The translations under genes and the position numbers were made by a program. Positions 1 to 64,000 of a stretch of 64,000 nucleotides of DNA are shown here, one piece after another; within the stretch, counting starts at the first letter, position 1, and the number at the start of each line of letters is the position of its first letter. Below the pieces are notes generated by a model. It made no database searches. It was not told the DNA's origin and saw nothing but the letters and a program-made list of their open reading frames with translations. Location: NCBI GenBank assembly GCA_030615855.1, contig JAUWYL010000002.1, positions 1,526-65,525 of the forward strand. Direction: 5' to 3'. The DNA comes from a bacterium (GTDB taxonomy: Bacteria > UBP18 > UBA7526).

Positions 1-812
1 AGGTTTATTCTCCTCGCCCTGACATCTGCCTCTTTCTCTATCCCATAGGTTAAGATGGAACAGGGGATTCTTTTCCTCAGGTAATTGCTCTTGGGATCAT
101 CGATGTTTATGACGGCGAAGGCTCTCTTCGCCAGCCTGGTAAAAAGCTTGGTCTTCGCCTCTAAGTAATTCTCTACTGTCTGGTGGAAGTCGAGATGATC
201 GATGGATAGATTGGTGAAGACCGCTATGGAGAAGTGCACATTTTCAATGCGGGAGAGCTGGAGGGAGTGGCTTGTGACCTCCATCACCGCATATTTGATT
301 TTCTTCTCTACTAGCTGACTGAGTAGGGACTGAAGATCGAGTGACTCCGGGGTAGTGATCTGGGCGGGGACGGTTTTACTGCCTATCTTGTGGGCAATGG
401 TACCCAAGAGGCCACAACCCCTCTTATCTGCGGTCAAAATGGCCTCGATAAGATAGGAGGTGGTGGTCTTCCCATTGGTACCCGTAATCCCGATGAGTCT
501 AATTTTCCCTGAGGGGTGATGATAGAATCTATCTGCCAAAAGGGCCAGGGTCTTCCTGGTATCTGGCACCCGAATCCCGGTTACCCCTTCTCCTAGAGAG
601 ACCCCCTTCTCCATGACTACTGCCCGTGCTCCCTTGAGAAGGGCTTCGTTTATGAAGCGGTGACCATCAGTCCGGAAGCCGGGAATAGCAACAAAGAGTG
701 AATTCCTTTTCACTTTTTTAGAATTATAAGAAATTCCTCTGATCTCTATATCCTGGGGACCGAAGACCTCCTTCTCCTTTAAGGCCTCCAGTAATTCACT
801 TAGTTGAACCAT
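1..812 (-). CDS. murE: UDP-N-acetylmuramoyl-tripeptide synthetase MurE (runs off the window start)
   Basis: Manual translation from ATG at 812: MVQLSELLEALKEKEVFGPQDIEIRGISYNS...GITGTNGKTTT (P-loop)...TTPESLDLQ...MEVTSH...FTNLSIDHLDFH; follows ftsI in the dcw cluster. Not in the ORF track because its stop lies outside the window. Confidence 0.93.
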   Translation of the reverse strand, partial: MVQLSELLEALKEKEVFGPQDIEIRGISYNSKKVKRNSLFVAIPGFRTDGHRFINEALLKGARAVVMEKGVSLGEGVTGIRVPDTRKTLALLADRFYHHPSGKIRLIGITGTNGKTTTSYLIEAILTADKRGCGLLGTIAHKIGSKTVPAQITTPESLDLQSLLSQLVEKKIKYAVMEVTSHSLQLSRIENVHFSIAVFTNLSIDHLDFHQTVENYLEAKTKLFTRLAKRAFAVINIDDPKSNYLRKRIPCSILTYGIEKEADVRARRIN

Positions 813-1040
813 TCCGCCCTCGCTTCGCTCGGAAGTAAACAGTTAACAGTAAAAAAGTATGAAAGTGTAGAAGCAGAAGAGTATCAGATCACCAGAATAT
901 CAGATGGAGAGGGTCAGTTATCAGAAGGTCAGATTGAAAAAAATGAATCTGGTATTCTGAATTCTCATTCTGATGTTTTGATACACTGATGTTCTATGGC
1001 TTCGCTGGTTACTACAAACGTTGCCGTTCAGTGTTTAACC
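813..1040. repeat. Intergenic short-period repeat cassette (ATCAGA arm / TCTGAT arm)
   Basis: atcagatcaccagaatatcagat...atcagaaggtcagatt opposed by tctggtattctgaattctcattctgatgttttgatacactgatg; outer GTAAAC/GTTAAC and GGTTAC units; CCTCGCTTCGCTCGG next to the murE start. Confidence 0.7.
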
Positions 1041-3002
1041 CTACCGGGATGCAAACCAGACGGTACATTCCTTCACCCCCTTTAAGGAAACTCCAGGGGA
1101 AGGTTTCTGCTTTATCACTCGACCGCTACCAATGAAGTTTGGCTTCAGATTATAATTACTCAAGATGCGAAATGTCTCTCTCATACTCTTGCTCTTTAGA
1201 TCGGGCATCTTTCCTCTTCCCTCAATCCCCATTTCTTTTACCTTTGGATCCATATCAGAGAGGCTCACTCTTATAATCTCCCCAGCAGAACCCTTCCCGG
1301 GAGGGACGTTCAGGTAGTGAAGGGTTCTCTGGGCGACCTCCCTAAATACCGGGGCAGCGATCAGGCCTCCATAATGGACCATTCTTCCTTCGTAGGGAAG
1401 ACCCTTCGGCTCATCAACTACTACCAGGATGAGAATCCTGGGATCATCTGCTGGGACCCAACCGAGGAAGGAGGCCACCGTCTTATCCTGGCTATACCTC
1501 CCGGTTCTAGGGTCTACCTTCTGGGCGGTGCCTGTCTTTCCCGCTACCTCATAGCCCGGAACCTGGGCCCTGGTGCCCGTACCCCTAAGTATCACCCCTT
1601 TGAGAATATCAGTGAGCCTATAGGCTGTCTCCTGGGAGATGACCCGACGCATAGGGATGGACTCAAACTCCTTTACTACCCTACCCTCTTTGGAAATAAT
1701 GGCCTTCACTACCCAGGGTCTCATCAAGACCCCCCCATTGGCTATGGCACTGGCGGCAGTAGCCAGCTGGATAGCGGTAACCGATATCTCCTGACCGATG
1801 GGTAAGGCAGCCATGGAGAGGCCTGACCACTGTCTTGGTTTCCTCAAAACCCCCCGCACCTCCCCCGGAAGGTCGATCCCGGTCAGGAAACCGAAGCCGA
1901 AGGAACGCAGGTATTCATAGAGCTTTAAAGGGCCCAGCCTCTGACCGAGCTTAATAGTTCCTATATTGGAGGACTTCTCTATTACCTCAGGAAAGGTGAG
2001 CCACTCATACTTTTTGATGTCGTGGACCACATGGTCTTTAGAGACGCGCAGGGCACCCTTCTCACAGTAGAACCTCTCTTCATATTCTACCACATCTTCT
2101 GCTAAGGCTGCTGCAGCAGTAACGAACTTCAATGCCGAACCGGGCTCGAAGAGGTCGGTTATTGCCCGGTTGCGCCGAATATAGGGGGGGTAATCTTTAA
2201 ATCTATTGAGGTTATAGGAGGGCTGATTGGCCAGGGCCAGTATCTCGCCCGTCTTGGGATCCATGACGATGATGGTGGCACTCCTTGCTCCTTGCTCCTC
2301 ATAGACCTTCTCCAGTTCCCTCTCCGCGATATACTGGATGGACTCGTCTATGGTGAGGATAGTATCATAGCCGCCAGAGGGAGGATAGAAGCGATATTCT
2401 CCGGATAAGACACTCCTTCCCCGAGCGTCCCGGGTGCTCAAGAGCCAACCCGGGGCCCCCTTAATATACTGATTATAGAGAAGCTCTATTCCTTCCAGAC
2501 CTTGGTCATCAAGTCCGGCAAAGCCCAATAGGTGACAGGCAAGAGTTCCCTTAGGGTAGAGGCGCTTGCTCTCTTCTGTTAACCCAATACCATTAGAGAT
2601 GCCGAACCCTTTGATCTCTTCTGCCAAATCCTTTGGTATCTTCCTCTCCAGCCAGACAAAGTTTTTCCCTTTATTGAGTTTCTCTAAAATCTGGGAAGGA
2701 GTCTTCTTCAAAACCGGGGAGAGTCTTCTTGCAATTTCTTCTTTATTCTCCATCTCTCTAGGAAGGGCATAGAGAGAATCCAGGGAAAGACTCACCGCTA
2801 ACTTGCGCATCCTTCTATCATAGATTATCCCTCGCTGGGGCTCAATTTTGATAGTTCTCTTCTGTTGGCTGTGGGCCTTTTCTTGTAGTTCAGGTGATTT
2901 AATTATTTGGAGGTAGGCCAGGCGGATAGTTAAGGTGAGGAGAAAAATGAAGAGGAAGAAGAAGATCAGGCTAGCCCGAATCCTCTGGCCCCTTTCAAAC
3001 AT
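1041..3002 (-). CDS. ftsI: Class B penicillin-binding protein (FtsI/SpoVD family) with C-terminal PASTA-like domain
   Basis: N-terminal TM helix, PBP dimerisation domain (RGIIYDR), transpeptidase motifs SxxK (EPGSALK), SxN (SSN), KTG (GKTGTAQK); dcw position. Confidence 0.9.
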   Translation of the reverse strand: MFERGQRIRASLIFFFLFIFLLTLTIRLAYLQIIKSPELQEKAHSQQKRTIKIEPQRGIIYDRRMRKLAVSLSLDSLYALPREMENKEEIARRLSPVLKKTPSQILEKLNKGKNFVWLERKIPKDLAEEIKGFGISNGIGLTEESKRLYPKGTLACHLLGFAGLDDQGLEGIELLYNQYIKGAPGWLLSTRDARGRSVLSGEYRFYPPSGGYDTILTIDESIQYIAERELEKVYEEQGARSATIIVMDPKTGEILALANQPSYNLNRFKDYPPYIRRNRAITDLFEPGSALKFVTAAAALAEDVVEYEERFYCEKGALRVSKDHVVHDIKKYEWLTFPEVIEKSSNIGTIKLGQRLGPLKLYEYLRSFGFGFLTGIDLPGEVRGVLRKPRQWSGLSMAALPIGQEISVTAIQLATAASAIANGGVLMRPWVVKAIISKEGRVVKEFESIPMRRVISQETAYRLTDILKGVILRGTGTRAQVPGYEVAGKTGTAQKVDPRTGRYSQDKTVASFLGWVPADDPRILILVVVDEPKGLPYEGRMVHYGGLIAAPVFREVAQRTLHYLNVPPGKGSAGEIIRVSLSDMDPKVKEMGIEGRGKMPDLKSKSMRETFRILSNYNLKPNFIGSGRVIKQKPSPGVSLKGVKECTVWFASR

Positions 3003-3371
3003 CTAATCTCCCCCAGAAGGATCTTGGATGGAGGTGATATCCAACAAGATGATCTCCCCCTCCTTTGAAGGCTCAAGACCGAGACGAGACCGGGCGATTT
3101 CCTCTATCCTTTTCAGGGATCTCAAGTGCGAGGTCTTAATCTCCAGCTCTCGATTCCTATCCATTAGGGTCTTTCTCTCTTTCTCTTTCTTCCCCAATTC
3201 ATAACCGAGCTCTCTAATCCGGAGGTGCTGCCAGAGATAGAGGAAGACGAGGGATACCAGGAGTAGTGCGTGGCCAAGATATAGGAGGAACCCGCGAATC
3301 CTAAATCTTGCCCTCTTCTTCTGGGGAAGGCCGGGAATCTCGTAATAGCCCCTCTGTAGTATTCTTCCCAT
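3003..3371 (-). CDS. ftsL: Cell division protein FtsL-like
   Basis: Single TM helix followed by a coiled coil and RIEEIARSRLGL motif; lies between rsmH and ftsI. Confidence 0.75.
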   Translation of the reverse strand: MGRILQRGYYEIPGLPQKKRARFRIRGFLLYLGHALLLVSLVFLYLWQHLRIRELGYELGKKEKERKTLMDRNRELEIKTSHLRSLKRIEEIARSRLGLEPSKEGEIILLDITSIQDPSGGD

Positions 3372-4256
3372 TTAGATCCTTTCTCCAGCCCTGAGTTTTG
3401 CACTTCGCGAACGGGGATTCGTTCTTATTTCCTCTTCCCGGGGAGTAATGGGCTTCTTGGTGAGGATTTTTAGCCTTCCCTGGCAGGCAAATTCCTTGAA
3501 AGAGTTCTTTACTATGCGGTCCTCTAAGGAATGGTAAGAGATAATAGAGATTCTTCCCTTTTTCTTTAAGGAGTCCACTGCCTGGGGCAGGGCCTCCTTT
3601 AGATTCTCCAGCTCCCTATTTACTTTAATGCGTAGGGCCTGAAAGGTCCTGGTGGCGGGATGGATCCTTCCCCGGTAAGGAACGGCCCTTTCAATGATCT
3701 CTGCCAATTGACTAGTAGTAGTAACTGGCCCCTTCTCCCTTTCCCTTACAATTGCTCTTGCGATCCTCTTCGCCCACCTCTTTTCCCCAAACTCATAGAT
3801 TATATTCTGTAAGTCTTCATAAGAGGTTCTATTAACTAAGTCTGAGGCATTAATCTTCTGGGCCTTATCCATGCGCATATCCAATGGGCCCTCTTTCAAA
3901 AAACTGAAACCCCTCTCCTTTCTTGAAAGTTGTGCGCTGGAGACCCCAAGGTCAAATAGAATCCCATCCACCTTCCCTATTCCTTTCTCTCTTAGTATCT
4001 TCTCTAAATTTGTGAAGTTGCCCCAGACCAGGATCACCCTCTTCCCAAAGGAGGCTAGGCGCTTCCTCGCCGCCACAAGAGCATCTTGATCCTGATCGAT
4101 TCCCAAAAGGATACCAGCTGGCCCCAGATTCTCAAGAATTTTTTCTGCATGTCCTCCCTCCCCTATGGTGCAGTCAACAATTATCTTATTCTCTTCTTTG
4201 AGGTTTAAATATTCTATTACCTCATTTAATAGGACCGGTACATGTTCTATATTCAT
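3372..4256 (-). CDS. rsmH: 16S rRNA m4C1402 methyltransferase RsmH (MraW)
   Basis: HVPVLLNE, DCTIGEGGH, DLGVSS, GPLDMRMD, HPATRTFQALRI, SYHSLEDR, NPRSRSAKLR motifs. Confidence 0.97.
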   Translation of the reverse strand: MNIEHVPVLLNEVIEYLNLKEENKIIVDCTIGEGGHAEKILENLGPAGILLGIDQDQDALVAARKRLASFGKRVILVWGNFTNLEKILREKGIGKVDGILFDLGVSSAQLSRKERGFSFLKEGPLDMRMDKAQKINASDLVNRTSYEDLQNIIYEFGEKRWAKRIARAIVREREKGPVTTTSQLAEIIERAVPYRGRIHPATRTFQALRIKVNRELENLKEALPQAVDSLKKKGRISIISYHSLEDRIVKNSFKEFACQGRLKILTKKPITPREEEIRTNPRSRSAKLRAGERI

Positions 4257-4269
4257 TACATAAAATAGG

Positions 4270-4400
4270 CCTCACTCCGTTCGGCAGGACGTAGATTCAA
4301 ACAGATGTGAGCGGATTCATACGGACTCTTTACTGACTATTTTATCCGTTTACATCTGCCATAATCCGTTTGCATCCCTTCTTTATAATCTGTGATTAGA
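4270..4400. repeat. Intergenic repeat cassette (CGGAT/CAGAT arm, ATCCG/ATCTG arm)
   Basis: acagat..gcggatt..acggact opposed by atccgtt..atctgcc..atccgtt..atctgtg; CCTCACTCCGTTCGG near the rsmH start. Confidence 0.6.
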
Positions 4401-4454
4401 CGAGTCAAGCGGGGCGCGTCGTCATAATTTATTCAAATTCTGGAGCTGTAAAAT

Positions 4455-4477
4455 AAAAAAGCCCCCTTATCGGGGGC
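4455..4477 (-). terminator. Intrinsic terminator-like hairpin after mraZ
   Basis: Minus strand GCCCCC-GATAA-GGGGGC followed by TTTTTT, 5 nt after the mraZ stop. Confidence 0.6.
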
Positions 4478-4482
4478 AGAGA

Positions 4483-4914
4483 TCATATTCCCAGATCTAC
4501 TAACTTCTGAGCGATCTCCTCAAAGGATCTCTCGCTTCTCTCTAAGTATTCCTCCCAGCTCCTCTTTGCCCAGATCTCGATCCTATTCAGGGCACCGATA
4601 ATGACTACTTCTTTCTCGATTCGGGCGTATTGGGCGAGGGGTTTGGGAATGAGGAGGCGACCCTGTCTATCCAATCTGGACTCTACTGCTCCTGAAACCA
4701 GAAGACGTAAGAAGCTGCGCGCCTCCCTCTGGGCCATGGGGAGTTCTCTAATCTTCTTCTCTAATCCCTTCCATTCATCCAGAGGATAGAGGAAGAGACA
4801 CCTGTCCAGACCGCGGGTAAGAACAAAGGGGGTAATCTTCTTTCCCCTTAGTTTTGCTGGTAGGACGAGGCGGCCTTTCTGGTCTAGAGAGTATCTATAC
4901 TCCCCTAAATACAT
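4483..4914 (-). CDS. mraZ: Transcriptional regulator MraZ
   Basis: Two SpoVT/AbrB-like repeats (LDQKGRLVLP, LDRQGRLLIP), TRGLDRCLFLYP, NRIEIW; heads the dcw cluster. Confidence 0.97.
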   Translation of the reverse strand: MYLGEYRYSLDQKGRLVLPAKLRGKKITPFVLTRGLDRCLFLYPLDEWKGLEKKIRELPMAQREARSFLRLLVSGAVESRLDRQGRLLIPKPLAQYARIEKEVVIIGALNRIEIWAKRSWEEYLERSERSFEEIAQKLVDLGI

Positions 4915-5084
4915 CTTGCACCCCGAAAAATCCGCCGAAGGCGGACTACGGGGTAGACCCGTGGTCGCAAAGCGACTTTACGGGTCACCCCAAAGGATGG
5001 CCCCTCTCGTAGGGCCCCTCTCAATATATCTTAACCCCCGGAGCCCAATGGGCTCCGGGGGTGCCCAGGACTAATTAATTAAGA

Positions 5085-5110
5085 CCCACTTTCTCCCACT
5101 TTTTCCCACT
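5085..5110 (-). promoter_or_regulatory. MraZ-binding direct repeats
   Basis: Three GTGGG boxes with 10-bp period on the minus strand (AGTGGGAAAAAGTGGGAGAAAGTGGG) just downstream of the promoter, the known MraZ operator layout. Confidence 0.8.
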
Positions 5111-5118
5111 CGCTGAGT

Positions 5119-5147
5119 ATGATATACCACAAAAACCCATTTGTCAA
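5119..5147 (-). promoter_or_regulatory. Sigma70-type promoter of mraZ/dcw
   Basis: TTGACA (5147-5142), 17-bp spacer, TATCAT (5124-5119). Confidence 0.75.
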
Positions 5148-5168
5148 GTCTTTTTTTAAAAAATTTTT

Positions 5169-5200
5169 AAAAAAGAAGGCCCCGAGCAATCGGGGCCTTC
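5169..5200 (-). terminator. Intrinsic terminator of rnpB
   Basis: GAAGGCCCCGA-TTGC-TCGGGGCCTTC then TTTTTT directly after the RNase P RNA 3' end. Confidence 0.88.
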
Positions 5201-5201
5201 T

Positions 5202-5606
5202 GAAGTAGATCTATAAGCCGGGTCCTGTAAACGCTGATTACCGCAGATTTTTAGCGCTGATTACCGCAGATTAAATCCGCGGCCTTCTGCGTATCGATCC
5301 GCGTAAATCCGCGTCTCGATGATCATTTGTCTAGTCCGACCATTACTGGACGGATCAAGCAGCCAACCCGGGAATAATAACGAGACGGGCCGTCTCTCTC
5401 CCTCTATTTGGCCTTGCTCCGCGTAGAGATTGCCTCGTTTCACCCCTCCCCGGCAAAAATCGGGGAGGACTCGTCTCTGTGGCTCTTATCCGTCCGTCCC
5501 TTTTGGGGACGGAGACGGGTGTTACCCGCTACGCTGCCCTGTGGAGCCCGGACTTTCCTTCCGTCCGTCATACTTATGACGGACGGACGATCATCCGATC
5601 TACTTC
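5202..5606 (-). ncRNA. rnpB: RNase P RNA, type A, with an enlarged P19 region
   Basis: P1 pairing GAAGTAGATC/GATCTACTTC, conserved GGAAAGTCCGGGC, GGGTGAAACG, AATCTCTACGCGGAGCAA and 3' ACAGGACCCGGCTTATA; own promoter and terminator. Confidence 0.95.
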
Positions 5607-5612
5607 ATAAAT

Positions 5613-5641
5613 ACTATATCATAAAAAGGAGGATTTGTCAA
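5613..5641 (-). promoter_or_regulatory. Sigma70-type promoter of rnpB
   Basis: TTGACA (5641-5636), 17-bp spacer, TATAGT (5618-5613), 6 nt before the RNA 5' end. Confidence 0.82.
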
Positions 5642-5691
5642 CCCCGCCCCTTTTACTTTGAAGTATTTCTCCGTAGCAGAAAGGGGCGGGG
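5642..5691. repeat. 50-bp inverted-repeat element resembling the ends of the GIY-YIG element
   Basis: CCCCGCCCCTTT...AAAGGGGCGGGG, flanked on both sides by TCAA (5638-5641, 5692-5695). Confidence 0.65.
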
Positions 5692-6315
5692 TCAAATTCC
5701 GAGGTTTATTCCCTTGTTTGCCAATCTATCTGCTCTCTTATTCTTCTCCCGGGCAATATACCTTATATCTACTTTTCTGAAGTTCTTTAAATTCTCTCTC
5801 GCCTTTTGGTAAAAATCTTTTAAAGTCTTATCCTTCACCCGATACTCACCAGCCATTTGCCTTACCAGTAGCTCACAATCGGAATATATGGCCAAGGTTT
5901 CTGCCCCCAGACTCCTTGCTCTCTCCAAGGCGATGAGTAATGCCTGATACTCGGCCACGTTATTCGTCGTCTTCCCGATATACTCACATAGCTCGTCAAC
6001 CAACTTCTTCTTTTCATCATAGATGATGACTCCCACCCCGGCTGGACCAGGGTTTCCCCGCGAGGCCCCGTCGATATAGATGAATAGTCTTCTCTTCAGA
6101 ACAGGCAGAGGAGCAACCTCTCTCTTCATTAAGCCCAGAGCATAGGAGAGGGTGGCCCGAATATCCTCTTCAGTAACTTTGGGGAATTCTTCACATATCT
6201 CCTTGAAAGAAGTGCCACTGGCGAGCAACTCTAAGATGAGTTCACAGGAAATCTTCGTTCCCCTAATATGTGGCTTTTCTCCCAGAACCTTGGGGTCCTT
6301 TATAATTCTACTCAT
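5692..6315 (-). CDS. rnhA: DUF433 domain fused to ribonuclease HI
   Basis: N-terminal MSRIIKDPKVLGEKPHIRGTKISCELILELLASG...EDIRATLSYA (DUF433 pattern); C-terminal IDGASRGNPGPAG, TNNVAEY, YSDCELLV, NKRADRLAN (RNase HI acidic residues). Start moved to ATG 6315, which overlaps the upstream stop (ATGA). Confidence 0.85.
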   Translation of the reverse strand: MSRIIKDPKVLGEKPHIRGTKISCELILELLASGTSFKEICEEFPKVTEEDIRATLSYALGLMKREVAPLPVLKRRLFIYIDGASRGNPGPAGVGVIIYDEKKKLVDELCEYIGKTTNNVAEYQALLIALERARSLGAETLAIYSDCELLVRQMAGEYRVKDKTLKDFYQKARENLKNFRKVDIRYIAREKNKRADRLANKGINLGI

Positions 6316-7019
6316 CCTTTCTTCCAATATAAGATTCTATTGCAGACCTCGCAGGTAACGAACCTGTTGCCTTTCTTTACTTCACTCACTATCTGGGGAG
6401 GAAGGTTCATGTGGCATCCTCCGCAAGAGGAGCCTTCTAAAGGGACGATGGCCAATCCTCCTTTTCCCTGGCGTAGTTTCTCATATCGGGAAAGAGAGCC
6501 AGGACTAACCCCTTTTGCTATCTCTTGGCGGGTAATATTTATCTTGGCAATCTCCTGGTCCAGAACTTTGGTCTCCTGTTTTGCTTTCTCTTCTTCTCTG
6601 GAGAGCTCTTTCTTCTCTTCCTTCAACTCCTCTTCAATCTCTTTAATCTCTTTTATTCTTTCTTCCTCTAACTCCAGGGACTTCAAGATCTCTTCTTCTG
6701 AGGCCTCATTCTTCTCCCTAGTTAGGGCGATCTCCTCTTCCAGAGCAGCATAGGCCTTATTATCCTTAACCTGGTATAACTGTCTCTGATACTTCTTTAG
6801 CTCCATCTCTCGGGCCTCAAGCTCCCTTTCCTCATGCCTTCTTTTCTTTTGTAAATCCCCCAGTTCCCCTTTCGCTTCATGAAGCTTTTGGTTTATCCTT
6901 TCCACCCCTTCTTTAAAGGGAATGAGTCTCTTGGGTAATCCAGCCTTCTTCTCTTCCCTTTCATCGATCTGGCTATCGAGAGTCTGAAGCTGGGCCAAGA
7001 GTTTTAGATCCTCTAACAT
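6312..7019 (-). CDS. Coiled-coil protein with C4 zinc ribbon (DUF164 family)
   Basis: Long coiled coil ending in CGGCHMNLPPQ...CEVCNRILY; usual neighbour of RNase HI and Nif3. Confidence 0.9.
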   Translation of the reverse strand: MLEDLKLLAQLQTLDSQIDEREEKKAGLPKRLIPFKEGVERINQKLHEAKGELGDLQKKRRHEERELEAREMELKKYQRQLYQVKDNKAYAALEEEIALTREKNEASEEEILKSLELEEERIKEIKEIEEELKEEKKELSREEEKAKQETKVLDQEIAKINITRQEIAKGVSPGSLSRYEKLRQGKGGLAIVPLEGSSCGGCHMNLPPQIVSEVKKGNRFVTCEVCNRILYWKKG

Positions 7020-7105
7020 ACCATAACCTCACCTTTTATATCACGGAAAATCGTTTTGCGATCTCGGGACACTTCACCCCGCAAATGAAATTCTGCGGGG
7101 TTTCG

Positions 7106-7182
7106 TGGTGGGCGCAGAAGGATTCGAACCTTCGACCTCTGCCATGTGAGGGCAGCACTCTAACCTACTGAGCTATGCGCCC
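7106..7182 (-). tRNA. tRNA-Val(CAC)
   Basis: GGGCGCA...TGCGCCC-A-CCA acceptor stem, anticodon arm CTGCC-CTCACAT-GGCAG, TTCGAATC T-loop; 77 nt. Confidence 0.95.
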
Positions 7183-7185
7183 GAA

Positions 7186-7344
7186 ACACTGATTACCGCT
7201 GACTTTAACATGGGGGGGTAAGGAGGTAAACCACGCCCCTCGTAGAGGAGCGTGGGTAAACCCTCTCTACCTTTTCTAACCCCTTTCACCCTTCTAGCAT
7301 ATATCTGCGATCATCTGCGTTTTGATCTGTGTCAATCTGCGTCT
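7186..7344. repeat. Repeat cassette in the tRNA spacer
   Basis: ctgattaccgctgac arm opposed by atctgcgatcatctgcgttttgatctgtgtcaatctgcg; internal GGTAAAC units around hairpin CACGCCCCTCGTAGAGGAGCGTG. Confidence 0.6.
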
Positions 7345-7420
7345 TGGTGGGCCCTGAAGGATTTGAACCTTCGACCGACGGATTATGAGTCCGTTGCTCT
7401 AACCACTGAGCTAAGGGCCC
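7345..7420 (-). tRNA. tRNA with CAT anticodon, probably tRNA-Ile2 (lysidine-modified)
   Basis: 76 nt, G1-C72 pair (not initiator), anticodon loop CTCATAA; overall sequence resembles E. coli-type tRNA-Ile2 (GG.CCCTTAGCTCAGTGGTTAGAGCA..GACTCATAAT); elongator Met cannot be excluded. Confidence 0.88.
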
Positions 7421-7423
7421 GTG

Positions 7424-7670
7424 CCTCCTCATCCGTCCCCTTCGGGGTCGGATGAGGAGGAAATCCCAAATCCCAATATCCAAATTTCAAACAATACCCG
7501 ATCACCAATAATCAAACTGTCTGAATATTAGAATTTTGAATTCGGGATTTGTTTAGTGATTGTTTCTTGTATCTTGTATCTTGTCAATTTCGCATTTTGC
7601 ACTGCTAATTTTTCATTGATAATTTTGTCTGCCCGCCACAGTAAACTATCATAGGCAGGCGGGCATTGTT
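7424..7670. repeat. Composite repeat cassette downstream of rpoD
   Basis: Hairpin CCTCCTCATCCG..TTCG..CGGATGAGGAGG; AAATCCC/AATATCC units opposed by GGGATTT/TCTTGTA units; TGCCCGCC..GGCGGGCA hairpin. Confidence 0.6.
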
Positions 7671-7674
7671 ACTT

Positions 7675-9375
7675 TTATTCTATGCCCCAGTCGATGTAGC
7701 TTCTGAGTCTCTTACTCCTTAAGGGATGGCGAAGCTTTCTTAGGGCCTTGGCCTCGATCTGACGTACCCTCTCCCGGGTAACGTTGAAGATGGTCCCCAC
7801 CTCTTCTAAGGTCCGGGGGGAGCCATCGTCTAGGCCAAAGCGAAGCCTCAGCACCCTTGCCTCCCTCTCAGATAGTGTGGATAGAACCTTTCTTATTTCT
7901 TCCTGGAAGAGTGAGAAGGCGGTAACCTTGGCTGGGGAGGCAGCCTTCTCATCCTCGATGAAATCCCCGAATAGACTATTCCCCTCCTCTCCGATAGGGG
8001 TCTCCAGGGAGATGGGGTTCTGGGAGATTCTCAGTATCTTCTGCACTTTGACTAGGGGGAACTTCATGACTTTTGCGATCTCTTCTGGGGTGGGCCCCCT
8101 TCCCATCTCCTGAACCAGATGGCGTGAGGTGCGGATCAGTTTATTGATAGTTTCGATCATGTGGACCGGGATCCTTATGGTCCTCGCTTGATCAGCAATT
8201 GCTCTAGTAATGGCCTGCCTTATCCACCAGGTAGCATAAGTAGAGAACTTATATCCTCGTTTATATTCAAACTTGTCCACCGCCCTCATGAGACCTATAT
8301 TCCCTTCCTGAATGAGGTCTAAGAAGGAGAGTCCGCGATTCACATATCTCTTGGCAATGGAGACCACCAGTCTCAGGTTGGCCTGAACCATGGCCGTCTT
8401 TGCTCTATGTCTCTTCTCCTCCTCAACCTCAATCTTTCTAGCCAGCTCTTTTAGGGTAGCGGCCTTGTGGCCGGTCTTCCTTTCTACCTCCCGGATCTTG
8501 GCCAGAAGTTTTTTGATCTCACCACTTGTCTTCTTAAGTTTTTCATAATCTATTCTCTTTCTTGGTTTTTTCCTTAACTTTTTCAGGCGCTTCTCCATCT
8601 TCTCATAAGAAAGGCCACATCTTCTCTCAATCTTCTTAATCTCTTTTTCCATCTCTTCTATTCTTTGGACATACTTCAGCACCTTCTGAGCGATTCTTTC
8701 TACTTCCCGGGGTTGAAGGTTGAGCTCCTTTAGGCTCTGAGCAATTCTCTTCTTCTCTACTTTTATTCTCTCTTTTAATTCTTCCCCTTTCCTCTTCCCC
8801 ATTCTTTCTTGGAGGAGGCGCTTATTGGCTCGAGCAATAGAGTTCTTTGCCCTTTTAATTCTTCTCGTCAATTGCAAGACCTTCTGGATCATTTTCTCTT
8901 CCTCTTCCTCAATGGTAATAGCCCTCACCAGAAGGTGAGAGAAGTTTTCTATTCTCATTCTTCTCTTTTCCAGGCGAGTCGCAGTGGAGAGGACCTCATT
9001 CGGGGTAAGAGAGATCTTTAGTACAATCTCCTTCAATCTATCCTGGGTCTCTTCTATTCGCGTTGCCAGGGCAAGCTCCTGGGGACGAGTAAGAAGGGGG
9101 GTTCTGCCCATCTGGGTGAGATACATTCTTACCGGGTCCTCAATCCTTCCCTCTGCCGGGGGCAGTTTCTCTAAAGGAATAGGCCTCTCTTTTAGATCCC
9201 TGACCGCTATCCCTTTCTTCTCTAAAGCAATTAGAATATCATCGATTTCGCGGGAGGCGATGACCTTTGGGGGGAGGGCCTCATTCAGTTCATCCCAGGT
9301 GAGATACCCTTTCTTCTTACCTAAGCTAACCAGTTTCTTTAGAATACGGGAAGATATCTTTTTCTTCTTAACCAT
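7675..9375 (-). CDS. rpoD: RNA polymerase primary sigma factor
   Basis: Region 1.1, [63 protein letters not shown]; start set at ATG 9375 after GGAGGG. Confidence 0.97.
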
Positions 9376-9389
9376 TCTCCCTCCTTGTA

Positions 9390-9550
9390 AACGCTGATAC
9401 TTAATGCACTTCGTTTGCCTTAAGATGTTGCCGCTGATATAGTGCGCAGATTGCCGCTGATAATCTGCGGTCATTGCTTAATATTTATGCTCTCTCGGAT
9501 GCCAACGAAGCGCATCCGGCATCTGCGTTTTGATCTGCGGTCATCTGCGT
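9390..9550. repeat. Intergenic repeat cassette (CGCTGAT/CGCAGAT arm, ATCTGCG arm)
   Basis: cgctgata..cgctgata..cgcagat..cgctgata opposed by atctgcgg..atctgcgt..atctgcgg..atctgcgt; internal hairpin CGGATGC..GCATCCG. Confidence 0.7.
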
Positions 9551-9551
9551 A

Positions 9552-11324
9552 TTAGCCGCGAAAGTGCTTTAAAAGTTCCAGATAGCGCATCCTCTTTTCT
9601 TGGCTAATAGCCCCCTTCTTCTCCAGAACCTCTCTAATCTCTTTCTCTAATCTCCGATACTCCAACTTCAGCTTACTATCCTTAATGGCCTTTATTAGAT
9701 CATTGAGTACTCTCTCCTTTCTGGGATACTCTTTCTTCTCCATGAGAAGGGAGGTGACCATCTGGCTCAAATCGGGATCCTTTAACTGGTCCATTATCCT
9801 AGCTGGGGAAAGAGGTTCTTCTCTGGTGCTCAAATCGAAGATTGCCTGGGCAATCCTTTTATACTCCGGATGAACAAAATCATCTGGTCCGAGCTTCTCC
9901 TGGACTAAAGGGATAAGGCTTTCATCCTTCAGAAGAAGTTGTATGAGAGCGGCCTCTGCTTTAAGGAGGAGATTGGAGGGTCTAGAGCCTACCCGCAGGG
10001 CTTCTTTTGAGAAAGGACGGCCGCTTCTTATCTTCTTCAATTCTATCCAGAGGATTTCCTCCTCTAAAGAGAGCTTTTGGGAAAGCCACTTTATCTCCTC
10101 CCTCTGGCGGATGAGGTTCCTCTCTTTGGCTATGGTGGGAAGAAGATCCTCTGCTATAGCAATCTTTCCCTCTACCTTCTTCGGATCAAACCTGTCCTTG
10201 GCCAGCTGAAATCTCCACTCAATTAAAGGGACGGCCTGGAAGAGGAGGGCTTGGGAGAGAAGCTTAGAGAAGGCCTCTTTGCCCTTATCTTGGACGAAGG
10301 TATCTGGATCATAGCCTCTGGGAAGGGAGGTTACCTTTACCCTTACTCCCTGCTCCAGAAAGAGATCCAAGCCCCTTAAGGTTGTTTGAATTCCAGCCAC
10401 ATCGGCATCATAGAGCATGGTGACCTGAGTGGAGAATCTTTTTAAACGATAGACCTGGCCAGGGGTCAAAGAAGTCCCCATAGAGGCAATAAAATTCTGA
10501 AATCCTTCCTGATGGGGCAGGATGACGTCCATATAACCCTCAACGATTACCGCTTCTCCCTTAGAGCGGATAGCCTCTTTCGCCCAGTTTAATCCATAGA
10601 GCGTCCTACCTTTATCATAGATCGGGGTCTGAGGAGAGTTGAGATATTTTGGCTCACCATCACCCAATACCCTCCCTCCAAATCCCACCACCCTATTCTG
10701 AAGATCAAAGATGGGGAAGATGATTCGATTCCAGAAGTAGGGCTTCCCTTGAGATGTTAGGAGTCCCCCTTTTACTAATAATTCCTGGTCAAAGCCTTTC
10801 TCCTTAAGCCAGGATAGGAGCCCATTCCAAAAGGAAGGGGCATAGCCCAAATTGAATTTTTCAACCGATTCCTTCTTTATCCCCCGGCCTCTGAGATATT
10901 CATAAGCCTTTTTCCCTAAAGGATGTTTTAAGAAAAGATTATGAAAGTAATTAGCAACCAATCCGTTCAACTGATAGAGTCTCTCTTTTTCCTTGGCCAG
11001 GATCTCTTCTTTCCCTGTCTTAGTGATCTCTGGGAGGGAAATCCCAGCCTTCTTGGCCAGCCTCCTCACCGCTTCCGGGAATGAGATATTCTCATACTTC
11101 ATCAGGAAGTTGAAGACATTCCCCCCGATTCCACAGCCAAAACAATGAAAGATTTGCTTCTCCGGACTGACTATAAAGGAGGGAGTTTTTTCTGTATGAA
11201 AGGGGCAGAGAGCCTTGAAGTTCCTTCCTGTCTTCTTTAAGACAACATAATCCCCAATAACAGAGACGATGTCGTTTGCTTCCCGGATTCTATCTAAGAG
11301 GGCATCAGAAATACGATCACTCAT
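9552..11324 (-). CDS. dnaG: DNA primase
   Basis: Zinc finger CPFH..EKTPSF..CFGC, TOPRIM VEGYMD and YDADVAG. Confidence 0.97.
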   Translation of the reverse strand: MSDRISDALLDRIREANDIVSVIGDYVVLKKTGRNFKALCPFHTEKTPSFIVSPEKQIFHCFGCGIGGNVFNFLMKYENISFPEAVRRLAKKAGISLPEITKTGKEEILAKEKERLYQLNGLVANYFHNLFLKHPLGKKAYEYLRGRGIKKESVEKFNLGYAPSFWNGLLSWLKEKGFDQELLVKGGLLTSQGKPYFWNRIIFPIFDLQNRVVGFGGRVLGDGEPKYLNSPQTPIYDKGRTLYGLNWAKEAIRSKGEAVIVEGYMDVILPHQEGFQNFIASMGTSLTPGQVYRLKRFSTQVTMLYDADVAGIQTTLRGLDLFLEQGVRVKVTSLPRGYDPDTFVQDKGKEAFSKLLSQALLFQAVPLIEWRFQLAKDRFDPKKVEGKIAIAEDLLPTIAKERNLIRQREEIKWLSQKLSLEEEILWIELKKIRSGRPFSKEALRVGSRPSNLLLKAEAALIQLLLKDESLIPLVQEKLGPDDFVHPEYKRIAQAIFDLSTREEPLSPARIMDQLKDPDLSQMVTSLLMEKKEYPRKERVLNDLIKAIKDSKLKLEYRRLEKEIREVLEKKGAISQEKRMRYLELLKHFRG

Positions 11325-11345
11325 TTGACCTCACTATATATTCTG

Positions 11346-11437
11346 GGTTAACGGTTTACCCGTCCTTCACTTACGTTCAGGACTGTTTACCGTCTACCGT
11401 TTTTTCACCGTAAACCGTACACCGTTAACCGTAAACG
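11346..11437. repeat. GTTTAC/GTAAAC heptamer cassette
   Basis: ggtttacc-[gtcct..aggac hairpin]-gtttaccgtctaccgt...accgtaaaccgtacaccgttaaccgtaaac. Confidence 0.8.
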
Positions 11438-12397
11438 TTACTTTTTGTGTTTATATCTTCCGAATCCCGAGCAGGGAATGATGGTGAGTCTTCCCTTCTT
11501 CTCTATCTCATCTAAAAGAAGATTTATTCCTAGGGTGTCGCTTGCCATATGGCCGGCAACGATGATATTGATGTGATGCTTCTCCGCCTCTTTATAATGT
11601 TTCTCAGAGATATGCATGCCCACAATGGTTCCCACCCCGGCAGTAGATAACTTCTCAAATATCTTCTCCGATCCTTCCGTTCCTCCGGTCATATCGACAA
11701 ATACCTTTCCTGCGCTCCTTTCCTTCCTTCCAATGATCACCTTGGGGCCGGCATTGCTCTTGAAGGATTCTTTATATTCTGGGATTCTCTTTAGGATCTC
11801 CATCACTTCTTCCACAGTATCCGGTTTCTCCCTATCCATGACCTTCTTCAAATAGGTGGCTACCATGTTATCTGCCGGGGTATGGATGCACAGGAAGGGG
11901 ATATCCAAAAGCCTTGCCATATCCACAGCCCTCATATAATTGACAGGAAGGACCTTCCTCTCCACTTCCTTTATCCTGGATTCCAATAAATCCTCTGCCA
12001 CATTTATTGGGATGCCATACTGGGATAGGATCTGGGCCTGCATGCCCATTACCTCATAGAAGGAGGCATAGGCCCGGCCAGCAGGATGGTGGGAGAGAGC
12101 CAGGTCTATTTTCTTTCCTTGAGCACGTAATCTATCTGCCAAAAGGAGCTCTCCTTCCCCGATATCTATCCCCACTAAGAGGGTCTTGATCTCTTTATCT
12201 GAATCCCCATAAAGTATCCTGGTATCACTATAGGGATGAGCGAGTTTCTCTAAATCGAAGTCCCTCTTCTCTTCCTTTGCTAACTTATCATATTCTTTCC
12301 TTCGCCTCTTTAGGACTTTCTCTACCTCTCTCTTTCCCCTGGGGTCATTTGCCATTCCCTTTTCCACTGCCAATCTATGGATTCTCTCCAGTTTCAT
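11438..12397 (-). CDS. Nif3/GTP cyclohydrolase 1 type 2-like dinuclear metal protein
   Basis: GID, SHHP, HTPADN, GHMASD motifs; conserved position upstream of dnaG. Confidence 0.8.
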   Translation of the reverse strand: MKLERIHRLAVEKGMANDPRGKREVEKVLKRRRKEYDKLAKEEKRDFDLEKLAHPYSDTRILYGDSDKEIKTLLVGIDIGEGELLLADRLRAQGKKIDLALSHHPAGRAYASFYEVMGMQAQILSQYGIPINVAEDLLESRIKEVERKVLPVNYMRAVDMARLLDIPFLCIHTPADNMVATYLKKVMDREKPDTVEEVMEILKRIPEYKESFKSNAGPKVIIGRKERSAGKVFVDMTGGTEGSEKIFEKLSTAGVGTIVGMHISEKHYKEAEKHHINIIVAGHMASDTLGINLLLDEIEKKGRLTIIPCSGFGRYKHKK

Positions 12398-12505
12398 CCT
12401 GTTAGACCTCCTTTCTCAATTTTTATCCTGCAAATATCCTATTTTTTATAAAAATTACTTTTCCTCCTGTTACACCTGTGATTTATTTAGGTCTAACGGG
12501 ATTCA

Positions 12506-13309
12506 TTAAGATTTACCTCCTTCTTTGACCAATTCCTTTAAGATTTGATCTATCTCAATCTTTTCTATCTCCGCCTTCAATCTCTTTTTAAGTTCTCCCA
12601 TCTCAATCTCATCAATCGATTTTTTTAAGGCTTCTTTGATCTCCCCCACTTTTTCCTTACTAATTCCTTTTTTTACCAGGGTCTCCATCGTCTCTCTATC
12701 CAGTTTTTCTCTCAACATCTCCTTGATTTTATTGCGCACCATGGCTTCCTGGTTTTTCTTGGGAAGGACCGGGACTTTGGGAAAGAACTTTTGATATTCG
12801 AATTTCTTCCCAGAAGGAATTGCCTTGACTACTAAATTGTAAAAGGCTGGGGCAAGGCCCCTTACGGGTTCTACCAGGAGGGTCTTATTGAATTCGTCTT
12901 TCAATCTTTCTTCCATGCTCGGGAGGGGTGAAGAAAGGAGGAGGGAGGCATTTAGGAGGAGACTTAGGATGAGAGCCAGTTTCAAGACTCCGAATCCTCC
13001 TCCTCCAATCATGTCCAGCCACCTTATGGCCAGGAACCTGGTTGCTCGACGCAAGAAGAGGCCCAAGAGATAGCAGGCTCCGGCAACAATAAAGGAGATT
13101 AAAAGGAACCCAACGCCGTTAGCCACCATGACCGGCCAATTGAAGAGGCTTACCAGGTAATTTCCCAAGGTCTGGAAGTGATGGAAGGCAATGATAACTG
13201 CTAAAACAATTCCCAATAACTGAAAGACCTCTCTAAAGAATCCCTTGAATAATCCTCTGATCAGGCCATAGGCTAAAGCGATAACGATTACTCCATCTAA
13301 CCAGTTCAT
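12506..13309 (-). CDS. CvpA (colicin V production) family membrane protein with charged C-terminal extension
   Basis: MNWLD..GLIRGLFKGFFRE, four TM segments, WLDMIGGGGFG. Confidence 0.85.
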   Translation of the reverse strand: MNWLDGVIVIALAYGLIRGLFKGFFREVFQLLGIVLAVIIAFHHFQTLGNYLVSLFNWPVMVANGVGFLLISFIVAGACYLLGLFLRRATRFLAIRWLDMIGGGGFGVLKLALILSLLLNASLLLSSPLPSMEERLKDEFNKTLLVEPVRGLAPAFYNLVVKAIPSGKKFEYQKFFPKVPVLPKKNQEAMVRNKIKEMLREKLDRETMETLVKKGISKEKVGEIKEALKKSIDEIEMGELKKRLKAEIEKIEIDQILKELVKEGGKS

Positions 13310-13435
13310 CTCCCCTCCTTCGCTTTGCTCAGTCGGGAGTGAACAGTGAACAGTGAACAGTTTACAATTCGCGTTGATTCGCGTTGGTTATTTAGGTTCA
13401 TCTGCTTCTGTTATTCGCGTAGATTCGCGTTTTGT
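13310..13435. repeat. Composite repeat cassette overlapping the yqeY 3' end
   Basis: GTGAACA x3, ATTCGCG x4 (two copies inside the yqeY reading frame), CTTCGCTTTGCTCAG next to the cvpA start. Confidence 0.7.
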
Positions 13436-13879
13436 GAGCCTCTCCCTGACTAGCTGATTAACTACCTTACCATCTGCTCTTCCCTTAGTCTTTCCCATGA
13501 CAGCGCCCATTACCTTCCCCATATCCTTCACGTCTTTCGCGCCTATTTCCTCAATCGTCTCCTCTATTATTCTTCCTAGTTCCTCTGGAGAAAACTCTTT
13601 GGGCAGATATTCTTTGATAATCTCGAGTTCTTTGGTTTCTTTCTCCACCAGGTCTTCTCGCTTACCTTTCTTATATTCCTCAATTGACTCTTTTCTCTTC
13701 TTGGCTTCAGTGCTTAAGGCACCAATGAGATCAGACTCTTTCAGTTCCTTATTCTTCCCCTTAGCGATTTCTAGGTTTTTAATTGCTGCTAAGAGAAGGC
13801 GGATGGTGGAGAGCCTCAAGGTATCCTTCTCCCTCAGGGCCTTTCTCATATCCTCATTCAACTTTTCCTTTAGATTCAT
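13388..13879 (-). CDS. yqeY: GatB/YqeY domain protein
   Basis: [39 protein letters not shown]; last ~15 aa derive from repeat DNA. Confidence 0.92.
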
Positions 13880-14133
13880 CTTCTCCCTCTCCCCCTCTCT
13901 CTTCCTTTTCCTCCTCCTCTTCCTCTTTCTATTCTGCCTCTCCTTGCTCGGGCGAGTCTCTTCCTGCGGCGCTTTTCGGCCTCAATCTTCTTTCTCCTTC
14001 TCTTCTCAGAGGGCTTCTCATAATGCCTTCTCTTCTTTGCTTCTGAAAGGATGCCCGATCTCTGAAGTGCTCTCTTGAATCTTCTCAGGGCCTCTTCGAT
14101 AGACTCATGTTCTCTTACTTCTATCTTTGCCAT
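13876..14133 (-). CDS. rpsU: 30S ribosomal protein bS21 with Arg/Gly-rich tail
   Basis: [21 protein letters not shown]; typical HIT-rpsU-yqeY order. Confidence 0.93.
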
Positions 14134-14152
14134 TCAATAAACACCTCCTTCT

Positions 14153-14263
14153 AAACGCGATTTTCTTGTATTGCTTACTGCTTGGGTCCATAGACCGCGA
14201 ATAGTCGCGAATTCTTTTATTCGCGTAGATTCGCGTGTTTTTAGATTCGCGATGATTTGCGTC
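14153..14263. repeat. CGCGAAT/ATTCGCG cassette with GCTTACTGCTTGGGT core
   Basis: acgcgatt..gcttactgcttgggtc..ccgcgaat..tcgcgaat opposed by attcgcg x3 and atttgcg. Confidence 0.75.
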
Positions 14264-14611
14264 TTAGCCGGGAGGCCAACCGAGTTTCCTTCCCCCCAAT
14301 AGATGGAAGTGGATGTGAAAGACCTCCTGGCCAGAATCCGGACCACAGTTGGTTACAATTCTAAAACCACACTGGGCAGTGGATTTTTCCTTAGCTAATT
14401 TATTGGCCACTAAATAGGTATGACCTATTAGCTCCCTATCCTCCTCGCTCAAATCTAAGAGAGTGGAGATATGCTTCTTGGGAATAATGAGAAGATGAAC
14501 TGGCGCTTGAGGGTTGATATCCTTTATGGCGATCAGTCTGTCGTCCTCATATGCTATTTCGCTTGGAATCTCCTTCTTTATAATCTTACAGAAAAGACAT
14601 TCTTTCATCAT
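14264..14611 (-). CDS. hinT: Histidine triad nucleotide-binding protein
   Basis: CLFCKI, DINPQAPVHLLIIPK, GQEVFHIHFHLLGG (HxHxH); start set at ATG 14611. Confidence 0.93.
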   Translation of the reverse strand: MMKECLFCKIIKKEIPSEIAYEDDRLIAIKDINPQAPVHLLIIPKKHISTLLDLSEEDRELIGHTYLVANKLAKEKSTAQCGFRIVTNCGPDSGQEVFHIHFHLLGGRKLGWPPG

Positions 14612-14612
14612 A

Positions 14613-14684
14613 GCCTCGCTATCGCTCGGAAGTAACAAGTAACAGTGAGCAAGTAGTAATTGTTCATTGTTCAATGTTCATTGT
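14613..14684. repeat. GTAACA / TTGTTCA heptamer cassette
   Basis: agtaaca agtaaca gtgagca opposed by ttgttca ttgttca atgttca ttgttca; CCTCGCTATCGCTCGG next to the HIT start. Confidence 0.7.
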
Positions 14685-15977
14685 TCAATGTAATTTTCCT
14701 ATAACATATCCTTTCTTTATCTCACCAATCTTCACTTTAACTATCTCATTTACCAAGTCTTCTGGGCCATTAAAAATTACTCTGATATAGTTATCAGTGA
14801 AACCTGTCAAATAATTATTCCTTTTTCTTTCCACAAGAACCTCTAAGGTTTCACCCAAAAATGACCGGCTAAATTCTTCTTGCATTTTAAAAGATAACTT
14901 TAATAATCTTTCACTCTTTTTCTTAATCTCTTTCTCTCCAGATTTTTTCATAAGTTTTGCGGCAGGTGTTCCGGGACGAGGAGAAAATCTGAAGATGTGC
15001 ATTTTAGAAAACTTCATCTTCTTGATAAAGTTATAGGTATTCCCAAACTCCTCTTCTCCTTCCCCAGGAAAGCCGACCATAATATCGGTAGTAATCGCCA
15101 CCCCTTTAATCTTCTTCCTGATTTTCTCGATTAAATCCTGGTAATAGGAAGAATGGTAAGGGCGATTCATCCTTCTTAAAACTTCATTATCGCCACTCTG
15201 CAAGGGAATATGGAGATGAGAGCAGACCTTGGGAAGCTGGGCAATTCTATCTATTAAGTCCTCATCCAGGTCCTCTGGTTCTATAGAACTCAATCTAATG
15301 CGCCTAAGACCTTCTATCTCATGGGCCTTCTTTAAGAGCAGCGCAAGAGTGAAGCCATTGTTTAGATCCTCTCTCCAGGAGCCTAAACGAATACCGGTTA
15401 AGACGATCTCCTTGAAGCCGTTTCTTACCAGCCCCTCTATTTCTTCTAACGTATCTTTTAGTGGTCGGCTTTTCTGCTTTCCCCGAACATAGGGGATGAT
15501 ACAGTAGGAACAGTAGTTTTCACAGCCATCCTGTATTTTGACGAAGGCTCTGGAATGAGATCGGTGTTTACTTACTGAAAGTGTATCATATCTTGAGCAA
15601 GAGTCGACATCTTCCACAAAGATTTCTGGTTCTGGGTTCTTTTCTCCTCCATTAAGAAAGGAGGCTATGCCATTCTTCTCCCGATTTCCTAAGATTAAGT
15701 CCACCCCTTGAATCTCAGCGATCCTTTGGGGAAACCTCTGAGCATAGCAGCCAGTAACAGCGATGAAGGCCTTCGGGTTTTTTCTTATTACGTTTCTTAT
15801 CTGTTGGCGAGACTTCTGATCGGCCCTATTGGTCACCGTGCAGGTATTGATGATGTAGATATCTGCTCTCTCTTTATTAGAGACTATTCTGCAATCTTTC
15901 GCCAGGGCTTCTCGCATGGCCTGGGTATCGTATTGATTCACCTTACAGCCCAGGGTATGAAAGGCAACGCTTCTCAT
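14685..15977 (-). CDS. mtaB: tRNA t6A methylthiotransferase MtaB
   Basis: TLGCKVNQYD, INTCTVT, KIQDGCENYCSYC (radical SAM), HLHIPLQSG, C-terminal TRAM-like domain; follows rsmE. Confidence 0.92.
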   Translation of the reverse strand: MRSVAFHTLGCKVNQYDTQAMREALAKDCRIVSNKERADIYIINTCTVTNRADQKSRQQIRNVIRKNPKAFIAVTGCYAQRFPQRIAEIQGVDLILGNREKNGIASFLNGGEKNPEPEIFVEDVDSCSRYDTLSVSKHRSHSRAFVKIQDGCENYCSYCIIPYVRGKQKSRPLKDTLEEIEGLVRNGFKEIVLTGIRLGSWREDLNNGFTLALLLKKAHEIEGLRRIRLSSIEPEDLDEDLIDRIAQLPKVCSHLHIPLQSGDNEVLRRMNRPYHSSYYQDLIEKIRKKIKGVAITTDIMVGFPGEGEEEFGNTYNFIKKMKFSKMHIFRFSPRPGTPAAKLMKKSGEKEIKKKSERLLKLSFKMQEEFSRSFLGETLEVLVERKRNNYLTGFTDNYIRVIFNGPEDLVNEIVKVKIGEIKKGYVIGKLH

Positions 15978-16753
15978 CCCATATCACCCAGTTCATACAG
16001 AATCATGGCTAAGGTTATCAATCCCGCAGTTTCGGTGCGCAAGAGTCTTGGTCCTAGGCTTACCGGAACCGCCCCCTTCTCCTTTGCTGCCTCTACTTCT
16101 TCGGAAGTAAATCCTCCCTCTGGGCCGATAAAGACCGTGATCGGTAATCGCCCGCCAGAGGCGAGGTCTCGCCCCTCTGGGGCGGAGTGATCGGTGATTG
16201 ATTTTAAAACTTCTTTCAGAGAAGTAGTTTCCTCTTCTTCCCAAGGGATGAGGTTCAGATTTTCTTCACTTATATTACTGAGTGATTGGACAAAAGTGGT
16301 TATTGCATCGACTTCTGGAATGATTGCTCTACCAGATTGCTTTGCGGCCTCAAGGGCAATCCTCTGCCAGCGATTTCTTCGCGCTCTTACCTTTTCTTCA
16401 TTCAACTTGACAACCGTTCTCTGGGTGATGACTGGAATTATTCTTTTCACTCCCAGTTCCGTGGCCTTCTGGACGATGAGGTCCATCTTATCAGACTTGG
16501 GTAATCCCTGAACCAAGGTTATTTCAATTGGTGGCTCAGTATCTAATTTGCTCTCCTTCAGAATTTTCCCTATTACTTCTTTTTTGCTGGCTTGAATTAT
16601 CTCCGTTAAGTATTCTTTTCCTTTCCCAGTGAAGACTTTTATTTTATCTCTCTCTTTTAGTCTCAAAACCTGGGCGATATGCCTTGCTTCATCCCCCTTT
16701 ATAGTAACCTGGTTTTCCTTAATATCTTTCTCTTCAACAAAGAAACGCCTCAT
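15974..16753 (-). CDS. rsmE: 16S rRNA m3U1498 methyltransferase RsmE
   Basis: [42 protein letters not shown]; carries a short in-frame insert. Confidence 0.96.
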
Positions 16754-17925
16754 TTAAAGGTATCTCTTAACTTATCAAAAACACTTTTCTCCGGCTTTCC
16801 CAGTTTTTCGCCACCTGCTTTGGCAAATTCTCTCAGGATTTCTTTTTGCTTTTCATTGAGTCTGGCAGGTACCTGAACAATAACCTTTACATACTCATCG
16901 CCCTTACCATGGCCATGGAGGGAAGGAACCCCTTTTCCTCTTAATCGGAAAACCCTATCTGTCTGGGTTCCAGGAGGAATCTTCATGGTTGCCTTTCCCT
17001 CTAAGGTGGGAACTTTGATCTCTCCTCCTAAGGTCGCGGTAACGAAATTAAGGGGTACTTCACAGTAGAGGTCGCTTCCCTCTCGTTCAAATATCTTATG
17101 GGGGGTTAGACGAATGGTGACATAGAGGTCACCCGATGGACCACCAAGCTCTCCGGCTTCTCCTTTACCCCTTACCCTGATCGAAGTTCCGGTATCCACA
17201 CCGGAAGGAACCTTCAGAGATATCTTGGAGGCTTTCTTGATCTTTCCTCTACCATGGCACTGGCCGCAGGTCTCTTTAATCACCTCTCCGGCTCCCCGGC
17301 ATTGGGGACAGGTAGTAACAGTAGCGATCTGACCAAATATAGAGCTGGAAACCTGCCTGACCTGCCCCTGGCCCTGGCATTGAAAGCAAGTCTTCTTTCC
17401 CGTTCTTGGCTTTGCTCCGCTTCCCTTGCAGGTAGAACAGGTAACGGTATGATAGATACTTATCTTCTTTTCACTTCCCCTGACGGCTTCTTCCAGGGTA
17501 ATATCCAAGAGATACTCTAAGTCCGCACCCCGTTGGGGACCCCTTGTTGCCCGGGTACCAAAGAATTCTCCAAAAATATCAGAAAAGGTTCCTCCACCAC
17601 TAAAACCTCTCAGGATATCTTCAAAACCCCGACCGCCAAAGATACTCCCAAAGTCGGCCCCCCGAAAGATATCCTGATAAGTGTACTGGCCATCGATACC
17701 CGCATGGCCAAACTGGTCGTAGGTAGTCTTCTTCTCTGAATCAGAGAGAACAGCATAGGCCTCAGATATCTCCTTAAACTTCTCCTCTGCTTTCTTCTTC
17801 TTATCTGGGGGCACCTTATCTGGATGATTCTGAAGAGCCAGGGTTCTATAGGCTTTCTTTATCTCATCTGAGGAGGCATTCCGATCTATGCCCAGTATCT
17901 CATAATAATCACGCTTTATGGTCAC
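16750..17925 (-). CDS. dnaJ: Chaperone DnaJ
   Basis: J domain with HPD, G/F-rich region, four CxxCxGxG repeats. Confidence 0.98.
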
Positions 17926-17941
17926 TTTGTAAATACCCTAT

Positions 17942-18023
17942 CGTTATACCTGTTATTCCCGTTAGACCCGTTATTTCCGTTCAACGGGCAAAACGGGCTC
18001 AACGGACGGAACGGACTAAACGC
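17942..18023. repeat. CCGTT / AACGG cassette
   Basis: cctgtta..cccgtta..cccgtta..tccgttc opposed by aacggg..aacggg..aacgga..aacgga. Confidence 0.7.
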
Positions 18024-20000
18024 CTATTCTTTCTTCTCTTCTTTCTTTTCCTCTTCCTCTTTGTACTCCGCCTCTACCACATCTTCCCTCTTCTTCTCCT
18101 TGGGTTTCTCTTCTTTGGGTTTTTCTTCTCCCGCTTTAGCGGGGGGCCGCTCTGGCGGTGGCTTCGTCTTCTTTGCTTGTTCAGCGGCTTTCTTCTGTGC
18201 TTCTTTGTAGACCTCCTCTGCCAATTTATGGGAGGCCTTTCCCAGCTCTTCAGAGGCTTTCTTAATTTTTTCTGTATCCTTTCCTTTCAGGGCCTCTTTA
18301 AGGCTATTCAAAGCATCCTCAATCTTCTTTTTTTCAGAAGCGCTTACTTTGTCCCCATAGTCCTTTAAGGACTTCTCTACTGAATAGACTAAGGTGTCTG
18401 CCTGATTCCTTACCTCTGCCTCTTCCTTCCTCTTCTTATCCTCAGCCTCTTTTGACTCGGCTTCCTTGACCGCCTTCTCAATCTCTTCCTCCGTCATCTT
18501 CTGAGAGGTGATCTTTATGGACTGCTCCTTTCCCGTTCCTAAGTCCTTGGCAGAGACATGGACGATGCCATTAGCATCAATGTCAAAGGTAACCTCAATC
18601 TGGGGAATGCCTCTGGGTGCTGGAGGAATGCCCACCAGATCAAACTTCCCTAAGGATTTATTATCTATGGCCATCTGCCTCTCTCCCTGGAGGACATTGA
18701 TAGTTACCGCTGGCTGATTATCTGCTGCGGTAGAGAAGATCTGGGACTTCTTGGTGGGAATGGTGGTATTCCTGGAGATGAGGGGAGTTCTGATTTCTCC
18801 TAAAGTCTCAATGCCCAAGGTAAGAGGGGTGACATCCAAGAGTAATACATCCTTCACTTCTCCAGTCAATACCCCGGCCTGAATGGCGGCTCCCTCTGCT
18901 ACAACCTCATCCGGATTGACTCCCTTATGGGGCTCTCTACTAAACACCTTCTTGACCGTCTCTATTACCAGAGGCATCCTGGTCTGACCACCAACTAAGA
19001 TTACCTCATCAATATCAGAGGGAGATAGTTTGGCATCTGCCAGGGCCTGTTCACAGGGTCCGATAGTCTTCTCAACGATATCTGAGGTCAGTTGCTCCAG
19101 CTTGGCCCGGGAGAGTTTTTTAACCAAATGTTTAGGCCCGGTCTGATCTGCAGTGATGAAGGGAAGGTTAATCTCTGTCTCCAAGGTAGTAGATAACTCG
19201 CATTTCGCCTTCTCCGCGGCCTCCTTCAATCTCTGTAAGGCCATTCTATCCTGTTTTAAATCAATCCCCTGCTCTTTTTTGAACTCCTCACAGAGCCAGT
19301 CAATTACTTCCTGATCAAGATCATCTCCTCCTAAGTGAGTATTCCCATTGGTAGATTTTACCTGTAAGACACCCTCGCCCATATTCTCTAAAATAGAGAT
19401 ATCAAAGGTTCCCCCTCCCAGATCGAAGACCGCAATCTTCTGCTCTTTCTTCTTATCCAATCCATAGGCTAAAGAAGCGGCGGTGGGTTCATTGACAATC
19501 CTCAAGACCTCTAAGCCAGCGATCTTACCAGCATCCTTTGTTGCCTGCCTTTGATCATCTCGGAAATAGGCAGGAACCGTGACCACTGCTTGGGTAACTT
19601 TCTCTCCTAAATATCTCTCTGCCTCAGCCTTCATCTTGGCCAGAATCATACCCGATATCTCGGGAGGAGAATAGACTTTGTCCCTGACTTTTATCCTTAC
19701 ATCGTTATGAGGACCTTCTACCAATTCAAAGGGTAGTATCTTCTTATCTCTATCTACTTCCCCCTCATGGAAGCGACGACCCATCAATCTCTTAATAGAG
19801 AAGACCGTATTCTCTGGATTGGTGACGGCCTGCCTCTTGGCAGGAAGACCCACTAGCTTCTCTCCTGTCTTAGTAAAGGCGACCACAGAAGGAACAGTCC
19901 GCGGGCCTTCAGAAGAAGCGATGACTGTGGGCTTTCCTCCTTCCATAATAGAGACTACAGAGTTTGTGGTTCCTAAATCAATCCCAATTACTTTAGCCAT
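18024..20000 (-). CDS. dnaK: Chaperone DnaK
   Basis: [37 protein letters not shown] motifs. Confidence 0.99.
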
Positions 20001-20105
20001 TCTTTACCTCCTTCGCTTCGCTTACTCGGTAGTTAACCGTTTACCCGCTCGGCTTTTAGCCTCGCTGTTTACCGTACACCGTAAACCGTTAACCGTAAAC
20101 TATGC
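20001..20105. repeat. GTTTAC/GTAAAC heptamer cassette
   Basis: gttaaccgtttacc-[hairpin]-gtttaccgtacaccgtaaaccgttaaccgtaaac; CTTCGCTTCGC motif merged with the dnaK RBS. Confidence 0.8.
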
Positions 20106-20645
20106 CTATTTTTTAGTGAACTTCTTGGCTACCTTCACTTGGGCGGGTCTAATTACTTTGCCGCCCAGGATATATCCTTTGCGCAGCTCCTCAATGATAA
20201 GTCCTTCAGGATGTTTATCGGTCTCCTCATGCATTATTGCCTCATGGATATGGGGATCAAACTTCTTTCCTTTGGTCTCAATAACTTGTAAACCTTCCTT
20301 CTTCAGAATATTGTGGAACTGCCTCTCCACCAGTTCTATTCCTTCTATTATCTTCTTGGGCTCTGCGGTATTCTTCACATGATGGAGGGCCATCCCGAAA
20401 TTATCCAGGATAGGCAGAAGTTCGTAGATCAAATCCTCTTTTGAAAATTTGACAAAGTCTTCCCTTTCTTTCTCCCCTCTCTTCCTATAGTTCTCAAAGT
20501 CTGCCGCTAGCCTCTGGAGATGCCTTTTATATTCAGCGGCCAATCTGCGTTCTCTCTCCAATTCGTGCTGAATCTGATCCAATTCGCTCTTGAGCTTTAG
20601 CCACTTTCTTCTTGGCTTCTTCTTCCCTTTTCGCTTATCTGACAT
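20106..20645 (-). CDS. grpE: Nucleotide exchange factor GrpE
   Basis: [43 protein letters not shown]. Confidence 0.96.
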
Positions 20646-20691
20646 CTCTTCCTACCTTGCTTCGCTCCTTCTCTTCTACTCTCCTATTCTA

Positions 20692-21720
20692 CTAAACCTT
20701 CGTGGTATGACTTAAATTTGTTAGAACCTTGCTTACCATCTTGGCCATGAAATCGACGAGAGAAACGACCTTGGAATATTCCATCCTTCTGGGGCCAATT
20801 ATTCCCAGGACCCCTACCGGTCTACCATTTATTCTGTAGGTAGAGGTTACTAGGCTTAAGTCTCTAATCTTTCTACATCTGGTCTCTTTTCCGATTAAGA
20901 CCCTTACTCCCTCGCTGGAGGCAGTTTTACTCAAGACCTCGGCCAATAATCTCTTCTCCTCTAAGGCCTGGAAAATGGACTTTGACCGGGCTAAGTCTTT
21001 AAACTCTGGATGCTCAAGGATATTAATTCTTCCCCCAAGATAGAGTTCCTCTACCCCATCCCAGGTGAAGATCTGATTCATCAATTCCCAAATCTTTCTC
21101 GCTGAGGTCTCAATTTTCAATTGGTCAGAGATGAATTCTTTAATTCTTTTTAAAGGCAGGTTAGAGAGTCGATCATTAATGAGATTCAGAATCTCTCCCA
21201 GTCTTTCCTTGGGAAGAATTTTTTCTGTTTCTATTATCTTATTTTTTACCAATCCCGAGCCAGTGATCAGGATACTCAAGATTCTTCCATTTTCCAGGGA
21301 GACGAGTTCTAGATGATGGAAGATAGACTTCTCTAAGTTGGGGGCCAGGACGAGGCCGGTATAATGGGAAAGGAGGGAGAGAACCTGGGAGGTCTCCTCC
21401 ATTATCTGATCGATCCTATTTATTCTATGGGAGTATTCTTTCTTAATCCTTATCTTTTCTTCTAAGGAGAGGTCCGCTCTCTCCATTAAACTATTCACAT
21501 AGAAGCGGTATCCCTTATCTGTAGGGATTCTTCCTGCCGAGGTATGGGGATGGGTAAGATAGCCTGACTCTTCCAAATCCGCCATACAATTCCTTATGGT
21601 AGCTGGAGAGAGGTGGAGTCTGTATTTCTTGGCAACGGTTCTCGAGCCCACAGGTATAGCAGTGGTGATGTAGTTGTAAACTACGGCTCTCAATATCTTC
21701 TTTTTCCTCTCGTTAAGCAT
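20692..21720 (-). CDS. hrcA: Heat-inducible transcription repressor HrcA
   Basis: PVGSRTV, SPATIRNCMADLE, PHTSAGRIPTDKGYR, IIGPRRMEY; start set at ATG 21720 (the ORF-track GTG lies inside CIRCE). Confidence 0.96.
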   Translation of the reverse strand: MLNERKKKILRAVVYNYITTAIPVGSRTVAKKYRLHLSPATIRNCMADLEESGYLTHPHTSAGRIPTDKGYRFYVNSLMERADLSLEEKIRIKKEYSHRINRIDQIMEETSQVLSLLSHYTGLVLAPNLEKSIFHHLELVSLENGRILSILITGSGLVKNKIIETEKILPKERLGEILNLINDRLSNLPLKRIKEFISDQLKIETSARKIWELMNQIFTWDGVEELYLGGRINILEHPEFKDLARSKSIFQALEEKRLLAEVLSKTASSEGVRVLIGKETRCRKIRDLSLVTSTYRINGRPVGVLGIIGPRRMEYSKVVSLVDFMAKMVSKVLTNLSHTTKV

Positions 21721-21731
21721 TCCTAGCTCCC

Positions 21732-21758
21732 TTAGCACTCATTGAATGAAAGTGCTAA
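21732..21758 (-). promoter_or_regulatory. CIRCE operator
   Basis: TTAGCACTC-N9-AAGTGCTAA, one mismatch to TTAGCACTC-N9-GAGTGCTAA, between the promoter and hrcA. Confidence 0.95.
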
Positions 21759-21762
21759 CAAT

Positions 21763-21791
21763 AATTTAGCACAAAAAAAATTGCTTGTCAA
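21763..21791 (-). promoter_or_regulatory. Sigma70-type promoter of the hrcA-grpE-dnaK-dnaJ operon
   Basis: TTGACA (21791-21786), 17 bp, TG-n-TAAATT (21768-21763). Confidence 0.8.
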
Positions 21792-21796
21792 GTTTT

Positions 21797-21875
21797 GACA
21801 CGGATTTTTTTATTCTGCCTACTGCTTGGGTCTATGGAACGCGGATTATCACGGATAAATCCGTGCCTATCCGTG
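21797..21875. repeat. CACGGAT/ATCCGTG cassette with GCCTACTGCTTGGGT core
   Basis: acacggatt..gcctactgcttgggtc..cgcggatt..cacggat opposed by atccgtg x2. Confidence 0.75.
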
Positions 21876-23651
21876 TCACTCTACTTTTAGGATGCTTAAG
21901 AAGGCTTCCTGGGGAAGAGAGACCTTTCCAATTCTCTTCATTCTCTTCTTACCCCTCTTCTGCTTCTCCAAAAGCTTCTTCTTCCGGGTGATATCTCCTC
22001 CGTATAAGGGAGCGGTGACATCCTTTCTCAAAGCTTTTACTGTCTCCCGGGCGATGGTTTTCTTCCCTATCGCCCCCTGTATGGCAACCGGAAAGAGGTG
22101 CTGAGGAATGACCTCCTTTAATCTTGCTACCAACTCTCTTGCCCTATGATAGGCCTTTTCCTTATGGGTAATGAAGGATAATCCTTCCACCTTCTCATTA
22201 TTTAAGAGGACATCGACCTTTACCGAATCCGTCTTTCGATAACTGATATGCTCATAGTCAAAGGAGGCATAACCTCGGGAGACAGACTTTAACCTATCGT
22301 AGAAGTCGAGTATCACCTCAGATAGGGGGAGTTCATAGGTCAAAGAGGCGGTATTTTGGTCCAGATACTTAGTATCTTTATATACTCCTCTTCTTCCCTG
22401 AACTAACTGCATAATGGGTCCTAAGTATTCGGCGGGAGTAATGATGATCGCCTTAATATGGGGCTCCTGAATCTCTTTAATCTCATTGGGGGAGGGAAGT
22501 TTAGAAGGGTTCTCTACCCTTTTGGTCTCGCCTTCTCTGGTGATCACCCTATAGACTACGCTGGGTGCCGTAGTTATCAGATCCAGGTCATACTCCCTCT
22601 CCAATCTCTCCTGGACGATCTCCATATGTAAGAGGCCTAAGAATCCGCATCTGAAACCAGGGCCCAAGGCTGGGGAGCTTTCCTCTATATAACTAAAGGA
22701 AGCGTCATTCAGTTTCAGTTTCTCCAGAGCCTCCTTCAGTGATCCAAAATCCTCGCTTCTTACAGGATAGAGGCTGGCGAAGACAAAGGGCTTCACCTCC
22801 TTATATCCGGGAAAGGACTTCTGGGCAGGATTTAAAGTGCTGGTAATAGTATCCCCCACCTTGGCATCTTGAAGGTTCTTTATATTCGCCATTAGGTAGC
22901 CCACTCCACCTGTGGAAAGCCCGTCTACCTTTCTCATCTCTGGAGAAAAGATCCCCACTTCATTCACTTCAAAATCCCTTCCGGTTCCCATAAGCCTAAT
23001 CCTATCTCTTGGTTTAATGGAGCCCTGAATGACCCGGATATAGACCACTACCCCCTGATAGGGATTATAGATAGAGTCGAAGATCAAGGCCTGAAGGGGC
23101 TTATTGGTCTCCCCTTTTGGTGGAGGGATCCTCTCAACTATTGCTTCCAGGACATCCTCTGTTCCCATTCCCTTCTTTGCACTGGTAAAGATGGGGTCCT
23201 TTAATCCCAGGACATCTTTTATCTGTTTCTCTGTCTCCTCTGGCCGGGCATTGGGAAGGTCTATCTTATTTATAATGGGGATGATGGCGAGGTTGGCTTC
23301 CCTTGCTAAGTAGGCATTGGCTAAGGTCTGGGCCTGAACCCCCTGGCTGGCATCGATGATCAATAAAACTCCTTCACAGGCAGCAAGAGACCTTGAGACC
23401 TCATAGGAGAAGTCCACATGGCCCGGGGTATCTATGAGATTTAAGATATAGTCCTTGTACTTCAGTCTCACTGCTTTGGCCTTTATGGTAATCCCTCTCT
23501 CCCTTTCAAGTTCCATCTCATCCAATACCTGCTCCCTCATCTTTCTGGGAGGAAGGGTCTTGGTATATTCTAACAGTCTATCCGCCAAGGTGCTCTTCCC
23601 ATGGTCGATATGAGCAATAATGGAAAAATTCCTAATGCGTTCTGTGGACAT
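21876..23651 (-). CDS. lepA: Elongation factor 4 (LepA)
   Basis: [46 protein letters not shown]. Confidence 0.98.
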
Positions 23652-23663
23652 CTTTTACTCCAA

Positions 23664-23840
23664 TAGTTTACTGTTGAGCGGTGCGTTTCACTTGCCCCGC
23701 TGGTGAATAATTATTATTCAATTTGCCCGCCCTTCGGACTGTTTACCGTTTACAGTAAAAAAACCGCCTTTCGTTTTCACTCAAGACTGGGTGATCCTGA
23801 ATGAAATGAAGGACCGTAAACCGTACACCGTCAACCGTAA
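23664..23840. repeat. GTTTAC/GTAAAC heptamer cassette with inserted segments
   Basis: gtttac..cccttcggactgtttaccgtttacagt...accgtaaaccgtacaccgtcaaccgtaaacc. Confidence 0.75.
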
Positions 23841-23853
23841 ACCCCTTCTCTTA

Positions 23854-25074
23854 TTACTTGGTGAGAAGCGGTTCTATCCTCTGAGTGAAGATGGATTCCC
23901 AGGTATAGTTCCTCAATACCTTCTTGAACATAGGGATAGTGGGCTGTCTTTGATAATACTTAATTATCCCTGAGGCAAGTTCCTTAGGGCTCTTCTTTAA
24001 GTCAAGATAGTGAACATCTCTCTCCCCCACTTCTTTCAAGGGAGGAATATTAGCACAGGCCACAGGAAGGTTAACTAATCCAGATTCCAATAGGGGGATA
24101 CCAAAGCCTTCCTGAGCACTGGGGAATAATAACATATCACATGATAGATAGAGGCTTTTTAGCATAGAATATCCTACTTTTATTCCCTCCTCATAGAGAA
24201 AGATGACCTTCCTTTTCATCCGGGATCTATTTCTTAGGTCTTTTAGAGATCGATAATACCTCATAGAGTCGATGTTGTGGGGATCAGGAGGCCCGGTAAT
24301 AATTAAAGCGGTCTTGAGTTTTTTATTCAATTCCTTGGTAATCTTTATCGCCAGTTCCAGATTCTTTCTCTTCACCATCCTGGTGGGAAGAAGCATAACC
24401 AGATCTTGTTTAAAGAGATTAAACCTCTTGAAAATTTTCAGAACATCTTCATTTAAATCTAAGAAGCTTCTATGATCGACTCCATCAGGAACTACAGTTA
24501 TCTTTTTGGGATTAATCTTGAGGAGATGAGAGAGCTGCTTTTGGCGCTCTTTAGAGATAACAATATATCTTACTTCTGGAATGGGCTTGGAGATCATATT
24601 CCAGGGGTATTTATTCTTGGCCTTCTTCTTATAGACCGGGTCCTTGAAGGTGGCGTCGTGGCACCAAGCGATGAACCTCTTCTTCTTATGTTCCCTGATA
24701 TATTTCTCTAAGGCGGCGGTAAGGGGAAGGTTGAAGTGCATGGTCAGGACATTATGGATGATGACAAGATCGACATTTTTAAACTCACGAGTTAGTTTCC
24801 CGTAGATTCTCTCAGTTGCTCGATGGAATTTGGCACTCACTATATCCTTCTCAAGTTCCGCATTTATTCTCTTATTCATTTTTGAGAGCGAATCCGCCTC
24901 GGGAATAATGATTACCGGGATTTTCTTATGGAATCTCTCTCCCCTTCCGGCAACAACCTTCACCTTATAGCCATGCTTGAGCATCTCTCTGGCATGAGCC
25001 TCCAAGATGAACTCCACCCCTCCGATTACTGGAGGAGAGGAATAATGAACGATAGCAATTCTTGGTTTAGACAT
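23854..25074 (-). CDS. GT4-family glycosyltransferase, possibly mannosylglucosylglycerate-synthase-like
   Basis: IAIVHY..GGVE N-terminus, HNVLTM, HD, RKNLE, EGFGIPLLE; context of glucosylglycerate genes. Confidence 0.75.
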   Translation of the reverse strand: MSKPRIAIVHYSSPPVIGGVEFILEAHAREMLKHGYKVKVVAGRGERFHKKIPVIIIPEADSLSKMNKRINAELEKDIVSAKFHRATERIYGKLTREFKNVDLVIIHNVLTMHFNLPLTAALEKYIREHKKKRFIAWCHDATFKDPVYKKKAKNKYPWNMISKPIPEVRYIVISKERQKQLSHLLKINPKKITVVPDGVDHRSFLDLNEDVLKIFKRFNLFKQDLVMLLPTRMVKRKNLELAIKITKELNKKLKTALIITGPPDPHNIDSMRYYRSLKDLRNRSRMKRKVIFLYEEGIKVGYSMLKSLYLSCDMLLFPSAQEGFGIPLLESGLVNLPVACANIPPLKEVGERDVHYLDLKKSPKELASGIIKYYQRQPTIPMFKKVLRNYTWESIFTQRIEPLLTK

Positions 25075-25114
25075 GATAAACTCCTTTACCTATAGAGTAA
25101 AGCAAGAAGTATAA

Positions 25115-25185
25115 CGGTTACTACGCTTCGCTGTTACTAACGGTTACTACGTCCCGATAAGGTCGGGACTGTTACTAGCGGTTAC
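25115..25185. repeat. GGTTACTA array 3' of the four-helix-bundle gene
   Basis: ggttacta..gttactaacggttacta..gttactagcggttac with embedded CTACGCTTCGCTG and GTCCCGATAAGGTCGGGAC hairpin. Confidence 0.8.
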
Positions 25186-25574
25186 TTTTTGAAGCGGGTC
25201 TTCCATTTCCCTTCTTTGACTAGTTTGGATAATGAATCCAAATAATGATCAATTTGATACTTCGTTTTTCTAAATAAGTCCTTGAGAAGGTTATATTCCT
25301 CTTTGGTGATTAGTTAATCCTCAAAACAATCATCTACATCACCTTCGAGTTCATCTAAAGAGCCTCGACTAATCTTTATTGAATGAGCAAACTCTCCTAC
25401 AGTATCTTTCCTGTATCCTTCTCTGATGTTCTGTTTGGCACTTCTGGCTGCATCCCTCATCTGGCCCACTAACCTCATATGGCTCTTAGGAAATCTTTCT
25501 GTTATGCGGTAGATTAACCGGCGAATCTTACAGATATTCTGATAAAACCTCAGTTTCTCATAGGCTGCTACCAT
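25182..25574 (-). pseudogene. Four-helix-bundle protein (23S rRNA IVS-protein-like family) with an internal TAA
   Basis: YEKLRFYQ..IYRITERFPK..LVGQMRDAARSAKQNIREG..EFAHSIKISRGSLDE; the frame continues after TAA (25314-25316) as LITKEEYNLLKDLFRKTKYQIDHYLDSLSKLVKEGKWKTRFKK*. Confidence 0.82.
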
Positions 25575-25584
25575 TTATTTCCTC

Positions 25585-25650
25585 GTAACCGTTAGTAACC
25601 GTTTAGTAACCCTGCCTGCCGGCAGGCAGGCTTAGTAACCTCTAGTAACC
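25585..25650. repeat. TAGTAACC array 5' of the four-helix-bundle gene
   Basis: GTAACC x5 (four as TAGTAACC), the exact inverse of the downstream array, with perfect palindrome CCTGCCTGCCGGCAGGCAGG (25611-25630). Confidence 0.8.
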
Positions 25651-26213
25651 TATCTTAGGGGTATTTCCATTTCTTCCCAGCTTGCCTCCCTGGGCAGTAG
25701 TTTCCAGACGTTAGAGAGATTTATTCCTAACAGATAACATTTTATTACCGTATTTATTACCTTATGTCCCACGACGATTACCCTCCCTTTGGGATATTTC
25801 TTGGTAATTTCTCTTAAAACGTGAAGTGCTCTTTCGTAAAGGTCCAGGATGCTCTCCCCTCCAGGGGGCCTGACGCTTAAGGGTTCCTCTTCCCATCTTC
25901 GGTAAAGATTCTTATACTTCCTTCTGGCCTCTTTTACCAGAAGCCCTTGCCACTTTCCCTGGTTAAGCTCATTGAGATTAATATCCTTCTTTACTTTCAA
26001 TCTGTGCGCTCGGGCAATGATTCTCGCTGTCTCGTATGAACGGGAGAGTTCACTGGAGTAGATGGCGTCTATCTTCTTTCTTTTCAATTCTTTTGCTATT
26101 CTTTTTGCCTGTCTTAGCCCCTGCTCATTCAATTTTATATCCAGCCAGCCTTGAATCTTATTTATTGGAGTCCAGGCCGTCTGGCCATGGCGTACCAGAA
26201 TAACTTTAGTCAT
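25650..26213 (-). CDS. Histidine phosphatase (PGM superfamily), candidate glucosyl-3-phosphoglycerate phosphatase
   Basis: LVRHGQT, SSELSRSYETA, LNELNQGKWQG, PGGES, VVGH; adjacent to gpgS. Confidence 0.85.
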   Translation of the reverse strand: MTKVILVRHGQTAWTPINKIQGWLDIKLNEQGLRQAKRIAKELKRKKIDAIYSSELSRSYETARIIARAHRLKVKKDINLNELNQGKWQGLLVKEARRKYKNLYRRWEEEPLSVRPPGGESILDLYERALHVLREITKKYPKGRVIVVGHKVINTVIKCYLLGINLSNVWKLLPREASWEEMEIPLR

Positions 26214-26403
26214 CTTATTTTCCTTTCCCTCTTATTACGTCCTACCTAAAGATTAGCCTACAAAGTAACAAGGTTCCTCCGATGGAATCGGAGGGCTACC
26301 TTATTCTACCAACAAATTCAACAAAAATCAAAAGAGGTTTCTGAAAAAAGTTTCAGAGCCCTCTTGGAGATTTCTGACTTTTTCAGAAATCTCCAAAAAA
26401 GGC

Positions 26404-26433
26404 TTGACAAATGGAGATTTAGTGTGCTATTAT
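26404..26433 (+). promoter_or_regulatory. Sigma70-type promoter for the small basic protein gene
   Basis: TTGACA (26404-26409), 18 bp, extended -10 TG-C-TATTAT (26428-26433), then AGGAGAGGAGG RBS. Confidence 0.7.
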
Positions 26434-26463
26434 TAAACTAAATTTAAGGAGAGGAGGGAAAAA

Positions 26464-26574
26464 GTGGCGAAAAGAAAGAAGAGGGCGAAGAGGAAAAAGA
26501 AGGTTGTGAAAAGAAAGAAGGTTGTGAGGAGAAAGAAGAAAAAGGCAAGGAAGAGAAAGAAGAAAAAAAGATAA
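26464..26574 (+). CDS. 36-aa Lys/Arg-rich histone/protamine-like protein
   Basis: GTG start after a strong RBS: MAKRKKRAKRKKKVVKRKKVVRRKKKKARKRKKKR*; has its own promoter and a downstream hairpin; below the ORF-track cutoff. Confidence 0.75.
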   Translation: MAKRKKRAKRKKKVVKRKKVVRRKKKKARKRKKKKR

Positions 26575-26590
26575 TCAAGACTTAGATAGA

Positions 26591-26665
26591 GAAAGCCCCG
26601 CACTTTTTTAATATTCATTTCTTTAGGTTGCTACTTTGAATAGATAAAAGGTGCGGGGTTCTTTT
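26591..26665. terminator. Hairpin between convergent genes; arms match the GIY-YIG element ends
   Basis: CCCCGCACTTTTT (26596-26608) ... AAAAGGTGCGGGG (26646-26658), A-rich on the left and T-rich on the right; could act as a bidirectional terminator. Confidence 0.6.
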
Positions 26666-26668
26666 TTA

Positions 26669-27658
26669 TTAGGATCTCTTTTGCTTCTTCCTTTTCTCCC
26701 GATAGGCTTTCACAGTAATCATAGGGGGGCGCTCCACGATCTTTTTCTCAAAGGTCTCAAAAGAATACCTTTTCCCCTTCCTTTTAATAAGCCTCATGCT
26801 GGGATTTAATTCTTCTAACATCTTTAGTTTCCACAGATCCCCAGCACGGTTCAGAGCCACCTGCAGGATGGAGAAGGCCATCTTAGACAGGGTAGGGAGG
26901 GTATGATTCCTGTGGATGCGCTGATCCAGATCTACCTGGGCAATGGAGTTTAAGCCAAACTTCTTATAGATGTCAATTAATAGTCCCGTCTCTACTCCGT
27001 AACCGATGAAGAAGGGAACTTTTTCTAATATTTCTCTCCTCCCGGCATACTCCCCGCTCAAGGGTTGGATGAATCCCGAGAGATCAGGAAAGAAAAGATT
27101 AAAGACAGGACGAAGCATGAGCGCTGTTACTCTCCCTCCTCCAGAAGGCCTTAGTGTCTTCTCTGTCTCTAACTTTATTGGCCTCTCATAGAAAGCCTTT
27201 ACATAGCCTATCCTGCTATTGGTTAGAAGTGGACCGAGTAATCCATAGACGAACTTGGGATGGATGTTCTTGATATCGGCATCGAGCCACAAGATGATAT
27301 CTCCTTTTAGGAGATAGAGGCTCTTCCAAAGATTCTCTCCTTTGCCAGAATAGATTCCTTCCTCTTTTAAATAATCGTCTGTCAAATAGACATCTGCTCC
27401 ATACTTTGCTGCAATCTCTCTGGTCTTATCCGTTGAGCCAGAATCCACGATGGCTAATTCATCTATTAAGTGGTGCTTATCCATGAGTTCACTCTTGATC
27501 ACGATGAGCTCGGTGGCAATGGTCTCTGCCTCATTCAGGGTGGGAAGGCCTACGCTTATGGTTAGGTTCTTCTTCTTCTTTAACCTCACCAGTTCCTTAA
27601 TATCCGAGAACTGGGAGTGATGGAAGGTTCTATTTTTAAACCATTTTTCTACTTTCAT
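26669..27658 (-). CDS. gpgS: Glucosyl-3-phosphoglycerate synthase
   Basis: LPTLNEAETI, DSGSTD, GKGENLWKSL, DADI, GGGRVT, QPLSGEYAGRR, YGVETGLLID motifs of GT81 GpgS. Confidence 0.88.
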   Translation of the reverse strand: MKVEKWFKNRTFHHSQFSDIKELVRLKKKKNLTISVGLPTLNEAETIATELIVIKSELMDKHHLIDELAIVDSGSTDKTREIAAKYGADVYLTDDYLKEEGIYSGKGENLWKSLYLLKGDIILWLDADIKNIHPKFVYGLLGPLLTNSRIGYVKAFYERPIKLETEKTLRPSGGGRVTALMLRPVFNLFFPDLSGFIQPLSGEYAGRREILEKVPFFIGYGVETGLLIDIYKKFGLNSIAQVDLDQRIHRNHTLPTLSKMAFSILQVALNRAGDLWKLKMLEELNPSMRLIKRKGKRYSFETFEKKIVERPPMITVKAYREKRKKQKRS

Positions 27659-27689
27659 AAATACACCTTACTATATTCAACCAAATAGA

Positions 27690-28000
27690 AATTTGAAACA
27701 AACGCATTAAATTTCTAATGTCTAATATCCAATTTCCAACAAGTTAAAAAGCATACCAGGATAGACGCCAGACAAGCTGGCTAAATTCTTCGCGATGCTC
27801 TGAATGCAGCAAATCAGTAGGCAGAATATCAGGATATCAGAACATCAGAAAATTTTTCTTTAGAGCCTAATACTCTGGTCTTCTGATACCCTTTCTACTG
27901 ATACCCTGATTCTCTGATCCGCTTATTTCCTTTTGGGGTATTAGGCATTGAGAATTTTATTGGAAATTAGGAATTGGAAATTAAGTCCAGTAGGATTTAG
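27690..28000. repeat. Nested repeat cassette (outer AATTTCCAA/TTGGAAATT, inner ATCAG/CTGAT)
   Basis: aatttctaatgtctaatatccaatttccaa ... atcaggatatcagaacatcaga ... tctgatac..ctgatac..ctgat..ctgat ... ttggaaattaggaattggaaatt. Confidence 0.75.
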
Positions 28001-28003
28001 TAA

Positions 28004-29245
28004 TTAAACCTCTTCCCACCTTTCGATTAAGTAGGACTTCTCCTTCTCAAAGGCCTTGGCTTGGGCCTCAACCACCCTCTCCGCCTCCTTACTGCTCATC
28101 CTCAAGGTCTCCTGAGCAAAGGAGCCGGTCTTGGCAAAGTAGAGAGGAGCAAAAAGGCCCAAAACATCCTCTGGGGAGATCTCTTTCTGATGATAAGCAA
28201 CGGCAAAGTCATAGACAATCCTCGCCCAGAGATCGAGAGGGAACTTAAAGTTTATTATCTCTTTGGTATGGGCCAGCTCCCGTACCGCCCGGAAGTTATC
28301 CTCAGGCATGATCTCTCTCCAGATGTCATGACAGTCGGAGTAGTGATGAGCAAGCTGGCCGATCATCCCCTCCACATCTACTAAAAGCGCCTCGGGTTCC
28401 ACAATCTGGCGATGATCGTAGATCCTCACTGGTTTAGAGCCCTTTACTTGCATCCAGTTATATTCATACTTCTCCATCAGTTTGAATAATGTTCCTACCA
28501 CTTCCCGAAACATAGGACCCAACTTTAGAGAAGGCTCTTTGGGATTGTGAATCTTTGTTCCTAATGCTACCTGGCATATCCTATATCCCTTATTTATGGC
28601 CTCAGTGGTCATCCAGCTATCGATGCCGAAGCGAGCCACATCCCCCATCCAGACATCCTCTATCAGGTAGGCCTTGGCTAAGTCGCCAGAGAGGGCGAAG
28701 TCCCCACCCATGGGCTGTCTGATCCTCAGGCCATATAAGGCCCTGGTTAAGGGATAGGTGATGTTATTGGATATCGTTCCGTCGTATTTATGGCGAAGAT
28801 AGTAAGGAGTAACATAGTCATACTTCCCGCTTAAAACGGGATGGACCATGAGCTTTATCCAGAGGGGGGTGATGCTTCTTAAATCAGAATCCAAGGTTAG
28901 AACGACCTTTGCTCCTAATATCTTGCTTGCTTCGAAGACAGATCTGAAGGCGGTCCCCTTTCCTGGAAGGCCCCTATAGATGAAGACCATCTTATCCACT
29001 CCCTTGGGAACTGGGGCAGCGATGATGATCTCCCGGGTATCGTCTAAGGAGCCACCGTCAGAGACCAGGATGACCTTCTTATACTTAGGGAAATACTTGG
29101 CCAATCCTTCTGCTGCCTGCTGGATGACATAGCCGATGGTATCCTCATCATAGTAACAGGGAATACCGACCACGATGTCTGCTCTCTTTATCTTGGTGCG
29201 CAGCCTATGCCTGGTCTCATTGCGTAGAGCCACTTTATATCGCAC
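28004..29245 (-). CDS. Single-step glucosylglycerate/mannosylglycerate synthase-like glycosyltransferase
   Basis: ADIVVGIP, SDGGSLDDT, PGKGTAFR, DSDLRSITP, RHKYDGTI, RQPMGGDFALS, RFGIDSW, GTKIH. Confidence 0.78.
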   Translation of the reverse strand: MRYKVALRNETRHRLRTKIKRADIVVGIPCYYDEDTIGYVIQQAAEGLAKYFPKYKKVILVSDGGSLDDTREIIIAAPVPKGVDKMVFIYRGLPGKGTAFRSVFEASKILGAKVVLTLDSDLRSITPLWIKLMVHPVLSGKYDYVTPYYLRHKYDGTISNNITYPLTRALYGLRIRQPMGGDFALSGDLAKAYLIEDVWMGDVARFGIDSWMTTEAINKGYRICQVALGTKIHNPKEPSLKLGPMFREVVGTLFKLMEKYEYNWMQVKGSKPVRIYDHRQIVEPEALLVDVEGMIGQLAHHYSDCHDIWREIMPEDNFRAVRELAHTKEIINFKFPLDLWARIVYDFAVAYHQKEISPEDVLGLFAPLYFAKTGSFAQETLRMSSKEAERVVEAQAKAFEKEKSYLIERWEEV

Positions 29246-29265
29246 GCTTCCCTCCTTTACAGAAA

Positions 29266-29387
29266 TGTTTACCGTTTACCAGTCCCGACAGCTGTCGGGA
29301 CTGTTTACCGTTTACGGTAAAAGATCGTACACCGTAAACCGTTTCAGCCAAAGGCTGATCCGCCTATGGCGGAAACCGTAAACCTTT
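29266..29387. repeat. GTTTAC/GTAAAC heptamer cassette with hairpins
   Basis: gtttaccgtttacc-GTCCCGACAGCTGTCGGGAC-gtttaccgtttacggt...accgtaaaccg-TCAGCCAAAGGCTGA-TCCGCCTATGGCGGA-accgtaaacc. Confidence 0.8.
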
Positions 29388-30800
29388 TTAGATGCTGAAA
29401 GCCAACTCCTTTCCCGCTTCCATAATCTTTTCTAACTTTCCTTCTTCGTCTGATTCAGCATAGATTCTAATGATGGGTTCTGTCCCCGAGGTGCGAAACA
29501 AGAGCCAGCTGTTATCCTTTAAAATAAACTTTATTCCGTCTAAAGCGTCTATCTGCCTTACTTCAATATCTGCCAATTCTTTTGGTGGATTTTTCTTTAA
29601 GGTAGAAATCAAGATGTCTCTTTTATCCAGAGGATACTCGCTATCGATCCTTTTATAGAGATAGGTGCCGAACTCTTTTGCCATCTCCTCTTGAATCTGA
29701 GCCAATGGTTTCTTCTTTAAGGCTAACATCTCGAGAAGTAACAGGCCAGATAAGAGGCCATCTCTATCCGGGACATGATTCTTAACCCCGATTCCTCCCG
29801 ACTCCTCTCCTCCGATCAGGATATCCTCTTCCAGCATTAATTCACAGATATATTTAAATCCTACCGGGGTCTTATAGATTTCTCTCTTATGTTTTTCGGC
29901 TATCTTATTTAGCAGAGAGGTAGTGGATATGGTCTTCACTATCCCTCCCGACCATCCCCTGCTCTCAATCAAATGAAGAGTAAGTAGAGAAAGAACCTGA
30001 TGGGGATTGACAAAGTTGCCTTCACTATCCATGACTCCTAACCGATCCCCATCCCCATCTGTGGCCAGTCCTAAATCTGCCTTCTCTTCCTTTATCTTAT
30101 CTATTAAGGCGCCTAAGTTCTGAGCAATGGGCTCGGGGTTCACTCCCCTGAAAGAGGGGTTCTCCTCGCCCCGAATAGTGATGACCTGACACTTCCCTTC
30201 TTTTAAGACCTGGGCAGTATAATCCTTTCCTGCACCATACATGGAATCAACAATCACTTTAAGCGACGCTTCTTTTATTAATTCCAAATTGACGAAGGAT
30301 TTCAGAAACTGGAGATAGGGCGGAGTAAAATCTATGGTCTGGATAAGTCCTTTCTTCTCTCCTTCCTCAAAATCCATCTCTTGCGGTTTATTCTTATACA
30401 AGAAACTCTCGATCTTCTTAGTTGTTGTATCATCTGCGCTTCCCGCATACTCTCCTTTGAACTTTATTCCATTATATTGAAAGGGGTTATGGCTGGCAGT
30501 AATCATTATCCCCCCAGCAGCCTTCCTTTCCTTTATGGCGAAGCAGACACAGGGAACGGGCTGAATCCTATCGCTTAAGATAACCCTTATTCCATTCCCG
30601 GCTAGGACAGAGGCTACAAGATGGGCATACTCCTTAGAGAGAAAACGAGCATCATATCCTATGACGATCTCCCTTTCTCCGATCTTCTCTCCTTTAAGAT
30701 AATCTGCCATGGCCTGAGAAACGATCTTAACATTCTCAAAGGTGAAATCCTCTGAGATCACCCCCCTCCAGCCATCAGTACCAAACTTTATTTTTCCCAT
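29388..30800 (-). CDS. Phosphoglucomutase/phosphomannomutase
   Basis: FGTDGWRG, TASHNP (active Ser), DGDGDR, GEESGG, RTSGTEP. Confidence 0.95.
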   Translation of the reverse strand: MGKIKFGTDGWRGVISEDFTFENVKIVSQAMADYLKGEKIGEREIVIGYDARFLSKEYAHLVASVLAGNGIRVILSDRIQPVPCVCFAIKERKAAGGIMITASHNPFQYNGIKFKGEYAGSADDTTTKKIESFLYKNKPQEMDFEEGEKKGLIQTIDFTPPYLQFLKSFVNLELIKEASLKVIVDSMYGAGKDYTAQVLKEGKCQVITIRGEENPSFRGVNPEPIAQNLGALIDKIKEEKADLGLATDGDGDRLGVMDSEGNFVNPHQVLSLLTLHLIESRGWSGGIVKTISTTSLLNKIAEKHKREIYKTPVGFKYICELMLEEDILIGGEESGGIGVKNHVPDRDGLLSGLLLLEMLALKKKPLAQIQEEMAKEFGTYLYKRIDSEYPLDKRDILISTLKKNPPKELADIEVRQIDALDGIKFILKDNSWLLFRTSGTEPIIRIYAESDEEGKLEKIMEAGKELAFSI

Positions 30801-30894
30801 CGTTTACCGTTTACCTGCTCCCCTGATTCATCGGGGTCGCTGTTTACCGTTTACGGTAAAAATACCGTACACCGTAAACCGTTAACCGTAAATC
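30801..30894. repeat. GTTTAC/GTAAAC heptamer cassette
   Basis: gtttaccgtttacc-[cccctgattcatcgggg]-gtttaccgtttacggt...accgtacaccgtaaaccgttaaccgtaaa. Confidence 0.8.
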
Positions 30895-31974
30895 TTATTC
30901 TGTGTATTTCTTTAGTTTTGGATTCTTGCCGAGTTTATGGACCAGTTCCTTTACTTCCTGGGCCCTATCTTTAGGGCAGATTAAGGTAGCATCTTCTGTT
31001 GAGATGATGATTAAATCTTTTATACCGATTGTTCCCACCATTCCTTTGCCACAGAGAATAATGGAATCTCTGGTATCTAAAGAAGAAACTTCTCCCTTGG
31101 TAATATTCCCTTCCTTATCTTTAGGCAGGATCCTTTCCAGGGCCTGCCAGTTCCCCACATCGTCCCAGAGATAATCTGCCTTCACCACCAGAGTATTCTT
31201 CGCCTTTTCCATTATACCATAATCTATGGATACTTTGTCCAATTTCTTATAGACTCTCTCAATTACTTTCTTCTCTTTTGAGGTGCCCAAGGCTTTTTGA
31301 ATTTCTAAAAGGCCTCTGTATAGTTTGGGCATATATTTCCTCATCGCTTCCAAAATGACAGAGGTTCTCCAGATAAACATCCCGCTATTCCAGAGGTACT
31401 TGCCACTCTTCATAAACTTCAATGCTTTTTTCCTATCTGGCTTTTCCGTAAACCTCCTCACTCTATGTACTAACCGTAAACCGTAAACCGTGAACCGTAA
31501 ACCCATCTCTATATACCCATATCCCGTCTCTGGCCTAGTGGGCATGATTCCCATGGTTACTAAACTATCTGTATCCTGGGCAGTCTTAATAGCCACTTTT
31601 AAGATCTTCAAAAACTTCCTCGGTTCACCAATGACATGATCTGCGGGTAAGACAACCATAACGCTATCTGGGTTTTCATTCTCTACTAATATCGCCCCCA
31701 GGCCAACCGCTGCTGCCGTATCTCGACCAAAGGGTTCAAAAACAATGTTCTTAGTTGGAATTTTGGGAATTTCGTTCTCGATTCTTGGCCCTAATCCCTT
31801 TCGAGCAATAATCAGAATATTCCTTGATTTAACCAAAGGACTTATTCTTTTTACCGTTTCATAGATCATGCTCCTCTTAGAAGCGATGGGCAAAAGCTGC
31901 TTCGGTGTTTTAATCCTTGACTTGGGCCAGAACCTTTCTCCCCTCCCCCCAGCAATAATGACTGCTTTAACCAT
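30895..31974 (-). CDS. manC: Mannose-1-phosphate guanylyltransferase
   Basis: AGGRGERFWPKSR, PKQLL, EPFGRDTA, PADH, ETGYGYIE, FTEKP, WNSGMF, SIDYGIME, WDDVG; in-frame repeat insert. Confidence 0.94.
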   Translation of the reverse strand: MVKAVIIAGGRGERFWPKSRIKTPKQLLPIASKRSMIYETVKRISPLVKSRNILIIARKGLGPRIENEIPKIPTKNIVFEPFGRDTAAAVGLGAILVENENPDSVMVVLPADHVIGEPRKFLKILKVAIKTAQDTDSLVTMGIMPTRPETGYGYIEMGLRFTVYGLRLVHRVRRFTEKPDRKKALKFMKSGKYLWNSGMFIWRTSVILEAMRKYMPKLYRGLLEIQKALGTSKEKKVIERVYKKLDKVSIDYGIMEKAKNTLVVKADYLWDDVGNWQALERILPKDKEGNITKGEVSSLDTRDSIILCGKGMVGTIGIKDLIIISTEDATLICPKDRAQEVKELVHKLGKNPKLKKYTE

Positions 31975-31976
31975 GC

Positions 31977-32090
31977 CACCCTCACTTCGTTCGGAAGTTT
32001 ACAGTTTACCCGCCCTTCGGGCTGTTTACCGTTAACCGTAAACCTTCTTTTACCACCGTAAACCGTACACCGTTAACCGTAAACCCCCTG
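31977..32090. repeat. GTTTAC/GTAAAC heptamer cassette
   Basis: CTCACTTCGTTCGG-gtttacagtttacc-[gcccttcgggc]-gtttaccgttaaccgtaaacc...accgtaaaccgtacaccgttaaccgtaaacc. Confidence 0.8.
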
Positions 32091-32095
32091 TTACA

Positions 32096-32470
32096 TTAGC
32101 TGCGCGAAATCAGGTATACCCCAAAACAAATCACCAAAGCCCCTATCCATCTGATGGGACTAACTAGCTCTCGGGTAACGATTATTCCCCAGCGGGAAGC
32201 TAAAAGGACCAGGATATAGCCTGCGGCCACCATGGGATAGACCTTGCTTATGTCCAATCTTGATAAGACCGCCAACCATAGAAAGGCACTTAAAACGAAG
32301 GAGGCAAATCCAAAGATAACATACCAGTTACCGAAGACCTTAAGGAAGGTAGACCAGAGATGGGAGAAATGAAAATAGACAATCCCTACCGTCCACATCC
32401 CCTTCTTCAGTAATAACTGCCCCACCACCGCTAAGAATATTGAAATGAAAAGTAAAAGAAAAGCACTCAT
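32096..32470 (-). CDS. Small EamA/SMR-type membrane protein (ArnE/F-like flippase subunit)
   Basis: 124 aa, four TM helices, VGQLLLKKG, WLAVLSRLDISKVYP, RWIGALVICFGV. Confidence 0.78.
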   Translation of the reverse strand: MSAFLLLFISIFLAVVGQLLLKKGMWTVGIVYFHFSHLWSTFLKVFGNWYVIFGFASFVLSAFLWLAVLSRLDISKVYPMVAAGYILVLLASRWGIIVTRELVSPIRWIGALVICFGVYLISRS

Positions 32471-32483
32471 GATATTCTCCTTT

Positions 32484-33296
32484 CTAAGGTTTAATTTCGG
32501 ATAAGTAGGCTTTTACTGGGCCAATGGACGTTCTGGCCTTTATCAGAAGCGGAATCTTTCTTTTATCAGCAGTAAACCAAACAATTGCTCCTTCTTTCTT
32601 AGGACTTCCATTCTGTATAATAGTCGGCTGAACTTTCCAGGCAAGGAATTTCCCGGCCTGGGTTTTAATCTTTTCTTTTCCTGAAATTTTCACTTTTATC
32701 TGATAGTTGTCTTTATGGTTATTAACATCGATGTCAATAACCTCTCCTTCCTTAAACTCTTGTGCTCTAAGATAGTAAAGGGCAGAGAGGGCATCCTGAA
32801 CATCGGCAGGAATCTTCACCTTGTAGGTTCTATTCTTTGTTTTGACGGTATACTCTGCAATATGTTTCTTCTGATCGTAAATAGTTTCTTTCTCCATAAG
32901 ATGTCGCCCTTCCCTTAAATGCTCCACAAAACGAAGGCTGTGGAGTCTACGGGCATCAAAATAGGATTCTATACAATCCTCCACTTTATAGAAGAAGGAA
33001 AGGAAGGGTAAAGATTTTATTTCCACCGTAACGTAGTAAGCCTCTCGCCCTAGATAGGACCACTCCCTCACTTGCGAAGTAGCAGTTGCTAAGGGAATGA
33101 TCCCTAAATACTTAAGAGTAAAGGTGAGTTCCTCTTCGTCTTGAAATGCCTTAGTAATCGGTTGCCGGATTTTTACCTGAGTCCCAATGGGCTTTACCTC
33201 AATGGGAGGAAGGGGTTCCTTTTTAGCACATCCTCCCATCATCAATCCCATCACCAATCCCAGAAAAACCACCGTTACTTTTTTGTTCATAATCAT
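32484..33296 (-). CDS. Lipoprotein, DUF3108-like
   Basis: Lipobox MGGC; EELTFTLKYLG, QDALSALYYLR, VWFTADKRKIPL pattern. Confidence 0.7.
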   Translation of the reverse strand: MIMNKKVTVVFLGLVMGLMMGGCAKKEPLPPIEVKPIGTQVKIRQPITKAFQDEEELTFTLKYLGIIPLATATSQVREWSYLGREAYYVTVEIKSLPFLSFFYKVEDCIESYFDARRLHSLRFVEHLREGRHLMEKETIYDQKKHIAEYTVKTKNRTYKVKIPADVQDALSALYYLRAQEFKEGEVIDIDVNNHKDNYQIKVKISGKEKIKTQAGKFLAWKVQPTIIQNGSPKKEGAIVWFTADKRKIPLLIKARTSIGPVKAYLSEIKP

Positions 33297-33304
33297 ACCT
33301 CCTC

Positions 33305-33600
33305 AACACGGATTTTTTTGCTTTGCTTACTGCTTGAGTTTAAAAATACGGATTATTACTGATTAATTTGAATTTAAAAATCAAATATCAAAAATCAAGA
33401 TTACATACCATAGTCATATCAAAGATTAAATATAAAATATAAAAAGGACATACCAAAATTCAAAAATTTTAATTTTTGCATTGTCATTTTGATTTTTGAA
33501 CTTTCATTCATTTTACTATGTCATTTTGCATTTTGATTTTTGCATTTTGCATTCAGTCATTCGTGCCCATCCGTGTTGTTATCCGTGTCTATCCGTGTAG
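33305..33600. repeat. Nested repeat cassette (outer CACGGAT/ATCCGTG, inner TCAAAA/TTTTGA)
   Basis: acacggatt..gcttactgcttgagtt..acggatt, aaaatcaaatatcaaaaatcaa opposed by gtcattttgatttttga..gtcattttgcattttgatttttgcattttgca, then atccgtg x3. Confidence 0.78.
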
Positions 33601-34437
33601 TCAAAGTTTAACATCTATTAGATAAAGTGTGGCGGAGCCTACGTTAGTCCTGACCATCATCTTAACCGGTAACTTTTTTTCATCCGCGGTGAAGTAAATA
33701 ATGCCTTCTCCCTTTCTTTGCAGCTCATCTCTTTTATAGATACTAATCGGTTCTACTCTCCAGGCAAGGAAAGAGCCGGCCGGGGTTTTTATTCTCTCTT
33801 TTTCTAAGACCTTAAGTTTTACCTGGTAATTATTTCTTCGCTCATTGACATTTAAACTTAAGATTTTTCCCTCCCTAAACTCCAGGGTGCGAATGTAATA
33901 GAGACTGGATAATATATCCTGGGTATTGGGGAGGGTTCGCACCTTCTTTATTTCAGTCTTAACTAATCGGCCTTCTTTGTCATAGTTAGGTAGGGTAAAC
34001 TGAGCTAATCTATTCTTCTGATTATAATTTGTATGGCGGTCATAGATATGGCGGCCCATTACAGAATGTTCCTCAAAGCGATGGGTATATAGCCTTGGGG
34101 CGTCAAGATAGGATTTAACCACTCCTTCTGCCGGACAGAAGAAGGAGAAGAGCTTATTTGCTTTAAACTTAACCAACGGGGCGTACACCTCATAACCTTG
34201 ATAAACCATCTCTCTTAGCTCGATACTTATAGTGCCTATTGGGATAATCCGTAAGGCCTTAACGGCGAAAGTAAGTTTCTCCCCCCCTTTGAAAGCAGTA
34301 ATCTTCGGTTTGCTAATTGCCCTCTCTATTCCCACCTCAGGCGCTTTGGGAATAGGGATGGGCTCTCTTTTAGCGCACCCCCCGATTAGAACACCCACCA
34401 TCAATATTAAGGTAGAAAATAGTCTTTTTTTATTCAT
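33601..34437 (-). CDS. Lipoprotein, DUF3108-like (paralog of 32484..33296)
   Basis: Lipobox IGGC; GEKLTFAVK, QDILSSLYYIR, IYFTADEKKLPV. Confidence 0.7.
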   Translation of the reverse strand: MNKKRLFSTLILMVGVLIGGCAKREPIPIPKAPEVGIERAISKPKITAFKGGEKLTFAVKALRIIPIGTISIELREMVYQGYEVYAPLVKFKANKLFSFFCPAEGVVKSYLDAPRLYTHRFEEHSVMGRHIYDRHTNYNQKNRLAQFTLPNYDKEGRLVKTEIKKVRTLPNTQDILSSLYYIRTLEFREGKILSLNVNERRNNYQVKLKVLEKERIKTPAGSFLAWRVEPISIYKRDELQRKGEGIIYFTADEKKLPVKMMVRTNVGSATLYLIDVKL

Positions 34438-34479
34438 GCTTTCTCTCTTTAGTTAGTTTAACATAATCCAAACAGAAGG

Positions 34480-36444
34480 TCAATCTTCAATGGTAGGCTT
34501 AGTAGGCTCTGCTACTATTTTATAAACCCGGGTTTCCCTGCCCGCCATCGCCTGCGGCTCAGGCCGTTGGCGGGCAGGTTCAAAGGTCTTAATAAGTCTT
34601 AACCCCTTTTGCTTGCTAACATCTGGTACTTCACCAATCACTGGGACATCCTCACTCTTCAGATACTTATCAGGATGAAGAATGACATACTTTGCCCCTA
34701 AATACTTCAGGATGCCTGGGGTCTCTGGCTTTAAGATATCAACGATCTCCTTTCCCACTTTATCCGCATAAGTACCAGAAAGGGTACCGTTGACTAATCT
34801 CTTCTGATGGATCCTCTGCCAGAATAGATACTCATAATCGGTCTCTATGGGATATTCAACAATAGTAAAATCGCCTTTCTCTTTAGAGAGCCATTCATAA
34901 ACGGGAGGAGGATGGACTGCATTAACCATTGGTGCGGGTAGAGTAGGAGCGAATTCAATAAAAACGAGTACGAAAACTATAGAAAGAAAAATTCTTCTTT
35001 TCTTCATACTCCTTATCTTCTCTAAAATTGAAGCAAGGCCTATCCCTGCTAAAACACTTACACATAACATAACCACGATACCAAAGCGGGCATAGACCCG
35101 AAACATGGGTAGAACCTTATACATAAAATAAGAAGGAAAGAGAATGCGAAAAGGACCGATATCAGTCCAGGGAGAATGGGAAAATATCAAAGCCACAATC
35201 GCCGCAAAGAGAAAGAAGCTCACCCCCCGCTGGCACCGTGTAACGAGTAACGGGTCTACTTGTTTCCTTGTTAACTTATTAACTTGTTTACTTGTCAACT
35301 TGTTAACTTGTTTACTTGTCAACTTGTTAGCTAACTTTGACTTTCTTCGCCATTCTCGAACAGCAACAATAGAAAGCACAATTCCCACCCACCCAAGATA
35401 AAGAGTATGCTCTGTGGGATGACCACCATACAAAGGATTCTTAATAAATTTTTTAGTGAATTCTCCAAAGAAAGGATTATCCTGAGAAGGCAAGAGATAG
35501 CCTAATAGTCGGGCAGAGTTGCTGAAGAGATCCCGCATAGGACGGACATATCTTTCAGGAGTAGCAAATATATTTCGGAAAGAGTAATAAGCCGGAGGTA
35601 GAATAATGGCTGCTGCCACAACTACTGCCACTAAAATTACTTTAAAAGAATGAAAGCGTGTCCCCTTGTTAACTTGCTTGCCCTGTGATCCCGAAGGGAT
35701 TTTTCGAGGTCTACTTGTCAACTTATTAACTGGATAACTTGTCAACCCCCGTCCCCTGAAACCCTGCCATATCTGCCACGCTATAAATGCAGCAGTCAAT
35801 ACCAGTATAAAATATCCATATTGGTAGTCAGAGAAAGTATTTAAAGCAAAGAGTCCCCCGCAAAGAATAGCCCATTCATAACGCCTCTCTTCATCTAATT
35901 TAGAGAGGGCAAAAATATAGAGGGGCATCCATTGGATATTGGCCAAGGCTATATGCTGAGAGGCATGAACAAGGTGATAGGGACAAAAGGCGTAAACAAT
36001 ACCCGAAAAGAGACTGGCTAATTTATTCTTAGTAAAATAGTGGACTAAAAGATACATAGTTACTGAGGAAAGTAAAAAAGTAAGGAGGATAATAAAATTA
36101 TAGGCAAATATTTCGTTCACTAATATTGATAGCCACTTGCCCATAAAGTTTATTACTACCAACTGTAAAATATGACTATAATCTGCTCCAAAGGGAGAAG
36201 CTATGATAGGAATGAAACGAGGTGAAACATGATGTAAATAGGCATACTTGAGCCACCAAAAACCATGCACAGTACCTAAGGGGTCTCCCCCCGGGCCATA
36301 GAGATAGCTTCGCATTTTAAAAATAAGGGGATAAGTAACTATGAGACTTAAGAAGGTAAAGAAAGCAAAAATAAAGATTTCGGTTCGATGAAATCTAAGT
36401 TTGAGTAGTGGTTTTTTCATACCATTTTTCTCCATCGGAGACAA
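34480..36444 (-). CDS. Multi-pass membrane protein, GT-C/YfhO-like, with three in-frame repeat inserts
   Basis: GDP..W, FAYN, AFCPYH, FRVYARF, YLFWQRIHQKRLVNG, LKYLGAKYVILH pattern; start codon uncertain. Confidence 0.62.
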   Translation of the reverse strand: MSPMEKNGMKKPLLKLRFHRTEIFIFAFFTFLSLIVTYPLIFKMRSYLYGPGGDPLGTVHGFWWLKYAYLHHVSPRFIPIIASPFGADYSHILQLVVINFMGKWLSILVNEIFAYNFIILLTFLLSSVTMYLLVHYFTKNKLASLFSGIVYAFCPYHLVHASQHIALANIQWMPLYIFALSKLDEERRYEWAILCGGLFALNTFSDYQYGYFILVLTAAFIAWQIWQGFRGRGLTSYPVNKLTSRPRKIPSGSQGKQVNKGTRFHSFKVILVAVVVAAAIILPPAYYSFRNIFATPERYVRPMRDLFSNSARLLGYLLPSQDNPFFGEFTKKFIKNPLYGGHPTEHTLYLGWVGIVLSIVAVREWRRKSKLANKLTSKQVNKLTSKQVNKLTRKQVDPLLVTRCQRGVSFFLFAAIVALIFSHSPWTDIGPFRILFPSYFMYKVLPMFRVYARFGIVVMLCVSVLAGIGLASILEKIRSMKKRRIFLSIVFVLVFIEFAPTLPAPMVNAVHPPPVYEWLSKEKGDFTIVEYPIETDYEYLFWQRIHQKRLVNGTLSGTYADKVGKEIVDILKPETPGILKYLGAKYVILHPDKYLKSEDVPVIGEVPDVSKQKGLRLIKTFEPARQRPEPQAMAGRETRVYKIVAEPTKPTIED

Positions 36445-36466
36445 TCTTAGATTAAGGGGATACTAT

Positions 36467-37639
36467 TCACCTGGTCTTATGCTTTTTTATAAAGCCAGGT
36501 AAAATTAGCAGCAATAATGTTACAATTGCCATGGATATAACGATGAGTCTGGGCAGATACGAGGTTTTTTCCCTCTTCTCCGGAGCCACTTCAGGAAGTG
36601 CCTTCTCTCTTTTCGGTGCTTTTCCTGCTTGCGGTGCTTCCTTTGGTTGCAGTGCTTCTTCTTTCCCGAACACTTTCGCCCAAACCGGCTTCAAACCAGC
36701 AATAGTGAAATCTAAGGTAACATAATTACCTTTTGTAGTAGTCTTGCTGGTATAATCAATCTTCTCAGCAATAAACTTTCTCTTTATGGCCTCTCCTAAA
36801 AACCGGGCATCGTCATGGATAGCGGGCAGAGCCTCCTCTTTAGTTGCCCGGAATACTATCTTTCCCTTAGCCCGAGCCTCATCTATCAGGTCGAAGGAGA
36901 GTCCAATGGAAACCATGGATTCCGCAGATAGGAAGAGGGTCATGTGCCAATCCTCTTCCCATTCCCGCAAAGTCTTAACGAAGCGGGCTTCTTTATTATT
37001 AACATAGACAAAGCCGTCCCGGGCTTCAATAGCTTTTGTCCTCATTCTAATGAATTCTTTATCTTCTACTATTGAACCGCTCTTGCCTTCTGCCACATCT
37101 ATTGCTTTCTTCACGACCTCGACTCCCGTACCCAAGATGAGCCTATTGCCCAGCCGGGTATAGGCGCTAATCTCTTCCGGATCTCTTGTCTGGCGATAGT
37201 GACTATAGATGATGTTATGTTTCAGATGGGTTGTCTTCACCATCCTCTCCCCGGGCTTCTTGAGGAGGGTATCCAGAGATTTGAGGAAAGCCTCAATCTT
37301 TTGCGGTTGGTCAGGAGGAAATTCGACAACTACAATGTAGTGGGAAATTCCTTCCGCGCTTAAGGGGAACAGGGCAGCTGCTACTTCAATAATGTCCAGT
37401 TGATACATCTCCCCTACTGCTCTCTTATTGACTTCACTTTCTTCACGCATTAATTTTTCTCTTTCCAATTCCATAAGAAAGGATAGCCCAGGATTGGTCT
37501 TAATCTTACCCAATGAAGAGACGACCATTGCCTCCCGGGGAATAAGGTCCTGGGCCCCTTTGCTCTCCACATCTGCTTTCTGTGATAAGCCAAAGATAGT
37601 AGTCCAGATAATCAAAGTAATGATTAGAATCTTCTTCAC
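36467..37639 (-). CDS. Exported protein with C-terminal TM anchor, unknown function
   Basis: Start placed at GTG 37639 (MKKILIITLIIWTTIFGLSQKA, signal-peptide-like); C-terminal LIVISMAIVTLLLLILPGF; partly similar to 38013..38969. Confidence 0.6.
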   Translation of the reverse strand: MKKILIITLIIWTTIFGLSQKADVESKGAQDLIPREAMVVSSLGKIKTNPGLSFLMELEREKLMREESEVNKRAVGEMYQLDIIEVAAALFPLSAEGISHYIVVVEFPPDQPQKIEAFLKSLDTLLKKPGERMVKTTHLKHNIIYSHYRQTRDPEEISAYTRLGNRLILGTGVEVVKKAIDVAEGKSGSIVEDKEFIRMRTKAIEARDGFVYVNNKEARFVKTLREWEEDWHMTLFLSAESMVSIGLSFDLIDEARAKGKIVFRATKEEALPAIHDDARFLGEAIKRKFIAEKIDYTSKTTTKGNYVTLDFTIAGLKPVWAKVFGKEEALQPKEAPQAGKAPKREKALPEVAPEKREKTSYLPRLIVISMAIVTLLLLILPGFIKKHKTR

Positions 37640-38012
37640 CCCGCACCTTTTAACATATTCACCCCGCACTTTTTATATTCCTCTTTTCCCGTGTTCTTGT
37701 CAAAAGTGCGGAGTTCAAACTGTTGTTTATTCTATGTTTTAGCTGTCCGTAGGCTTTACCAAAGTATTTAAGACTTTTTTCTCTTGCTTTAGCATCCTTT
37801 AACAAAAGGAAACTTTCGTAGTAAACTAAAGCCCAAGGTGCATATTTCTTAGTATACCCAACCAATCCTTCGTTATGTTCTTCCAATCTACGCTTAATAT
37901 CATTCGTGTAACCAACGTAAAGTGAAGAATTTTTCTTACTCTTCAAAAGATAGACATGATACATATGTCCCTCTAAGTAAAAGAACCGGACGAATACCAA
38001 AAAGGTGCGGGG
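37639..38012 (-). mobile_element. Putative mini mobile element carrying a GIY-YIG nuclease
   Basis: 13-bp terminal inverted repeats CCCCGCACCTTTT (37639-37651) / AAAAGGTGCGGGG (38000-38012), a second end copy at 37662-37674, and TCA on both sides (37636-37638, 38013-38015). Confidence 0.65.
37659..37964 (-). CDS. Small GIY-YIG nuclease family protein
   Basis: MYHVYLL, LYVG, KRRLEEHN, YTKKYAPWALVYYE, AKAREKSLK; ATG 37964 after GAGGGA. Confidence 0.9.
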   Translation of the reverse strand: MYHVYLLKSKKNSSLYVGYTNDIKRRLEEHNEGLVGYTKKYAPWALVYYESFLLLKDAKAREKSLKYFGKAYGQLKHRINNSLNSALLTRTREKRNIKSAG

Positions 38013-38969
38013 TCATCGTTTCTTTTCCTTTACTAAGAGGTTATGGATCACTGATTTCAGCCCAGAAAGCTTGAAGTTTAGTTTAAGATGATAATTGTCC
38101 ATTATTATTTCTTCCTCAAAGTTAAGTCCGTTTGCCCGACAGAGGCGTTTCAGGAGTCCGGCTAAGAAGTAAATATCCTCTCTCTCTTTTTTGCTATCTA
38201 CTTTCTCTCTATATTTAAAGAGAAGGCTTCCTCTTAGGCTATCAGCATCAAGGATATCGAAGTAGCCTCCCAGATAGTCCAAGAAGTTTACTGTAGGGAA
38301 TATGGCATAGGCACTCTTTTTTTCTAATCTCTTCACAATTCGGGATAATTCAGAATGGCTATTGTCAATGAAGAACATGGCTTCTCCGGTTCTCTGGAGC
38401 CCCTGAAAATCACTCAAGGCTTCTCCAGAGATAAAGAAAGTCTCTTTCCCGTATTGATCCAGGGAGGCCTTGAGCAGAGAAAGATTATTTGAAATAAGGG
38501 CAATGTCTCTAAAGAGGGTGTAGGAAGAGACTTCATCATCGTTCCCCGAACCCTTCAGGTAAAGGATGGAGCAACCCCTATAATTGATTCTCTCAAAGGG
38601 TTCTCCGTCAATCATTGCATTATCTATTGACTTTCTGAAGAGTCGGGAAATTTTGATGAGCCTACTATTCTTAACCAAGAAGAGATAGTCCGGTTCTTCT
38701 CTGCTAACCGCCAAGGTAGCAAGGGTAGCGATTTCCACCGGGCCCAGAAGACGTGCCCCCCACCTAATCTTCCAGTCGAAGTTATTAATCAATTCAGATG
38801 TCCCGAGATCCTTCAGACCTATCTTTAAAGTGACGAAAGCGAATGTCTCCTGGGGAATGAGCTGGGTTATTTTAATCTCCTTGCCTGGAAAGAAAAGCCA
38901 AAGGAAGAAAGAGGCTGATAATACAATCAAGACAAGTAGGAGACTTAAGAAAATTTTCTTAGACTTCAT
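38013..38969 (-). CDS. Hypothetical protein with N-terminal TM anchor
   Basis: 318-aa ORF in the operon; ATGA overlap with the upstream gene; shares LIP.E and SSYT/SAYT segments with 36467..37639. Confidence 0.65.
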   Translation of the reverse strand: MKSKKIFLSLLLVLIVLSASFFLWLFFPGKEIKITQLIPQETFAFVTLKIGLKDLGTSELINNFDWKIRWGARLLGPVEIATLATLAVSREEPDYLFLVKNSRLIKISRLFRKSIDNAMIDGEPFERINYRGCSILYLKGSGNDDEVSSYTLFRDIALISNNLSLLKASLDQYGKETFFISGEALSDFQGLQRTGEAMFFIDNSHSELSRIVKRLEKKSAYAIFPTVNFLDYLGGYFDILDADSLRGSLLFKYREKVDSKKEREDIYFLAGLLKRLCRANGLNFEEEIIMDNYHLKLNFKLSGLKSVIHNLLVKEKKR

Positions 38970-40429
38970 CTATCTTTTTCCTTCCGATTTTCCCTAAAGA
39001 AAGCCACTGCCTTCATCACCACTCCAATAACTAACAAGAAATAAGCAAGATTAGCTATCTGCTCTGCAAGCCACTCGGCTCTAATCATCAAGAGAAAAGC
39101 ACACAAAACTAAAAGAAGCATAAAATCTAAAATAAAGGCAGAAGAAAGATTTGTTTTGTGATACCGGATGAAAAATTTTCTAAAAGTAATGATTTGCTTT
39201 TTAAGGAAATAGAAGAAAGACAGGCAGGTAGAATAAGCTCTCTTAATCTCTGAACAAGTTTTTTCTATATCGCAAAGAATAAATCTAAAAGTAGTCTTAA
39301 TAATAAAACGGAGGGCTAAATCTTTGTAGGGGAAAAGTTTTAAGACTGCAGTTGGAGCCAGGACTAAAACAAAGAAAGCCTTAAAGGAACAGACGAAATG
39401 ATGAGAGGAGAAGAAGGAAATTAAAGCGAGAAGAGATAAAAGAATAATACTGGGAAGATAACTCCAGAGATCAATTCTAATTGCTCGGGAAAATTTCATC
39501 TTGATGGCAAAGGAGAGAAAGCAGGAATAGAATAGCCAGAAGAAGCAAAGAAGAAAAGCAAAACCAAGAGAATAACCTAAGGTGCGAAAAGTCAAATAGT
39601 TAGTCCGTCCCTGTTCGGGAGAATCGAATAAAAGATAGAGCCCTTTAAAGCGGAAGGTATAGTTTCGAAATTCAAGATAATCAAAAGCAATAGGAGATAG
39701 ATGAGTATCCTGAGTATAGACAAACTTTATGGCATTGGTCTCTTTGACAAAACAATAAGGAATATCTACCGAAAACTTCTGCCATTTAGGACTCTTTCTA
39801 AATTTCAGCCTATCCAATGCAATATCATCAAAGTATACCTCTATCCTTTGATCTCGAACATCAGGTGGACTACAGGAGAAGGCCTTTATTACTATCCGGT
39901 AGATTTTTTCTTCAGGAAGAGAGATTCTAAGAATGGCTTCTCTTTTGAAAATGGCCTCTTTCTCTTTTGGGGATTTCCTCTCTCCTTTTCTTTCCGCCCC
40001 AATCTTAAATTGAATCTTCCCAAGGTATCTTTTTACTCTCTTATATTCTGGATTGAGTGCTGATACTTTCTGAAACTCTTCTCTAGCTTTAAGATACTGA
40101 CGATTTCTATAGTATTCCTTCCCCAACTGATAATAATCTTCTATTCGCTCCAGTTCTAATAGAGGTTTCCTTTCTATTGCTCCCTTGGGAGGCTTTTGAA
40201 TAATGGTTTTACCGACCAGCCAGACCAGACCCTTCTCTTCTTTCCATCCAGATATTAAATGTTCTCTTCCTTCCTTTGTTTTCAAGGCTATCTTTATCCT
40301 AATCGGCTTTTCTAAAATTTGGGCTCTATTTGCCTGAAAACTAAAAGCAAATATCAACCCAAATATAACAACCCCCAGCGAATATTTGAAATTTCGCCTC
40401 TGCTTTAGAAATCCAATGATATCTTTCAT
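38966..40429 (-). CDS. Membrane protein with a TPR-like segment, unknown function
   Basis: YYQLGKEYYRNRQYLKAREEFQKVSALNPEY TPR-like repeat; several TM helices. Confidence 0.65.
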   Translation of the reverse strand: MKDIIGFLKQRRNFKYSLGVVIFGLIFAFSFQANRAQILEKPIRIKIALKTKEGREHLISGWKEEKGLVWLVGKTIIQKPPKGAIERKPLLELERIEDYYQLGKEYYRNRQYLKAREEFQKVSALNPEYKRVKRYLGKIQFKIGAERKGERKSPKEKEAIFKREAILRISLPEEKIYRIVIKAFSCSPPDVRDQRIEVYFDDIALDRLKFRKSPKWQKFSVDIPYCFVKETNAIKFVYTQDTHLSPIAFDYLEFRNYTFRFKGLYLLFDSPEQGRTNYLTFRTLGYSLGFAFLLCFFWLFYSCFLSFAIKMKFSRAIRIDLWSYLPSIILLSLLALISFFSSHHFVCSFKAFFVLVLAPTAVLKLFPYKDLALRFIIKTTFRFILCDIEKTCSEIKRAYSTCLSFFYFLKKQIITFRKFFIRYHKTNLSSAFILDFMLLLVLCAFLLMIRAEWLAEQIANLAYFLLVIGVVMKAVAFFRENRKEKDR

Positions 40430-40449
40430 TTCCTTCTCTTGCAGCTACT

Positions 40450-40570
40450 TGATAGCTTGCCTGTCCCGTTGTCCGATTTATCGGACTTTACGGGGATTGC
40501 TCGATAGTTCTCTTTTGCTCTTTTCTCTCCGTTTCCTGCTCTTTGCTCATCTGCTCACTTTCCCACCTGC
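40450..40570. repeat. GCTCAC/TGCTC tandem repeats with hairpin
   Basis: GTCCGATTTATCGGAC hairpin; tgctc units x6 including ctgctcacctgctc. Confidence 0.55.
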
Positions 40571-43500
40571 TCACCTGCTCTTTGTTTTCCGCTTCCTTCT
40601 CCTCACCCCCGTCCCCACCAAATATCCTATGCACCCCACAAAAGTCGCCCCTGAAATAAACAATCCCAGATAGAATAAACTTTGCGGCCAGAAGTATAGA
40701 ATAATCTCAAATTCCTCAGGTTTGTTTTCTATATCTTTAATTTTTAATTTTTCATTTTTAATTTTAAATTGTTCTATTGGAACCCACCACCCATTCGCAT
40801 ATCCATTCACCAAGTAATGTTCCTTTATATCTGCTTTCCGGAACAAATACCTTATATCACCCGGAGTAAACTTCTGAAGATGCTTTGCCTCTTTCACCCC
40901 TAATCCCGGATACTCAGCAATTATTTCATCAAAATTTTCTTCTTTGATTTTTGATTTTTGATTTTTGATTTTTGATTTTTTAACGTACGCTCTCCACCCC
41001 TCATGATAACTTTCACTAAACACCAACCAAAATGGCTCTGTTGCATTCTTAACCTTCACTCTATACTTAGTAGGATTTATCTTCTGAAAAGATATTTCCG
41101 GCCCGTCTTTGGACTCTGTACCTTTTATTTGCGTTGATTCGCGTCCTCTTTCTATTCGCGACCATTCGCGTCCCCCTATAGCCATAAAATCCAACTTACT
41201 CTCCAACCCCGGAAACAAGGCTTCTAGATTATGATAGCCCTCTTCTAAATAAATAGGAGAAGCAATATACCAATAGCCAGATTTAATCAGTAATACCTTT
41301 TTCTGGTCAACTTTCAGAATAGGAGGGAGAGGACGGGCTTTTTTATACGGGAGGATCTCTTCATTATATATCTGGAGATGCTGGAGAAAAACAGATTCAC
41401 GTCCTTGTTTTTCTTGGCGTCTTTCAGTTTCCTTTTGCGTCTTTGCGGTTGCAATTCGCGTTAATTCGCGTTCCTCAATATCAAGTTCCGAATTCTTGGA
41501 TAATCCAATATCCAGTTTGACGAGATAGTAGTGGTCTCTATTGGGAAACTCGATTTTGGCTAATTGAAGAGCCTCGAGAGGAATATTCTCAGTGGGAATT
41601 CCCTCCTGAGTCACTTTTCCGTCAGATTTCCCATCAGCGTCAAAATCGAGATGGAGAGTCATGCTAACTAAGAGATTGCGGGGATCCTCATTCTGATGAA
41701 TGAGATTGATATAAGGATACTTTTCTAAATCCAAGTTTTCAAAGGAACGAGAAAGGATTATCCTGCTCTTCCTTCTTTTTAGTTTTTTTATTAAACATAT
41801 CCTTTCATTAAAAGCATAATTCCGACTCTTAACACATTTGTCTTCGCTAAAACCATATAATCTAAAATTCTTAAAGCTTGTTTTATACCAGCCTTTATCA
41901 GAAAAAGTGGAACAATCGAGCCCCTCTCTTTTAGAAATTTTCAAATAAATTTTTACCAAATGAAAAGAAGTATTAGCAGAAAGGCTCTGACTCAAAGAAT
42001 TTCTTACCTTCTCATAGAGATTAAAACTATGCCTGCTAAATTGTTTTTTTAAAGTAGCAGGTAATTCCTCAGAGATTCTGGTATCTGTCTTTCCATCATT
42101 GTCAAGGTCGATCCCTAAAATTATTTCAATCTTCTGAACCCCGGAATTTGTAAGACGATAATTTATCTCAAAAGAAGGATACTTTTCTAAATCAATTGGC
42201 TCTATGTTTCTCTTTAACCCTAGAAACTCTCTTTCCCTTGCATCACCATCAAAGTAGGTGCTCACAGTTAGAATATCCTTTCCGGTAGAGGCAAAATATT
42301 TCACGTTCCTAGGGACAAAAGACCACCCCTTTCCTATCCTTTCTTTTAAGCCATAGTCCGGTGCTTTAACATACTGAGGACTGACCTTTGCTCTTAAGGA
42401 GTATTTTCCAGAGGAAGGAAGATAAAAAGATCCTTTAAGTGATCTTTCCTCCCAAGAGTCAATATCACTACTAAGTTCCTTAGAGAAAAGGTGAGTTGGC
42501 GAATCCTCAGCCTTCTTTAAATAATCCCGGATTTCATCTTCACCCTGAATAACTTTTTCCTCTGGGACAATCACCAACTCCTGCGGTGCTTCCTCTACCC
42601 TAATCTTATATTTTCCCCTTTTTAACTCAATTTCTCCAATCTTTCTCCACTGGTTTCCTGAAGCTTGGAACTTGGAGTTTGGAGCTTGGAGTATCCTCTC
42701 TCTGCTCTCGGCTCCCTGCTCTAAGCTTTTTATCTCTATCTTGACTTTTTCGTTCTTAGTATATACTTGATAAACCCCTTCCTCCTTAGCCTCAAAAACA
42801 ACCGGCTTCTTACTATCTTCAATCTTAATTCCATAATCGGGTTCTAAAATTTGGAGAGTCAAATCCAAAGGATTACTGTTAGAAAATGTAAATGCCTTAG
42901 ACTGGAAAAGGAGCTTCTCCAATACTTTCTCTTCTTGCTGTTCACTGAAGAAGAGTACTGGTTTATTATCCAAATATCTGGTGTAGGTAAGTGGTACTAA
43001 GGTTTTTACATCTCCTTTAATAAAGACGGGGGAAGTGGCGGAATAGATACGAGGCAAAAAGTATTCATCATCAAGTTTATAAAGGTTGAGTTTGCCAAAA
43101 TTCCTATCCCGTTTAATTCCCTCCTGAGAATTAAGGAAAGCAGTAAGATTGCCCAGGTTATGTCTAAACCACCAAGGATGATGCTTAATAAGTGCCCAAT
43201 TTATATCTCGATGTAAAAGTATATATTTAACATTCAATAATCCGAAAAGTCGCTTAGCACGGACTTGAGTGGGCTTTTCTTCTATTTGTTTGCTAAGTAA
43301 CAGTGGAATTTCATATCCTCTTCCCGTATTAGTATAGATGACTGGCTTGGCAGAAAAGAACCTTATGATATCGCCTCCGGAATAACCAGTATCTTCCCAG
43401 AGATAAATAGTATTGTAACTTTTTGACAGGGGTAGAGAAAAAATCCTCTCACTATCTTTACCCTGGCCAGTCCATTCTTTAAATCGATAATAATACTCAG

Positions 43501-44863
43501 GAATCTTTATTCTGGCAGAAGGGATTATTCCTCCTCCGGCAAAAATAACATCGCCGGTCCAAAAAGGAAAAACAAGAACCAGAAAAAGTAGCATGAAAAT
43601 ACAGGCGGCAGATAAAAAAGAAAGGCTTCTGCTAAATCTCTTAGATAAAAAGTCAACAGTGGAACTTATTCCTAGTCCTAAAAGTGGCGTCAGGGCCAAG
43701 GTAAGCATTAACCCCCATTTTTGAATATTGGCCTTAAAGGCTGTCCCCAATAAAGGAATATGTTGATAGAACCAGATATTTACATTGGCTAAAGGGGGCT
43801 TGGCTCCTTTAACTAAAAATAATCCTACGATAGCTAAGATACTAAAATAGATACATCCCGTTCTTTTATATTCCGATCTCTTCAATAGGGGTAAGAAACT
43901 GAAAAAGGGAATCAAGAAACTTATCAGAATAAAGGGCCGGGTAAGATAAAATTTAGCCCAACGATAGTAAGGAACACCCTCCCATTCGCCATGTAGAGAC
44001 CAGAGGCCCCCTAATCTTAAGGCACCTAACAATTTTCCACTATTAAGTTTGAAAGTTTCTAAATTCGAAATGAACCCTAAGGAGGGGTCAGAAACCGCTC
44101 TTTGTTCTTCAAAAATGATGCTCCCATAGGGAATAATCCAGAATAGATTCAGAGATAGCCAGAGGATAATTAAAATAGATGTCAAGTAAACGGCCTGTTT
44201 TATAAGCCTGCGCTCTTTATTATTTATCAAGCAATAATAAAGTAAGTAAGAGAAGATAATAAACCAATGGACAATAGCAAGCGCCGGATTAGCATATCCA
44301 TAGGTTCCCATAACAAACCAGACAATTGCTAAAATGAAGATATATTTTAATCCCTTAGCAGAATTTAGGGATTTTATAAATAATCCTAAGATAAGGGGAC
44401 TTATGACATACGCTGGCATTAACATGCCAGAGGCCAAATGCCAGGGGATTTGAAGAACATAGGGATTCATCATATAGAAAAAAGAAGCAGCAAGTTTCGC
44501 TATCCTCTTAAACCCCAGAATAGAACAGAGATAATACATCGCTAAACCAGAAAGGGCAAACCAGAGATAAAACAACGATTTTTCAAAGAAGAGTAACGAT
44601 AATCCAATATGTTCTGTAAGGGCGGCATAGAGGGTATAGGGCATGAGAAAAGCTAATTGGCCTGGAGCAGGATAACCCAGAGAAATAGTATGGTCCCAAA
44701 AATATAAGGTATTATGAAAAAATTGTATTCTTGATAAAGGAAACCCAAAATCCCCTGTAGCAATAATAAAATTACCCCGGAACCAGGTTAGGGATAGAAG
44801 GCCTAAGAATAGTATTAATCCCATATCAAGAGATAGGATTTTGGTCCTGGCATTCACTTTCAT
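40571..44863 (-). CDS. 1430-aa membrane protein, N-terminal GT-C (DUF3367/AftD-like) region and large extracellular region with in-frame repeat inserts
   Basis: GDFGFP, FFYMMNPY, NLFWIIP, KGAKPP, GLLNVKYILLHRD, C-terminal VFSESYHEGW and HYLVNGYANGWW..FWPQ patterns. Confidence 0.65.
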   Translation of the reverse strand: MKVNARTKILSLDMGLILFLGLLSLTWFRGNFIIATGDFGFPLSRIQFFHNTLYFWDHTISLGYPAPGQLAFLMPYTLYAALTEHIGLSLLFFEKSLFYLWFALSGLAMYYLCSILGFKRIAKLAASFFYMMNPYVLQIPWHLASGMLMPAYVISPLILGLFIKSLNSAKGLKYIFILAIVWFVMGTYGYANPALAIVHWFIIFSYLLYYCLINNKERRLIKQAVYLTSILIILWLSLNLFWIIPYGSIIFEEQRAVSDPSLGFISNLETFKLNSGKLLGALRLGGLWSLHGEWEGVPYYRWAKFYLTRPFILISFLIPFFSFLPLLKRSEYKRTGCIYFSILAIVGLFLVKGAKPPLANVNIWFYQHIPLLGTAFKANIQKWGLMLTLALTPLLGLGISSTVDFLSKRFSRSLSFLSAACIFMLLFLVLVFPFWTGDVIFAGGGIIPSARIKIPEYYYRFKEWTGQGKDSERIFSLPLSKSYNTIYLWEDTGYSGGDIIRFFSAKPVIYTNTGRGYEIPLLLSKQIEEKPTQVRAKRLFGLLNVKYILLHRDINWALIKHHPWWFRHNLGNLTAFLNSQEGIKRDRNFGKLNLYKLDDEYFLPRIYSATSPVFIKGDVKTLVPLTYTRYLDNKPVLFFSEQQEEKVLEKLLFQSKAFTFSNSNPLDLTLQILEPDYGIKIEDSKKPVVFEAKEEGVYQVYTKNEKVKIEIKSLEQGAESRERILQAPNSKFQASGNQWRKIGEIELKRGKYKIRVEEAPQELVIVPEEKVIQGEDEIRDYLKKAEDSPTHLFSKELSSDIDSWEERSLKGSFYLPSSGKYSLRAKVSPQYVKAPDYGLKERIGKGWSFVPRNVKYFASTGKDILTVSTYFDGDAREREFLGLKRNIEPIDLEKYPSFEINYRLTNSGVQKIEIILGIDLDNDGKTDTRISEELPATLKKQFSRHSFNLYEKVRNSLSQSLSANTSFHLVKIYLKISKREGLDCSTFSDKGWYKTSFKNFRLYGFSEDKCVKSRNYAFNERICLIKKLKRRKSRIILSRSFENLDLEKYPYINLIHQNEDPRNLLVSMTLHLDFDADGKSDGKVTQEGIPTENIPLEALQLAKIEFPNRDHYYLVKLDIGLSKNSELDIEERELTRIATAKTQKETERRQEKQGRESVFLQHLQIYNEEILPYKKARPLPPILKVDQKKVLLIKSGYWYIASPIYLEEGYHNLEALFPGLESKLDFMAIGGREWSRIERGRESTQIKGTESKDGPEISFQKINPTKYRVKVKNATEPFWLVFSESYHEGWRAYVKKSKIKNQKSKIKEENFDEIIAEYPGLGVKEAKHLQKFTPGDIRYLFRKADIKEHYLVNGYANGWWVPIEQFKIKNEKLKIKDIENKPEEFEIILYFWPQSLFYLGLFISGATFVGCIGYLVGTGVRRRKRKTKSR

Positions 44864-46368
44864 TTTCTCTTATTGCCGCCCTCCCATAATGCAGCGATTC
44901 CTTTCTTCTCTATTGAAGTCGGATTTAAGATAAACCGGGAAAAATTTCTTCCCAGTTTTAAGATATAAGTGAAGTCTTCGAGAGATCTTATTTTATTCAG
45001 ATATCGCCAAGGTCTCTTGAGTCGGCTTCTCAAAAAACGAGAGAAGGCCTCTCCCTGGAGCTTTTTGAGTTCCTTATGGGTGAAATACTTAGTCTTGCAG
45101 CCCCGAACGACATTAAGAGCCCCAGTTTTGGGAAGTAAGCCCTCCTTAAGGTAAATATCATACATTGGAGTTCCGGGAAGAGGGTTAGCAATATAGAAAA
45201 TAGCAAAATCCAAGTAAGAATTAATAGCAAAGTTGATGGTATCCTCGATAGAATCAAGCTTTTCATAGGGAAAACCAATGATAAACGTTCCGATAGTCCA
45301 GAGACCAATATGATGGGCATATTTTATAATTGCCTGCGCATAGTTATAATTGTAATTCTTGCCCAGAAACTTCAGGGTTTTTTTATTACCAGATTCAAGA
45401 CCAAAGGTCAGACGATAGCACCCAGCTTGCTTCATTTTTCTCAGCAGTTCTTTATGGAGTAACCAAACCGCTATACCATTAGGTGTAGTCCATTTGATAT
45501 TAAGCTTTCGCTTAATAATTTCTTCGCATATTCCCATAAGTCGTTCCCTATCTACTGAAATACTATCGTCTAAGAAAGAAATCTCTTCTATATGATAATT
45601 CTTCACTAGTTCTTCGATTTCATCAACTACATTTTGAGGTGAACGGGCCCGCCATCTTCGGCCCCAAACCGTCTTGACGGCGCAAAAGATACAGTTTCCC
45701 GGACAGCCTCGGGAAGTAATTACGGTAGCCTCTCGCTTCCTCATTATATAATTGGTTCGGGTAGCAATTTCATGGAAATAAATATCCATTGGTAAAAGGT
45801 GACGTGCCGGAAAAGGCAGACTATTAAGCTCCTTAATAAAGGGGCGAGGTGGATTCTCAATTATCTTTCCCCTTTTGCGAATAAAGGTTCCCAGAATGTT
45901 ATCTAAGTTTTTTGTTTTTTTAAAGTTCTTAACAATTTCTAAAAAAGTGATTTCACCCTCTCCTTTAACAACAATATCAACATTTTTATCTTTTAAAACC
46001 TCGCAGGGATCTGAAGAAGGGTGGGCACCTCCCATTACCACCAAAATTTTGGGGTCAACCTCTTTGACTATTTTTGCCGTCCCATAGGCATCTCGGGCAT
46101 GAAGAGTAGATTGGCAGGTGATACCCACGATCTGAGGGGAATATTCTTTCAAGCGTTTCTTTATCTCTCTTATTCCCAAACCATAGCGCAATTTTTTTCC
46201 TACTATCCTTACTTCATGCGCCCCTTCAGCAGCAATATCTAAGACAAAAACATTAACTCCATGCTGCTCGAGATAGGCAGCTAAGTAGCCCAATCCCAAA
46301 ACGGGGCTCACTCCCCCCGGATCATCAGGATAAACGGTTAAAAATGGATTAAGAAGTAAAACCTTCAT
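44860..46368 (-). CDS. B12-binding-domain radical SAM protein
   Basis: LGLGYLAAYL, GGAHPS, GEGE, TSRGCPGNCIFC, GLESG; start set at ATG 46368. Confidence 0.9.
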   Translation of the reverse strand: MKVLLLNPFLTVYPDDPGGVSPVLGLGYLAAYLEQHGVNVFVLDIAAEGAHEVRIVGKKLRYGLGIREIKKRLKEYSPQIVGITCQSTLHARDAYGTAKIVKEVDPKILVVMGGAHPSSDPCEVLKDKNVDIVVKGEGEITFLEIVKNFKKTKNLDNILGTFIRKRGKIIENPPRPFIKELNSLPFPARHLLPMDIYFHEIATRTNYIMRKREATVITSRGCPGNCIFCAVKTVWGRRWRARSPQNVVDEIEELVKNYHIEEISFLDDSISVDRERLMGICEEIIKRKLNIKWTTPNGIAVWLLHKELLRKMKQAGCYRLTFGLESGNKKTLKFLGKNYNYNYAQAIIKYAHHIGLWTIGTFIIGFPYEKLDSIEDTINFAINSYLDFAIFYIANPLPGTPMYDIYLKEGLLPKTGALNVVRGCKTKYFTHKELKKLQGEAFSRFLRSRLKRPWRYLNKIRSLEDFTYILKLGRNFSRFILNPTSIEKKGIAALWEGGNKRK

Positions 46369-46369
46369 T

Positions 46370-47314
46370 CTATCTCCAGATATTCTCAACCTTACCGCCC
46401 ACGACGTATCGCAAGCCGTCAAAGCTTCCTTGCAGATGTGGCTTAAGGAATTGCCAACCACCATGGAAACGAATGATTTTATAGATAAAATAAAAGGTGA
46501 AGAGAGGAAAAAAGAAAAGCATAAAGATAATAAAATTTAATTTAGGTGCATGGTGCTTCATAAAAATTACCCTGTTTCTAGCAAAATAATAGGCTCTCAT
46601 GGGAAAATTAAACCCCATACCCCTGATTCCTTTAATACTCTCCTTTGAGCCCATTCGGTGCCAAAGTTTAGCCGTGGGACAAAAGATAACTTTAAAGCCG
46701 GCTTTTCGTGCCCGAAAACCATAATCAGTATCCCCATAGGTCATAAATAAAGCCTCATTATGCCCCTTAAGTTTATTAACTACTTTTCTAGTAGCTAAAT
46801 AGGCGGTAGGGGCAAATTGCGTTTCCCGAACTTGATCCCACTGTCCTTTATCCTCCTCATTAGCTCCGATATTTTTTGTTTGACTGGTTAAAAGATTCAC
46901 ATATGAACCAGCGTACCAAATCACATCTTTACAGTCATAGTAATACATTTTGGGGCAAACGACCCCTACCCGAGAATCATTTTCGGCTATTTTTGTAAGT
47001 TCAGTCAAAAGTTTTTTATCAACAATTGTATCGGAGTCCAGGAACAAGATATATTCCCCTTTAGCATACTTTTGCCCTAAATTTTTGCCACCATTGAGCC
47101 CCAGGTTCTCTTTTGCTACTACTACCTTAACCCTCGGAAATTTTTCTCTTACTGCCTGGGCTGTTCCATCACTTGAGGCATTATCTACCAAAATCACCTC
47201 AAAATTGGGATAATCCATCCTCAGAACCGAATTGAGGCAATCTAAGACAATACTTTTGCGATTTCTGGTGGTAATAATTATTGAAGCTAACTTTACATCC
47301 ATCTTTCTAACCAT
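46370..47314 (-). CDS. GT2-family glycosyltransferase
   Basis: IIITTRN, VDNASSDGT, FLDSD, YGDTDYGFR; start may be ATG 47302. Confidence 0.9.
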   Translation of the reverse strand: MVRKMDVKLASIIITTRNRKSIVLDCLNSVLRMDYPNFEVILVDNASSDGTAQAVREKFPRVKVVVAKENLGLNGGKNLGQKYAKGEYILFLDSDTIVDKKLLTELTKIAENDSRVGVVCPKMYYYDCKDVIWYAGSYVNLLTSQTKNIGANEEDKGQWDQVRETQFAPTAYLATRKVVNKLKGHNEALFMTYGDTDYGFRARKAGFKVIFCPTAKLWHRMGSKESIKGIRGMGFNFPMRAYYFARNRVIFMKHHAPKLNFIIFMLFFFPLFTFYFIYKIIRFHGGWQFLKPHLQGSFDGLRYVVGGKVENIWR

Positions 47315-49104
47315 TGCTCAAAAACTAAAAGGGTCCAAATCTGATGGGGGTTATTTCTATTTAAAGTCCTTTCCACTTTTTCAGGATTTAAAATTCCCTC
47401 TTTCTTGATTTTTTGAAGAGAAAGACTTTCAGATACCAGGGGCTTCAGCTCCTTTTGAAGCCATCTTGCTAAAGGGATACCAAGGCCCATCTTCGGCCTG
47501 AAAACAACCTCTCTTGGCAGAAACTCCCCAGCAATCTCTTTTAAAAGAGACTTGGTCTTAAACCCCTTTAATTTTAACCGAGCAGGAATTTGGGCACAAA
47601 ACTCAACCAATTTTCTATCTAAAAAAGGGCAACGCACCTCTAAGGATGTTGCCATGCTGGCCCGATCGGTTTTAACCAGATATAAATCGGATAAAGTTAA
47701 CTTAATGTCCAGAAAAAATGCCTCATCAAGAGCATCTTTACCATTAAAGGCTTTATGGTATCTTCTGATATCTTCAAACAGTTCCATTTTCTTTCCCGTT
47801 AAATTCTCTACTTCTTGGAGAGAAAATGGACTAATCCAGAGTTGGTTGCGGAGATGCAAAGGATAAGAAGAATAACGCAAGAAAGTCTTTATTTTCCCTG
47901 AGAAAAGATTAGCCAAAAGATATAGGGGGAGTCGATGGATAGAGGTTTTTTTCAAAAACCAGTGAGCCAAATATTTTGGGTAGCCAGCAAAATTTTCGTC
48001 CCCCCCATCACCGGAAAGAGCCACCTTAACGCCCTTTTGGGTAAAAGAAGAAAGCAAAAGAGTGGGCAGAAGTGAGGGGTCAGCCATGGGCTCATCTAAA
48101 AATTGGACTATCTTTAAAACCTGTTCTGAAATTTCTTCTTGGGAAAATATTTTAAGGTGGTGGTCAATCCCAAGGTGTTTAGCCACTAACTTAGCATAAG
48201 GAGATTCGTCAAAACCTTTTTCTTTAAAACCAATGCTGAAAGCTTGAATTTGGGAAGGTGAAATAATCTTGGTCATTAAAGCTACTACTATGCTAGAATC
48301 AACTCCCCCGCTTAAAAAAACACCCAAAGGAACATCAGAGATTAGTCTTTTCTTAATGGCTTCTTGCAAGAGCACAACTACCTTCTTCTTTATTTCCTCT
48401 CTACTCAAATCTTCGATTTTCGAAGAATAGTCAAGCTCCCAGTACTTTTCCTCCTTTATCTTGCTGTTTTTCCCTACTACCATAAAATGACCTGGTAGAA
48501 GTTTTCTTATTCCCTTAAAAATTGTTGCCGGAGCCGGGATAAAGCCATATAAAAGATACTTCGCCAGTGATTTGGAATCCAGCTCCTTTTTAAATCCGGG
48601 ATAGGCCAAAATCCCTTTTATTTCTGAGGCAAAGATGAATTTATTACCAAAGATTGCCCAGCAAAGCGGCTTTTTCCCTAAAGGATCGCGCGCCAAAAAT
48701 AAATATTTCTTTTTCTCATCCCAAATCGCCAAGGCAAACATTCCATCCAATTTTTTAAGGCATTCTTCTTCCTCTTCTTCATATAAATGCAAAACTGTTT
48801 CTGTATCGCTCCGGGTATAAAATTGATGCCCCCTCTTCTCCAATTCCTCCCTTAGCTTCTGAAAGTTGTAGATTTCACCATTCGAGACGATCCATAAACT
48901 TCTGTCTTCATTATGAATCGGTTGATGGCCAGTGGCCAGATCGATGATACTTAAGCGTCGATTTCCCAGGCCTACATTCTCCTTAAGGTAAATACCCCAA
49001 TCATCAGGTCCACGATGAACCAGGGTTTGATTCATTGCTCTTAAGGCGTTTTCCTCAACCGCCTTCTTTGAATTAAACTCTAAAATCCCACAAATACCAC
49101 ACAT
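47293..49104 (-). CDS. asnB: Asparagine synthase (glutamine-hydrolysing) family amidotransferase
   Basis: MCGICG, HRGPD, RRLSIID, NGEIYN, FLSGGVDSS, SGDGGDE, SLEVRCPFLD. Confidence 0.95.
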   Translation of the reverse strand: MCGICGILEFNSKKAVEENALRAMNQTLVHRGPDDWGIYLKENVGLGNRRLSIIDLATGHQPIHNEDRSLWIVSNGEIYNFQKLREELEKRGHQFYTRSDTETVLHLYEEEEEECLKKLDGMFALAIWDEKKKYLFLARDPLGKKPLCWAIFGNKFIFASEIKGILAYPGFKKELDSKSLAKYLLYGFIPAPATIFKGIRKLLPGHFMVVGKNSKIKEEKYWELDYSSKIEDLSREEIKKKVVVLLQEAIKKRLISDVPLGVFLSGGVDSSIVVALMTKIISPSQIQAFSIGFKEKGFDESPYAKLVAKHLGIDHHLKIFSQEEISEQVLKIVQFLDEPMADPSLLPTLLLSSFTQKGVKVALSGDGGDENFAGYPKYLAHWFLKKTSIHRLPLYLLANLFSGKIKTFLRYSSYPLHLRNQLWISPFSLQEVENLTGKKMELFEDIRRYHKAFNGKDALDEAFFLDIKLTLSDLYLVKTDRASMATSLEVRCPFLDRKLVEFCAQIPARLKLKGFKTKSLLKEIAGEFLPREVVFRPKMGLGIPLARWLQKELKPLVSESLSLQKIKKEGILNPEKVERTLNRNNPHQIWTLLVFEQWLERWM

Positions 49105-49224
49105 TACCTTTTCTTTCTAATAAAACGATGGACAGTCTGAAAAAGCCAACCGAATCTTTTGCCCAAAAAACGACTCATCATCAGAGTAACTAATGATCGA
49201 TAATTAAGGTTAATAACCTAAGTC

Positions 49225-50157
49225 TTATTTTATGTTTGTTTCACTATTACTTCCTAACAAGAGATAACTAAAGATAGGTCCTAAAATGAACACAAAAAAT
49301 AAGGTAACTACTCTGATCAATCCAGCAACTAATAAACTTTGAGCGGGAGTTATACTAAATATCTTGGCACCTAATATGATAACTCCTTCTGTGATACCTA
49401 AAGCACCTGGAGTTAGGTTTATTAAAGTTGAGAAGGATAAAAGGGTAGAAATTAGTAAACTTTTTAGCATTGAAATATCAATAGAGAAAGCCTGGAAAGC
49501 GAAATAAATACTATACAATTTTACCATAGAAATTAATAGAATTATCACCAGCAACTTAAAAGCAAGTTTCTGGTTACTTTTAATGCGGTACCAACTATTT
49601 ACAAAGTTACTAATGGTATTTAAACATCGATTGCCAAAATTCGGAATCTGGGGTGAAAAGATAATAATCAATGAAAGTACAAAGAATGCTACGCTAAAAA
49701 AAGAAAACAGGGGCAGATTAAAAATACCATAATGGAGATAGATTAACCCCATACATATTAGACCTATCAGGGAGTTAACAAAAAAAGTTATTAAATATAG
49801 GGCAGCCATGGTGCTTAAAAATGTAGCATAAGTGAAGTTGTGTCTTTTCTTTAAGTAAACGGCCCTTATCCCGGCACCACCACGGAAGGGCATAAGATAG
49901 TTTCCCATAGTAGAAACAACTGATAGGCCAAACCATTCTCTAAAAGTTAGTTTAACTTCAAAAGAATCCAGCAAAACCTTTGTGAAACATCCTAACAGAA
50001 CTAAATTTAAAAAAATCATAAAAACAAGAACCATTAATGGAAAAGGAGAAAGTTGAAAAATTTTTGTAAATTCTGGTAAATGTTGCTTAACATAAATAGC
50101 AATCAAGCCGATAATTATCAGCGAAATTACCCATGATAAACATATTTTTAGCTTCAT
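49225..50157 (-). CDS. Lysylphosphatidylglycerol-synthase TM / flippase-like membrane protein
   Basis: GNYLMPFRGGAGIRAVYLK, TPGALGITEG, 8-9 TM helices. Confidence 0.8.
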   Translation of the reverse strand: MKLKICLSWVISLIIIGLIAIYVKQHLPEFTKIFQLSPFPLMVLVFMIFLNLVLLGCFTKVLLDSFEVKLTFREWFGLSVVSTMGNYLMPFRGGAGIRAVYLKKRHNFTYATFLSTMAALYLITFFVNSLIGLICMGLIYLHYGIFNLPLFSFFSVAFFVLSLIIIFSPQIPNFGNRCLNTISNFVNSWYRIKSNQKLAFKLLVIILLISMVKLYSIYFAFQAFSIDISMLKSLLISTLLSFSTLINLTPGALGITEGVIILGAKIFSITPAQSLLVAGLIRVVTLFFVFILGPIFSYLLLGSNSETNIK

Positions 50158-50182
50158 TGCTAAATCTTTTCTCCTATCAAAA

Positions 50183-50899
50183 CTATCCTTTTATTATTGG
50201 ATTCTGTTGGTCAAACTGCGTGCTTCTAATTTTTTTATTCAAATATAAAAATGAAAATAGATAAAACAAATAACTGTAAAGCGCAATCACTAAAAGGTAA
50301 AGTTTCATAGCATTAACAATGACAAATATTGTTGTTAGAAAATGAATATTTGTTCTACCATAAAGAAATAACCTCACAAACCGGCCTTTCGTTTTTAACT
50401 CCCTTTCCAGCTCAGAACTTCCATCAGGTAATTCCAATTTGGTTATAAAAAAAATAGTATCAACCAGCAGCCTTCCACTAACAGCAAACGCACAAAATAC
50501 CCATATTAAAGGTTCTGGTTTCATCCGATACAATCCAATAGATATTGCAATAAACAACAATGGATCGACAAATCTGTCAACAACAGAATCAAGCCATGCA
50601 CCATACACTGACGTTAAGGATTTCTCCTTGGCTATAAGACCATCGAGAAAATCAAATAATATTGACATATGAATACATACCAATCCGGCAAATAAATATC
50701 TCCACTCTCCTATCCCGAAAAACAACATCGCCAACATAGCAAGGATAAATCCGGCAAGTGTAATCTGATTAGGAGTTACCCTAAATTTTACAATTATACC
50801 TGAGAGCTTCTTCGTCAGCCACCAATAGGGAAGATTTGAATACTGAACTATATATGGATGAGTGTCTATAAATTTCTTGCCTTTACTTGTTACCATCAA
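50183..50899 (-). CDS. CDP-alcohol phosphotransferase family protein
   Basis: VTPNQIT and D-x2-DG-x2-A...G-x3-D-x3-D (FDFLDGLIAK..YGAWLDSVVD). Confidence 0.9.
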   Translation of the reverse strand: MMVTSKGKKFIDTHPYIVQYSNLPYWWLTKKLSGIIVKFRVTPNQITLAGFILAMLAMLFFGIGEWRYLFAGLVCIHMSILFDFLDGLIAKEKSLTSVYGAWLDSVVDRFVDPLLFIAISIGLYRMKPEPLIWVFCAFAVSGRLLVDTIFFITKLELPDGSSELERELKTKGRFVRLFLYGRTNIHFLTTIFVIVNAMKLYLLVIALYSYLFYLFSFLYLNKKIRSTQFDQQNPIIKG

Positions 50900-52062
50900 A
50901 TTTTTCCTTTCAATGACATATCCACAATAGTGGGGATTAAATTATCCCAATCGTATCTACGCACTGTCCTCATTCCATTCTTCTTCAACTTCTTTAACCT
51001 ATCACTGTCTTCGAACATTTTTATAATTGCTTTTGCTAACTCTTTATAATTACCAGAGTTATAAAAGATAATATTCGCTCCCTCATTGGAAACTTCTTCG
51101 ATCCCTTTTAATCTGGACGAGCATACTGCTGTTGCGCTTGCCCAGTATTCAAGGAGTTTTAAAGTCAGTACAAGATGATTCGGTAGAATGGGAATGCGTG
51201 TTATTACCCCTATATCAGCATCGGAAAGATATTTTTTAACATCTTGGTAAGGTAGCCATCCGGTAAAAACAAAATTTCCAGAGATTCCGAGTTCTTCCAC
51301 TCTTTTCCTAATATCATTCAGACAAGAACCCCCTCCTAAAATATAAATCTTTACACCAGTGCATTTCTTTAATATATAAGGCGTCGCTTCCACAAGGTCT
51401 ATCAGCCCGTCCCTTTCATCAATCCCTCCATGATGAATAATCCTTCTTTGCCTTCCCATTCTTACATCCGACATTAAACCTTTTACTTCTGCCCCATCAT
51501 AAACCACATACATCTTATCTTCTTTTATTCCTTTTTTTACCAGATGTTCCTTCATAGCTTGGGTTACTACTATTACGGTATCGCTTAACTTCCCTGTTGT
51601 ATATTCGAGAAACATCAATAACTTAACTGTACACCTTTTTAATCTTCCCTTAGCGTTAGCCAATAAATATTCGGTGCTTAAATCGGTAATATCCAAAATT
51701 ACCTTTTTTCTAAAAATCTTTGCCCAAAAAAGAACAGGTAAGGCAGCGACACTATTATGAACGAAAAATAGGTTAACTTTTGTCAAGCGTGGTATCAGAA
51801 GAAAAAATAATTGAAACACAAATAGAGCAGAATCAATAATAGGGCTTCTTTTGCCAGATAAGCCAAAAAGCCGGATTACTTTTATGCCTGAAAGATAGTT
51901 TTTATCAGAAGGAGCCATAATAATCACATTTTCTCCCCTCTTGGCAAACTCAATAGCAACTTTTCTTGTTCTTAAACCTCCTCCACGAGGTGGAGAAATT
52001 CTATCTTGTGTAGCTACTATGATTCTATTATAAACACCTTTCACGACTCTTCTTCTACCCAT
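50896..52062 (-). CDS. GT4-family glycosyltransferase
   Basis: RGGGLR, HHGGIDERDG, KLLEYWAS; GT-B pattern. Confidence 0.85.
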   Translation of the reverse strand: MGRRRVVKGVYNRIIVATQDRISPPRGGGLRTRKVAIEFAKRGENVIIMAPSDKNYLSGIKVIRLFGLSGKRSPIIDSALFVFQLFFLLIPRLTKVNLFFVHNSVAALPVLFWAKIFRKKVILDITDLSTEYLLANAKGRLKRCTVKLLMFLEYTTGKLSDTVIVVTQAMKEHLVKKGIKEDKMYVVYDGAEVKGLMSDVRMGRQRRIIHHGGIDERDGLIDLVEATPYILKKCTGVKIYILGGGSCLNDIRKRVEELGISGNFVFTGWLPYQDVKKYLSDADIGVITRIPILPNHLVLTLKLLEYWASATAVCSSRLKGIEEVSNEGANIIFYNSGNYKELAKAIIKMFEDSDRLKKLKKNGMRTVRRYDWDNLIPTIVDMSLKGKI

Positions 52063-52142
52063 TCATTTATAACACCTTATGAACATTTTATCTGCTTTTT
52101 GATTAATGCTGTCCCTCTTTGGCAAAGTAGTCTCGGTGCCTT

Positions 52143-52862
52143 TCAGATTCTCTGGCAACTTATCAGCATTTTTTCAGCAGCAGGATTATTGAAAAAATCA
52201 TCCACTATCTCTAATTTTGAATATAAACAAAGTGCAATCTTCACAATAGGATTTATTTTTTGGGGTAAATTCTTTCTGGATGTTTTTGTGTATACTTTCA
52301 TAAATAAATTTATAAGTGGCCATCCAATATACCTTACCTTAATATTTTTGTAACCACATTTAATTAATTTATCTACAATTTCTGTTTTATTATACCGCCG
52401 GATATGTCCTGCCAGTTCGTCGTCAATACTCCAAGCATCAGGATTGTTGGGCACCGTGATAATAATCCAACCGTTGAGTTTCAAAGCTTTTCTCAAATTG
52501 AGCAACGCTTGCGTGTCTTCCCGGATGTGTTCAAGAATTTCTCCGCAGATTATCAAGTCATACTTCTGTGTAAAGGGGAAAGAAACCAAATCTCCCAAGT
52601 AAGTTGGACCATTGGCATATTGCTTCGCGCTCTCGATGCGGTTGGGATCTACGTCAATTCCTTCAACCTCATAGCCCATTTTTTCGACAACATGCATAAA
52701 GTTGCCAGCCCCGCAACCTGCATCAAGAATTCTGATGTTTTTTCTATCTTCAAATATTTTCTTGATGGTTCTGATGATGTTTCTTTTTCTATTCTGAAAC
52801 CTAGGAGAATGAAGCTGAATTCTTTCGCTACTTATTTTTGTTTCGGATTTCATCCAGATCAA
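52143..52862 (-). CDS. Class I SAM-dependent methyltransferase
   Basis: ILDAGCGAG, EILEHI, ITVPN, GHIRRY. Confidence 0.9.
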   Translation of the reverse strand: MIWMKSETKISSERIQLHSPRFQNRKRNIIRTIKKIFEDRKNIRILDAGCGAGNFMHVVEKMGYEVEGIDVDPNRIESAKQYANGPTYLGDLVSFPFTQKYDLIICGEILEHIREDTQALLNLRKALKLNGWIIITVPNNPDAWSIDDELAGHIRRYNKTEIVDKLIKCGYKNIKVRYIGWPLINLFMKVYTKTSRKNLPQKINPIVKIALCLYSKLEIVDDFFNNPAAEKMLISCQRI

Positions 52863-52868
52863 TACCTT

Positions 52869-53666
52869 TTATTTCTTGCGTGCCTTAATGACTATTGTAT
52901 GGCCTTTTGCGAACGGACAGAATATTGAATCTATTTTAGCAATGGCAGTTACTAAAGGGAAAAGATTTTTATATACAGCAAAAAGTCGGGACTTTTCAAT
53001 ATTTTCGATTTCTGCCCCACCCCAACCTTCTCGCTCGATGATTTTTCTACTCAATATTCTTCTGCTAAGATAAGTTATCGATCTAACCAATGTCGGAAAC
53101 AAAAAGTTAACTGTGTACATTTTCTGAACCACAAATTTTGATCCTATTAGCATACGATTGATCTGTTGTTCACTATACCCTTCCCTATCATGTCCAATAT
53201 CCCACTCGGTGATACCTGCAAGTTTTTTAAAGAATTTATAAAACCCAAATGTAGGTTTTAGATTAGGCGTTGTTATCACCAAGATTCCATTTGTTTTTAA
53301 AACTCTGTATGCTTCTTCAATCAGGGCTAAATCATCCTCAATATGTTCAATAACTTCAGAGCAAATAATTTTATTGAAGGATTTTTCCTTAAATGGTAAA
53401 TTAATTGCGCCACCAGTGACGAATGCAGTCGATCTCCAGTGTGCACTCGCTCTTAGATTATTCTGACGATTATAGTCTATTCCTACAGTAAAATCTACAT
53501 CTTTCGCTATACGCCCTATAAAATATCCACTCCCAGAACCTATTTCTAAGACTCTATCCTCTTTTTGGAGATTTGCAAGAGTCAAAATATGAGGCAATCT
53601 CAATCTATGGGTGAGACTATACTCAGATATAGAAGGAACATGAGACTTTTCTCTTTTTGATGCCAT
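52869..53666 (-). CDS. Class I SAM-dependent methyltransferase
   Basis: VLEIGSGSG, SEVIEHI, VLKTNG, ITTPN. Confidence 0.9.
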   Translation of the reverse strand: MASKREKSHVPSISEYSLTHRLRLPHILTLANLQKEDRVLEIGSGSGYFIGRIAKDVDFTVGIDYNRQNNLRASAHWRSTAFVTGGAINLPFKEKSFNKIICSEVIEHIEDDLALIEEAYRVLKTNGILVITTPNLKPTFGFYKFFKKLAGITEWDIGHDREGYSEQQINRMLIGSKFVVQKMYTVNFLFPTLVRSITYLSRRILSRKIIEREGWGGAEIENIEKSRLFAVYKNLFPLVTAIAKIDSIFCPFAKGHTIVIKARKK

Positions 53667-53669
53667 ATA

Positions 53670-55127
53670 TTACTCCGTTTGCTGCAACATACCTCGATAA
53701 TACAAATATCTCCTGAAAAAAGAACCAGTACCTCTAATTAATCTCTTCAAATCCTGGAATGAGCTAGAGTATCTAATCAATGTCTTAAGAATATAGCTGG
53801 GGCGGAGATAGAATTTCTTCCATGCTAAAGCGAAAGCTCTTTCCAAATCCTCTTTGCTCATTTCTGCCGTCACAATTACTGCTTTTGCTGCGCCATCAAA
53901 ATCTCGCCAGTTTTTTGCTTTTAATAAACCTTTTGATTTTAGTTGGCTATAATATTCAGTCCCAGGAAGTGGCGTCACAATTGAAAACTGAACAGCATAG
54001 GGGTCTAATTCTATAGCAAATTCAATTGTTTCATTAACTGTATCCCAATTTTCACCAGACAAACCAAACATAAATGTCCCATAATCTTTTATGCCAACCT
54101 CTTTTGTTATTCTAAAAGCTTCTCTTACTTGATTTAAGGTTATCTGTTTTTTACATCTATCAAGAATTTTTTGAGAACCAGACTCCACACCGTACTTGAT
54201 AAATTCGCACCCGGCTTCCTTCATTGCGCTTAACATCTCTCTGTCTACATCTACTCTTCCAAAACAACTCCAGGAAATCTTGATGCCTCTTTTTATTATC
54301 TCATTGCATATAGATACTACCCTCCTTTTCCCAATGGTAAAAGTATCATCATCAAATTCAATTGCCTTCACTCTGTACTTATCTTTTAAAATTTCTATCT
54401 CATCCACCACATTCTCGGCACTTCTTGTTCTTAATTTATGTCCATACATCACCTGCGGCCAAAGACAGTAAGTGCAACGATAAGGACAACCTCTGCTGGA
54501 TATCATAAGGACAGATGGCGATTTATATAAATGTGGGTCATAATATTTCATGTTAAACAAATGCCATGCTGGGAAAGGTAACTTGTCAAGGTCAGAAATC
54601 AACGGACGATCAGGATTCTCAACTACTTCTCCCTCTTTTCTAAAAGATAACCCCTTAATATTCTCTACTTTTTCACCATCTCTGAGGCACTTACACAAAT
54701 CAAGTATAGTATATTCAAATTCTCCTCTCAAAATATAATCAATATAGCCATAAGAGTCTAACAAGTCTTTTGAAAAATAAGTTGAATGTGCGCCAATCAG
54801 AGCAACTTTGGCTGACGAGTTTTCCTTTATCTTCTGTACCATTGATAAATCATTTTCGATAGAAGGAGTTGACGTTTCGACTATAACTAAACCATAAGAA
54901 TTCTTCTGGACGATTTCTGCCACCTTCTGTTCATCAAAATCCTCGGCTACCGCATCAACGAAGTCAACAGTAAACCCCTCTTTCTCCAACACCACCGCCG
55001 TATAGGCCATATAAATCGGGAATGGCAAAACTTTATCTTTCCGAGTATGGGGCCATCTACTATTACTTCTGACTCCATACCCTGATTCGCTATACCACGG
55101 AGGGTTTAAAAGCAAAATTTTAAACAT
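53670..55127 (-). CDS. B12-binding-domain radical SAM protein
   Basis: NPPW..SRWP N-terminus (HpnJ-like), GAHST, GEFE, SSRGCPYRCTYC, GVESG. Confidence 0.9.
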   Translation of the reverse strand: MFKILLLNPPWYSESGYGVRSNSRWPHTRKDKVLPFPIYMAYTAVVLEKEGFTVDFVDAVAEDFDEQKVAEIVQKNSYGLVIVETSTPSIENDLSMVQKIKENSSAKVALIGAHSTYFSKDLLDSYGYIDYILRGEFEYTILDLCKCLRDGEKVENIKGLSFRKEGEVVENPDRPLISDLDKLPFPAWHLFNMKYYDPHLYKSPSVLMISSRGCPYRCTYCLWPQVMYGHKLRTRSAENVVDEIEILKDKYRVKAIEFDDDTFTIGKRRVVSICNEIIKRGIKISWSCFGRVDVDREMLSAMKEAGCEFIKYGVESGSQKILDRCKKQITLNQVREAFRITKEVGIKDYGTFMFGLSGENWDTVNETIEFAIELDPYAVQFSIVTPLPGTEYYSQLKSKGLLKAKNWRDFDGAAKAVIVTAEMSKEDLERAFALAWKKFYLRPSYILKTLIRYSSSFQDLKRLIRGTGSFFRRYLYYRGMLQQTE

Positions 55128-55151
55128 AACGAAAACCCCACTTATTCTATC

Positions 55152-56015
55152 TTACTCTTCACTCCTCTCCAATCTTAAGTTGGCTATCTGTTCGGCAATA
55201 AGGCCCATCATAAAAATTATCACTGCCGTTGTCATTAAAAATAGTGAAAGTCCGGTATATCTTCCTCCAGGAGTAGAGAAGATTTTGTAAATAGCGTGGG
55301 TCAAGCCCATAACAAAGAACATAAAACTCATAGGTAAAAACACGCGCAAAGGGGTAAACAAGGTGGCAATTCTTAATATTATTAGAATAAATTTTAGACC
55401 ATCGGATACTATATTTATCTTACTTTTTCCACTTCTTCTTTTCCTTGTTTTTATGGGAATATAGCCCACGCTGTATCCCGCCCGGAATAAAGCCAAGGTG
55501 ATGGTTGAAGGGTAGGAAAAATGATTGGGCAAAAGATATATGAACTTCTTTGCTACTTCCGCTTTTATTGCTCTGAAACCGCTGGTTAAATCCTGAACCT
55601 TTTCATTGCTAAGATAAGAAGCAAAACTGTTATATACTTTATTTGCCAATTTCCTATGCCCGGGAGCGGGTGAATCTTTCTGCCTTGCACCAACTACCAT
55701 ATCGTAGCGGGTTATCTGCTCTAAAATCCTGGGGATATCATCAGGGTTATGTTGTCCATCGCCATCCATGGTTATCCATACATCTCCCCTGGCCTTCCTC
55801 ATTCCGGTCTTAACAGACGCGCCATTGCCTTTATTATAAGGATGGCTAATCAGTAAGGCACCAGCCTTTTTCGCCTCCTCCCCGGTATTGTCACAGGAAC
55901 AATCATCTACCACAACAACCTGGTCATTTTCACCTATGACTGACTTCACCTCTCTCACTAAATTACCGATAACCAACTCCTCATTATATGCCGGAATTAT
56001 AACCGTTACCTTCAT
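55152..56015 (-). CDS. GT2 polyprenol-phosphate glycosyltransferase-like protein
   Basis: IIPAYNEE, VDDCSCD, NKGNGA, MDGDGQH, DLTSGFRA, two C-terminal TM helices. Confidence 0.88.
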   Translation of the reverse strand: MKVTVIIPAYNEELVIGNLVREVKSVIGENDQVVVVDDCSCDNTGEEAKKAGALLISHPYNKGNGASVKTGMRKARGDVWITMDGDGQHNPDDIPRILEQITRYDMVVGARQKDSPAPGHRKLANKVYNSFASYLSNEKVQDLTSGFRAIKAEVAKKFIYLLPNHFSYPSTITLALFRAGYSVGYIPIKTRKRRSGKSKINIVSDGLKFILIILRIATLFTPLRVFLPMSFMFFVMGLTHAIYKIFSTPGGRYTGLSLFLMTTAVIIFMMGLIAEQIANLRLERSEE

Positions 56016-58027
56016 TTTGGACTCCCTTCACTAATTTCTATTACTTTGTATAACCTATTAGAATAGAGTATATTTAGAAACTCTTTTTGTTTCACATGAT
56101 CCATTAATATTTCGAAATACTTATTATCAACCAGTAATAGCCAATGGGTAAAATATTTTTTAGTCGAATCTGTAACCTTTCCTCCGGGAAATTTCTCTTC
56201 CAACCATTTTCCCTTATTATCCATTACACACTTGGCTTCTAAATAACGATCTCTATCTGAAATCAGAAAGGTAGCTATGCAAGACTCATGCTTTCCGCTA
56301 GCAAATTTATCACCCAACAGTACCAGACGTTTTTTGATATTGTTTCTTTGAATAAACCGAATAGCTCTAACATAGTATTCGTTCCACATAATACGTACCT
56401 TATATTCTTCATCATAGAAGTATAAATTGTTCACATCATAACACACTTCCTCAAACCAGTGGTCAAGTTCGGTCTTGGTAGAGGTAGTAATTTGATGAAA
56501 ATTGTATAAGTAATATTCAAAACCTATGAGGATCATGATTAAAACTAACCAAATATATCTAAATCGTAAATAAATAAAATGGCATACGAAATAAATCATC
56601 AAGGCTAAAAATAAGGATAAAAAAAGAAATTCAAGAAGATATGTTCGCCCTATACCACCAATAACACTAAGACTAAGCCAATTAATTATATACTTCGTGC
56701 CATAAAAATGTATGCAATAATATAAAATAGCAATAAAACTTATTCCAATGATATACCACGAAAGATGCTTACGAATAAAATTGATAAGAGAAGAATAAAA
56801 TTTCTGAATCAAGAGACACATTGCATATAAAAACAAAAGAACAAAACCAATCAGACAGATAATTTTCATAGGTTCGTAACGGCCACCCGTCGAATTAAGC
56901 TGCATTCCCCAATGATTGATAAATAAAAAAATCATGATAAAAGCTGTATTCAATTTAAATTCTCTACGAGAATCATAACCTGAGAACATAATAGGCAGAC
57001 TTAGCGCAGCGATAAAATAATATAGTGGATTGAAATGATAATAATGGGTTATTAACATAAAATTTACCGAAAGTAAGATTAGCATATAAACCAATTTCTC
57101 TTCCAATGAAAAACTTGTTTGCCCGGAAACATAAATTAAAGAAAAAATTAAAAGAGTAAATAAATAAGTGGCAATCCAGGCTCCCAAAAAATTATAAAAA
57201 TATATAGCCTGTATTACATCAAAACCAAATATACCGGGCAGTCGAAATATTTTGAAGACAACGATAATAACGGTGAGAATGGTTAAAAAGGAGGAGAGGA
57301 AAAAATTCAGATTCGCTTTCGGACGTCGGGTCAACAATAAAAATATCATAACGATATTCAAGATGGAAAGATAGATGAACATTGCTATGACAAAATTTAA
57401 TATCGGGACAAATTGTATTTTACCAAATATTGACAATAAATAAAAAACAGGGGCAAATAGCAAATAATATTTATACAATCCGCCAACATTGCTAAAATCA
57501 AAGCCATAGCCACCTTCACCAAATTTGTCAAAATAGGACCATCTAAACAACATCATTTGAGCATAATTATTTTCGTCCACATTCCCGAAAAAAGTATCTG
57601 GCTTCTCAAGTGGAATCAAAAAACCTGGAGTAAAATATAGAATGGCAAACAACAAGAGCATTATTAGCGCTAAAAAACCAATGGATGAATAAGAAAATGA
57701 TTTAATCCATTTCCAGAATATGTTCTTAACGCTTGAGGTCAATTTTTTAAACGTTGGAAATGCGAGATAGACCAAAAATGCGCTTCCCAAAAAATATAAT
57801 ATGTCACCAGAAATCATACCGATTGGAGAATCCCAGTAATATATATGATGTTCCCAGGGAATAAAAAGAGAGAAAAGAAAGGATAGGCCATACTTCCCTT
57901 GCCGATGAAGAATGGGACCGATAGCGAATATCCTAATCATAATATAGGCAAATAATAACATGAAGTTAATAATAAATGAAGCATAAAAATATGTTGAAAA
58001 AAAACTATTCTCAATCTCTTTTTTCAT
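56012..58027 (-). CDS. Multi-pass membrane protein, unknown function (GT-C-like topology)
   Basis: 671 aa, more than 10 hydrophobic helices, extracytoplasmic VDENNY motif; ATGA-type overlap with the downstream gene. Confidence 0.6.
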   Translation of the reverse strand: MKKEIENSFFSTYFYASFIINFMLLFAYIMIRIFAIGPILHRQGKYGLSFLFSLFIPWEHHIYYWDSPIGMISGDILYFLGSAFLVYLAFPTFKKLTSSVKNIFWKWIKSFSYSSIGFLALIMLLLFAILYFTPGFLIPLEKPDTFFGNVDENNYAQMMLFRWSYFDKFGEGGYGFDFSNVGGLYKYYLLFAPVFYLLSIFGKIQFVPILNFVIAMFIYLSILNIVMIFLLLTRRPKANLNFFLSSFLTILTVIIVVFKIFRLPGIFGFDVIQAIYFYNFLGAWIATYLFTLLIFSLIYVSGQTSFSLEEKLVYMLILLSVNFMLITHYYHFNPLYYFIAALSLPIMFSGYDSRREFKLNTAFIMIFLFINHWGMQLNSTGGRYEPMKIICLIGFVLLFLYAMCLLIQKFYSSLINFIRKHLSWYIIGISFIAILYYCIHFYGTKYIINWLSLSVIGGIGRTYLLEFLFLSLFLALMIYFVCHFIYLRFRYIWLVLIMILIGFEYYLYNFHQITTSTKTELDHWFEEVCYDVNNLYFYDEEYKVRIMWNEYYVRAIRFIQRNNIKKRLVLLGDKFASGKHESCIATFLISDRDRYLEAKCVMDNKGKWLEEKFPGGKVTDSTKKYFTHWLLLVDNKYFEILMDHVKQKEFLNILYSNRLYKVIEISEGSPK

Positions 58028-58151
58028 GGTTTATCTCTAAACATCTTTCTGCCTTTCTTTGGCCTGTAGTTCCACAAGAAGGCCACCAAAACACCAGCAA
58101 TAAGTGCTCCAGATACCCATAGATAGAAAGGCTTTCAATTTATGATATTTA

Positions 58152-59024
58152 CTACTTTCCAATGTTTTCTAAAATTCTCACCATACTTTTTTTGTCTATT
58201 CTTCTAGGGCCATCGTTAATCTTATTGTATCCCATAATCTTGTCTGCAATCATTTCAACGTTAAAATTCTTTATCTTTGGTGGAATAAAGGATCTCTTCA
58301 ATAATGTAACTAATTCTTCCGTTGAACCAAGATTAAACAATTCTGGTAATCCTTCAAAATCCATATATTCGACAAAATGAGGAAGTAACATTCCACAGGC
58401 AGTTCCATGGCTGACACCATATTTGATTGTGATAGGATAGGATGCAGCATGCACAACATTTGTTTTAGCTATTGCTATCGCTTGCCCAGCCAGATTTCCA
58501 GTAGTTATTAACTTGTTAATATCATTTTTGCTTAAGTGGTGACTGAGCTTATTTAAATATTTGTTAATCAAATAGATGGCTTTTTTTGAGTAGTTTTTGC
58601 TTTGCAAAGTAGCATTTTTGGACCAAAGAGATTCTATAGCATGAGACAAAGCGTCAAAAGTAGTTGACTGCCTAACACTAAAGGAGAGAGCTTTAGGCAT
58701 CCTGTAATCCATTTTTAGTACTGGCTTTTTTGTAGGGATGGATATTTTTTCTCTTCCCCAGACAGTAGCATAAGGGGTCATAGATGCTCCGGCAGCAGTT
58801 GTGGGAATTGCTATACATCTTTTATCTTTAGAAATAATTTTCGCCGCATCTATAACACTTCCTCCACCAACGCCTATAACTACATCTTTACTATTTTTTA
58901 TCTCTAATACTTCTTCAGTTGGTGGTTTTGTAATCTTTAAAAAACTTACATCTCTATATTTTTTTGAAATCAGTTTTGCATAATCCTTCGTATGCTTGCT
59001 ATGAATTATCAGAGCAGATTGCAT
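58152..59024 (-). CDS. Iron-containing alcohol dehydrogenase, candidate phosphonoacetaldehyde reductase
   Basis: GGGSVIDAAK, PTTAAGAS, DALSHAIES, HAASYP..HG; start set at ATG 59024; adjacent to ppd/pepM. Confidence 0.85.
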   Translation of the reverse strand: MQSALIIHSKHTKDYAKLISKKYRDVSFLKITKPPTEEVLEIKNSKDVVIGVGGGSVIDAAKIISKDKRCIAIPTTAAGASMTPYATVWGREKISIPTKKPVLKMDYRMPKALSFSVRQSTTFDALSHAIESLWSKNATLQSKNYSKKAIYLINKYLNKLSHHLSKNDINKLITTGNLAGQAIAIAKTNVVHAASYPITIKYGVSHGTACGMLLPHFVEYMDFEGLPELFNLGSTEELVTLLKRSFIPPKIKNFNVEMIADKIMGYNKINDGPRRIDKKSMVRILENIGK

Positions 59025-59475
59025 TTCTAAATCGCCTCTTGATTTGTTTTGGTGACAAAGGTATTCTTGGTGCATCGCCTTTTTCTTTGCTAACCTTCAG
59101 GACCACTGTATTTGGTGCAATTTTTGCAAAATTAATAACATCAGAGCAAGTTGGCTGTGCGCCAGTCGAACTATGGCAACCGTTATCTAAAATGTAATGC
59201 TTTAGATTTTTTGGATTTAACTTTTTATGCAACGCTAATGTTCCCAGAGACATAAGTGTCTCTGCATCTCCCGATATGACAATAACCTTATGCTTTGAAT
59301 TAATAGCAATTCCCAGTCCGATTCCTAAAGTGCATCCCATGCTACCTTGCACATAGAAATTTCTCGGCCTGTCTTTTACAGCATAAAGCTCCCTAGAAAT
59401 CATTCCTGTAGAAGATATGATTATCTCATCTTTTACATTCTTTACTATTTTTCTAATGGCATCAATTCGTTTCAT
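58999..59475 (-). CDS. Phosphonopyruvate decarboxylase, TPP-binding (beta/ComE-like) subunit
   Basis: TGMISRELY, FYVQGSMG, GDA..MSLG, LDNG.HSSTG.QPT. Confidence 0.88.
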   Translation of the reverse strand: MKRIDAIRKIVKNVKDEIIISSTGMISRELYAVKDRPRNFYVQGSMGCTLGIGLGIAINSKHKVIVISGDAETLMSLGTLALHKKLNPKNLKHYILDNGCHSSTGAQPTCSDVINFAKIAPNTVVLKVSKEKGDAPRIPLSPKQIKRRFRNAICSDNS

Positions 59476-59810
59476 TGTATCAGGAGTTTACAATTTTTGT
59501 ATTCTAATAGTTTTAACAACCTCTTGGTGATTTTCCCCATAAAAGCGTGATGTTTAGGTTTATTTCTAACACTGATCAATAAATCTATTTTTATATCATA
59601 CGGTTTTAATAATGAGGTTATTATATCAACCATATTTCCTAGTCCACTGTTCTGGAGAAATACAAGGGGCTTCTTCCCTACCAAATAGGCACCCACAGCT
59701 AAAGCCATAGCCTCGTCTTCCCTTGTGCAGGGAATATAGTTCTCTATTTTGTCTGTGAAATCCTTTAATCTTGAACCGGGCACTCCCACGATAAAATTAT
59801 ATTTTTTCAT
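59472..59810 (-). CDS. Phosphonopyruvate decarboxylase, alpha (ComD-like) subunit
   Basis: GVPGS.LK, REDEAMALAVGAYL, LQNSGLGN. Confidence 0.88.
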   Translation of the reverse strand: MKKYNFIVGVPGSRLKDFTDKIENYIPCTREDEAMALAVGAYLVGKKPLVFLQNSGLGNMVDIITSLLKPYDIKIDLLISVRNKPKHHAFMGKITKRLLKLLEYKNCKLLIQ

Positions 59811-61087
59811 CTTGTTCCATACCTCCGGTCAATCTCTTCCACTTCTCTAATTGGCGTTAAGTCTCTCATATCATCCAAAGTAGCAGATAATTCTTTCTCT
59901 ACAGGGTAGACAGAATCGTGTTTTTTTATAATTTTCAAGCTTTCTCTTATTGCTTTGATTTTAACCCTTTCTGTCTGGTTAGCCAGAACTATCACCGAGA
60001 ATCCCGCATTAAATAATTGTTTATTTGTAAGTTGGGGAAATTTAGTGGGAACTATAACTAATGGAATCTTTGATTTCCAATACTTGGGTATTTCCAAAGC
60101 CTCTTTACCAGTCGATTCCCTACTATGGGTTAACACCATATCTGCCCCGGACTTAACATAATGCTCTGCTCTTTTAATAGCCTCAGCCATTCCATAACCT
60201 CTTATCAACGCTTCTGTTCTTGCTACTATTACAAAGTCCTTCGTTTTTTGGGCATCTTTTCCAACTCTAATTTTTGCCCCATGTTCTTCCATAGACAACA
60301 ATGGTATTTTCCCGCCCCACAGTGAATTTATTTTGGGAAAAATATTATCTTCCACACAAATCCCCGAGCATCCTATTTTTTCAAATTCTTTTACGGTTCT
60401 TATGAAATTATGAAGCCCTCCATATCCATTGTCCACGTCTACCAAAACCGGAAGGCTGGTAGCGTCAACAATTGTCTTGGCTGCGTTTAACATTTCAGTC
60501 ATAGTGATACATCCATTATCCGCCAAGCCCAATCTTGCCGATGCTTCAAATCCGGAAACCCAGATTCCATCAAATTCTGCTTCTTCTATCAACTTAGCAG
60601 TTATCGCATCACCGGCCGAAACTATCACCAGCTTTTTCTTCTTTTCTAATAAGTAGTTAAGTCTTTTTGTTCTTCTTATTTCCTGTAGCAGTTTTGTAGT
60701 TGTAATATATGGATAACATTCAACCTGTACAACTCTACATAATTTCTGTTCTTCTGCTTTTTTATATAAAGGTGGAAGCCAGTCATCTCCATGAACAGCT
60801 ATTGATACTTTATATTTCTTCAGATTATCAAACATTGTTGGCTCTCTTAAATCCATGCAGTCTTCCACGACTTTATCAACTTCCCTTATAGACTCTATTA
60901 TCTTTTTTCTGTCTTCAAAAGGTATGAGTGGTTCTCTTTTGTATCTTTTGATGACATCATCTGGATGTAAACCAATAATCAAGAAATCCCCTAATTTCTT
61001 CGCCTTTTTTATAAGTTCTAAGTGGCCGCGATGAAATAAATCACCGCCCATAGTTGCATATACCACTTTTTTATTTTTCATTTTCAT
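59807..61087 (-). CDS. pepM: Cytidylyltransferase-phosphoenolpyruvate mutase fusion
   Basis: N-terminal DLFHRGH (HxGH) cytidylyltransferase; C-terminal DGIWVSG, DVDNGYG, EDNIFPKINSL, ARTEAL, HSR, VPTK. Confidence 0.9.
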   Translation of the reverse strand: MKMKNKKVVYATMGGDLFHRGHLELIKKAKKLGDFLIIGLHPDDVIKRYKREPLIPFEDRKKIIESIREVDKVVEDCMDLREPTMFDNLKKYKVSIAVHGDDWLPPLYKKAEEQKLCRVVQVECYPYITTTKLLQEIRRTKRLNYLLEKKKKLVIVSAGDAITAKLIEEAEFDGIWVSGFEASARLGLADNGCITMTEMLNAAKTIVDATSLPVLVDVDNGYGGLHNFIRTVKEFEKIGCSGICVEDNIFPKINSLWGGKIPLLSMEEHGAKIRVGKDAQKTKDFVIVARTEALIRGYGMAEAIKRAEHYVKSGADMVLTHSRESTGKEALEIPKYWKSKIPLVIVPTKFPQLTNKQLFNAGFSVIVLANQTERVKIKAIRESLKIIKKHDSVYPVEKELSATLDDMRDLTPIREVEEIDRRYGTR

Positions 61088-61095
61088 TTCCTCCT

Positions 61096-62220
61096 TTAGT
61101 TGACTTCTTCATTAGTTCTACCTCCAAAATCCTGAATTAGCAAAGCAGCAATATCTTTATTCTCACTTATTTGCGAAGCATTAAATCTACTCCCATAAGC
61201 AATGAGGGGAATCTTTTGTTCGTGGATTGAACCGTGGGATCTAATATTTACCTCTTCAAAATCCTTCCTTAATCTTCCAAAGACTGTATTCTTATCAGCT
61301 AAAACAAAAATATCTCCTATTCTTTGAGGAAACAAATTATATCTTTGGCTGGCCTCCTGTCGGGAAATCACTTCCTCTACGCCCTCAAGATGCAATAGGA
61401 TGGCTATGGCTTGATCAAAATCGGACTTCTTCTCAAGATAGATATAAGCAGCACCCCCCATATTCTGATGATGGATAATATAGCGGTCCTTAATAATAGG
61501 AATTACTTCACATTGAATTTCCTGATCTGCCAAAATTCTACCAAGATCCAATGCTTTCGTCTTATTAGACATTCCGTGATCTGCGGTAATAATAGTTTCT
61601 ATATTAGAATCAATATTTACTATTTTGCCTATTAACCTATCGATTTCTTGTAGATAATACTCAGATTGTGCATCCCCGGGTTTAAACTTATGCATAACAT
61701 AATCCGTAGTACTAAGATACATCAAATCAATGAATTTTTTAGATAGAAGCTCACAGGCGGCCTTCAAGAGCCATAGATCTGCTTCTATTGAATAGATCGA
61801 AGGAGGAGGTCCAATTTTATCAATAATCCACTTTAAAGGTCTTTCTACTGACATAGAGATACTTGTTCCTCTATTTAAAAGTATTCTTAATTTATCTTTT
61901 GAGGTCAGGAGAGCAGAACTTCTCCCCACCGCTTTCCCTTTTTCAAAAATAGTCTCAGTCAGAATATAGTCCGCTGATTCCATATAAGTCCCTTTACCAG
62001 TTTTGGGATTCAAAAAATAATTTGCCGTAATACCGTGGATTTTGGGATAGGTACCGGTCACCAATGAGACATTATTTATATTGGTCACCGTAGGCACCAT
62101 AGCCCGAATTTCTTTATAAAATCCTTCTTTTGCCAGGCGGTCCAGATTAGGAGTAGGGCTCTTCTCAATATACTCTGGACTACATCCATCCAGGCAGATA
62201 AAAAGTAACTTCTTATTCAC
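61096..62220 (-). CDS. Phosphonoacetate hydrolase-like alkaline-phosphatase-superfamily enzyme
   Basis: LDGC, PTVTNINNVSLVTG, YLSTTDYVMH, TADHGM, RSHG match the PhnA pattern. Confidence 0.78.
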   Translation of the reverse strand: MNKKLLFICLDGCSPEYIEKSPTPNLDRLAKEGFYKEIRAMVPTVTNINNVSLVTGTYPKIHGITANYFLNPKTGKGTYMESADYILTETIFEKGKAVGRSSALLTSKDKLRILLNRGTSISMSVERPLKWIIDKIGPPPSIYSIEADLWLLKAACELLSKKFIDLMYLSTTDYVMHKFKPGDAQSEYYLQEIDRLIGKIVNIDSNIETIITADHGMSNKTKALDLGRILADQEIQCEVIPIIKDRYIIHHQNMGGAAYIYLEKKSDFDQAIAILLHLEGVEEVISRQEASQRYNLFPQRIGDIFVLADKNTVFGRLRKDFEEVNIRSHGSIHEQKIPLIAYGSRFNASQISENKDIAALLIQDFGGRTNEEVN

Positions 62221-62309
62221 TCTCTCCAGTTTCTCCTAAAATTAGTTATGCCATCCGCTATGGGATGCATACGTAGCGCCCTTCCCGCAGCAACAATTAT
62301 TGCCTTCAT
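62217..62309 (-). pseudogene. N-terminal fragment of an NTP-transferase
   Basis: After GAGGAGG: MKAIIVAAGRALRMHPIADGITNFRRNWRE*; the first 16 aa match the MKAIILAAG.G.R..P nucleotidyltransferase start. Confidence 0.72.
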
Positions 62310-62417
62310 CTATCCTCCTCTTTGTGGTAATTTGGCAGACAAAGCATTATGGGCGCCAACAAGAATAATTGGTTCTCTTCTTTTAAGTAATCTGCGGAAT
62401 GCAGCTGCCTTAGTCAT
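62310..62417 (-). pseudogene. N-terminal fragment of a second PEP mutase/isocitrate-lyase-family gene
   Basis: After GGGAG: MTKAAAFRRLLKRREPIILVGAHNALSAKLPQRGG*; FRRLL..GAHNALSAKL is the PepM-family N-terminus. Confidence 0.75.
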
Positions 62418-62446
62418 TTCATTCTCCCTCATTCTTTAAGGTTTGC

Positions 62447-63382
62447 TTACTTCTGAGCGGCTACTAAAATCATGGGGTTAAAAAGCTCGTATCTAGCAAT
62501 TTCTCTTGCTAACTTTTTTAAAATTGGCAACCTGAGATGCACAAATGGTAGGTAACATCTAAAACTCTCCACCTCTGTCTTGTTAAAACCCGCCTCTTTG
62601 AATAAATTCCTGATCCGCCGTTTAGTAAAAGAAAGCTCGTAACCAAATTTCATGTGCCTACCTCTTAGTAGCTTAATGTGGACAAACTCGGCAATCTGCC
62701 TTAAAACTGGAAATTCCGGAATATTTCCCCAAATTTGTCTATAGGTCAAGGCACCCAAATTTAGTTGGGGGACGGTATTAAAACAAATTCCTTCTCTTAT
62801 TAACACTCGGTACATCTCATTTATTGACCTTTTAGTATTTCTAAAATGCTCTATAACTCCTCCCCCGTAGATTAAATCTATGCTATTTGCTTTAAGTGGT
62901 ATTTCGTTCATATCTCCCAAAATTAGGAGGTAATTCTTAATCCCTTCCTCTTCAAACATTTTTTTGGCAATCCTTAAAGCAGATAAAGAAAAATCTATTC
63001 CTATAACATTCAACCCTCTTTTTGCCAGCTCTTGACCTAAAAACATTGGGCCGCATCCGATCTCTAAATAGACATCTCCCTGCTGAAAGTGATAGTATCT
63101 AAATATTTGATCAAGAGTATCTCTTAGTTCTTTTCTATCGTGCTCCTTTTTCTCCTCCTCATAAGTTTTACTTCTCAGGCTCTCTCTATATAACTTTTTC
63201 CACTTCTCAAGAGATAACTTTATGTCTTCAGGCAGAACATCTGGTAACATACCTATTATGTTCTTCTCTATCACCGAATAGCTTCTACGACAACTTCTGC
63301 AATAAAAGTCATTCTCTCTAAGAAGTAAACTACCTTTGCATTCTGGGCAACGGATATGATCTAACAAATTTTTATCTTTCAT
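62447..63382 (-). CDS. Class I SAM-dependent methyltransferase with N-terminal Trm112-like zinc finger
   Basis: CPECKG..CRSC, YLEIGCG, GVIEHF. Confidence 0.88.
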   Translation of the reverse strand: MKDKNLLDHIRCPECKGSLLLRENDFYCRSCRRSYSVIEKNIIGMLPDVLPEDIKLSLEKWKKLYRESLRSKTYEEEKKEHDRKELRDTLDQIFRYYHFQQGDVYLEIGCGPMFLGQELAKRGLNVIGIDFSLSALRIAKKMFEEEGIKNYLLILGDMNEIPLKANSIDLIYGGGVIEHFRNTKRSINEMYRVLIREGICFNTVPQLNLGALTYRQIWGNIPEFPVLRQIAEFVHIKLLRGRHMKFGYELSFTKRRIRNLFKEAGFNKTEVESFRCYLPFVHLRLPILKKLAREIARYELFNPMILVAAQK

Positions 63383-63384
63383 TT

Positions 63385-64000
63385 TTAATCTTCACAAAGC
63401 TTAAACTCTTCTAATGTCTTTCTTAGGGCTTTAGTAAAGACCTTTTCCCAGGTATGATTTGAAGCCAGTTTAATGGCATTCGTTCTCATCTCCTGATGGA
63501 GTCGATCATTGGTCAATAATTTAACAATTGCTTCGCTGACCTCCCTCTTATTATAATTCACTAATAAACCTGCCCTTTCTTTCTTAATTTCATAAGCAAT
63601 CCGTGGCACGGGCGTAATTATTACCGGCAGACCACAGGCCATATAAGCTTTGGGTTTGTTGACATCAGAGTAAAAACTCCAGCTTTCAGGGTCTGGAACA
63701 TAGGGAGCTACAGCCACTGCACATCTGGCCATCATTTTCTCCAGCTTAGAGTAATCTTCTATATAACCGGTAAAAGAGACTTTATCAGAAATTTTCAATT
63801 CGACAACTCTTTGTTTCAAAAGATTTTCTAACGGCCCGCTGCCTATGATAACTAATCTGGCTTTCTGAACTTTTCGACAAACCTCAGGAAAAGCCTTAAT
63901 TAACATCATTACCCCTTGTTTTTTTCGTAAATGACCGACAAAAACTATATCATAACGGTTAATTTTCTCAATGGGAAGCCTTTCAATGCGGTCAAAGTTG
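63385..64000 (-). CDS. GT4-family glycosyltransferase (start lies beyond the window end)
   Basis: Frame stays open past the ORF-track start to the window end (..YDIVFVGHLRKKQGVMML..); IGSGP, KPKAYMACGLPV. Confidence 0.88.
   Translation of the reverse strand, partial: NFDRIERLPIEKINRYDIVFVGHLRKKQGVMMLIKAFPEVCRKVQKARLVIIGSGPLENLLKQRVVELKISDKVSFTGYIEDYSKLEKMMARCAVAVAPYVPDPESWSFYSDVNKPKAYMACGLPVIITPVPRIAYEIKKERAGLLVNYNKREVSEAIVKLLTNDRLHQEMRTNAIKLASNHTWEKVFTKALRKTLEEFKLCED

Follow-up and report, generated by a model that had tools for sequence, protein, structure and literature searches.

How did 89 nt of a dispersed repeat come to lie within the gene for an essential ribozyme, and what has become of them there? 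[quoted passage not shown] We compared this locus with five UBP18 relatives (G001–G005) and two metagenome contigs (L059 and L062). The comparison establishes where the insert lies, which repeat family it belongs to, that it is the derived state and that it persists in a second population. We consider it probable that the 89 nt are a complete '4+4' heptamer cassette that replaced a 16-nt P19 hairpin in a UBP18 sub-lineage, and that the cassette was then tolerated, retained and selected as a helix.

Results

An intact type A RNase P RNA with a long P19

Aligned to the Rfam bacterial type A model (RF00010), the check put forward in the original prediction, rnpB covers model positions 1–367 without truncation, scores 210.9 bits (gathering score, 100; cmscan; Table 1) and places the insert in the P19 slot. 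An intact core goes together with a lack of P13/P14: where RF00010 has 43 positions from J12/13 to the 3′ strand of P11, the CM alignment shows 1 nt. The same two helices are missing from all four UBP18 rnpB genes (G000, G001, G003 and G004), which keep the other parts of the specificity domain. Such variation falls inside type A, of which rnpB remains a member. Both P4 strands, with CR-I and CR-V (GAGGAAAGUCCGGGCUCC ... ACAGNACCCGGCUUA), align with high posterior probability and are invariant in the four UBP18 genes. The flanks of the gene are collinear on one 144-kb contig, and synteny is conserved with G001, including a tRNA pair ~1.5 kb upstream.

rnpA was found in four relatives (G001–G004), and the UBP18 lineage can therefore be taken to use an RNA-based RNase P, that is, an RNA–protein enzyme. 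Neither rnpA nor rpmH (L34) was found in the G000 assembly (93.6% complete); since rpmH is missing too, the absence of rnpA is likely an assembly gap, and both genes probably belong to an unassembled locus. The 16S and 23S rRNAs and the small SRP RNA were likewise not found in the G000 assembly, in which the tmRNA is of normal length. Searches for rnpB in the G002 and G005 assemblies returned cassette look-alikes only.

The 89 nt had been placed at 5229–5317, between two conserved segments and at the P19 position, and this placement is exact to the nucleotide: GATGATCATTTGTCT corresponds to 5318–5332 (the complement of AGACAAATGATCATC), TAAGCCGGGTCCTGT to 5214–5228 (the complement of ACAGGACCCGGCTTA), and the gap between them is precisely 5229–5317. 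In the CM alignment the gap comes out as inserted bases, with the closing strand of P2 on one side and the 3′ strand of P4 on the other: the place of P19. Judged as a P19, the insert lies between AAUGAUCAUCG and ACAGGACCC, with a predicted helix that closes at its first and last bases; the borders of the cassette are exactly those of P19, the helix beginning right after ...CAUCG and ending just before ACAGG. That P19 is variable and dispensable is borne out by its range elsewhere. The AAUG anchor lies 95 nt from the P4 3′ strand in G000 versus 10–45 nt in the 30 other type A genes of a 31-gene sample, and RNase P RNAs that lack P19 have a 4-nt linker at this point, with P19 expansions described in the PVC group and Methylacidiphilum (PMC9945441).

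Table 1. Features of rnpB, its P19 cassette and related arrays (window positions unless a contig is given; contigs are those of G000)
Feature	Position	Strand	Description and basis
rnpB, bacterial type A RNase P RNA	5198..5606	(-)	409 nt; cmscan RF00010, 210.9 bits, E 5.6e-67
Promoter-like site of rnpB	5613..5641	(-)	TTGACA, 17-nt spacer, TG-TATAGT; 11/12 matches; ends 7 nt before RNA 5′ end
Intrinsic terminator	5174..5201	(-)	12-bp stem then U run; directly 3′ of P1 3′ strand
J18/2 and P2 3′ strand (AGACAAAUGAUCAUC)	5318..5332	(-)	5′ border of cassette; CM alignment; nearly invariant in relatives (n = 4)
Repeat cassette at P19 position	5229..5317	(-)	89 nt; two inverted four-unit arms, long imperfect hairpin; sequence, unit parse, fold, HMM
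5′ arm (RNA)	5275..5317	(-)	(G)AGA CGCGGAU uua CGCGGAU cgaua CGCAGAA ggc CGCGGAU; nhmmer 5272-5315, HMM positions 2-45, E 3.5e-5
Apical loop UUA	5272..5274	(-)	Innermost unit pair GAU-uua-AUC; MFE structure
3′ arm (RNA)	5229..5271	(-)	AUCUGCG gua AUCAGCG cuaaaa AUCUGCG gua AUCAGCG uuu; nhmmer 5229-5273, HMM positions 1-44, E 9.8e-8
P4 3′ strand / CR-V (ACAGGACCCGGCUUA)	5214..5228	(-)	3′ border of cassette; CM alignment; invariant in relatives; 31/31 in L059
Composite cassette, whole spacer between tRNA genes 7348-7420 and 7109-7182	7186..7344	(-)	Four-unit arm, ~100 nt hairpin-rich filler, two-unit arm
Composite cassette, same heptamer family, protein-gene spacer	9390..9550	(-)	Arm HMM, unit parse
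tRNA-adjoining arrays in G000	7109-7420; C3:20802-20917, C29:13839-13976, C30:122662-122797, C43:23783-23959, C45:14659-14768		

The insert is a complete copy of a dispersed heptamer family

Read along the RNA strand, the insert runs from AGA through the four units of the 5′ arm, the loop uua and the four units of the 3′ arm to a terminal uuu (unit by unit in Table 1). Each arm is a set of four CRCNGAT heptamers at offsets 0, 10, 22–23 and 32–33 (spacings 10 / 12–13 / 10), with neighbouring units 3–6 nt apart. The description of CGCGGAT and CGCAGA units opposed by two direct copies of AATCTGCGGTAATCAGCG proved real on parsing: the 3′ arm contains both copies as 18-mers, in a 23-nt direct repeat (family D6). 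The window contains 10 copies of a two-unit motif, CRCNGATNNNCRCNGAT, three of them inside the insert; the count in 100 shuffles is 0.00.

We built a profile HMM from 35 four-unit arms elsewhere in G000, with the rnpB cassette excluded from the building. It matches both arms of the insert over their full length (Table 1), and finds 126 arms in G000 at E ≤ 1e-3 and 0 in a shuffled genome. The same model recovers arms at 7301–7343 (7.9e-10), 9520–9551 (4.5e-5) and 9428–9463 (3.4e-4), confirming at arm level that the insert and the repeats at 7186–7344 and 9390–9550 are of one family, as had been proposed. The layout of the rnpB cassette is that of the 'CGC-type' cassettes at C23:14053, C29:13920, C14:38698 and C30:187434. 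Altogether G000 holds 166 arrays with at least three units; hairpin order (CRCNGAT...ATCNGYG), which the rnpB copy follows, occurs 58 times versus once for the opposite order. The four-unit pattern is present in five of six UBP18 genomes at 9–42 copies each (reversed-pattern control, 0), and it gives a single match among 395 non-UBP18 bacterial genomes. That lone array, at G399:C33:63172–63212, may be due to chance or may be a trace of the family.

Placement of the family in G000 is strict (for example, at C30:87106–87570 and C23:21443–21522). CRCNGAU arms (transcript sense) begin 0–3 nt past the upstream stop codon (median 2), AUCNGYG arms stop short of the following start codon by ~16–21 nt, which puts their end just 5′ of the ribosome-binding (Shine–Dalgarno) site, and complete cassettes occupy entire spacers. 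Genes appear bracketed by inverted arms. Beside tRNA genes the register is equally tight: for 6 of the 38, an array lies exactly 3 nt from the called end of the tRNA, five times at the 3′ end and once at the 5′ end. In the window the 3 nt between tRNA and cassette (7345–7347) are an encoded CCA. The inter-tRNA cassette at 7186–7344 has 85% identity with its counterpart in G005, of another genus (G005:C98), and G001 (C111) has unrelated hairpins at that place. This cassette, shared with G005 and not with G001, and the rnpB identities given below point either to fast turnover of the modules or to a G001 contig or genus grouping in need of re-examination.

A short P19 is ancestral and was replaced whole

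The P19 of G001 (CCCCGAUUUAUCGGGG), of G003 (CCCCGACUUUGUCGGGG) and of L062 (CCCCGCUUUAUCGGGG) is in each case a hairpin of 16–17 nt, and CCCCG/CGGGG-like P19 hairpins are also found in the rnpB genes of unrelated phyla. For these reasons we regard the short P19 as ancestral and the 89-nt P19 as derived. The original prediction had made P19 in relatives its touchstone, with a repeat-free relative bearing the same long P19 as the adverse case; in G003, from another genus, there are 0 four-unit arrays and the P19 is short. G001 is a congener of G000 by automated genus grouping only, and the rnpB of G000 is ~95% identical to that of G004 versus 87% to that of this nominal congener, so that any statement of 'same genus, no cassette' rests on the automated grouping.

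The cassette recurs in an independent metagenome contig, L059, where 82 of 86 positions are identical, without indels, next to an rnpB 3′ core that is identical at 31 of 31. Since its sequence begins 3 nt within the cassette and continues to the P4 and P1 strands, L059 confirms the 3′ junction only. Because L059 carries it too, the cassette is not an assembly error; it persists in a second population. Between these two cassette-bearing sequences, the only ones available for the count, there are four differences, three of which are compatible with pairing or improve it and one of which breaks a pair. Downstream of rnpB, the mraZ leader (window ~4150–5170) differs from that of L059 by large indels of hairpin modules, with rnpB and its cassette conserved.

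What arrived at P19 did not split the older hairpin. No remnant of the ancestral CCCCGA/UCGGGG stem is left at the G000 P19, and the insert has no target-site duplication (its flanks are ...CAUCG and ACAGG...) and does not qualify as a MITE; from the lack of both remnant and duplication we conclude that the hairpin was replaced. No near-identical donor copy was found in G000, whose best other cassettes are 69–81% identical to the insert (loosely scored blastn), and a search of the 93.6%-complete genome for RAYT (IS200/IS605-like Y1 transposase, PF01797) gave 0 matches, with control genomes positive. The original reading is supported, with two refinements to its wording that the repeat had 'invaded' the ribozyme: the family copy took the place of the whole hairpin instead of landing within it, and the mobility that 'invaded' implies is not borne out, there being no duplication, RAYT or near-identical donor. 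The most likely route of entry would be an exchange with another cassette at a hairpin, by recombination or template switching, rather than cut-and-paste transposition.

Other members of the phylum have enlarged different helices. In the rnpB of G004 (G004:C97, within 493–935; alignment columns 149–238) a ~90-nt sister cassette replaces P12, with four CACGGAU units opposite four AUCUGUG and a G·U on the RNA strand in every unit pair. At the P19 site G004 has two small GC hairpins instead of one. Hairpins of this kind (YCSCC-loop-GGSGR) are ~3.5-fold enriched in G004 over a reversed control, some of them in adjacent pairs, which suggests another dispersed module. G003 and L062 have an extra ~50–60 nt of non-heptamer sequence in the P15–P17 region (alignment columns 278–381), differing between the two.

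The rnpB cassettes fold better as RNA

Folded alone, the insert reaches −41.1 kcal/mol (z = −5.5), a value equalled by 0 of 200 shuffles. In the predicted fold of the full-length RNA, 29.7 expected pairs lie inside the cassette versus 0.95 between cassette and core, in line with the self-contained stem that had been anticipated, and the helix is mismatched in two of its four unit pairs. From these features we propose the following course. The '4+4' cassette, once exchanged for the ancestral 16-nt hairpin between the P2 and P4 3′ strands, would be transcribed together with the ribozyme from the promoter of rnpB itself. It would fold on itself into an imperfect helix of ~35 pairs, predicted to extend P19 away from the catalytic core, and would be tolerated because P19 is an optional, peripheral element. 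(The type B structure has P19 stacked on P2/P3.) Since its arrival the cassette may have been kept by selection for RNA pairing, a step suggested by G·U pairs of the RNA strand that correspond to A·C in the antisense.

This last step can be approached through the two strands of each cassette. The RNA strand of the rnpB cassette folds to −40.4 kcal/mol versus −30.6 kcal/mol for its antisense, because two unit pairs are G·U on the former and A·C on the latter. The L059 cassette (−33.9 versus −28.9) and the P12 cassette of G004 (−40.9 versus −25.2) lean to the same side. For comparison we used 47 hairpin cassettes of G000 lying between co-directional genes, the genes being called crudely from ORFs: the more stable fold is that of the sense strand in 18 and of the antisense in 24 (p = 0.44), and the idea that cassettes are generally optimised on the RNA strand is rejected on these figures. 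Ranked by sense bias against the 47, the G000 rnpB copy comes second and the G004 P12 value lies beyond all of them, the latter being set against the G000 distribution and not that of its own genome. As both rnpB cassettes are strongly sense-biased and the intergenic ones unbiased, we argue for selection on the RNA helix. The two independent cases are suggestive of a cassette that became part of the folded RNA and came under a pairing constraint.

Alternative readings of the insert

A pairing constraint of this kind would be equally expected of a processing signal, and the cassette might be transcribed only to be excised or nicked, with RNase III cutting the long duplex or RNase E the spacers rich in A/U. 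The result would be a ribozyme in two pieces, of ~290 nt and, carrying the P4 and P1 strands, a 3′ piece of ~30 nt, held together by P1, P2 and P4. Such a fate has a precedent in Thermodesulfatator indicus, in which an expansion segment in P12 is excised in vivo to leave a fragmented RNase P RNA (Goessringer et al., RNA 2023, PMC9945441). G000 encodes an RNase III (C27:38256–38639, 125 bits), and most of the long cassette hairpin is double-stranded; its helix is, however, broken by mismatches and internal loops every 7–10 bp. Cleavage would give a very short 3′ fragment bearing the essential P4 strand, and the STRR heptamers in cyanobacterial P12 are described as part of the RNA gene. On balance we think cleavage unlikely, and prefer a replacement hairpin retained in the RNA.

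A second alternative gives the long P19 a function for which it was gained: bracing a ribozyme that lacks P13/P14, binding a lineage-specific protein that recognises the heptamers, or pairing with similar cassettes in the leaders and trailers of pre-tRNAs to recruit substrates. The first of these draws on the lack of P13/P14 in four of four UBP18 rnpB genes and on the enlargement of three different peripheral helices in different members; however, G001, G003 and L062 manage with a 16–17-nt hairpin on the same P13/P14-less core, and a choice of helix that varies by genome resembles opportunistic insertion. For the second, no candidate binding protein was found. The third builds on the arrays that lie exactly 3 nt from 6 of the 38 tRNA genes, from which it follows that pre-tRNAs would carry complementary arms, but intramolecular pairing of the cassette should outcompete pairing in trans. 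A function would also suit the RNA-strand pairing bias of the rnpB cassettes and a cassette in L059 that is free of indels while nearby spacers turn over. We regard a helix gained for its function as very unlikely, well behind cleavage and further still behind the simple replacement of P19.

That the helix grew in place by slippage or duplication and only resembles the family, or is an assembly chimera at a repeat, is hardly credible: the ancestral stem CCCCGAU/AUCGGGG does fit the unit pattern CNCNGAU, the insert has its 23-nt internal direct repeat, G000 lacks a donor copy of >81% identity and L059 breaks inside the cassette, but both arms match the profile of the other copies over their full length and with the family spacing of 10/12–13/10, the 2+2 layout of units is a property of the whole family rather than of a local duplication, and the ancestral stem is wholly gone. 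A chimera is opposed by the 144-kb contig, which contains the two rnpB flanks collinearly and in synteny with G001, and by an independent metagenome that has the same 3′ junction. Phyla that lack the repeats commonly have CCCCG/CGGGG P19 hairpins, and the likeness of the ancestral stem to a unit pair is therefore probably coincidental. We also considered that stem as a proto-unit or a decayed cassette and found this unsupported, the same hairpin being present in unrelated, repeat-free phyla.

Replacement of P19 by a family copy could itself be one instance of something wider. UBP18 might possess a hairpin-swapping repeat system, in which no RAYT-type transposase has been found, that exchanges whole hairpins one for one in spacers and in structured RNA genes (P19 of rnpB here, P12 in G004); in rnpB the exchanged hairpin would have been reshaped by selection into an RNA helix, and it may be cleaved to give a split ribozyme. 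We put this forward as speculation, and doubt rather than expect that it holds in full.

Discussion

The UBP18 genes show, as a natural experiment, which sites of an essential ribozyme accept foreign sequence and how much of it they take. One and the same core without P13/P14 bears a 16-nt P19, an 89-nt P19 or a ~90-nt P12, depending on the member of the phylum. The difference between strand-neutral intergenic cassettes and RNA-biased rnpB cassettes offers a computational handle on the passage from selfish repeat to functional RNA. Were cleavage to prove true, this would be the second natural fragmented bacterial RNase P RNA.

Among known systems, natural P19 elements (type B and some type A) are likewise dispensable hairpins between the P2 and P4 3′ strands. 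Those in our sample are short (10–45 nt from anchor to P4 versus 95) and are not copies of a dispersed repeat. The P12 segment of T. indicus is similarly a lineage-specific extension of a peripheral helix, of ~70–90 nt, missing in the closest relative; unlike the UBP18 cassette, it is not reported as a dispersed repeat, and its excision has been demonstrated in vivo.

Small dispersed palindromes offer a second set of comparisons. With the REP/BIME and REPIN elements of proteobacteria the family shares its dozens to hundreds of short, imperfect intergenic palindromes, made of inverted halves and lying in convergent or co-directional spacers. It differs from them in that no RAYT was found in G000, in arms built of phased heptamers and in strict placement relative to stop codons and Shine–Dalgarno sites; to our knowledge, no REP has been reported inside rnpB. 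The palindromic elements of Rickettsia and the Correia elements of Neisseria are small palindromes that sit in tolerant sites of essential genes, also in frame within proteins, as lasting neutral passengers; terminal inverted repeats and a TA duplication mark the Correia elements. The UBP18 cassette differs from both in the organisation of its sequence and has no duplication. No report of a Rickettsia palindromic element within RNase P emerged from a search of the literature.

The closest parallel lies in heterocyst-forming cyanobacteria, whose RNase P RNA reportedly carries STRR heptamer repeats in P12, arranged head to tail in tandem with no spacers. There, as here, a genome-wide, lineage-specific heptamer occupies a peripheral helix of rnpB and lengthens it with the core untouched, and the UBP18 cassette of G004 even sits in P12. 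In G000, by contrast, the site is P19, the units are spaced (7 + 3 nt, four per arm) and form two inverted arms, the whole hairpin has been replaced, and both sequence and phylum are different. The UBP18 insert is thus analogous to STRR in rnpB and not a member of that class. The work concerned (Vioque, Nucleic Acids Res 1997, on STRR heptamers in rnpB) appears among the references cited in PMC2858038. A dispersed repeat inside a peripheral helix of rnpB is a rare but known kind of event, and the P19 of UBP18 is a clear further example. To STRR in P12, the one classical case, it adds a second phylum, a second helix and a different repeat architecture.

Follow-up and report, generated by a model that had tools for sequence, protein, structure and literature searches.

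A 50-bp hairpin-ended sequence at the -35 box of rnpB is probably a MITE-like member of a mobile family whose only gene encodes a GIY-YIG nuclease

The 50-bp sequence lying between an RNase H-like gene and the predicted promoter of rnpB is, with a probability that we put at roughly 0.78, a non-autonomous, MITE-like member of a GIY-YIG/Ssn-like family of hairpin-ended mobile elements, the gene-bearing forms of which measure 270-380 bp and encode the nuclease only. It inserted into a TTGA shared by the stop codon of the RNase H-like gene (T-TGA) and the -35 box of rnpB (TTGA-CA), and these 4 bp were duplicated in the process. The window analysed here is a stretch of 64,000 nucleotides, and the features around the junction, in window coordinates, are as follows.

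5198..5606, minus strand: RNase P RNA gene rnpB, class A (RF00010, 210.9 bits, full-length model match)
5613..5618, minus strand: -10 hexamer of rnpB, TATAGT, TG-extended (promoter scan)
5636..5641, minus strand: -35 hexamer of rnpB, TTGACA (promoter scan, 17-nt spacer)
5638..5641, minus strand: copy 1 of the target duplication, TTGA, the first 4 bases of the rnpB -35 box (sequence and promoter scan)
5642..5691, no strand assigned: gene-less hairpin-ended element of 50 bp, "type A", with perfect 12-bp inverted ends and a 26-nt interior
5642..5653, plus strand: left arm CCCCGCCCCTTT (sequence)
5680..5691, plus strand: right arm AAAGGGGCGGGG (sequence)
5692..5695, minus strand: copy 2 of the target duplication, TTGA, in which the RNase H-like gene has its TGA stop (5694..5692; sequence and ORF)
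5692..6327, minus strand: DUF433 plus RNase H-like gene, 211 aa (ORF; PF04255, PF13456 (RVT_3), PF00075 (RNase_H))

On the plus strand, positions 5630-5700 read ggatttg TCAA CCCCGCCCCTTT tactttgaagtatttctccgtagcag AAAGGGGCGGGG TCAA attccg, a direct TCAA repeat (5638-5641 and 5692-5695; TTGA on the minus strand) abutting the element on both sides. Coordinates and sequence thus agree with an earlier note on this DNA, which had placed a 50-bp piece directly after the TGA of an RNase HI gene, with TTGA on both flanks of the minus strand; the gene label is roughly right, the product combining DUF433 with an RNase H-like domain. The 211-aa ORF (5692-6327, minus) closes GGA ATT TGA, with the TGA at 5694..5692, and computed removal of the element and of one TCAA yields ...GGA ATT TGA CAAATCC, in which the stop codon overlaps TTGACA. 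This reproduces the ATT-TGA-CA that had been proposed as the outcome of a deletion, and a natural counterpart, GGT-TGA-CA, exists in a related genome (G004, see below). The element is too short to code for a protein. Folded as single-stranded DNA it reaches -17.1 kcal/mol, where shuffles give -6.5 (z = -5.6), and its 12-mer end motif occurs 6 times in the window for an expectation of 0.73, a count attained in 0 of 100 shuffles.

The predicted promoter of rnpB, TTGACA-17-TATAGT at 5641..5613 (minus), matches at 11 of 12 positions and has its -10 hexamer seven bases before the 5' end of the RNA. Because one TTGA copy still ends the upstream gene while the other begins an intact TTGACA-17-TATAGT, the insertion is silent or nearly silent for the RNase H-like gene and for rnpB, as far as the predicted promoter goes. 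The claim that the duplication spares the adjacent signals was therefore correct, the stop codon and the -35 box keeping one TTGA copy each. A promoter brought in by the element itself is ruled out: the sequence after TTGAC varies among copies, and G004, where the site is empty, has the promoter all the same. Two further observations concern rnpB and its surroundings. Near its 3' end (5234-5305, minus) the gene contains an unaligned block of about 70 nt with repeated AATCTGCGGTAATCAGCG-like units, mostly missing from two related genomes (G001 and G004), pieces of which recur elsewhere in genomes G000-G004. A second near-consensus promoter, TTGACA-17-TATCAT (5119-5147, minus), directly follows the rnpB terminator hairpin (5174-5201).

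We aligned the junction of the present genome (G000) across five other genomes of the same family. In a member of another, sister genus (G004; ...AAAATTGTCAACCTTTTAG...) the insert is absent and TTGA is single, a precise empty site beside the same gene pair; on the coding strand, AAA GGT TGA CAATTT, the stop codon overlaps an intact TTGACA, with TATATT 17 nt further on. A genome of the same genus (G001) carries at the identical position, between TCAA flanks, a different member of 62 bp (CCCCGCACCTTTTCAATATTCA...TGAATGGATAAAAGATGCGGGG), and G003 carries there a degenerate composite member of 131 bp, the three filled genomes (G000, G001 and G003) presenting three different interiors upstream of rnpB. 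In G002, the same 50-bp type sits at another promoter, with arms CCCCGCACC/GGTGCGGGG as compared with CCCCGCCCC/GGGGCGGGG in the present copy. At four more loci (C30:93914, C30:104618, C30:90152 and C30:154760) the present genome is filled and relatives are element-free with a single 4-mer. The earlier note had pointed to the rnhA-rnpB junction of relatives as the place where an ordinary, conserved terminator with no empty allele might be found. The relatives do not have it, and this outcome is excluded because G004 is empty and G001 and G003 are filled by other members. As far as genome comparison can establish it, the hairpin-ended family is mobile and duplicates 4 bp. Same-site turnover between sister species is a point added by the present analysis.

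Scans of metagenomes gave no match to the empty allele and, for the promoter flank, chance matches in unrelated DNA only. At another site, shared by two species of one genus (G000:C30:150310-150427 and locus L076 in G002:C6), a "type B" core lies in opposite orientations, so that the two insertions were independent or the segment between the arms has been inverted.

To place the element in its family, the 1.375-Mb assembly (93.6% complete, 45 contigs; the genomes compared are all MAGs) was scanned for pairs of CCCCGC-type ends, one mismatch being allowed, at most 450 bp apart, which gave 139 candidates. Flanking 4-mers were identical in 57 of the 139 pairs, whereas the 4-mers one step further out agreed in 3 of 139 and 5-mers in 2, so the duplication is exactly 4 bp long. 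The 57 duplications comprise TGAA/TTCA (36), TTGA/TCAA (8), TAAA/TTTA (7), TGAG/CTCA (3), CAAG/CTTG (2) and TTAA (1), and once oriented they give the target (A29/G19)-T55-G39-A47-A52. Listing the elements genome-wide and scoring their flanks, as had been suggested, bears out the suspected preference for TGA, included in 47 of the 57 duplications, and refines it: the unit is 4 bp and not 3, and its contexts are start codons and -35 boxes. A 3-bp TGA duplication is out for the family, only 4-mers matching (57 copies) and 3-mers and 5-mers not; the flanks of the GIY-YIG unit in the window are TCA/TCA only. Nor is the duplicated 4-mer a cleavage site owned by the element, in the style of IS200/IS605, as the subfamily with CCCCGTTAGAGAT ends shows TGAA, TGAG, TAAA and CTTG. 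Nested insertions are common, and in most copies the interiors are unrelated, forming singleton clusters with the arms alone in common. Other members of the family, in the window and, for the last, on contig C30, are:

26596..26658, no strand assigned: 63-bp "type B"-like member without intact duplication (AAAG/TTCT; end-motif scan)
37639..38012, minus strand: GIY-YIG-bearing member of 374 bp, arms CCCCGCACCTTTT, in an ATGA stop/start overlap (sequence, Pfam)
37659..37964, minus strand: GIY-YIG nuclease ORF, 101 aa from ATG (PF01541, E = 7e-16)
37662..37713, minus strand: 52-bp member nested in the GIY-YIG element, TTCA/TTCA duplication (sequence)
C30:56552-56824: second GIY-YIG unit, about 272 bp, arms CCCCGCCCCCATTT, TTGA...TTGACA, nuclease gene at C30:56575-56802 (recognised by family ends)

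The 50-bp element had been described as a MITE-like partner of the GIY-YIG element. This description stands: its ends match both GIY-YIG units, at least 57 copies have a 4-bp duplication and G004 has an empty site, so that terminal inverted repeats, a fixed 4-bp duplication, a single-copy empty site and dispersed copies without coding capacity, four features expected of a MITE, are present. The 50-bp copy has only its 12-bp arms in common with the GIY-YIG units.

The family targets two main kinds of sequence, RTGAA on start codons and TTGAC on -35 boxes. For the first kind, and with context statistics based on crude ORF calls, at least 130 open codons come after 29 of the 39 TGAA/TGAG copies, in the frame that starts with the last base of the element plus TG (RTGAA). 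The rebuilt start is GTG where the element ends in ...GCGGGG and ATG where it ends in ...GCGGGA, the original ATG or GTG remaining in the left copy, and a Shine-Dalgarno-like AAGGAG/AAGGTG is found at the right end of the element, 4-5 nt before the rebuilt start. In 10 of these 29 copies the left TGA also stops an upstream ORF of at least 100 codons (ATGA overlap); among the remaining 10 TGAA/TGAG copies, 5 are nested in other elements. Of the "permissive" TGAA sites, only about 15% coincide with a start as called by the same crude procedure. In uvrC, the start codon is occupied exactly by a 138-bp member (G000:C43:35661-35798) that has a TGAG duplication and contains a nested copy of 52 bp; the element end ...GCGGGA plus TG supplies the ATG of uvrC.

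The second kind of target is that of the present copy. All 8 TTGA copies of the present genome have C as the next base, and 5 of the 8 coincide with the stop codon that closes an ORF at least 200 codons long; if the C30 GIY-YIG unit is counted, 8 of 9 are followed by a -10 hexamer (at least 5 of 6 positions matched, 16-18 nt away), for a background of 4.6% among all TTGAC sites in the genome. In the relatives, which are non-independent and share some orthologous copies, 15 further TTGA-flanked copies were found (0 with the control pattern), with C as the next base in 11 of 15 and such a -10 hexamer in 8 of 15. A copy in G004:C156 has a CTTG duplication, shifted by one base, which likewise spares TTGACA. 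These placement statistics make the 50-bp copy a typical member of the second target class, in which the -35 box belongs to a full sigma-70 promoter and often overlaps the preceding stop codon; stop codons serve as targets chiefly through overlap with a start codon or a -35 box. The -35/stop-codon class of targets is likewise added by the present analysis.

Such exact placement on signals probably results from a mixture of sequence preference of the enzyme and survival of those insertions that rebuild the signal in a very compact genome. We credit the enzyme with a sequence preference because TGAA is also duplicated at nested, presumably neutral sites. Placement on start codons and promoters could nevertheless stem wholly from selection and not from targeting.

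The type A subfamily, of which we gathered 14 copies (the present one and 13 further) from five to six genomes, gives some insight into how the arms may work. Arm positions are paired in 97.6% of cells across the 14 copies, and position 7 co-varies, being A-T in 7 copies, C-G in 4 and T-G in 1. The observed pairing and covariation scores were reached in 0 of 500 shuffles, and slid registers were paired at 41-72% only. This covariation, a further point that the present analysis adds, speaks for an intermediate with paired arms (hairpin or cruciform), or for copying from arm to arm, rather than for simple recognition by a protein of two independent ends. The strand asymmetry of G:T wobbles in the arms gave no readable pattern, the cases being too few. 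Type A is biased towards TTGA (9 of 14 copies, as compared with 8 of 57 in the family at large), implying that the choice of target, or the duplicated bases themselves, are partly inherited within the subfamily. At one locus of G002 (C69:30400-30950; L006/L030), a tRNA gene and a 50-bp type A copy enclose a GIY-YIG gene that belongs to another subfamily; the type A copy is on a TTGACA-17-TATATT promoter, and the adjacent GIY-YIG gene is flanked by GACGGATGG-type repeats, not by CCCCGC ends.

The GIY-YIG nuclease is the sole gene carried by the units that share the ends of the element. The genome has four matches to the GIY-YIG domain, namely uvrC, one larger unrelated protein and two stand-alone genes (77 and 101 aa), and both stand-alone genes are tightly bracketed by family ends. 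Their products are single-domain proteins of 77-101 aa, with 1zg2 and 1ywl (UPF0213 BH0048, EF2693) as nearest PDB entries together with Slx1, and the alignment shows no variation at the catalytic Y, Y, R, H and E residues. The C30 unit occurs at the same site in G000 and G002, and the promoter that adjoins it (G000:C30:56825-56870, TTGACAAGCATCTTTTAATTTGATATACTATTTATGAA) closely resembles that of rnpB (window 5606-5641, TTGACAAATCCTCCTTTTTATGATATAGTATTTATGAA).

The association extends to unrelated genomes. One of them (G012) has a 277-bp unit with CCCAGCACCTC ends, a TGAA duplication and one continuous ORF, the nuclease gene starting at the host ATG in the left copy and stopping at the TGA of the right copy; in another (G015), CCCCGTTAGAGAT ends bracket a homologue, and gene-less copies with CCCCGTTAGAGAT ends are found in the present genome. 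A single-protein search against species-representative genomes gave, as the 15 closest relatives of the nuclease, proteins 45-77% identical to it from Omnitrophota, Planctomycetota, Nitrospirota and CPR MAGs. The majority of the 15 lie within units of 290-380 bp that have (A)[C/T]CCCGCACCTT ends, and several show TGAA or TTGA(CA) duplications. Loci L106-L118 and L146 (Omnitrophota, Planctomycetota and CPR MAGs) encode nucleases 66-77% identical to that of the window and have near-identical ends, a similarity between phyla that, taken at face value, points to a horizontal spread of the element. The idea that the target class is fixed by the nuclease used found no support, relatives of the window nuclease occurring at TGAA and TTGACA sites alike.

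GIY-YIG enzymes are hydrolytic nucleases. We know of no strand-transfer activity in this class, and a hydrolytic nuclease as sole transposase would, to our knowledge, be unprecedented. We would nonetheless suggest that the GIY-YIG nuclease moves gene-less copies in trans, recognising the hairpin or cruciform into which the co-varying, GC-rich arms would fold. It might cut at the foot of the hairpin beside the duplicated bases, by analogy with the action of Ssn enzymes on single-stranded hairpins, and a 4-bp staggered break in the target, followed by host repair or ligation, would then give the duplication. Ssn GIY-YIG nucleases, such as SsnA of Neisseria meningitidis, cleave single-stranded DNA next to the hairpin repeats found on either side of their own genes, at a position a few bases 5' of the hairpin, and affect transformation (Chenal et al. 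2025, PMC11893778). One might speculate further that small GIY-YIG (Ssn/Slx1-like) nucleases are the transposases of an unrecognised class of bacterial transposons, with units of about 270-380 bp that move through hairpins or cruciforms, make 4-bp duplications and are aimed at start codons and -35 boxes, which they rebuild; we hold this broader proposal tentatively, at somewhat less than even odds.

Three other explanations have to be weighed against a mobile element of the GIY-YIG family. The hairpins may be sites of a host-domesticated Ssn-like nuclease, comparable with NTS/SsnA or REP/RAYT, which serve a cellular role, for instance in the control of incoming single-stranded DNA, in structuring the genome or in the stability of RNA, and no longer transpose. 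The cutting of gene-flanking hairpins by Ssn nucleases and their effect on transformation (PMC11893778) speak for this, as do the conservation and covariation of the arms around unrelated interiors and the presence of the C30 GIY-YIG unit at one site in both G000 and G002. Against it, filled and empty alleles, different members at one site, nesting and strict 4-bp duplications indicate continuing insertion, and a domesticated role leaves the arrival of the copies at their sites unexplained. We consider it unlikely as a full account, and it is compatible with our main explanation as an added layer.

It is less probable that the element is a true MITE that owes its movement to a conventional transposase (DDE, HUH or other), now lost or absent from the assembly, the GIY-YIG genes being passengers or of homing type. 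Terminal inverted repeats with a fixed-length duplication are admittedly a hallmark of DDE enzymes, the strand transfer that such movement calls for is not known from GIY-YIG enzymes, and in an assembly of 45 contigs that is 93.6% complete, repeats and IS copies often go unassembled. However, six transposase Pfam families, PF01609 (DDE_Tnp_1), PF00665 (rve), PF01797 (Y1_Tnp), PF13358 (DDE_3), PF01385 (OrfB_IS605) and PF00872 (Transposase_mut), have no match in this 93.6%-complete assembly, and no unit of more than 380 bp bounded by arms and a duplication occurs in the genome. Moreover, the nuclease is the sole cargo between the arms in at least four phyla, and the G012 ORF, which borrows the host ATG and ends at the duplicated TGA, is hard to explain for a passenger.

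Finally, it is very improbable that the sequence, conserved for such a role, serves the RNase H-like gene as an ordinary intrinsic terminator or shields the rnpB promoter as an insulator, the TTGA repeat being coincidental: a strong GC-rich stem does follow the stop codon directly (RNA fold -37 kcal/mol, z = -4.8) and some hairpin is found upstream of rnpB in G000, G001 and G003, but the loop is 26 nt long where an intrinsic terminator has 3-8 nt, TTGACAAATCC and no T-run follows the stem, the terminator scan makes no call and the 4-bp direct repeat is family-wide (57 copies against 3 in the control), so that, with an empty allele in G004, which keeps the gene pair without any hairpin, and differing interiors in the filled relatives, this reading is discarded.

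Whatever the enzyme, mobile DNA can colonise a streamlined genome by inserting into bases shared between signals and duplicating them, and one logic then covers the translation start (RTGAA), the stop/start overlap (ATGA) and the stop/-35 overlap (T-TGA-CA). If the nuclease is the mover, a hydrolytic GIY-YIG enzyme would join the short list of transposase chemistries, and its units would be the smallest self-contained transposons known; the rebuilding of signals would let elements with GIY-YIG transposases fill genomes that have nearly no spare intergenic DNA. There are also consequences for the annotation of uncultured bacteria, as the elements shift starts to GTG, put identical Shine-Dalgarno-bearing hairpins before unrelated genes and precede the promoters of stable RNAs such as rnpB.

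Several known systems resemble the family in part. With piggyBac, a eukaryotic DDE transposase family of several kilobases with a TTAA target and precise excision, it shares the duplication of a 4-bp T..A target and empty sites that restore the single copy exactly, but there is no homology and the analogy is a formal one only. REP/RAYT (REPIN) and IS200/IS605 systems are similar in that hairpin repeats are tied to a small nuclease-type gene that they flank, in the recognition of hairpins and in the selection for arm pairing. These systems use an HUH Y1 transposase and are not known to make a target duplication, whereas here PF01797 and PF01385 had no match in the assembly and a 4-bp duplication is present. 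Bacterial MITEs such as Correia/NEMIS of Neisseria, RUP and ERIC are also short, have terminal inverted repeats, a fixed short duplication and many gene-less copies, lie in intergenic DNA near gene signals and fold into hairpins. They have been traced to, or are assumed to depend on, DDE transposases and have conserved interiors; in our family the only gene is that of a GIY-YIG nuclease, interiors are mostly unrelated, and the fit on start codons and -35 hexamers is base for base.

The closest parallel that we found in the literature is the Ssn study (PMC11893778), and full-text searches gave no account of GIY-YIG elements that combine terminal repeats with target duplications and with targets at start codons or promoters. 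That study noted the IS-like layout of NTS-ssnA-NTS and drew the parallel with REP/RAYT; duplications or MITEs go unmentioned in it. As in the Ssn/SRM system, a single-domain GIY-YIG protein of about 80-100 aa is encoded by a gene that has a GC-rich hairpin repeat on either side, and the same repeats are scattered as many gene-less copies; Ssn proteins, of about 90 aa, are placed in the CDD clade cd10448. NTS-like arms (TGTCATTCCCGCGAAAG) occur at the GIY-YIG loci of homologues in three genomes (G015, G016 and G008). The NTS/SRM motif CGTCATTCCCGCGMAVGCGGGAATCYRG is not matched, however, the arms here being CCCCGCNCCTTT with long interiors, and instead of a compact palindrome of 20-30 nt the arms stand 25-350 bp apart and bound a unit. 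Exact 4-bp duplications, empty alleles and placement on start codons and -35 boxes distinguish our family from what is described in PMC11893778. The hairpin-specific cleavage of single strands by Ssn enzymes reported there provides, at the same time, a biochemical handle on the link between the nuclease and the hairpin-ended copies.

Follow-up and report, generated by a model that had tools for sequence, protein, structure and literature searches.

Heptamer-array cassettes at operon junctions of an uncultured bacterium and their probable relationship to PF05635-encoding intervening sequences

Related elements

Intervening sequences (IVSs) of 23S rRNA are located in helix 25 or 45 and may carry an S23p open reading frame (ORF), as in Coxiella burnetii (helix 45) and Leptospira. 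S23p, the 23S rRNA intervening-sequence protein, belongs to family PF05635 and is a four-helix bundle of the Avd-like type. In Coxiella, the IVS is selfish and its S23p ORF is decaying; AGAAGA and three tandem heptamers precede the ORF, the heptamer number is strain variable, and the first repeat is the site of RNase III cleavage (PMC4990558). In Haemophilus influenzae, a heptamer array in the hmw 5' untranslated region (5'-UTR) forms a long hairpin processed by RNase III (PMC12721329).

The cassettes described here were found in a 64,000-nt stretch (the window) of the chromosome of an uncultured bacterium (lepA-hrcA-grpE-dnaK ... dnaG-rpoD). Like IVSs with an S23p ORF, their sister copies contain a PF05635 ORF enclosed by inverted arms and directly preceded by a purine-rich AGAAG(A/G) and tandem heptamers, the number of which is variable and differs between the window and contig L252. 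ORF decay, a sporadic distribution suggesting horizontal spread, and a sense-oriented position in a transcribed region are also shared. Unlike IVSs, however, the cassettes lie between protein-coding operon genes rather than in rRNA, the six window copies lack an ORF, the first arm is a direct rather than an inverted array and thus pairs with single mismatches, and there is a side hairpin, often with a Shine-Dalgarno (SD) sequence for the next gene. Excision by RNase III has been proven for IVSs, and the cassettes are presumed to undergo it too. As in the hmw (ATCTTTC)n repeat, a heptamer array with a changing number of units forms one hairpin arm in mRNA (PMC12721329), whereas the hmw repeat is a single 5'-UTR locus of at least 10 identical units with a G-rich partner arm, is not dispersed, has no associated gene, and serves phase variation. 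Intergenic 7-nt tandem units, often directly upstream of start codons and patchy across phyla, are likewise found in the cyanobacterial STRR and Beggiatoaceae TAACTGA repeats (PMC4679880). Those repeats are described as plain direct arrays of one unit, whereas the cassettes are composites in which the unit variants keep a fixed order and a hairpin accompanies two complementary arms. A search of the accessible literature library found no paper linking STRR or TAACTGA repeats to PF05635 genes.

The cassettes also resemble REP/BIME sequences and MITEs (Correia, ERIC, and BOX) in being small, ORF-less, foldable, dispersed between co-transcribed operon genes, and built as module mosaics whose presence varies between relatives. 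REP/BIME elements consist of a 20- to 40-nt imperfect palindrome with a conserved GTAG-type head and are accompanied by a RAYT gene in the genome. No GTAG-type head was present in the cassette sequences, and no RAYT/Y1 transposase was found among the 30 minus-strand ORFs scanned (1 to 34.4 kb of the window). MITEs have terminal inverted repeats and a target-site duplication; the cassette ends are inverted (GTTTAC...GTAAAC), and no target-site duplication was visible at the six cassette flanks. Unlike both groups, the cassettes have arms of tandem 7-nt units, and the protein encoded by their presumed ORF-bearing parent is a four-helix bundle, not a transposase. In phage T7, RNase III sites lie between early genes, and cutting leaves stable hairpin ends. 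The cassettes are similar imperfect stems at polycistronic gene junctions in one orientation, a functional analogy without sequence relation in which their cleavage would be the corresponding step.

Genomic setting and cassette anatomy

All ORFs of at least 200 aa in the window are on the minus strand, and by GC skew the leading strand coincides with the coding strand over the whole window, so that the directions of transcription and replication are confounded. An Rfam search of the window at the gathering threshold matched only RNase P RNA and two tRNAs, without any family for the cassettes and without rRNA; all cassette copies lie between protein-coding genes, within conserved operons such as hrcA-grpE-dnaK-dnaJ. 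Similarly designed cassettes, made from other 7- to 9-nt units, are found at many further junctions of the window.

The initial annotation had listed ACCGTNN heptamers at six gene junctions, and repeats were present at all six sites. In total, six intergenic cassettes and one in-frame array in manC consist of these heptamers, which read ACGGTNN on the coding strand (Table 1). The sequence ACCGTNNACCGT occurs 21 times, always on the plus strand, versus 0.02 occurrences expected from dinucleotide-preserving shuffles, and GTTTACCGT and ACCGTAAAC occur 8 and 17 times, respectively, each versus 0.11 expected. In the sense direction, the upstream stop codon is followed after 1 to 11 nt by array A, GTTT(ACGGTNN)x4, and then by an A/T spacer, arm B (two units with the terminus AAACAG, ending in ACGGTAAACAG), a GC-rich hairpin of variable sequence, and arm C (two units, GGGTAAACNGTWAAC), next to which are the SD sequence and start codon. 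This agrees with the proposed layout of a four-unit arm after the stop codon and a GTTTACC arm with a hairpin toward the next start. The order of unit variants (TT, TA/TG, GT, TT) is kept across copies, loci, and metagenome-assembled genomes (MAGs) with different phylum labels. Two internal insertions interrupt copy 3, and the first array of copy 4 is split by two extra hairpins. The manC array encodes GLRFTVYGLRL at a variable-loop position, where alignment with the ManC of L251 shows that it takes the place of DSPSSLPASRLP without a change in length.

The fixed polarity that had been noted was also borne out, with sense arrays in 7/7 cases in the window and in about 18/18 window-type arrays of related contigs, the latter count being partly a manual reading. 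A palindromic sister subfamily occurs in both orientations.

Table 1. Positions of cassettes and related arrays in the window, with ORF-bearing copies from other contigs
Feature	Position	Strand	Location and parts
Cassette 1	11345..11436	-	nif3-like/dnaG junction; array A (4 heptamers) 11407-11436; spacer 11401-11406; arm B 11383-11400; hairpin 11362-11383; arm C 11345-11361
Cassette 2	20007..20100	-	grpE/dnaK junction; array A 20071-20100; arm B 20065-20075 (overlaps array A); hairpin 20047-20065; arm C 20032-20046; SD module CCGAGTAAGCGAAGCGAAGGAGG 20007-20029
Cassette 3	23666..23842	-	GT4/lepA junction; array A 23813-23842; inserted 49-nt hairpin 23764-23812; arm B 23739-23756; hairpin 23725-23738; arm C 23666-23728, split by ~50-nt module
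Cassette 4	29267..29383	-	PMM/GT2 junction; array A, split, 29373-29383 and 29324-29344; extra hairpins 29360-29372 and 29345-29357; arm B 29301-29318; 10-bp hairpin 29280-29303; arm C 29267-29280
Cassette 5	30802..30892	-	manC/PMM junction; array A 30864-30892; arm B 30840-30857; hairpin 30815-30839; arm C 30802-30815 (abuts ATG)
Cassette 6	31976..32084	-	orf124/manC junction; array A 32055-32084; spacer GGTAAAAGAAGG 32043-32054, resembling the post-stop-codon stretch of ORF-bearing copies (L252 and L246 compared); arm B 32022-32043; hairpin 32009-32021; arm C 31997-32011; SD module 31976-31994
Seventh 4-unit ACGGTNN array	31473-31502	-	in frame within manC-like ORF
Sister cassette, other unit family, gene retained	25109..25650	-	upstream GGTTACTA arrays and hairpin 25585-25650; PF05635 ORF 25314-25574 (Pfam; NCBIfam TIGR02436); downstream complementary TAGTAACC arrays and hairpin 25109-25186
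ORF-less TATCAGA/TCTGATA-unit cassette	27807..27920	-	sense arrays 27866-27920; complementary arrays 27807-27850
ORF-bearing copies, L246-L249			hrcA/IVP/grpE
ORF-bearing copy, L252			ORF decayed
ORF-bearing copy, L275			IVP2
ORF-bearing copies, L273 and L025			

Predicted folding

The pairing of GUUUAC/GUAAAC blocks separated by G-G mismatches, predicted from the sequence in the initial annotation, was recovered in minimum-free-energy folds, and the cassette stems have a mismatch at every 7th position. Sense-strand folds of the six cassettes were better than those of shuffled sequences (z = -2.4 to -7.4), for example -37 kcal/mol for cassette 1 (z = -3.0), -63.2 kcal/mol for cassette 4 (z = -7.4), and z = -4.2 for cassette 5, and a Y-shaped fold recurs among the window copies. 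When the modules were aligned, array A paired with arms B and C in 88% of cells in the proper register, compared with 20 to 42% in slid registers. Antisense folds score as well as sense folds for three of the six copies, so that the hairpin may instead form in DNA. Compensatory changes between arms did not appear: there were zero double changes within the family, and two stem positions are mismatched in 8/9 copies. The structure therefore rests on complementarity and between-family comparison rather than on covariation.

Insertion polymorphism in relatives

Relatives whose GrpE is 65 to 73% identical (L250 and L251) have empty junctions of 1 to 6 nt at the same positions, including 1 to 2 nt between grpE and dnaK in both contigs and 6 nt between GT4 and lepA in L251. 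Relatives at 79 to 92% have either the same cassette, one differing in unit number, or cassettes belonging to other unit families. The comparison indicates that the cassettes are insertions; between filled and empty junctions, the whole spacer differs. The orthologue of cassette 2 in L252 has one extra 14-nt unit, and that of cassette 3 in L247 is uninterrupted. The split-arm module of cassette 3 recurs in L252 and L275, where it adjoins PF05635 ORFs. In addition, a cassette has been inverted in place between orthologous flanks (L200 versus L211).

PF05635 genes within and beside arrays

No PF05635 ORF is present in the six window cassettes, which are treated here as ORF-less derivatives and not as full IVS-type members. 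Five contigs contain the same cassette with a PF05635 gene between array A and arm B (Table 1), and the Pfam matches of these ORF-bearing copies exceed the curated cutoff. Array A abuts the ATG of the PF05635 gene in L246, L252, L273, L275, and L025. The ORF-less and ORF-bearing copies have in common the AGAAGG spacer, the CCCGAAGGGCGGG hairpin, the 50-nt split-arm module, and a near-identical GTCCTGAACGTA..GGAC hairpin. In the sister cassette of the window, the PF05635 ORF is broken by an in-frame TAA, with the frame running on to about 25188, and its upstream and downstream arms form a duplex of -53.7 kcal/mol (z = -4.5). Two intact PF05635 genes of L275 likewise have flanking TATCAGA/TCTGATA arrays.

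PF05635 genes are associated with arrays across phyla. Loci fetched solely for their heptamer arrays contained nine PF05635 ORFs, eight of which adjoin or lie between arrays. Conversely, PF05635 genes taken blind from plasmids by tblastn had period-7/8 arrays within 200 nt in 11/12 cases, with 19 arrays in 4.8 kb of flank versus 7 in 39 kb elsewhere. Short 7-nt tandem arrays flank PF05635 genes on Nostocales plasmids, and on some cyanobacterial plasmids the PF05635 gene is opposite to its neighbors, which indicates that co-transcription with the host is not universal. A genuine helix-45 IVS of 23S rRNA (L262, Azospirillum) has heptamer-like inverted arms that are looser and fall below the array threshold. 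The arms around PF05635 ORFs formed better duplexes than shuffled sequences in 6/7 cases (z = -2.7 to -7.7); the exception was L275, where the duplex was no better.

Origin and possible roles of the cassettes

The six ACCGT/ACGGT cassettes are probably ORF-less copies of an IVS-type selfish cassette living in operons. The full element, in the sense of the host operon, would comprise array A (four GTNNAC-G heptamers), an A-rich spacer leading to the ATG of a small PF05635 gene, arm B (two units with the AAACAG end), a GC hairpin, arm C (two units), and often an SD module that would serve the downstream host gene. Such elements may insert between co-transcribed genes, even pairs 1 to 6 nt apart in relatives, and may subsequently lose the ORF, change in unit number, gain extra hairpins, or be inverted in place. 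Once transcribed, array A would pair with both arms, its first half with arm C and its second half with arm B, in 6-bp blocks with single mismatches between them. The resulting helix, about 25 bp long and bearing a side hairpin, would place the upstream stop codon beside the downstream SD sequence. RNase III most likely cleaves this helix, if the rRNA IVSs and the hmw heptamer hairpin of H. influenzae are a guide; such a cut would split the operon transcript at the junctions and leave a stem on each new end. The fixed polarity, previously taken to suggest an RNA-level role or directional insertion, is explained more concretely by a gene-cassette frame in which the PF05635 ORF is co-oriented with the host operon, the window copies having presumably lost that ORF.

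Alternatively, the cassettes might be palindromic DNA, selfish or neutral, that has no RNA role and spreads through recombination, slippage, and hairpin-mediated events, their uniform orientation reflecting the replication strand rather than transcription. This improbable explanation is consistent with the in-place inversion, the different unit numbers of close relatives, the swapping of entire intergenic regions between relatives, the array that overwrote part of the manC coding sequence, and the coincidence of coding and leading strands, which makes the two polarities inseparable. The contigs of the clade are also short, with one terminating in an array, and among the long simple repeats of bacteria, heptamers are the most frequent (Mrazek 2007, as cited in PMC4679880). 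However, a unit-variant order conserved across copies and MAGs is not expected from local slippage, the cassettes retain an SD sequence for the downstream gene and avoid terminators, and both experimentally studied relatives (the Coxiella IVS and the hmw hairpin) act in RNA. A simple heptamer microsatellite (LSSR/STRR) was rejected on the fixed variant order across loci and MAGs, slippage being only secondary. Transcription signals, that is, promoters, terminators, or attenuators subdividing operons, would fit the intergenic position, GC hairpins, and single orientation, but such a function is highly improbable: no cassette has a -35/-10 match or a hairpin with a T run (an intrinsic terminator, with its GC hairpin and U run, was rejected accordingly), promoter and terminator scans of the region gave no more sites than shuffles, standard signals are in use upstream of hrcA (a normal sigma-70 promoter and a CIRCE-like palindrome), and cassettes occur inside grpE-dnaK. 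Translation coupling is very unlikely as well. Here the sequence after the stop codon would pair with that before the SD sequence and hold the downstream start near terminating ribosomes, or the cassette would act as an SD-independent ribosome landing pad, restoring expression of genes whose tight coupling was broken by the insertion. The two strands of the outer stem are indeed the first hexamer behind the stop codon and the last one ahead of the SD sequence or start codon, the same junctions are 1 to 6 nt in relatives, cassette 5 ends 1 nt short of the ATG without an SD sequence, an SD module (CCGAGCGAWAGCGAGG) recurs after many cassettes, and the Beggiatoaceae heptamers directly upstream of start codons have a proposed translational role (PMC4679880). 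Coupling of this kind has no experimental precedent, however; most copies have an ordinary SD sequence 5 to 30 nt further on, workable without a bridge, and the arrays around PF05635 genes in rRNA would be left unexplained.

TRAP and HutP, which read spaced triplets, are the model for a further explanation in which a ring-shaped PF05635 protein, or another multimeric RNA- or single-stranded DNA-binding protein, docks on the heptamers with one unit per subunit, and the ORF-less cassettes are trans targets controlling the translation or stability of the downstream gene. It is unlikely that this holds, and equally doubtful that PF05635 proteins (S23p, Avd-like pentameric rings) are sequence-specific readers of tandem 7-nt units. 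Arrays of three to five units abut the PF05635 ATG without an ordinary SD sequence, the strict 7-nt period is otherwise without explanation, and in a few cases an array family goes with a protein type, i.e., ACGGT arrays with FDFEKLEVY-type proteins (L246, L252, L275, L273, and L025) and TATCAGA arrays with the 143- to 151-aa proteins of L275. The Xanthomonas S23p forms a homopentameric toroid (Lin 2006, as cited in PMC4990558). Against docking, array sequences are diverse between elements (GTAGGGA, GGAGATA, AAAAGCT, GGCAGAA, and others), some of them flanking PF05635 proteins that match one query at only 32 to 45% identity; the two arms are usually complementary, which fits pairing rather than strand reading; the window's PF05635 gene is broken; and S23p was judged not to be made in Coxiella (PMC4990558). 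If docking did occur, array, PF05635 gene, and inverted array would constitute one widespread mobile module underlying 23S rRNA IVSs, many cyanobacterial STRR arrays, and the operon-junction cassettes, and ORF-less copies would be trans-acting targets that give the element or its host a post-transcriptional handle on dozens of operon junctions.

For the IVS-type cassette favored here, the decayed ORFs suggest evolution from ORF-bearing to ORF-less forms, the alternative being that genes entered preexisting cassettes; benefit to the host and the mode of movement are likewise matters that we infer. Of the initial annotation, the anatomy, block pairing, and polarity hold, and the RNA-level role in processing is plausible by analogy with the Coxiella IVS and the hmw hairpin. 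The cassettes link short 7-base arrays to a protein family of unknown function that occurs in many bacteria.

Genomic context of the window

The window represents 64 kb of an ordinary bacterial chromosome, in which all ORFs of at least 200 amino acids (aa) lie on the minus strand. The plus-strand GC skew is negative across the whole window, which indicates that the coding sequences lie on the G-rich, presumably leading, strand. A phage origin was rejected, as there were 0 matches among 50,697 phage records and the genes are housekeeping genes. The nearest GrpE relatives (73 to 92% identity) came from short metagenomic contigs, and identity with GrpE of named phyla was only about 50%. An identical GrpE was found in a single place, a 3.4-kb Logan contig whose end falls in an array, and the heavily fragmented assemblies of this uncultured lineage are attributed to its repeat cassettes.

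At the low-coordinate end, the G+C content is about 0.50, and it declines steadily to about 0.35 past 50 kb. The ACGGT cassettes occur exclusively at 11 to 32 kb, and the low-GC half contains very long ORFs. The RNase H gene has a DUF433 domain at its N terminus, and the RNase P RNA gene lies directly downstream of it, followed by CGCGGAT/ATCTGCG repeat units. The sole convincing plus-strand gene candidate in the first half of the window encodes an extremely basic 36-aa peptide (MAKRKKRAKRKKKVVKRKKVVRRKKKKARKRKKKKR), and the promoter-like site just upstream is the top sigma-70 match of the scanned region. In the related loci L243 and L251, small genes were called on the opposite strand at this position.

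Features of the window and of related loci
Feature	Location	Strand	Remarks	Source
Gene order, part 1		-	two DUF3108 proteins, orf124, manC, phosphomannomutase, two GT2 glycosyltransferases, histidine phosphatase, PF05635 protein, GT4 glycosyltransferase	Pfam
Gene order, part 2		-	lepA, hrcA, grpE, dnaK, dnaJ, rsmE, mtaB, HIT, rpsU, yqeY, cvpA, NIF3-like, dnaG, rpoD	Pfam
Gene order, part 3		-	two tRNAs, RNase H, RNase P RNA, mraZ, mraW, ftsL, PBP	Pfam and Rfam
RNase P RNA	5198-5606
RNase H gene	5692-6327	-
Same-design cassettes with other 7- to 9-nt units	within 4257-40570, e.g., 33297-33600, 21739-21875, 17926-18023, 14134-14263, 13310-13387, 9475-9551, 40430-40570
CCGAGCGAWAGCGAGG(AGG) motif	20007-20029, 31976-31994, 13310-13340
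PF05635 gene	25314-25574	-	frame runs on to about 25188
Promoter-like site	26404-26433
36-aa peptide ORF	26464-26574	+
TATCAGA cassette	27807-27920		ORF-less
ACGGTNN array in manC-like gene	31473-31502		four units, in frame
Period-8 array	35259-35329		AACAAGTT
Very long ORF (example)	40571-44863		1430 aa
Period-7 array	40732-40983		AAAAATC
ORF-bearing ACGGT cassette	L246-L249		between hrcA and grpE
ORF-bearing ACGGT cassette	L252		downstream of rsmE; ORF disrupted by duplication
ORF-bearing ACGGT cassette	L275 (IVP2)		53-kb contig; three such genes within 18.6 kb
ORF-bearing ACGGT cassette	L273		gas-vesicle operon; also three ORF-less cassettes near-identical to those of the window
ORF-bearing ACGGT cassette	L025
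Plasmid PF05635 locus	between nrdB and nrdA		GTAGGGA/TCCCTAC
Plasmid PF05635 locus	between cas10 and cmr3		GGAGATA/TATCTCC
Plasmid PF05635 locus	between parA and parB		GGGAAAA/TTTTCCC
Plasmid PF05635 locus	between cas6 and cas4		long GGTGACA array

Anatomy of the ACGGT cassettes

The initial annotation had described a cassette of ACCGTNN heptamers (ACGGTNN on the coding strand) repeated at six gene junctions, and all six spacers indeed contain the motif matches (cassettes 1 to 6: nif3-like/dnaG, grpE/dnaK, GT4/lepA, phosphomannomutase/GT2, manC/phosphomannomutase, and orf124/manC). ACCGTNNACCGT matched 21 times in the window versus 0.02 expected, always on the plus strand, and GTTTACCGT and ACCGTAAAC matched 8 and 17 times, respectively, versus 0.11 expected for each. 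The matches fall in the six intergenic spacers and in one array within a manC-like ORF. Read on the coding strand, the cassettes start 1 to 11 nt past the upstream stop codon with array A, four heptamers (GTTTAC-G-GTTAAC-G-GTGTAC-G-GTTTAC-G-GT) followed by an A/T spacer, by arm B [(ACCGTAA)ACGGTAAACAG], by a GC-rich hairpin of copy-specific sequence, and by arm C (GGGTAAACNGTWAAC), with the SD and start codon next in most copies. The unit period in the arrays is strictly 7 nt. Cassette 3 contains two inserted modules, and cassette 4 has two additional hairpins within array A. Arrays of the window type and of the L200 type, a palindromic sister subfamily, have identical hexamers in identical order and are distinguished by a coordinated G-versus-C spacer base. 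The motif CCGAGCGAWAGCGAGG(AGG) recurs between the final arm and the start codon in the window and in the spacers of L242, L243, L265, and L273, where it appears to supply the SD for the host gene that follows; this sequence constitutes the hairpin of the cassette in L200 and L211.

The array in the manC-like gene encodes the peptide GLRFTVYGLRL, which replaces the variable surface loop DSPSSLPASRLP of a relative with the length unchanged, as if the repeat overwrote coding sequence. Neither a sigma-70-like promoter nor a hairpin with a T run was present in any of the six cassettes, and no Rfam family matched them; promoter, terminator, and Rfam RNA readings were dropped after these scans. A clear TTGACA-17-TAAATT promoter and a CIRCE-like palindrome occur upstream of hrcA. 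The idea that the four GG tracts in array A form a G-quadruplex was set aside, given that one unit of the array reads ACCGT in ORF-bearing copies.

Predicted folding of the cassettes

As coding-strand RNA, the six spacers were predicted to fold with energies of -30 to -63 kcal/mol (z-scores of -2.4 to -7.4). The energies of the opposite-strand folds were weaker, yet the z-scores were similar in three copies. Most trimmed cassettes and their relatives share one topology, in which arm C pairs with the first half of array A and arm B with its second half, giving 6-bp GUNNAC blocks with single mismatches between them; the variable hairpin forms a side branch. When the three modules of nine copies were aligned, pairing in the A:(B+C) register covered 88% of cells, compared with 20 to 42% in slid partner registers. 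The periodically bulged stem proposed earlier is thus a fair description of the folds, whereas the covariation check gives no proof of it: no pair changed on both sides among the nine copies, owing to a module identity of about 94% between copies.

Other repeat families in the window

Other unit families, including CACGGAT, CGCGAAT, CGCAGAT, GGTTACTA, TATCAGA, and more, occupy many junctions of the window. The same-design cassettes are built from units such as CACGGAT/ATCCGTG, GCCCGTT/AACGGG, CGCGAAT/ATTCGCG, ACTGTTC, CGCAGAT, and AAATGCA/TTTGATT, and their complementary units are often close to the next SD. A strict scan for periods of 7, 8, and 9 nt identified 20 arrays versus 0.55 in shuffled sequences, 11 of which lie in non-coding DNA, which constitutes 10% of the window. 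The period-8 and AAAAATC arrays lie within long called ORFs and are either in-frame insertions, as in manC, or ORF calls crossing spacers. The TATCAGA family, which is ORF-less in the window, occurs in L275 on either side of two intact PF05635 genes.

ORF-bearing sister copies encode PF05635 proteins

In several contigs, a small ORF separates array A from arm B within the ACGGT cassette. These ORFs belong to PF05635 (S23p, the 23S rRNA intervening-sequence [IVS] protein), scoring above the curated cut-off, and to TIGR02436 ("four helix bundle protein"). The ORF-bearing copies share an AGAAGG-containing spacer with cassette 6 and the CCCGAAGGGCGGG hairpin with cassettes 3 and 6. In addition, the GTCCTGAACGTA..GGAC hairpin is near-identical in cassette 1 and L273, and a 50-nt module splitting arm C is common to cassette 3, L252, and L275. 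The simplest reading of these shared parts is that the six cassettes would be PF05635 gene cassettes after ORF loss.

The sole PF05635 gene of the window is probably a pseudogene, since an in-frame TAA follows codon 86 and the frame stays open for about 40 further codons. It is enclosed by inverted GGTTACTA/TAGTAACC arrays with a predicted duplex of -53.7 kcal/mol (z-score of -4.5). Homologues of the ACGGT-type PF05635 protein share 58 to 97% identity with it, and those at 58 to 72% come from metagenome-assembled genomes labelled Omnitrophota, Phycisphaerae, and Actinomycetota. These identities are far higher than those of GrpE to any named phylum, which points to horizontal movement.

Insertion and turnover between relatives

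Comparison with syntenic loci retrieved via GrpE homologues identifies the cassettes as insertions with fast turnover. In the more distant L250 (GrpE identity of 73%) and L251 (65%; a 121-kb contig), the junctions occupied by cassettes in the window are tight, with 1 to 2 nt between grpE and dnaK and 3 to 15 nt between cvpA and nif3; the GT4/lepA junction of L251 is 6 nt. L252 (GrpE identity of 92%) contains the grpE/dnaK cassette of the window plus one additional 14-nt unit, and L247 has the GT4/lepA cassette in uninterrupted form. L242, L243, and L246 show the same cassette design at the same junctions with quite different units of 7 to 9 nt, including AAGCGAC, AGTAAGA, AAATGCA, CAGTGAT/ATCACTG, and GGTAAGG/CCTAACC. 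Whole spacers differ between relatives. In L200 and L211, orthologous metagenomic loci of the palindromic sister subfamily, the flanks align one way and the cassette interior the other, which is an in-place inversion between the terminal repeats TTGCGTTTAC...GTAAACGCAA. Inspection of the six cassette flanks by eye revealed no target-site duplication, and no transposase was seen. A GxxExxY/PDDEXK_3 gene (TIGR04256; L242 positions 2028 to 2399) lies between grpE and dnaK of L242 and adjoins a further repeat cassette, representing a second type of small gene at this junction.

Generality of the array-PF05635 association

Two samples were used to assess the association. Roughly 240 loci fetched only for heptamer arrays were searched with an HMM built from five cassette proteins, which yielded nine further PF05635 ORFs. 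Eight of the nine lie beside or between arrays, and five of these eight have a complementary array on the other side. For a sample unselected for repeats, one PF05635 protein was compared with the PLSDB plasmids by tblastn, giving 23 records, mostly Nostocales, of which 12 were fetched. Period-7 or -8 arrays lie within 200 nt of the PF05635 ORF in 11 of the 12, and 19 arrays fall in 4.8 kb of flank versus 7 in the remaining 39 kb, a roughly 20-fold enrichment. The 12th case, from Azospirillum 23S rRNA, is a genuine helix-45 IVS with arms of looser CAGAGGA/CGGATGA units. The flanks of PF05635 ORFs formed a better duplex than shuffled sequences in six of the seven tested (z-scores of -2.7 to -7.7).

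The plasmids (L253 to L264) belong to Nostoc, Calothrix, Anabaena, Picosynechococcus, Pseudanabaena, Geminocystis, and Gemmatirosa, and STRR-like heptamer arrays flank their PF05635 genes. A toxin-export gene pair also holds a PF05635 gene, and in L261 an ISL3 transposase is inserted between the upstream array and the PF05635 gene.

Wider motif scans were less specific. Four ACCGTNN units proved too loose a pattern for the genome collection, whose matches were generic heptamer microsatellites of many phyla, with only L025 truly related; these matches contributed to the array-selected sample searched for PF05635 ORFs. A metagenome scan with ACSGTNNACGGTAAACAG returned mostly chance matches or other heptamer families, the related loci being L135, L200, and L211. 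Long hairpins with heptamer-array stems, (GTGAACG)n-GC hairpin-(CGTTCAC)n, are very common in unrelated soil and freshwater metagenomes (L134, L143, L145, L167, L190, L210, L220, and others) and share their design principle with the cassettes.

Interpretation and significance

The best-supported reading, in which we place considerable confidence, is that the cassettes represent selfish elements of the IVS type that lack an ORF and reside between operon genes. The IVS of Coxiella burnetii has been described as a selfish element located in helix 45, with a decaying S23p ORF, ahead of which lie AGAAGA and three tandem heptamers (GACAGAT) whose number varies among strains, and it is excised by RNase III, which cuts at the first repeat (PMC4990558). 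In the Haemophilus influenzae hmw 5' untranslated region, an (ATCTTTC)n array is one arm of a long hairpin processed by RNase III (PMC12721329). By analogy with these precedents, RNase III may cut the folded arms of the cassettes, a tentative proposal to which we give an even chance at best. Among the long simple repeats of bacteria, heptamers are the most common type, and TAACTGA arrays before start codons of Beggiatoaceae, cyanobacteria, and Bacteroidetes have been described without explanation (PMC4679880). Our literature search, conducted outside subscription journals, found no link between PF05635 genes and heptamer or STRR arrays, the Coxiella IVS excepted.

The 18 window-type arrays observed in the window and related contigs (our own count, partly manual) are without exception on the sense strand, which bears out the fixed polarity relative to transcription reported in the initial annotation. 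Under the selfish-cassette reading, this polarity arises because the parent element is a gene cassette that shares the orientation of its host operon. A rival is that the cassettes are purely DNA-level palindromes whose orientation tracks replication; the coincidence of coding and presumed leading strands is consistent with it. They may alternatively be docking sites for the ring-shaped PF05635 protein, whose genes accompany such arrays elsewhere, although the only one in the window is probably a pseudogene, or bridges for translation coupling, a role to be set beside both the SD-proximal arms and the junctions of a few nucleotides in L250 and L251. Transcription signals are the weakest rival, given the promoter and terminator scans.

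The array-PF05635 gene-inverted array module exists outside rRNA, within ordinary operons (CRISPR-cas, nrd, par, ruv, gas-vesicle, and hrcA-dnaK), where ORF-less copies are left behind and many junctions of a genome can be filled. Three old puzzles, the nature of 23S IVSs, the role of the widespread "four helix bundle" PF05635 genes, and the abundance in some genomes of short heptamer arrays such as STRR, may concern one element class. The 90-nt cassette and the 125-aa protein are concrete substrates for tests of RNase III cleavage and PF05635 binding. If the stems are cleaved, a selfish element would divide the operons of this lineage into separately stabilised pieces.

Follow-up and report, generated by a model that had tools for sequence, protein, structure and literature searches.

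Does a purine-rich ORF of only 36 codons, the predicted product of which contains nothing but lysine, arginine, alanine and valine after the initial methionine, represent a genuine gene and, if so, what could such a polycation do in the cell that encodes it? This question is raised by a locus in a 64-kb stretch of DNA (hereafter, the window) from an uncultivated marine-sediment bacterium represented by a metagenome-assembled genome (45 contigs, 93.6% complete, 1.375 Mb; hereafter G000). The ORF, also present in close relatives, occupies positions 26464–26574 of the plus strand, where it runs from a GTG start codon to a TAA stop and encodes a product that reads M-AKRKKRAKRKKKVVKRKKVVRRKKKKARKRKKKKR. 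We recounted its composition (M plus A3, V4, K19 and R9), which agreed with the description given in an earlier note on this DNA: 28 of the 36 residues are basic and both aspartate and glutamate are absent. A hand calculation from this composition gave a net charge of about +28 and a mass of about 4.6 kDa.

Genomic context and expression signals

The ORF and the elements around it are arranged as follows (window coordinates):

25650–26213, minus strand: histidine-phosphatase gene (His_Phos_1, E = 8e-55), divergent from the small ORF
26330–26400, no strand assigned: two short palindromes and then an A-tract, a multi-copy module just upstream of the −35 box
26404–26433, plus strand: sigma-70-type promoter (TTGACA, 18 nt, TATTAT, with a TG extension; 11/12)
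26447–26458, plus strand: Shine-Dalgarno sequence AGGAGAGGAGGG, with the GGAGG core 6 nt from the start codon
26464–26574, plus strand: coding sequence of the polycationic micro-protein (36 aa, GTG/TAA; AlphaFold2 helix over residues 2–35)
26578–26677, no strand assigned: bidirectional intrinsic terminator hairpin, with an A-tract before and a T-tract after it, common to the ORF and the convergent gpgS
26669–27658, minus strand: gpgS, encoding glucosyl-3-phosphoglycerate synthase, convergent with the ORF (NF010496, 371 bits against a cut-off of 262)

The gpgS stop codon ends at 26669. On the gpgS side we found a GT2/mannosylglycerate-synthase-like gene, a phosphomannomutase gene and a ManC gene and, on the other side, beyond the histidine phosphatase (a candidate phosphatase for the glucosylglycerate pathway), a GT4 gene and LepA. 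This neighbourhood is a compatible-solute cluster. The small ORF had been presented as the only supported plus-strand gene of the region, which is true as far as ORF overlap, Pfam matches and tRNAs could tell. As much as 89% of the window is occupied by minus-strand ORFs with a length of 100 aa or more, and most of the 15 plus-strand ORFs of that size overlap them to a large extent (ten at 99–100%, four at 66–81% and one at 30%). None of the four least-overlapped ones had a Pfam match, and both tRNAs of the window are encoded on the minus strand.

The signals expected of an expressed gene, which the earlier note had described as a near-consensus promoter, a strong ribosome-binding site and a downstream hairpin, were all recovered. 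A consensus scan placed the −35 box (TTGACA) at 26404–26409, the −10 box (TATTAT) at 26428–26433 and the TG extension at 26425–26426, an 11/12 match that only 67 sites in the whole genome, this one included, attain or exceed. Many of these sites share an A-tract + TTGACA + AA context and, judging by eye from the sequence, several seem to precede tRNA 5′ ends. The TTGACA box is retained in three relatives (G001, G002 and G005) and on two metagenome contigs (L073 and L076), and a purine-rich GGAGG or GGGGG box precedes the start codon in all orthologs. The terminator hairpin has a folding energy of −38 kcal/mol (z = −6.1; none of 200 shuffled sequences was as stable). With its A-tract on one side and its T-tract on the other, it can serve as terminator for both the micro-protein gene and gpgS. 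Relatives have other hairpin sequences in the same position after the ORF. The gene is monocistronic and, judging from these signals, probably strongly expressed. Three RNA runs from the same study gave no contig over 24500–28500, a result that speaks neither for nor against expression.

Repeated elements occur on both sides of the gene. A repeat search with the locus as query yielded matches to query positions 383–447, which correspond to the terminator core (26596–26660, with a loop of about 40 nt), a multi-copy repeat also found on three other contigs of the same genome (C18, C30 and C39) and in relatives. Query positions 117–196, the upstream palindrome module, had many matches in all six genomes of the phylum (G000–G005). 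This module is, then, a lineage repeat and not a gene-specific element, and it is absent from the orthologous locus of G002. Its palindromes, GAGGtCTCTGAA..TTCAGAGcCCTC and GAGATTTCTGA..TCAGAAATCTC, are followed by an A-tract and TTGACA, and they occur in the family before unrelated genes; thus, the same module precedes the TTGACA box of other genes in G001 (contig C32, locus L031, 160–330) and G004 (contig C4, locus L032, 130–215). One possibility is that the module is a mobile cassette found near promoters, another that it is a pair of operators. Between G000 and G002, the spacer from the phosphatase to the promoter (26190–26429) has only 10–57% identity while promoter, ORF and terminator are 89–100% identical, indicating that the spacer was swapped by repeat insertion.

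Conservation and mode of evolution

As a check of its proposal, the earlier note had suggested looking for a conserved ORF at the gpgS locus in relatives. Our comparison set comprised the five other genomes of the phylum (G001–G005), and in four of them an ORF of this type was found between the same two genes, as was also the case on metagenome contigs. A profile search of the six genomes recovered only the sequences of G000 and G002, missing known orthologs, so that orthologs were located by synteny and DNA patterns. Complete orthologs start with GTG in G002 (36 aa), G001 (39 aa) and metagenome contig L076 (32 aa) and with ATG in G005 (33 aa) and metagenome contig L073 (37 aa). In G004 the gene, with an ATG start, is split over two contig ends on which both halves are visible, and contig L033 carries a 3′ fragment that does not cover the start. 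Together with G000, this makes six complete orthologs (32, 33, 36, 36, 37 and 39 aa), all of which keep a GTG or ATG start, a Shine-Dalgarno sequence and a TAA stop. Lysine and arginine account for 73–82% of the residues of the orthologs, the remainder being alanine and valine plus one proline or glycine in two orthologs, and acidic residues are absent from every one of them.

The gene has a narrow distribution. In the remaining relative, G003 (82% complete), neither gpgS, nor the orthologous phosphatase, nor the N-terminal pattern of the ORF was found, and its longest run of ARR codons is not a polybasic ORF. No polybasic ORF was present at any of 35 more distant gpgS loci (48–70% identity). 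On two further metagenome contigs the locus is altered: in L069 an ATA replaces the start codon and the upstream sequence is unrelated, and in L071 the terminator repeat is joined to another gene and there is no ORF. With joins that fall in low-complexity or multi-copy sequence, these two contigs may be assembly chimeras or real variants.

Several features of the alignment identify the ORF as coding. All its length differences are in frame, and a 1-nt indel occurs only directly after the stop codon. Frame +1 contains stops and frame +2 lacks a start codon. Among the 168 all-purine codons of the six orthologs, G is found at codon positions 1, 2 and 3 in 1, 39 and 102 cases, respectively. G is thus nearly barred from position 1, which keeps glutamate and glycine codons out; a degenerating (AAG)n tract would treat positions 1 and 2 alike, so that this bias supports coding in frame 0. 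The ORF also tops the basicity ranking of the 19,092 ORFs of 15–120 aa in the 1.375-Mb genome, where it is single-copy; the runner-up among ORFs of at least 30 aa (8,305 in the genome) reaches a K+R fraction of only 0.52. This rank, together with the expression signals, indicates that the ORF is not a product of chance. The micro-protein ORF is a genuine gene, as the earlier note had maintained, and a conserved one, on the evidence of the conserved locus, the in-frame indels and the codon-position signal.

Its mode of evolution is unusual when set against that of the adjacent gpgS. In comparisons of G000 with each relative, the 4-fold degenerate sites of gpgS are 69–74% identical (Jukes-Cantor distance of 0.33–0.40) and the GpgS protein is 92–96% identical, and the small ORF of the orthologs is 64–92% identical to that of G000. 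As a control for codon conservation we used the K, R, A and V codons of gpgS at same-residue columns. Identical codons in the ORF numbered 20 of 26 between G000 and G001 (gpgS control 55 of 73; residues changed in 9 of 35 columns) and 16 of 20 between G000 and G005 (control 56 of 80; residues changed in 12 of 32 columns), so that in both pairs, in which gpgS is 93–94% identical, the retention of same-residue codons about matches the control. Between G000 and G002, 31 of 32 codons were identical (control 65 of 83; residues changed in 3 of 35 columns), the synonymous sites of the ORF being here more conserved than those of the control. The residue changes of the ORF are nearly all exchanges between lysine and arginine and far commoner than the changes in gpgS; K↔R exchange appears about as free as synonymous change.

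Length drifts as well, from 32 to 39 aa through in-frame indels, even inside one genus, an effect that AAG-type triplet slippage alone could favour. In contrast, bL34, a ribosomal protein of comparable shortness and basicity, has a constant 45 aa in four relatives when counted from MVKRTYQP, with no internal indels. Only M1, A2, V20, V21, K24–27 and A28 are invariant in the six complete orthologs. This pattern shows that selection keeps the charge, the exclusion of acidic residues and a small core, and little else; what it acts on is charge, rather than a precise sequence or a fixed length. Nevertheless, the invariant MA, VV and KKKKA hint at a specific partner as opposed to purely non-specific binding. 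The clade is shallow (4-fold distance of 0.33–0.40), so that conservation is probed here over a limited time.

Database searches and known small basic proteins

Searches for recognizable relatives of the micro-protein yielded none. Four orthologs were compared with Pfam (E up to 10) and none of them matched any family; there was likewise no match in NCBIfam (E up to 1) or among PDB chain sequences (E up to 10). A four-ortholog profile had no match at E up to 0.001 among 1.84 billion representative proteins, a search without power, as this low-complexity profile of 36 positions missed even itself. The Atlas returned just clusters of ‘hypothetical proteins’, with a recognition value of 1051 that falls short of the tool's mark of 2300, and was uninformative. 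None of the six exact ortholog sequences is present in a collection of 15 billion proteins, which indicates that no pipeline has called this gene and bears out the expectation that gene callers would miss it. At the RNA level, Rfam 15 gave six matches at E up to 1, all of them far under the gathering scores. A keyword search of the literature, which was not exhaustive, did not retrieve any stand-alone bacterial peptide described as having such a composition. In function, the likeness is to known small polycationic nucleic-acid binders; in sequence, the micro-protein falls outside all these groups, with a composition more extreme than theirs.

The use of a degenerate 39-nt DNA pattern for the core (KK-VV-...-KKKK-A-) gave four matches in genome_contigs (185,579 species), three being the records of the relatives and one a chance match within a 244-aa ORF. 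The same pattern also matched two short ORFs (41 and 25 aa) with ..KKKKKVVKKKKKKAKKKK.. K-rich tails in the viral contigs L085 and L086; these tails are probably convergent low-complexity sequence.

The micro-protein shares with protamines, histone H1 tails and the chlamydial proteins Hc1 and Hc2 a low-complexity basic composition and, presumably, the charge-based binding of these proteins. Protamine-type polycations, too, are selected for their composition and not for a precise sequence. However, the micro-protein is rich in lysine instead of arginine, has just 32–39 aa and belongs to a host that also has HU/IHF. The likeness to chlamydial histone-like proteins drawn in the earlier note stands as an analogy, but the micro-protein is far shorter and far more basic than these proteins, and by sequence it does not belong to their family: no Pfam match to Hc1/Hc2 or protamine P1 was obtained at E up to 10, in a database (Pfam-A) that includes the Hc1, HC2 and protamine P1 models. 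Another short, basic protein, the ribosome-bound bTHX (PF17070) of Thermus and chloroplast ribosomes, is known from few lineages; unlike it, the micro-protein has no match to PF17070 or to any other Pfam family.

In Escherichia coli, the tyrT transcript encodes tpr, described as a ‘small protamine-like protein’ (PMC3141248). Like the micro-protein, tpr is a tiny, basic peptide of a bacterium and has no known role; its gene is located by highly transcribed RNA genes. It is, however, part of a tRNA operon transcript, whereas the micro-protein gene has its own promoter, Shine-Dalgarno sequence and terminator.

Also among the closest known proteins are those of the bS22/eL41/mS38 type (PF08213, COX24_C/DUF1713). 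As portrayed in two reports, they are helical, basic proteins of 24–33 aa, often unannotated and sometimes with non-ATG starts, which act as non-essential charge-rich fillers of an rRNA pocket (PMC10618245; 10.1101/2023.03.31.535098). The first report gives about 30 aa (93 nt) and 61% K+R for the unannotated bS22 of Borrelia. It calls the rRNA pocket that holds this protein structurally conserved, presents the protein as an analogue of eL41 and mS38 and notes only one changed residue when three species groups are compared (PMC10618245). For mycobacteria, the second report gives 33 aa and a pI of 12.75 for bS22 and 24 aa for bL37, both conserved and non-essential (10.1101/2023.03.31.535098). 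The micro-protein resembles a bS22-type protein (about 25–35 aa, very high pI, a single bent helix seated in the 30S between h2, h27, h44 and h45) in its size of 32–39 aa and its predicted helix over residues 2–35. It has, however, neither the strong conservation of sequence and length among related species nor a sequence match to COX24_C/DUF1713. It is also more extreme, with 73–82% K+R and essentially alanine and valine otherwise, against the 61% of Borrelia bS22, and it drifts between closely related genomes, in contrast to bS22, which hardly varies inside a genus.

Possible roles of the product

Using the alignment of the six sequences, AlphaFold2 predicted a single helix (residues 2–35, pLDDT 94, pTM 0.48), a high pLDDT that for a lone K/A-rich helix from six sequences is weak structural evidence. 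By hand calculation, the alanine and valine residues of this helix do not all lie on one face. Selection on charge and the predicted helix together lead to the reading that we tentatively favour, namely that this monocistronic gene encodes a polycation of 32–39 aa that forms a helix on a polyanion and binds the backbone of RNA and/or DNA non-specifically. The peptide alone would be unstructured. Once its charges were neutralised on a polyanion, it would adopt one continuous α-helix of about 50 Å and bind the phosphate backbone of RNA and/or DNA without specificity. It would thereby condense the nucleic acid or shield its charges as a small counter-ion, comparable to a polyamine made of protein or to protamines and H1 tails. 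We infer here that the ORF is translated in vivo and highly expressed and that its product binds nucleic acids, as well as the nature of its target, and a nucleoid-condensing or RNA-binding role, as put forward in the earlier note, is plausible in view of the composition and the mode of evolution. The genome contains three HU/IHF-family genes, so that a nucleoid-protein role would fill no obvious gap; for the same reason, we rejected a replacement of HU.

The micro-protein might instead be a ‘genetically encoded polyamine’ in a strict sense, selected for net positive charge only and serving as bulk counter-ion and chaperone of RNA and DNA in this phylum of reduced genomes, a proposal that we consider improbable. 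Among the five genomes searched in this respect (G000–G004), AdoMet decarboxylase (PF02675) was found in none, and the Spermine_synth domain was found in four, only inside ORFs of about 770–900 aa. This is suggestive at most of an incomplete polyamine synthesis in the lineage. Reverse gyrase, which would have provided a link to thermophily, gave no match over the cut-off.

The main and serious competitor of the backbone-binding polycation, which the earlier note had not considered, is a lineage-specific ribosomal micro-protein like bS22/eL41/mS38, bL37 or bTHX, with its basic helix in an rRNA pocket, for example that of h27/h44/h45 near the decoding centre. Size, helicity, charge and missed annotation all fit this explanation, as do a promoter that is one of the 67 strongest-consensus sites, the partly invariant VV and KKKKA core, and the failure to find the canonical bS22 (PF08213) or Thx (PF17070) in the genomes searched. 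For PF08213 this failure means no hit over the cut-off in five genomes, with the weak control that only 1 of 14 control genomes exceeded it, and for PF17070 no match in G000 at E up to 1. We nonetheless regard a ribosomal role as rather unlikely: the peptide matches neither PF08213 and PF17070 nor any other family or PDB chain at E up to 10, and it varies between 32 and 39 aa with 26–38% of its residues changed among kin whose gpgS is 93–96% identical. Borrelia bS22, by contrast, differs in only one residue when three species groups are compared, and bL34 in the same genomes as the micro-protein shows no internal indels. A decidedly more doubtful explanation is that of a young, near-neutral ORF, in which a purine-rich (AAG)n-like tract happens to lie behind a strong promoter and a Shine-Dalgarno sequence and the protein, whether translated or not, has no selected function. 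It would agree with the confinement of the gene to one family-level clade and its absence at the 35 distant gpgS loci, with a core pattern that in genome_contigs matches the records of the relatives and a single chance sequence only, with K↔R changes that look neutral, and with the mobile repeats that flank the region. Against it, G occupies codon position 1 in 1 of the 168 codons and position 2 in 39, and start, Shine-Dalgarno sequence, stop and promoter have been retained at a neutral distance of 0.33–0.40 while the spacer was replaced.

Two further explanations dispense with the peptide. The transcript, 87–93% purine, could be a functional RNA, either a purine-rich small RNA or a product of convergent transcription modulating gpgS or other targets, with the ORF incidental. 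The convergent arrangement with gpgS and the shared terminator are compatible with this, and the excess of identical codons between G000 and G002 (31 of 32, against 65 of 83) could reflect it; the other ortholog pairs, however, show synonymous change at the level of the control, no Rfam family reaches its gathering score, the strong terminator speaks against read-through into gpgS, and the codon-phase signal and exclusion of acidic codons indicate selection at the protein level, all of which makes a functional RNA very improbable. Even more remote is the possibility of a small hydrophobic peptide rich in F, L and S encoded on the minus strand, in the style of type I toxin-antitoxin systems, the plus-strand transcript being its antisense RNA. 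All three antisense frames are open, as in any polypyrimidine run, and there is an ATG-initiated ORF of 61 aa at 26433–26618, but across the six orthologs the antisense ORFs vary in frame, start and length, none has a Shine-Dalgarno sequence, and they start inside a terminator loop that some orthologs lack.

Other candidate roles were rejected outright. A leader peptide or attenuator would have no co-oriented target, as the ORF is followed by the terminator and the 3′ end of gpgS and there is no supported plus-strand gene in the 64 kb. A RiPP precursor was discarded because the nearby glycosyltransferases are accounted for by GpgS-type solute synthesis, and a counter-ion of the anionic glucosylglycerate solutes was discarded by inference from stoichiometry. 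The micro-protein is not a replacement of bL34 either, as this protein is present over the cut-off in four of the five relatives, three of which (G001, G002 and G004) carry the polybasic gene too. The fourth, G003, has bL34, and no polybasic gene was found in it. bL34 (PF00468) was not found in G000 itself (93.6% complete), which is probably due to an assembly gap.

The gene is solid, its distribution is narrow and the role outlined above, drawn from sequence, is a proposal. If the micro-protein is made, few stand-alone genes of bacteria would encode a polycation as extreme as this one. Its gene escapes gene callers and homology searches, and trypsin-based proteomics would destroy its product, so that it stands for a class unseen by current annotation and proteomics. 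Either outcome would be useful, be it a lineage-specific ribosomal micro-protein in the bS22/eL41 pocket or a charge-only counter-ion in a minimal genome, and the gene offers a clean natural case of selection on composition rather than on sequence. A ‘genetically encoded polyamine’, if confirmed, would represent a class of bacterial nucleic-acid ligands so far undescribed.

The window also encodes another small basic protein, the ribosomal protein bS21 (PF01165, E = 5e-22; positions 13876–14133, minus strand), which has 85 aa and a long C-terminal tail rich in arginine, glycine and lysine. Its gene is one of only three tracts in the genome with at least 88% purine per 100 nt.
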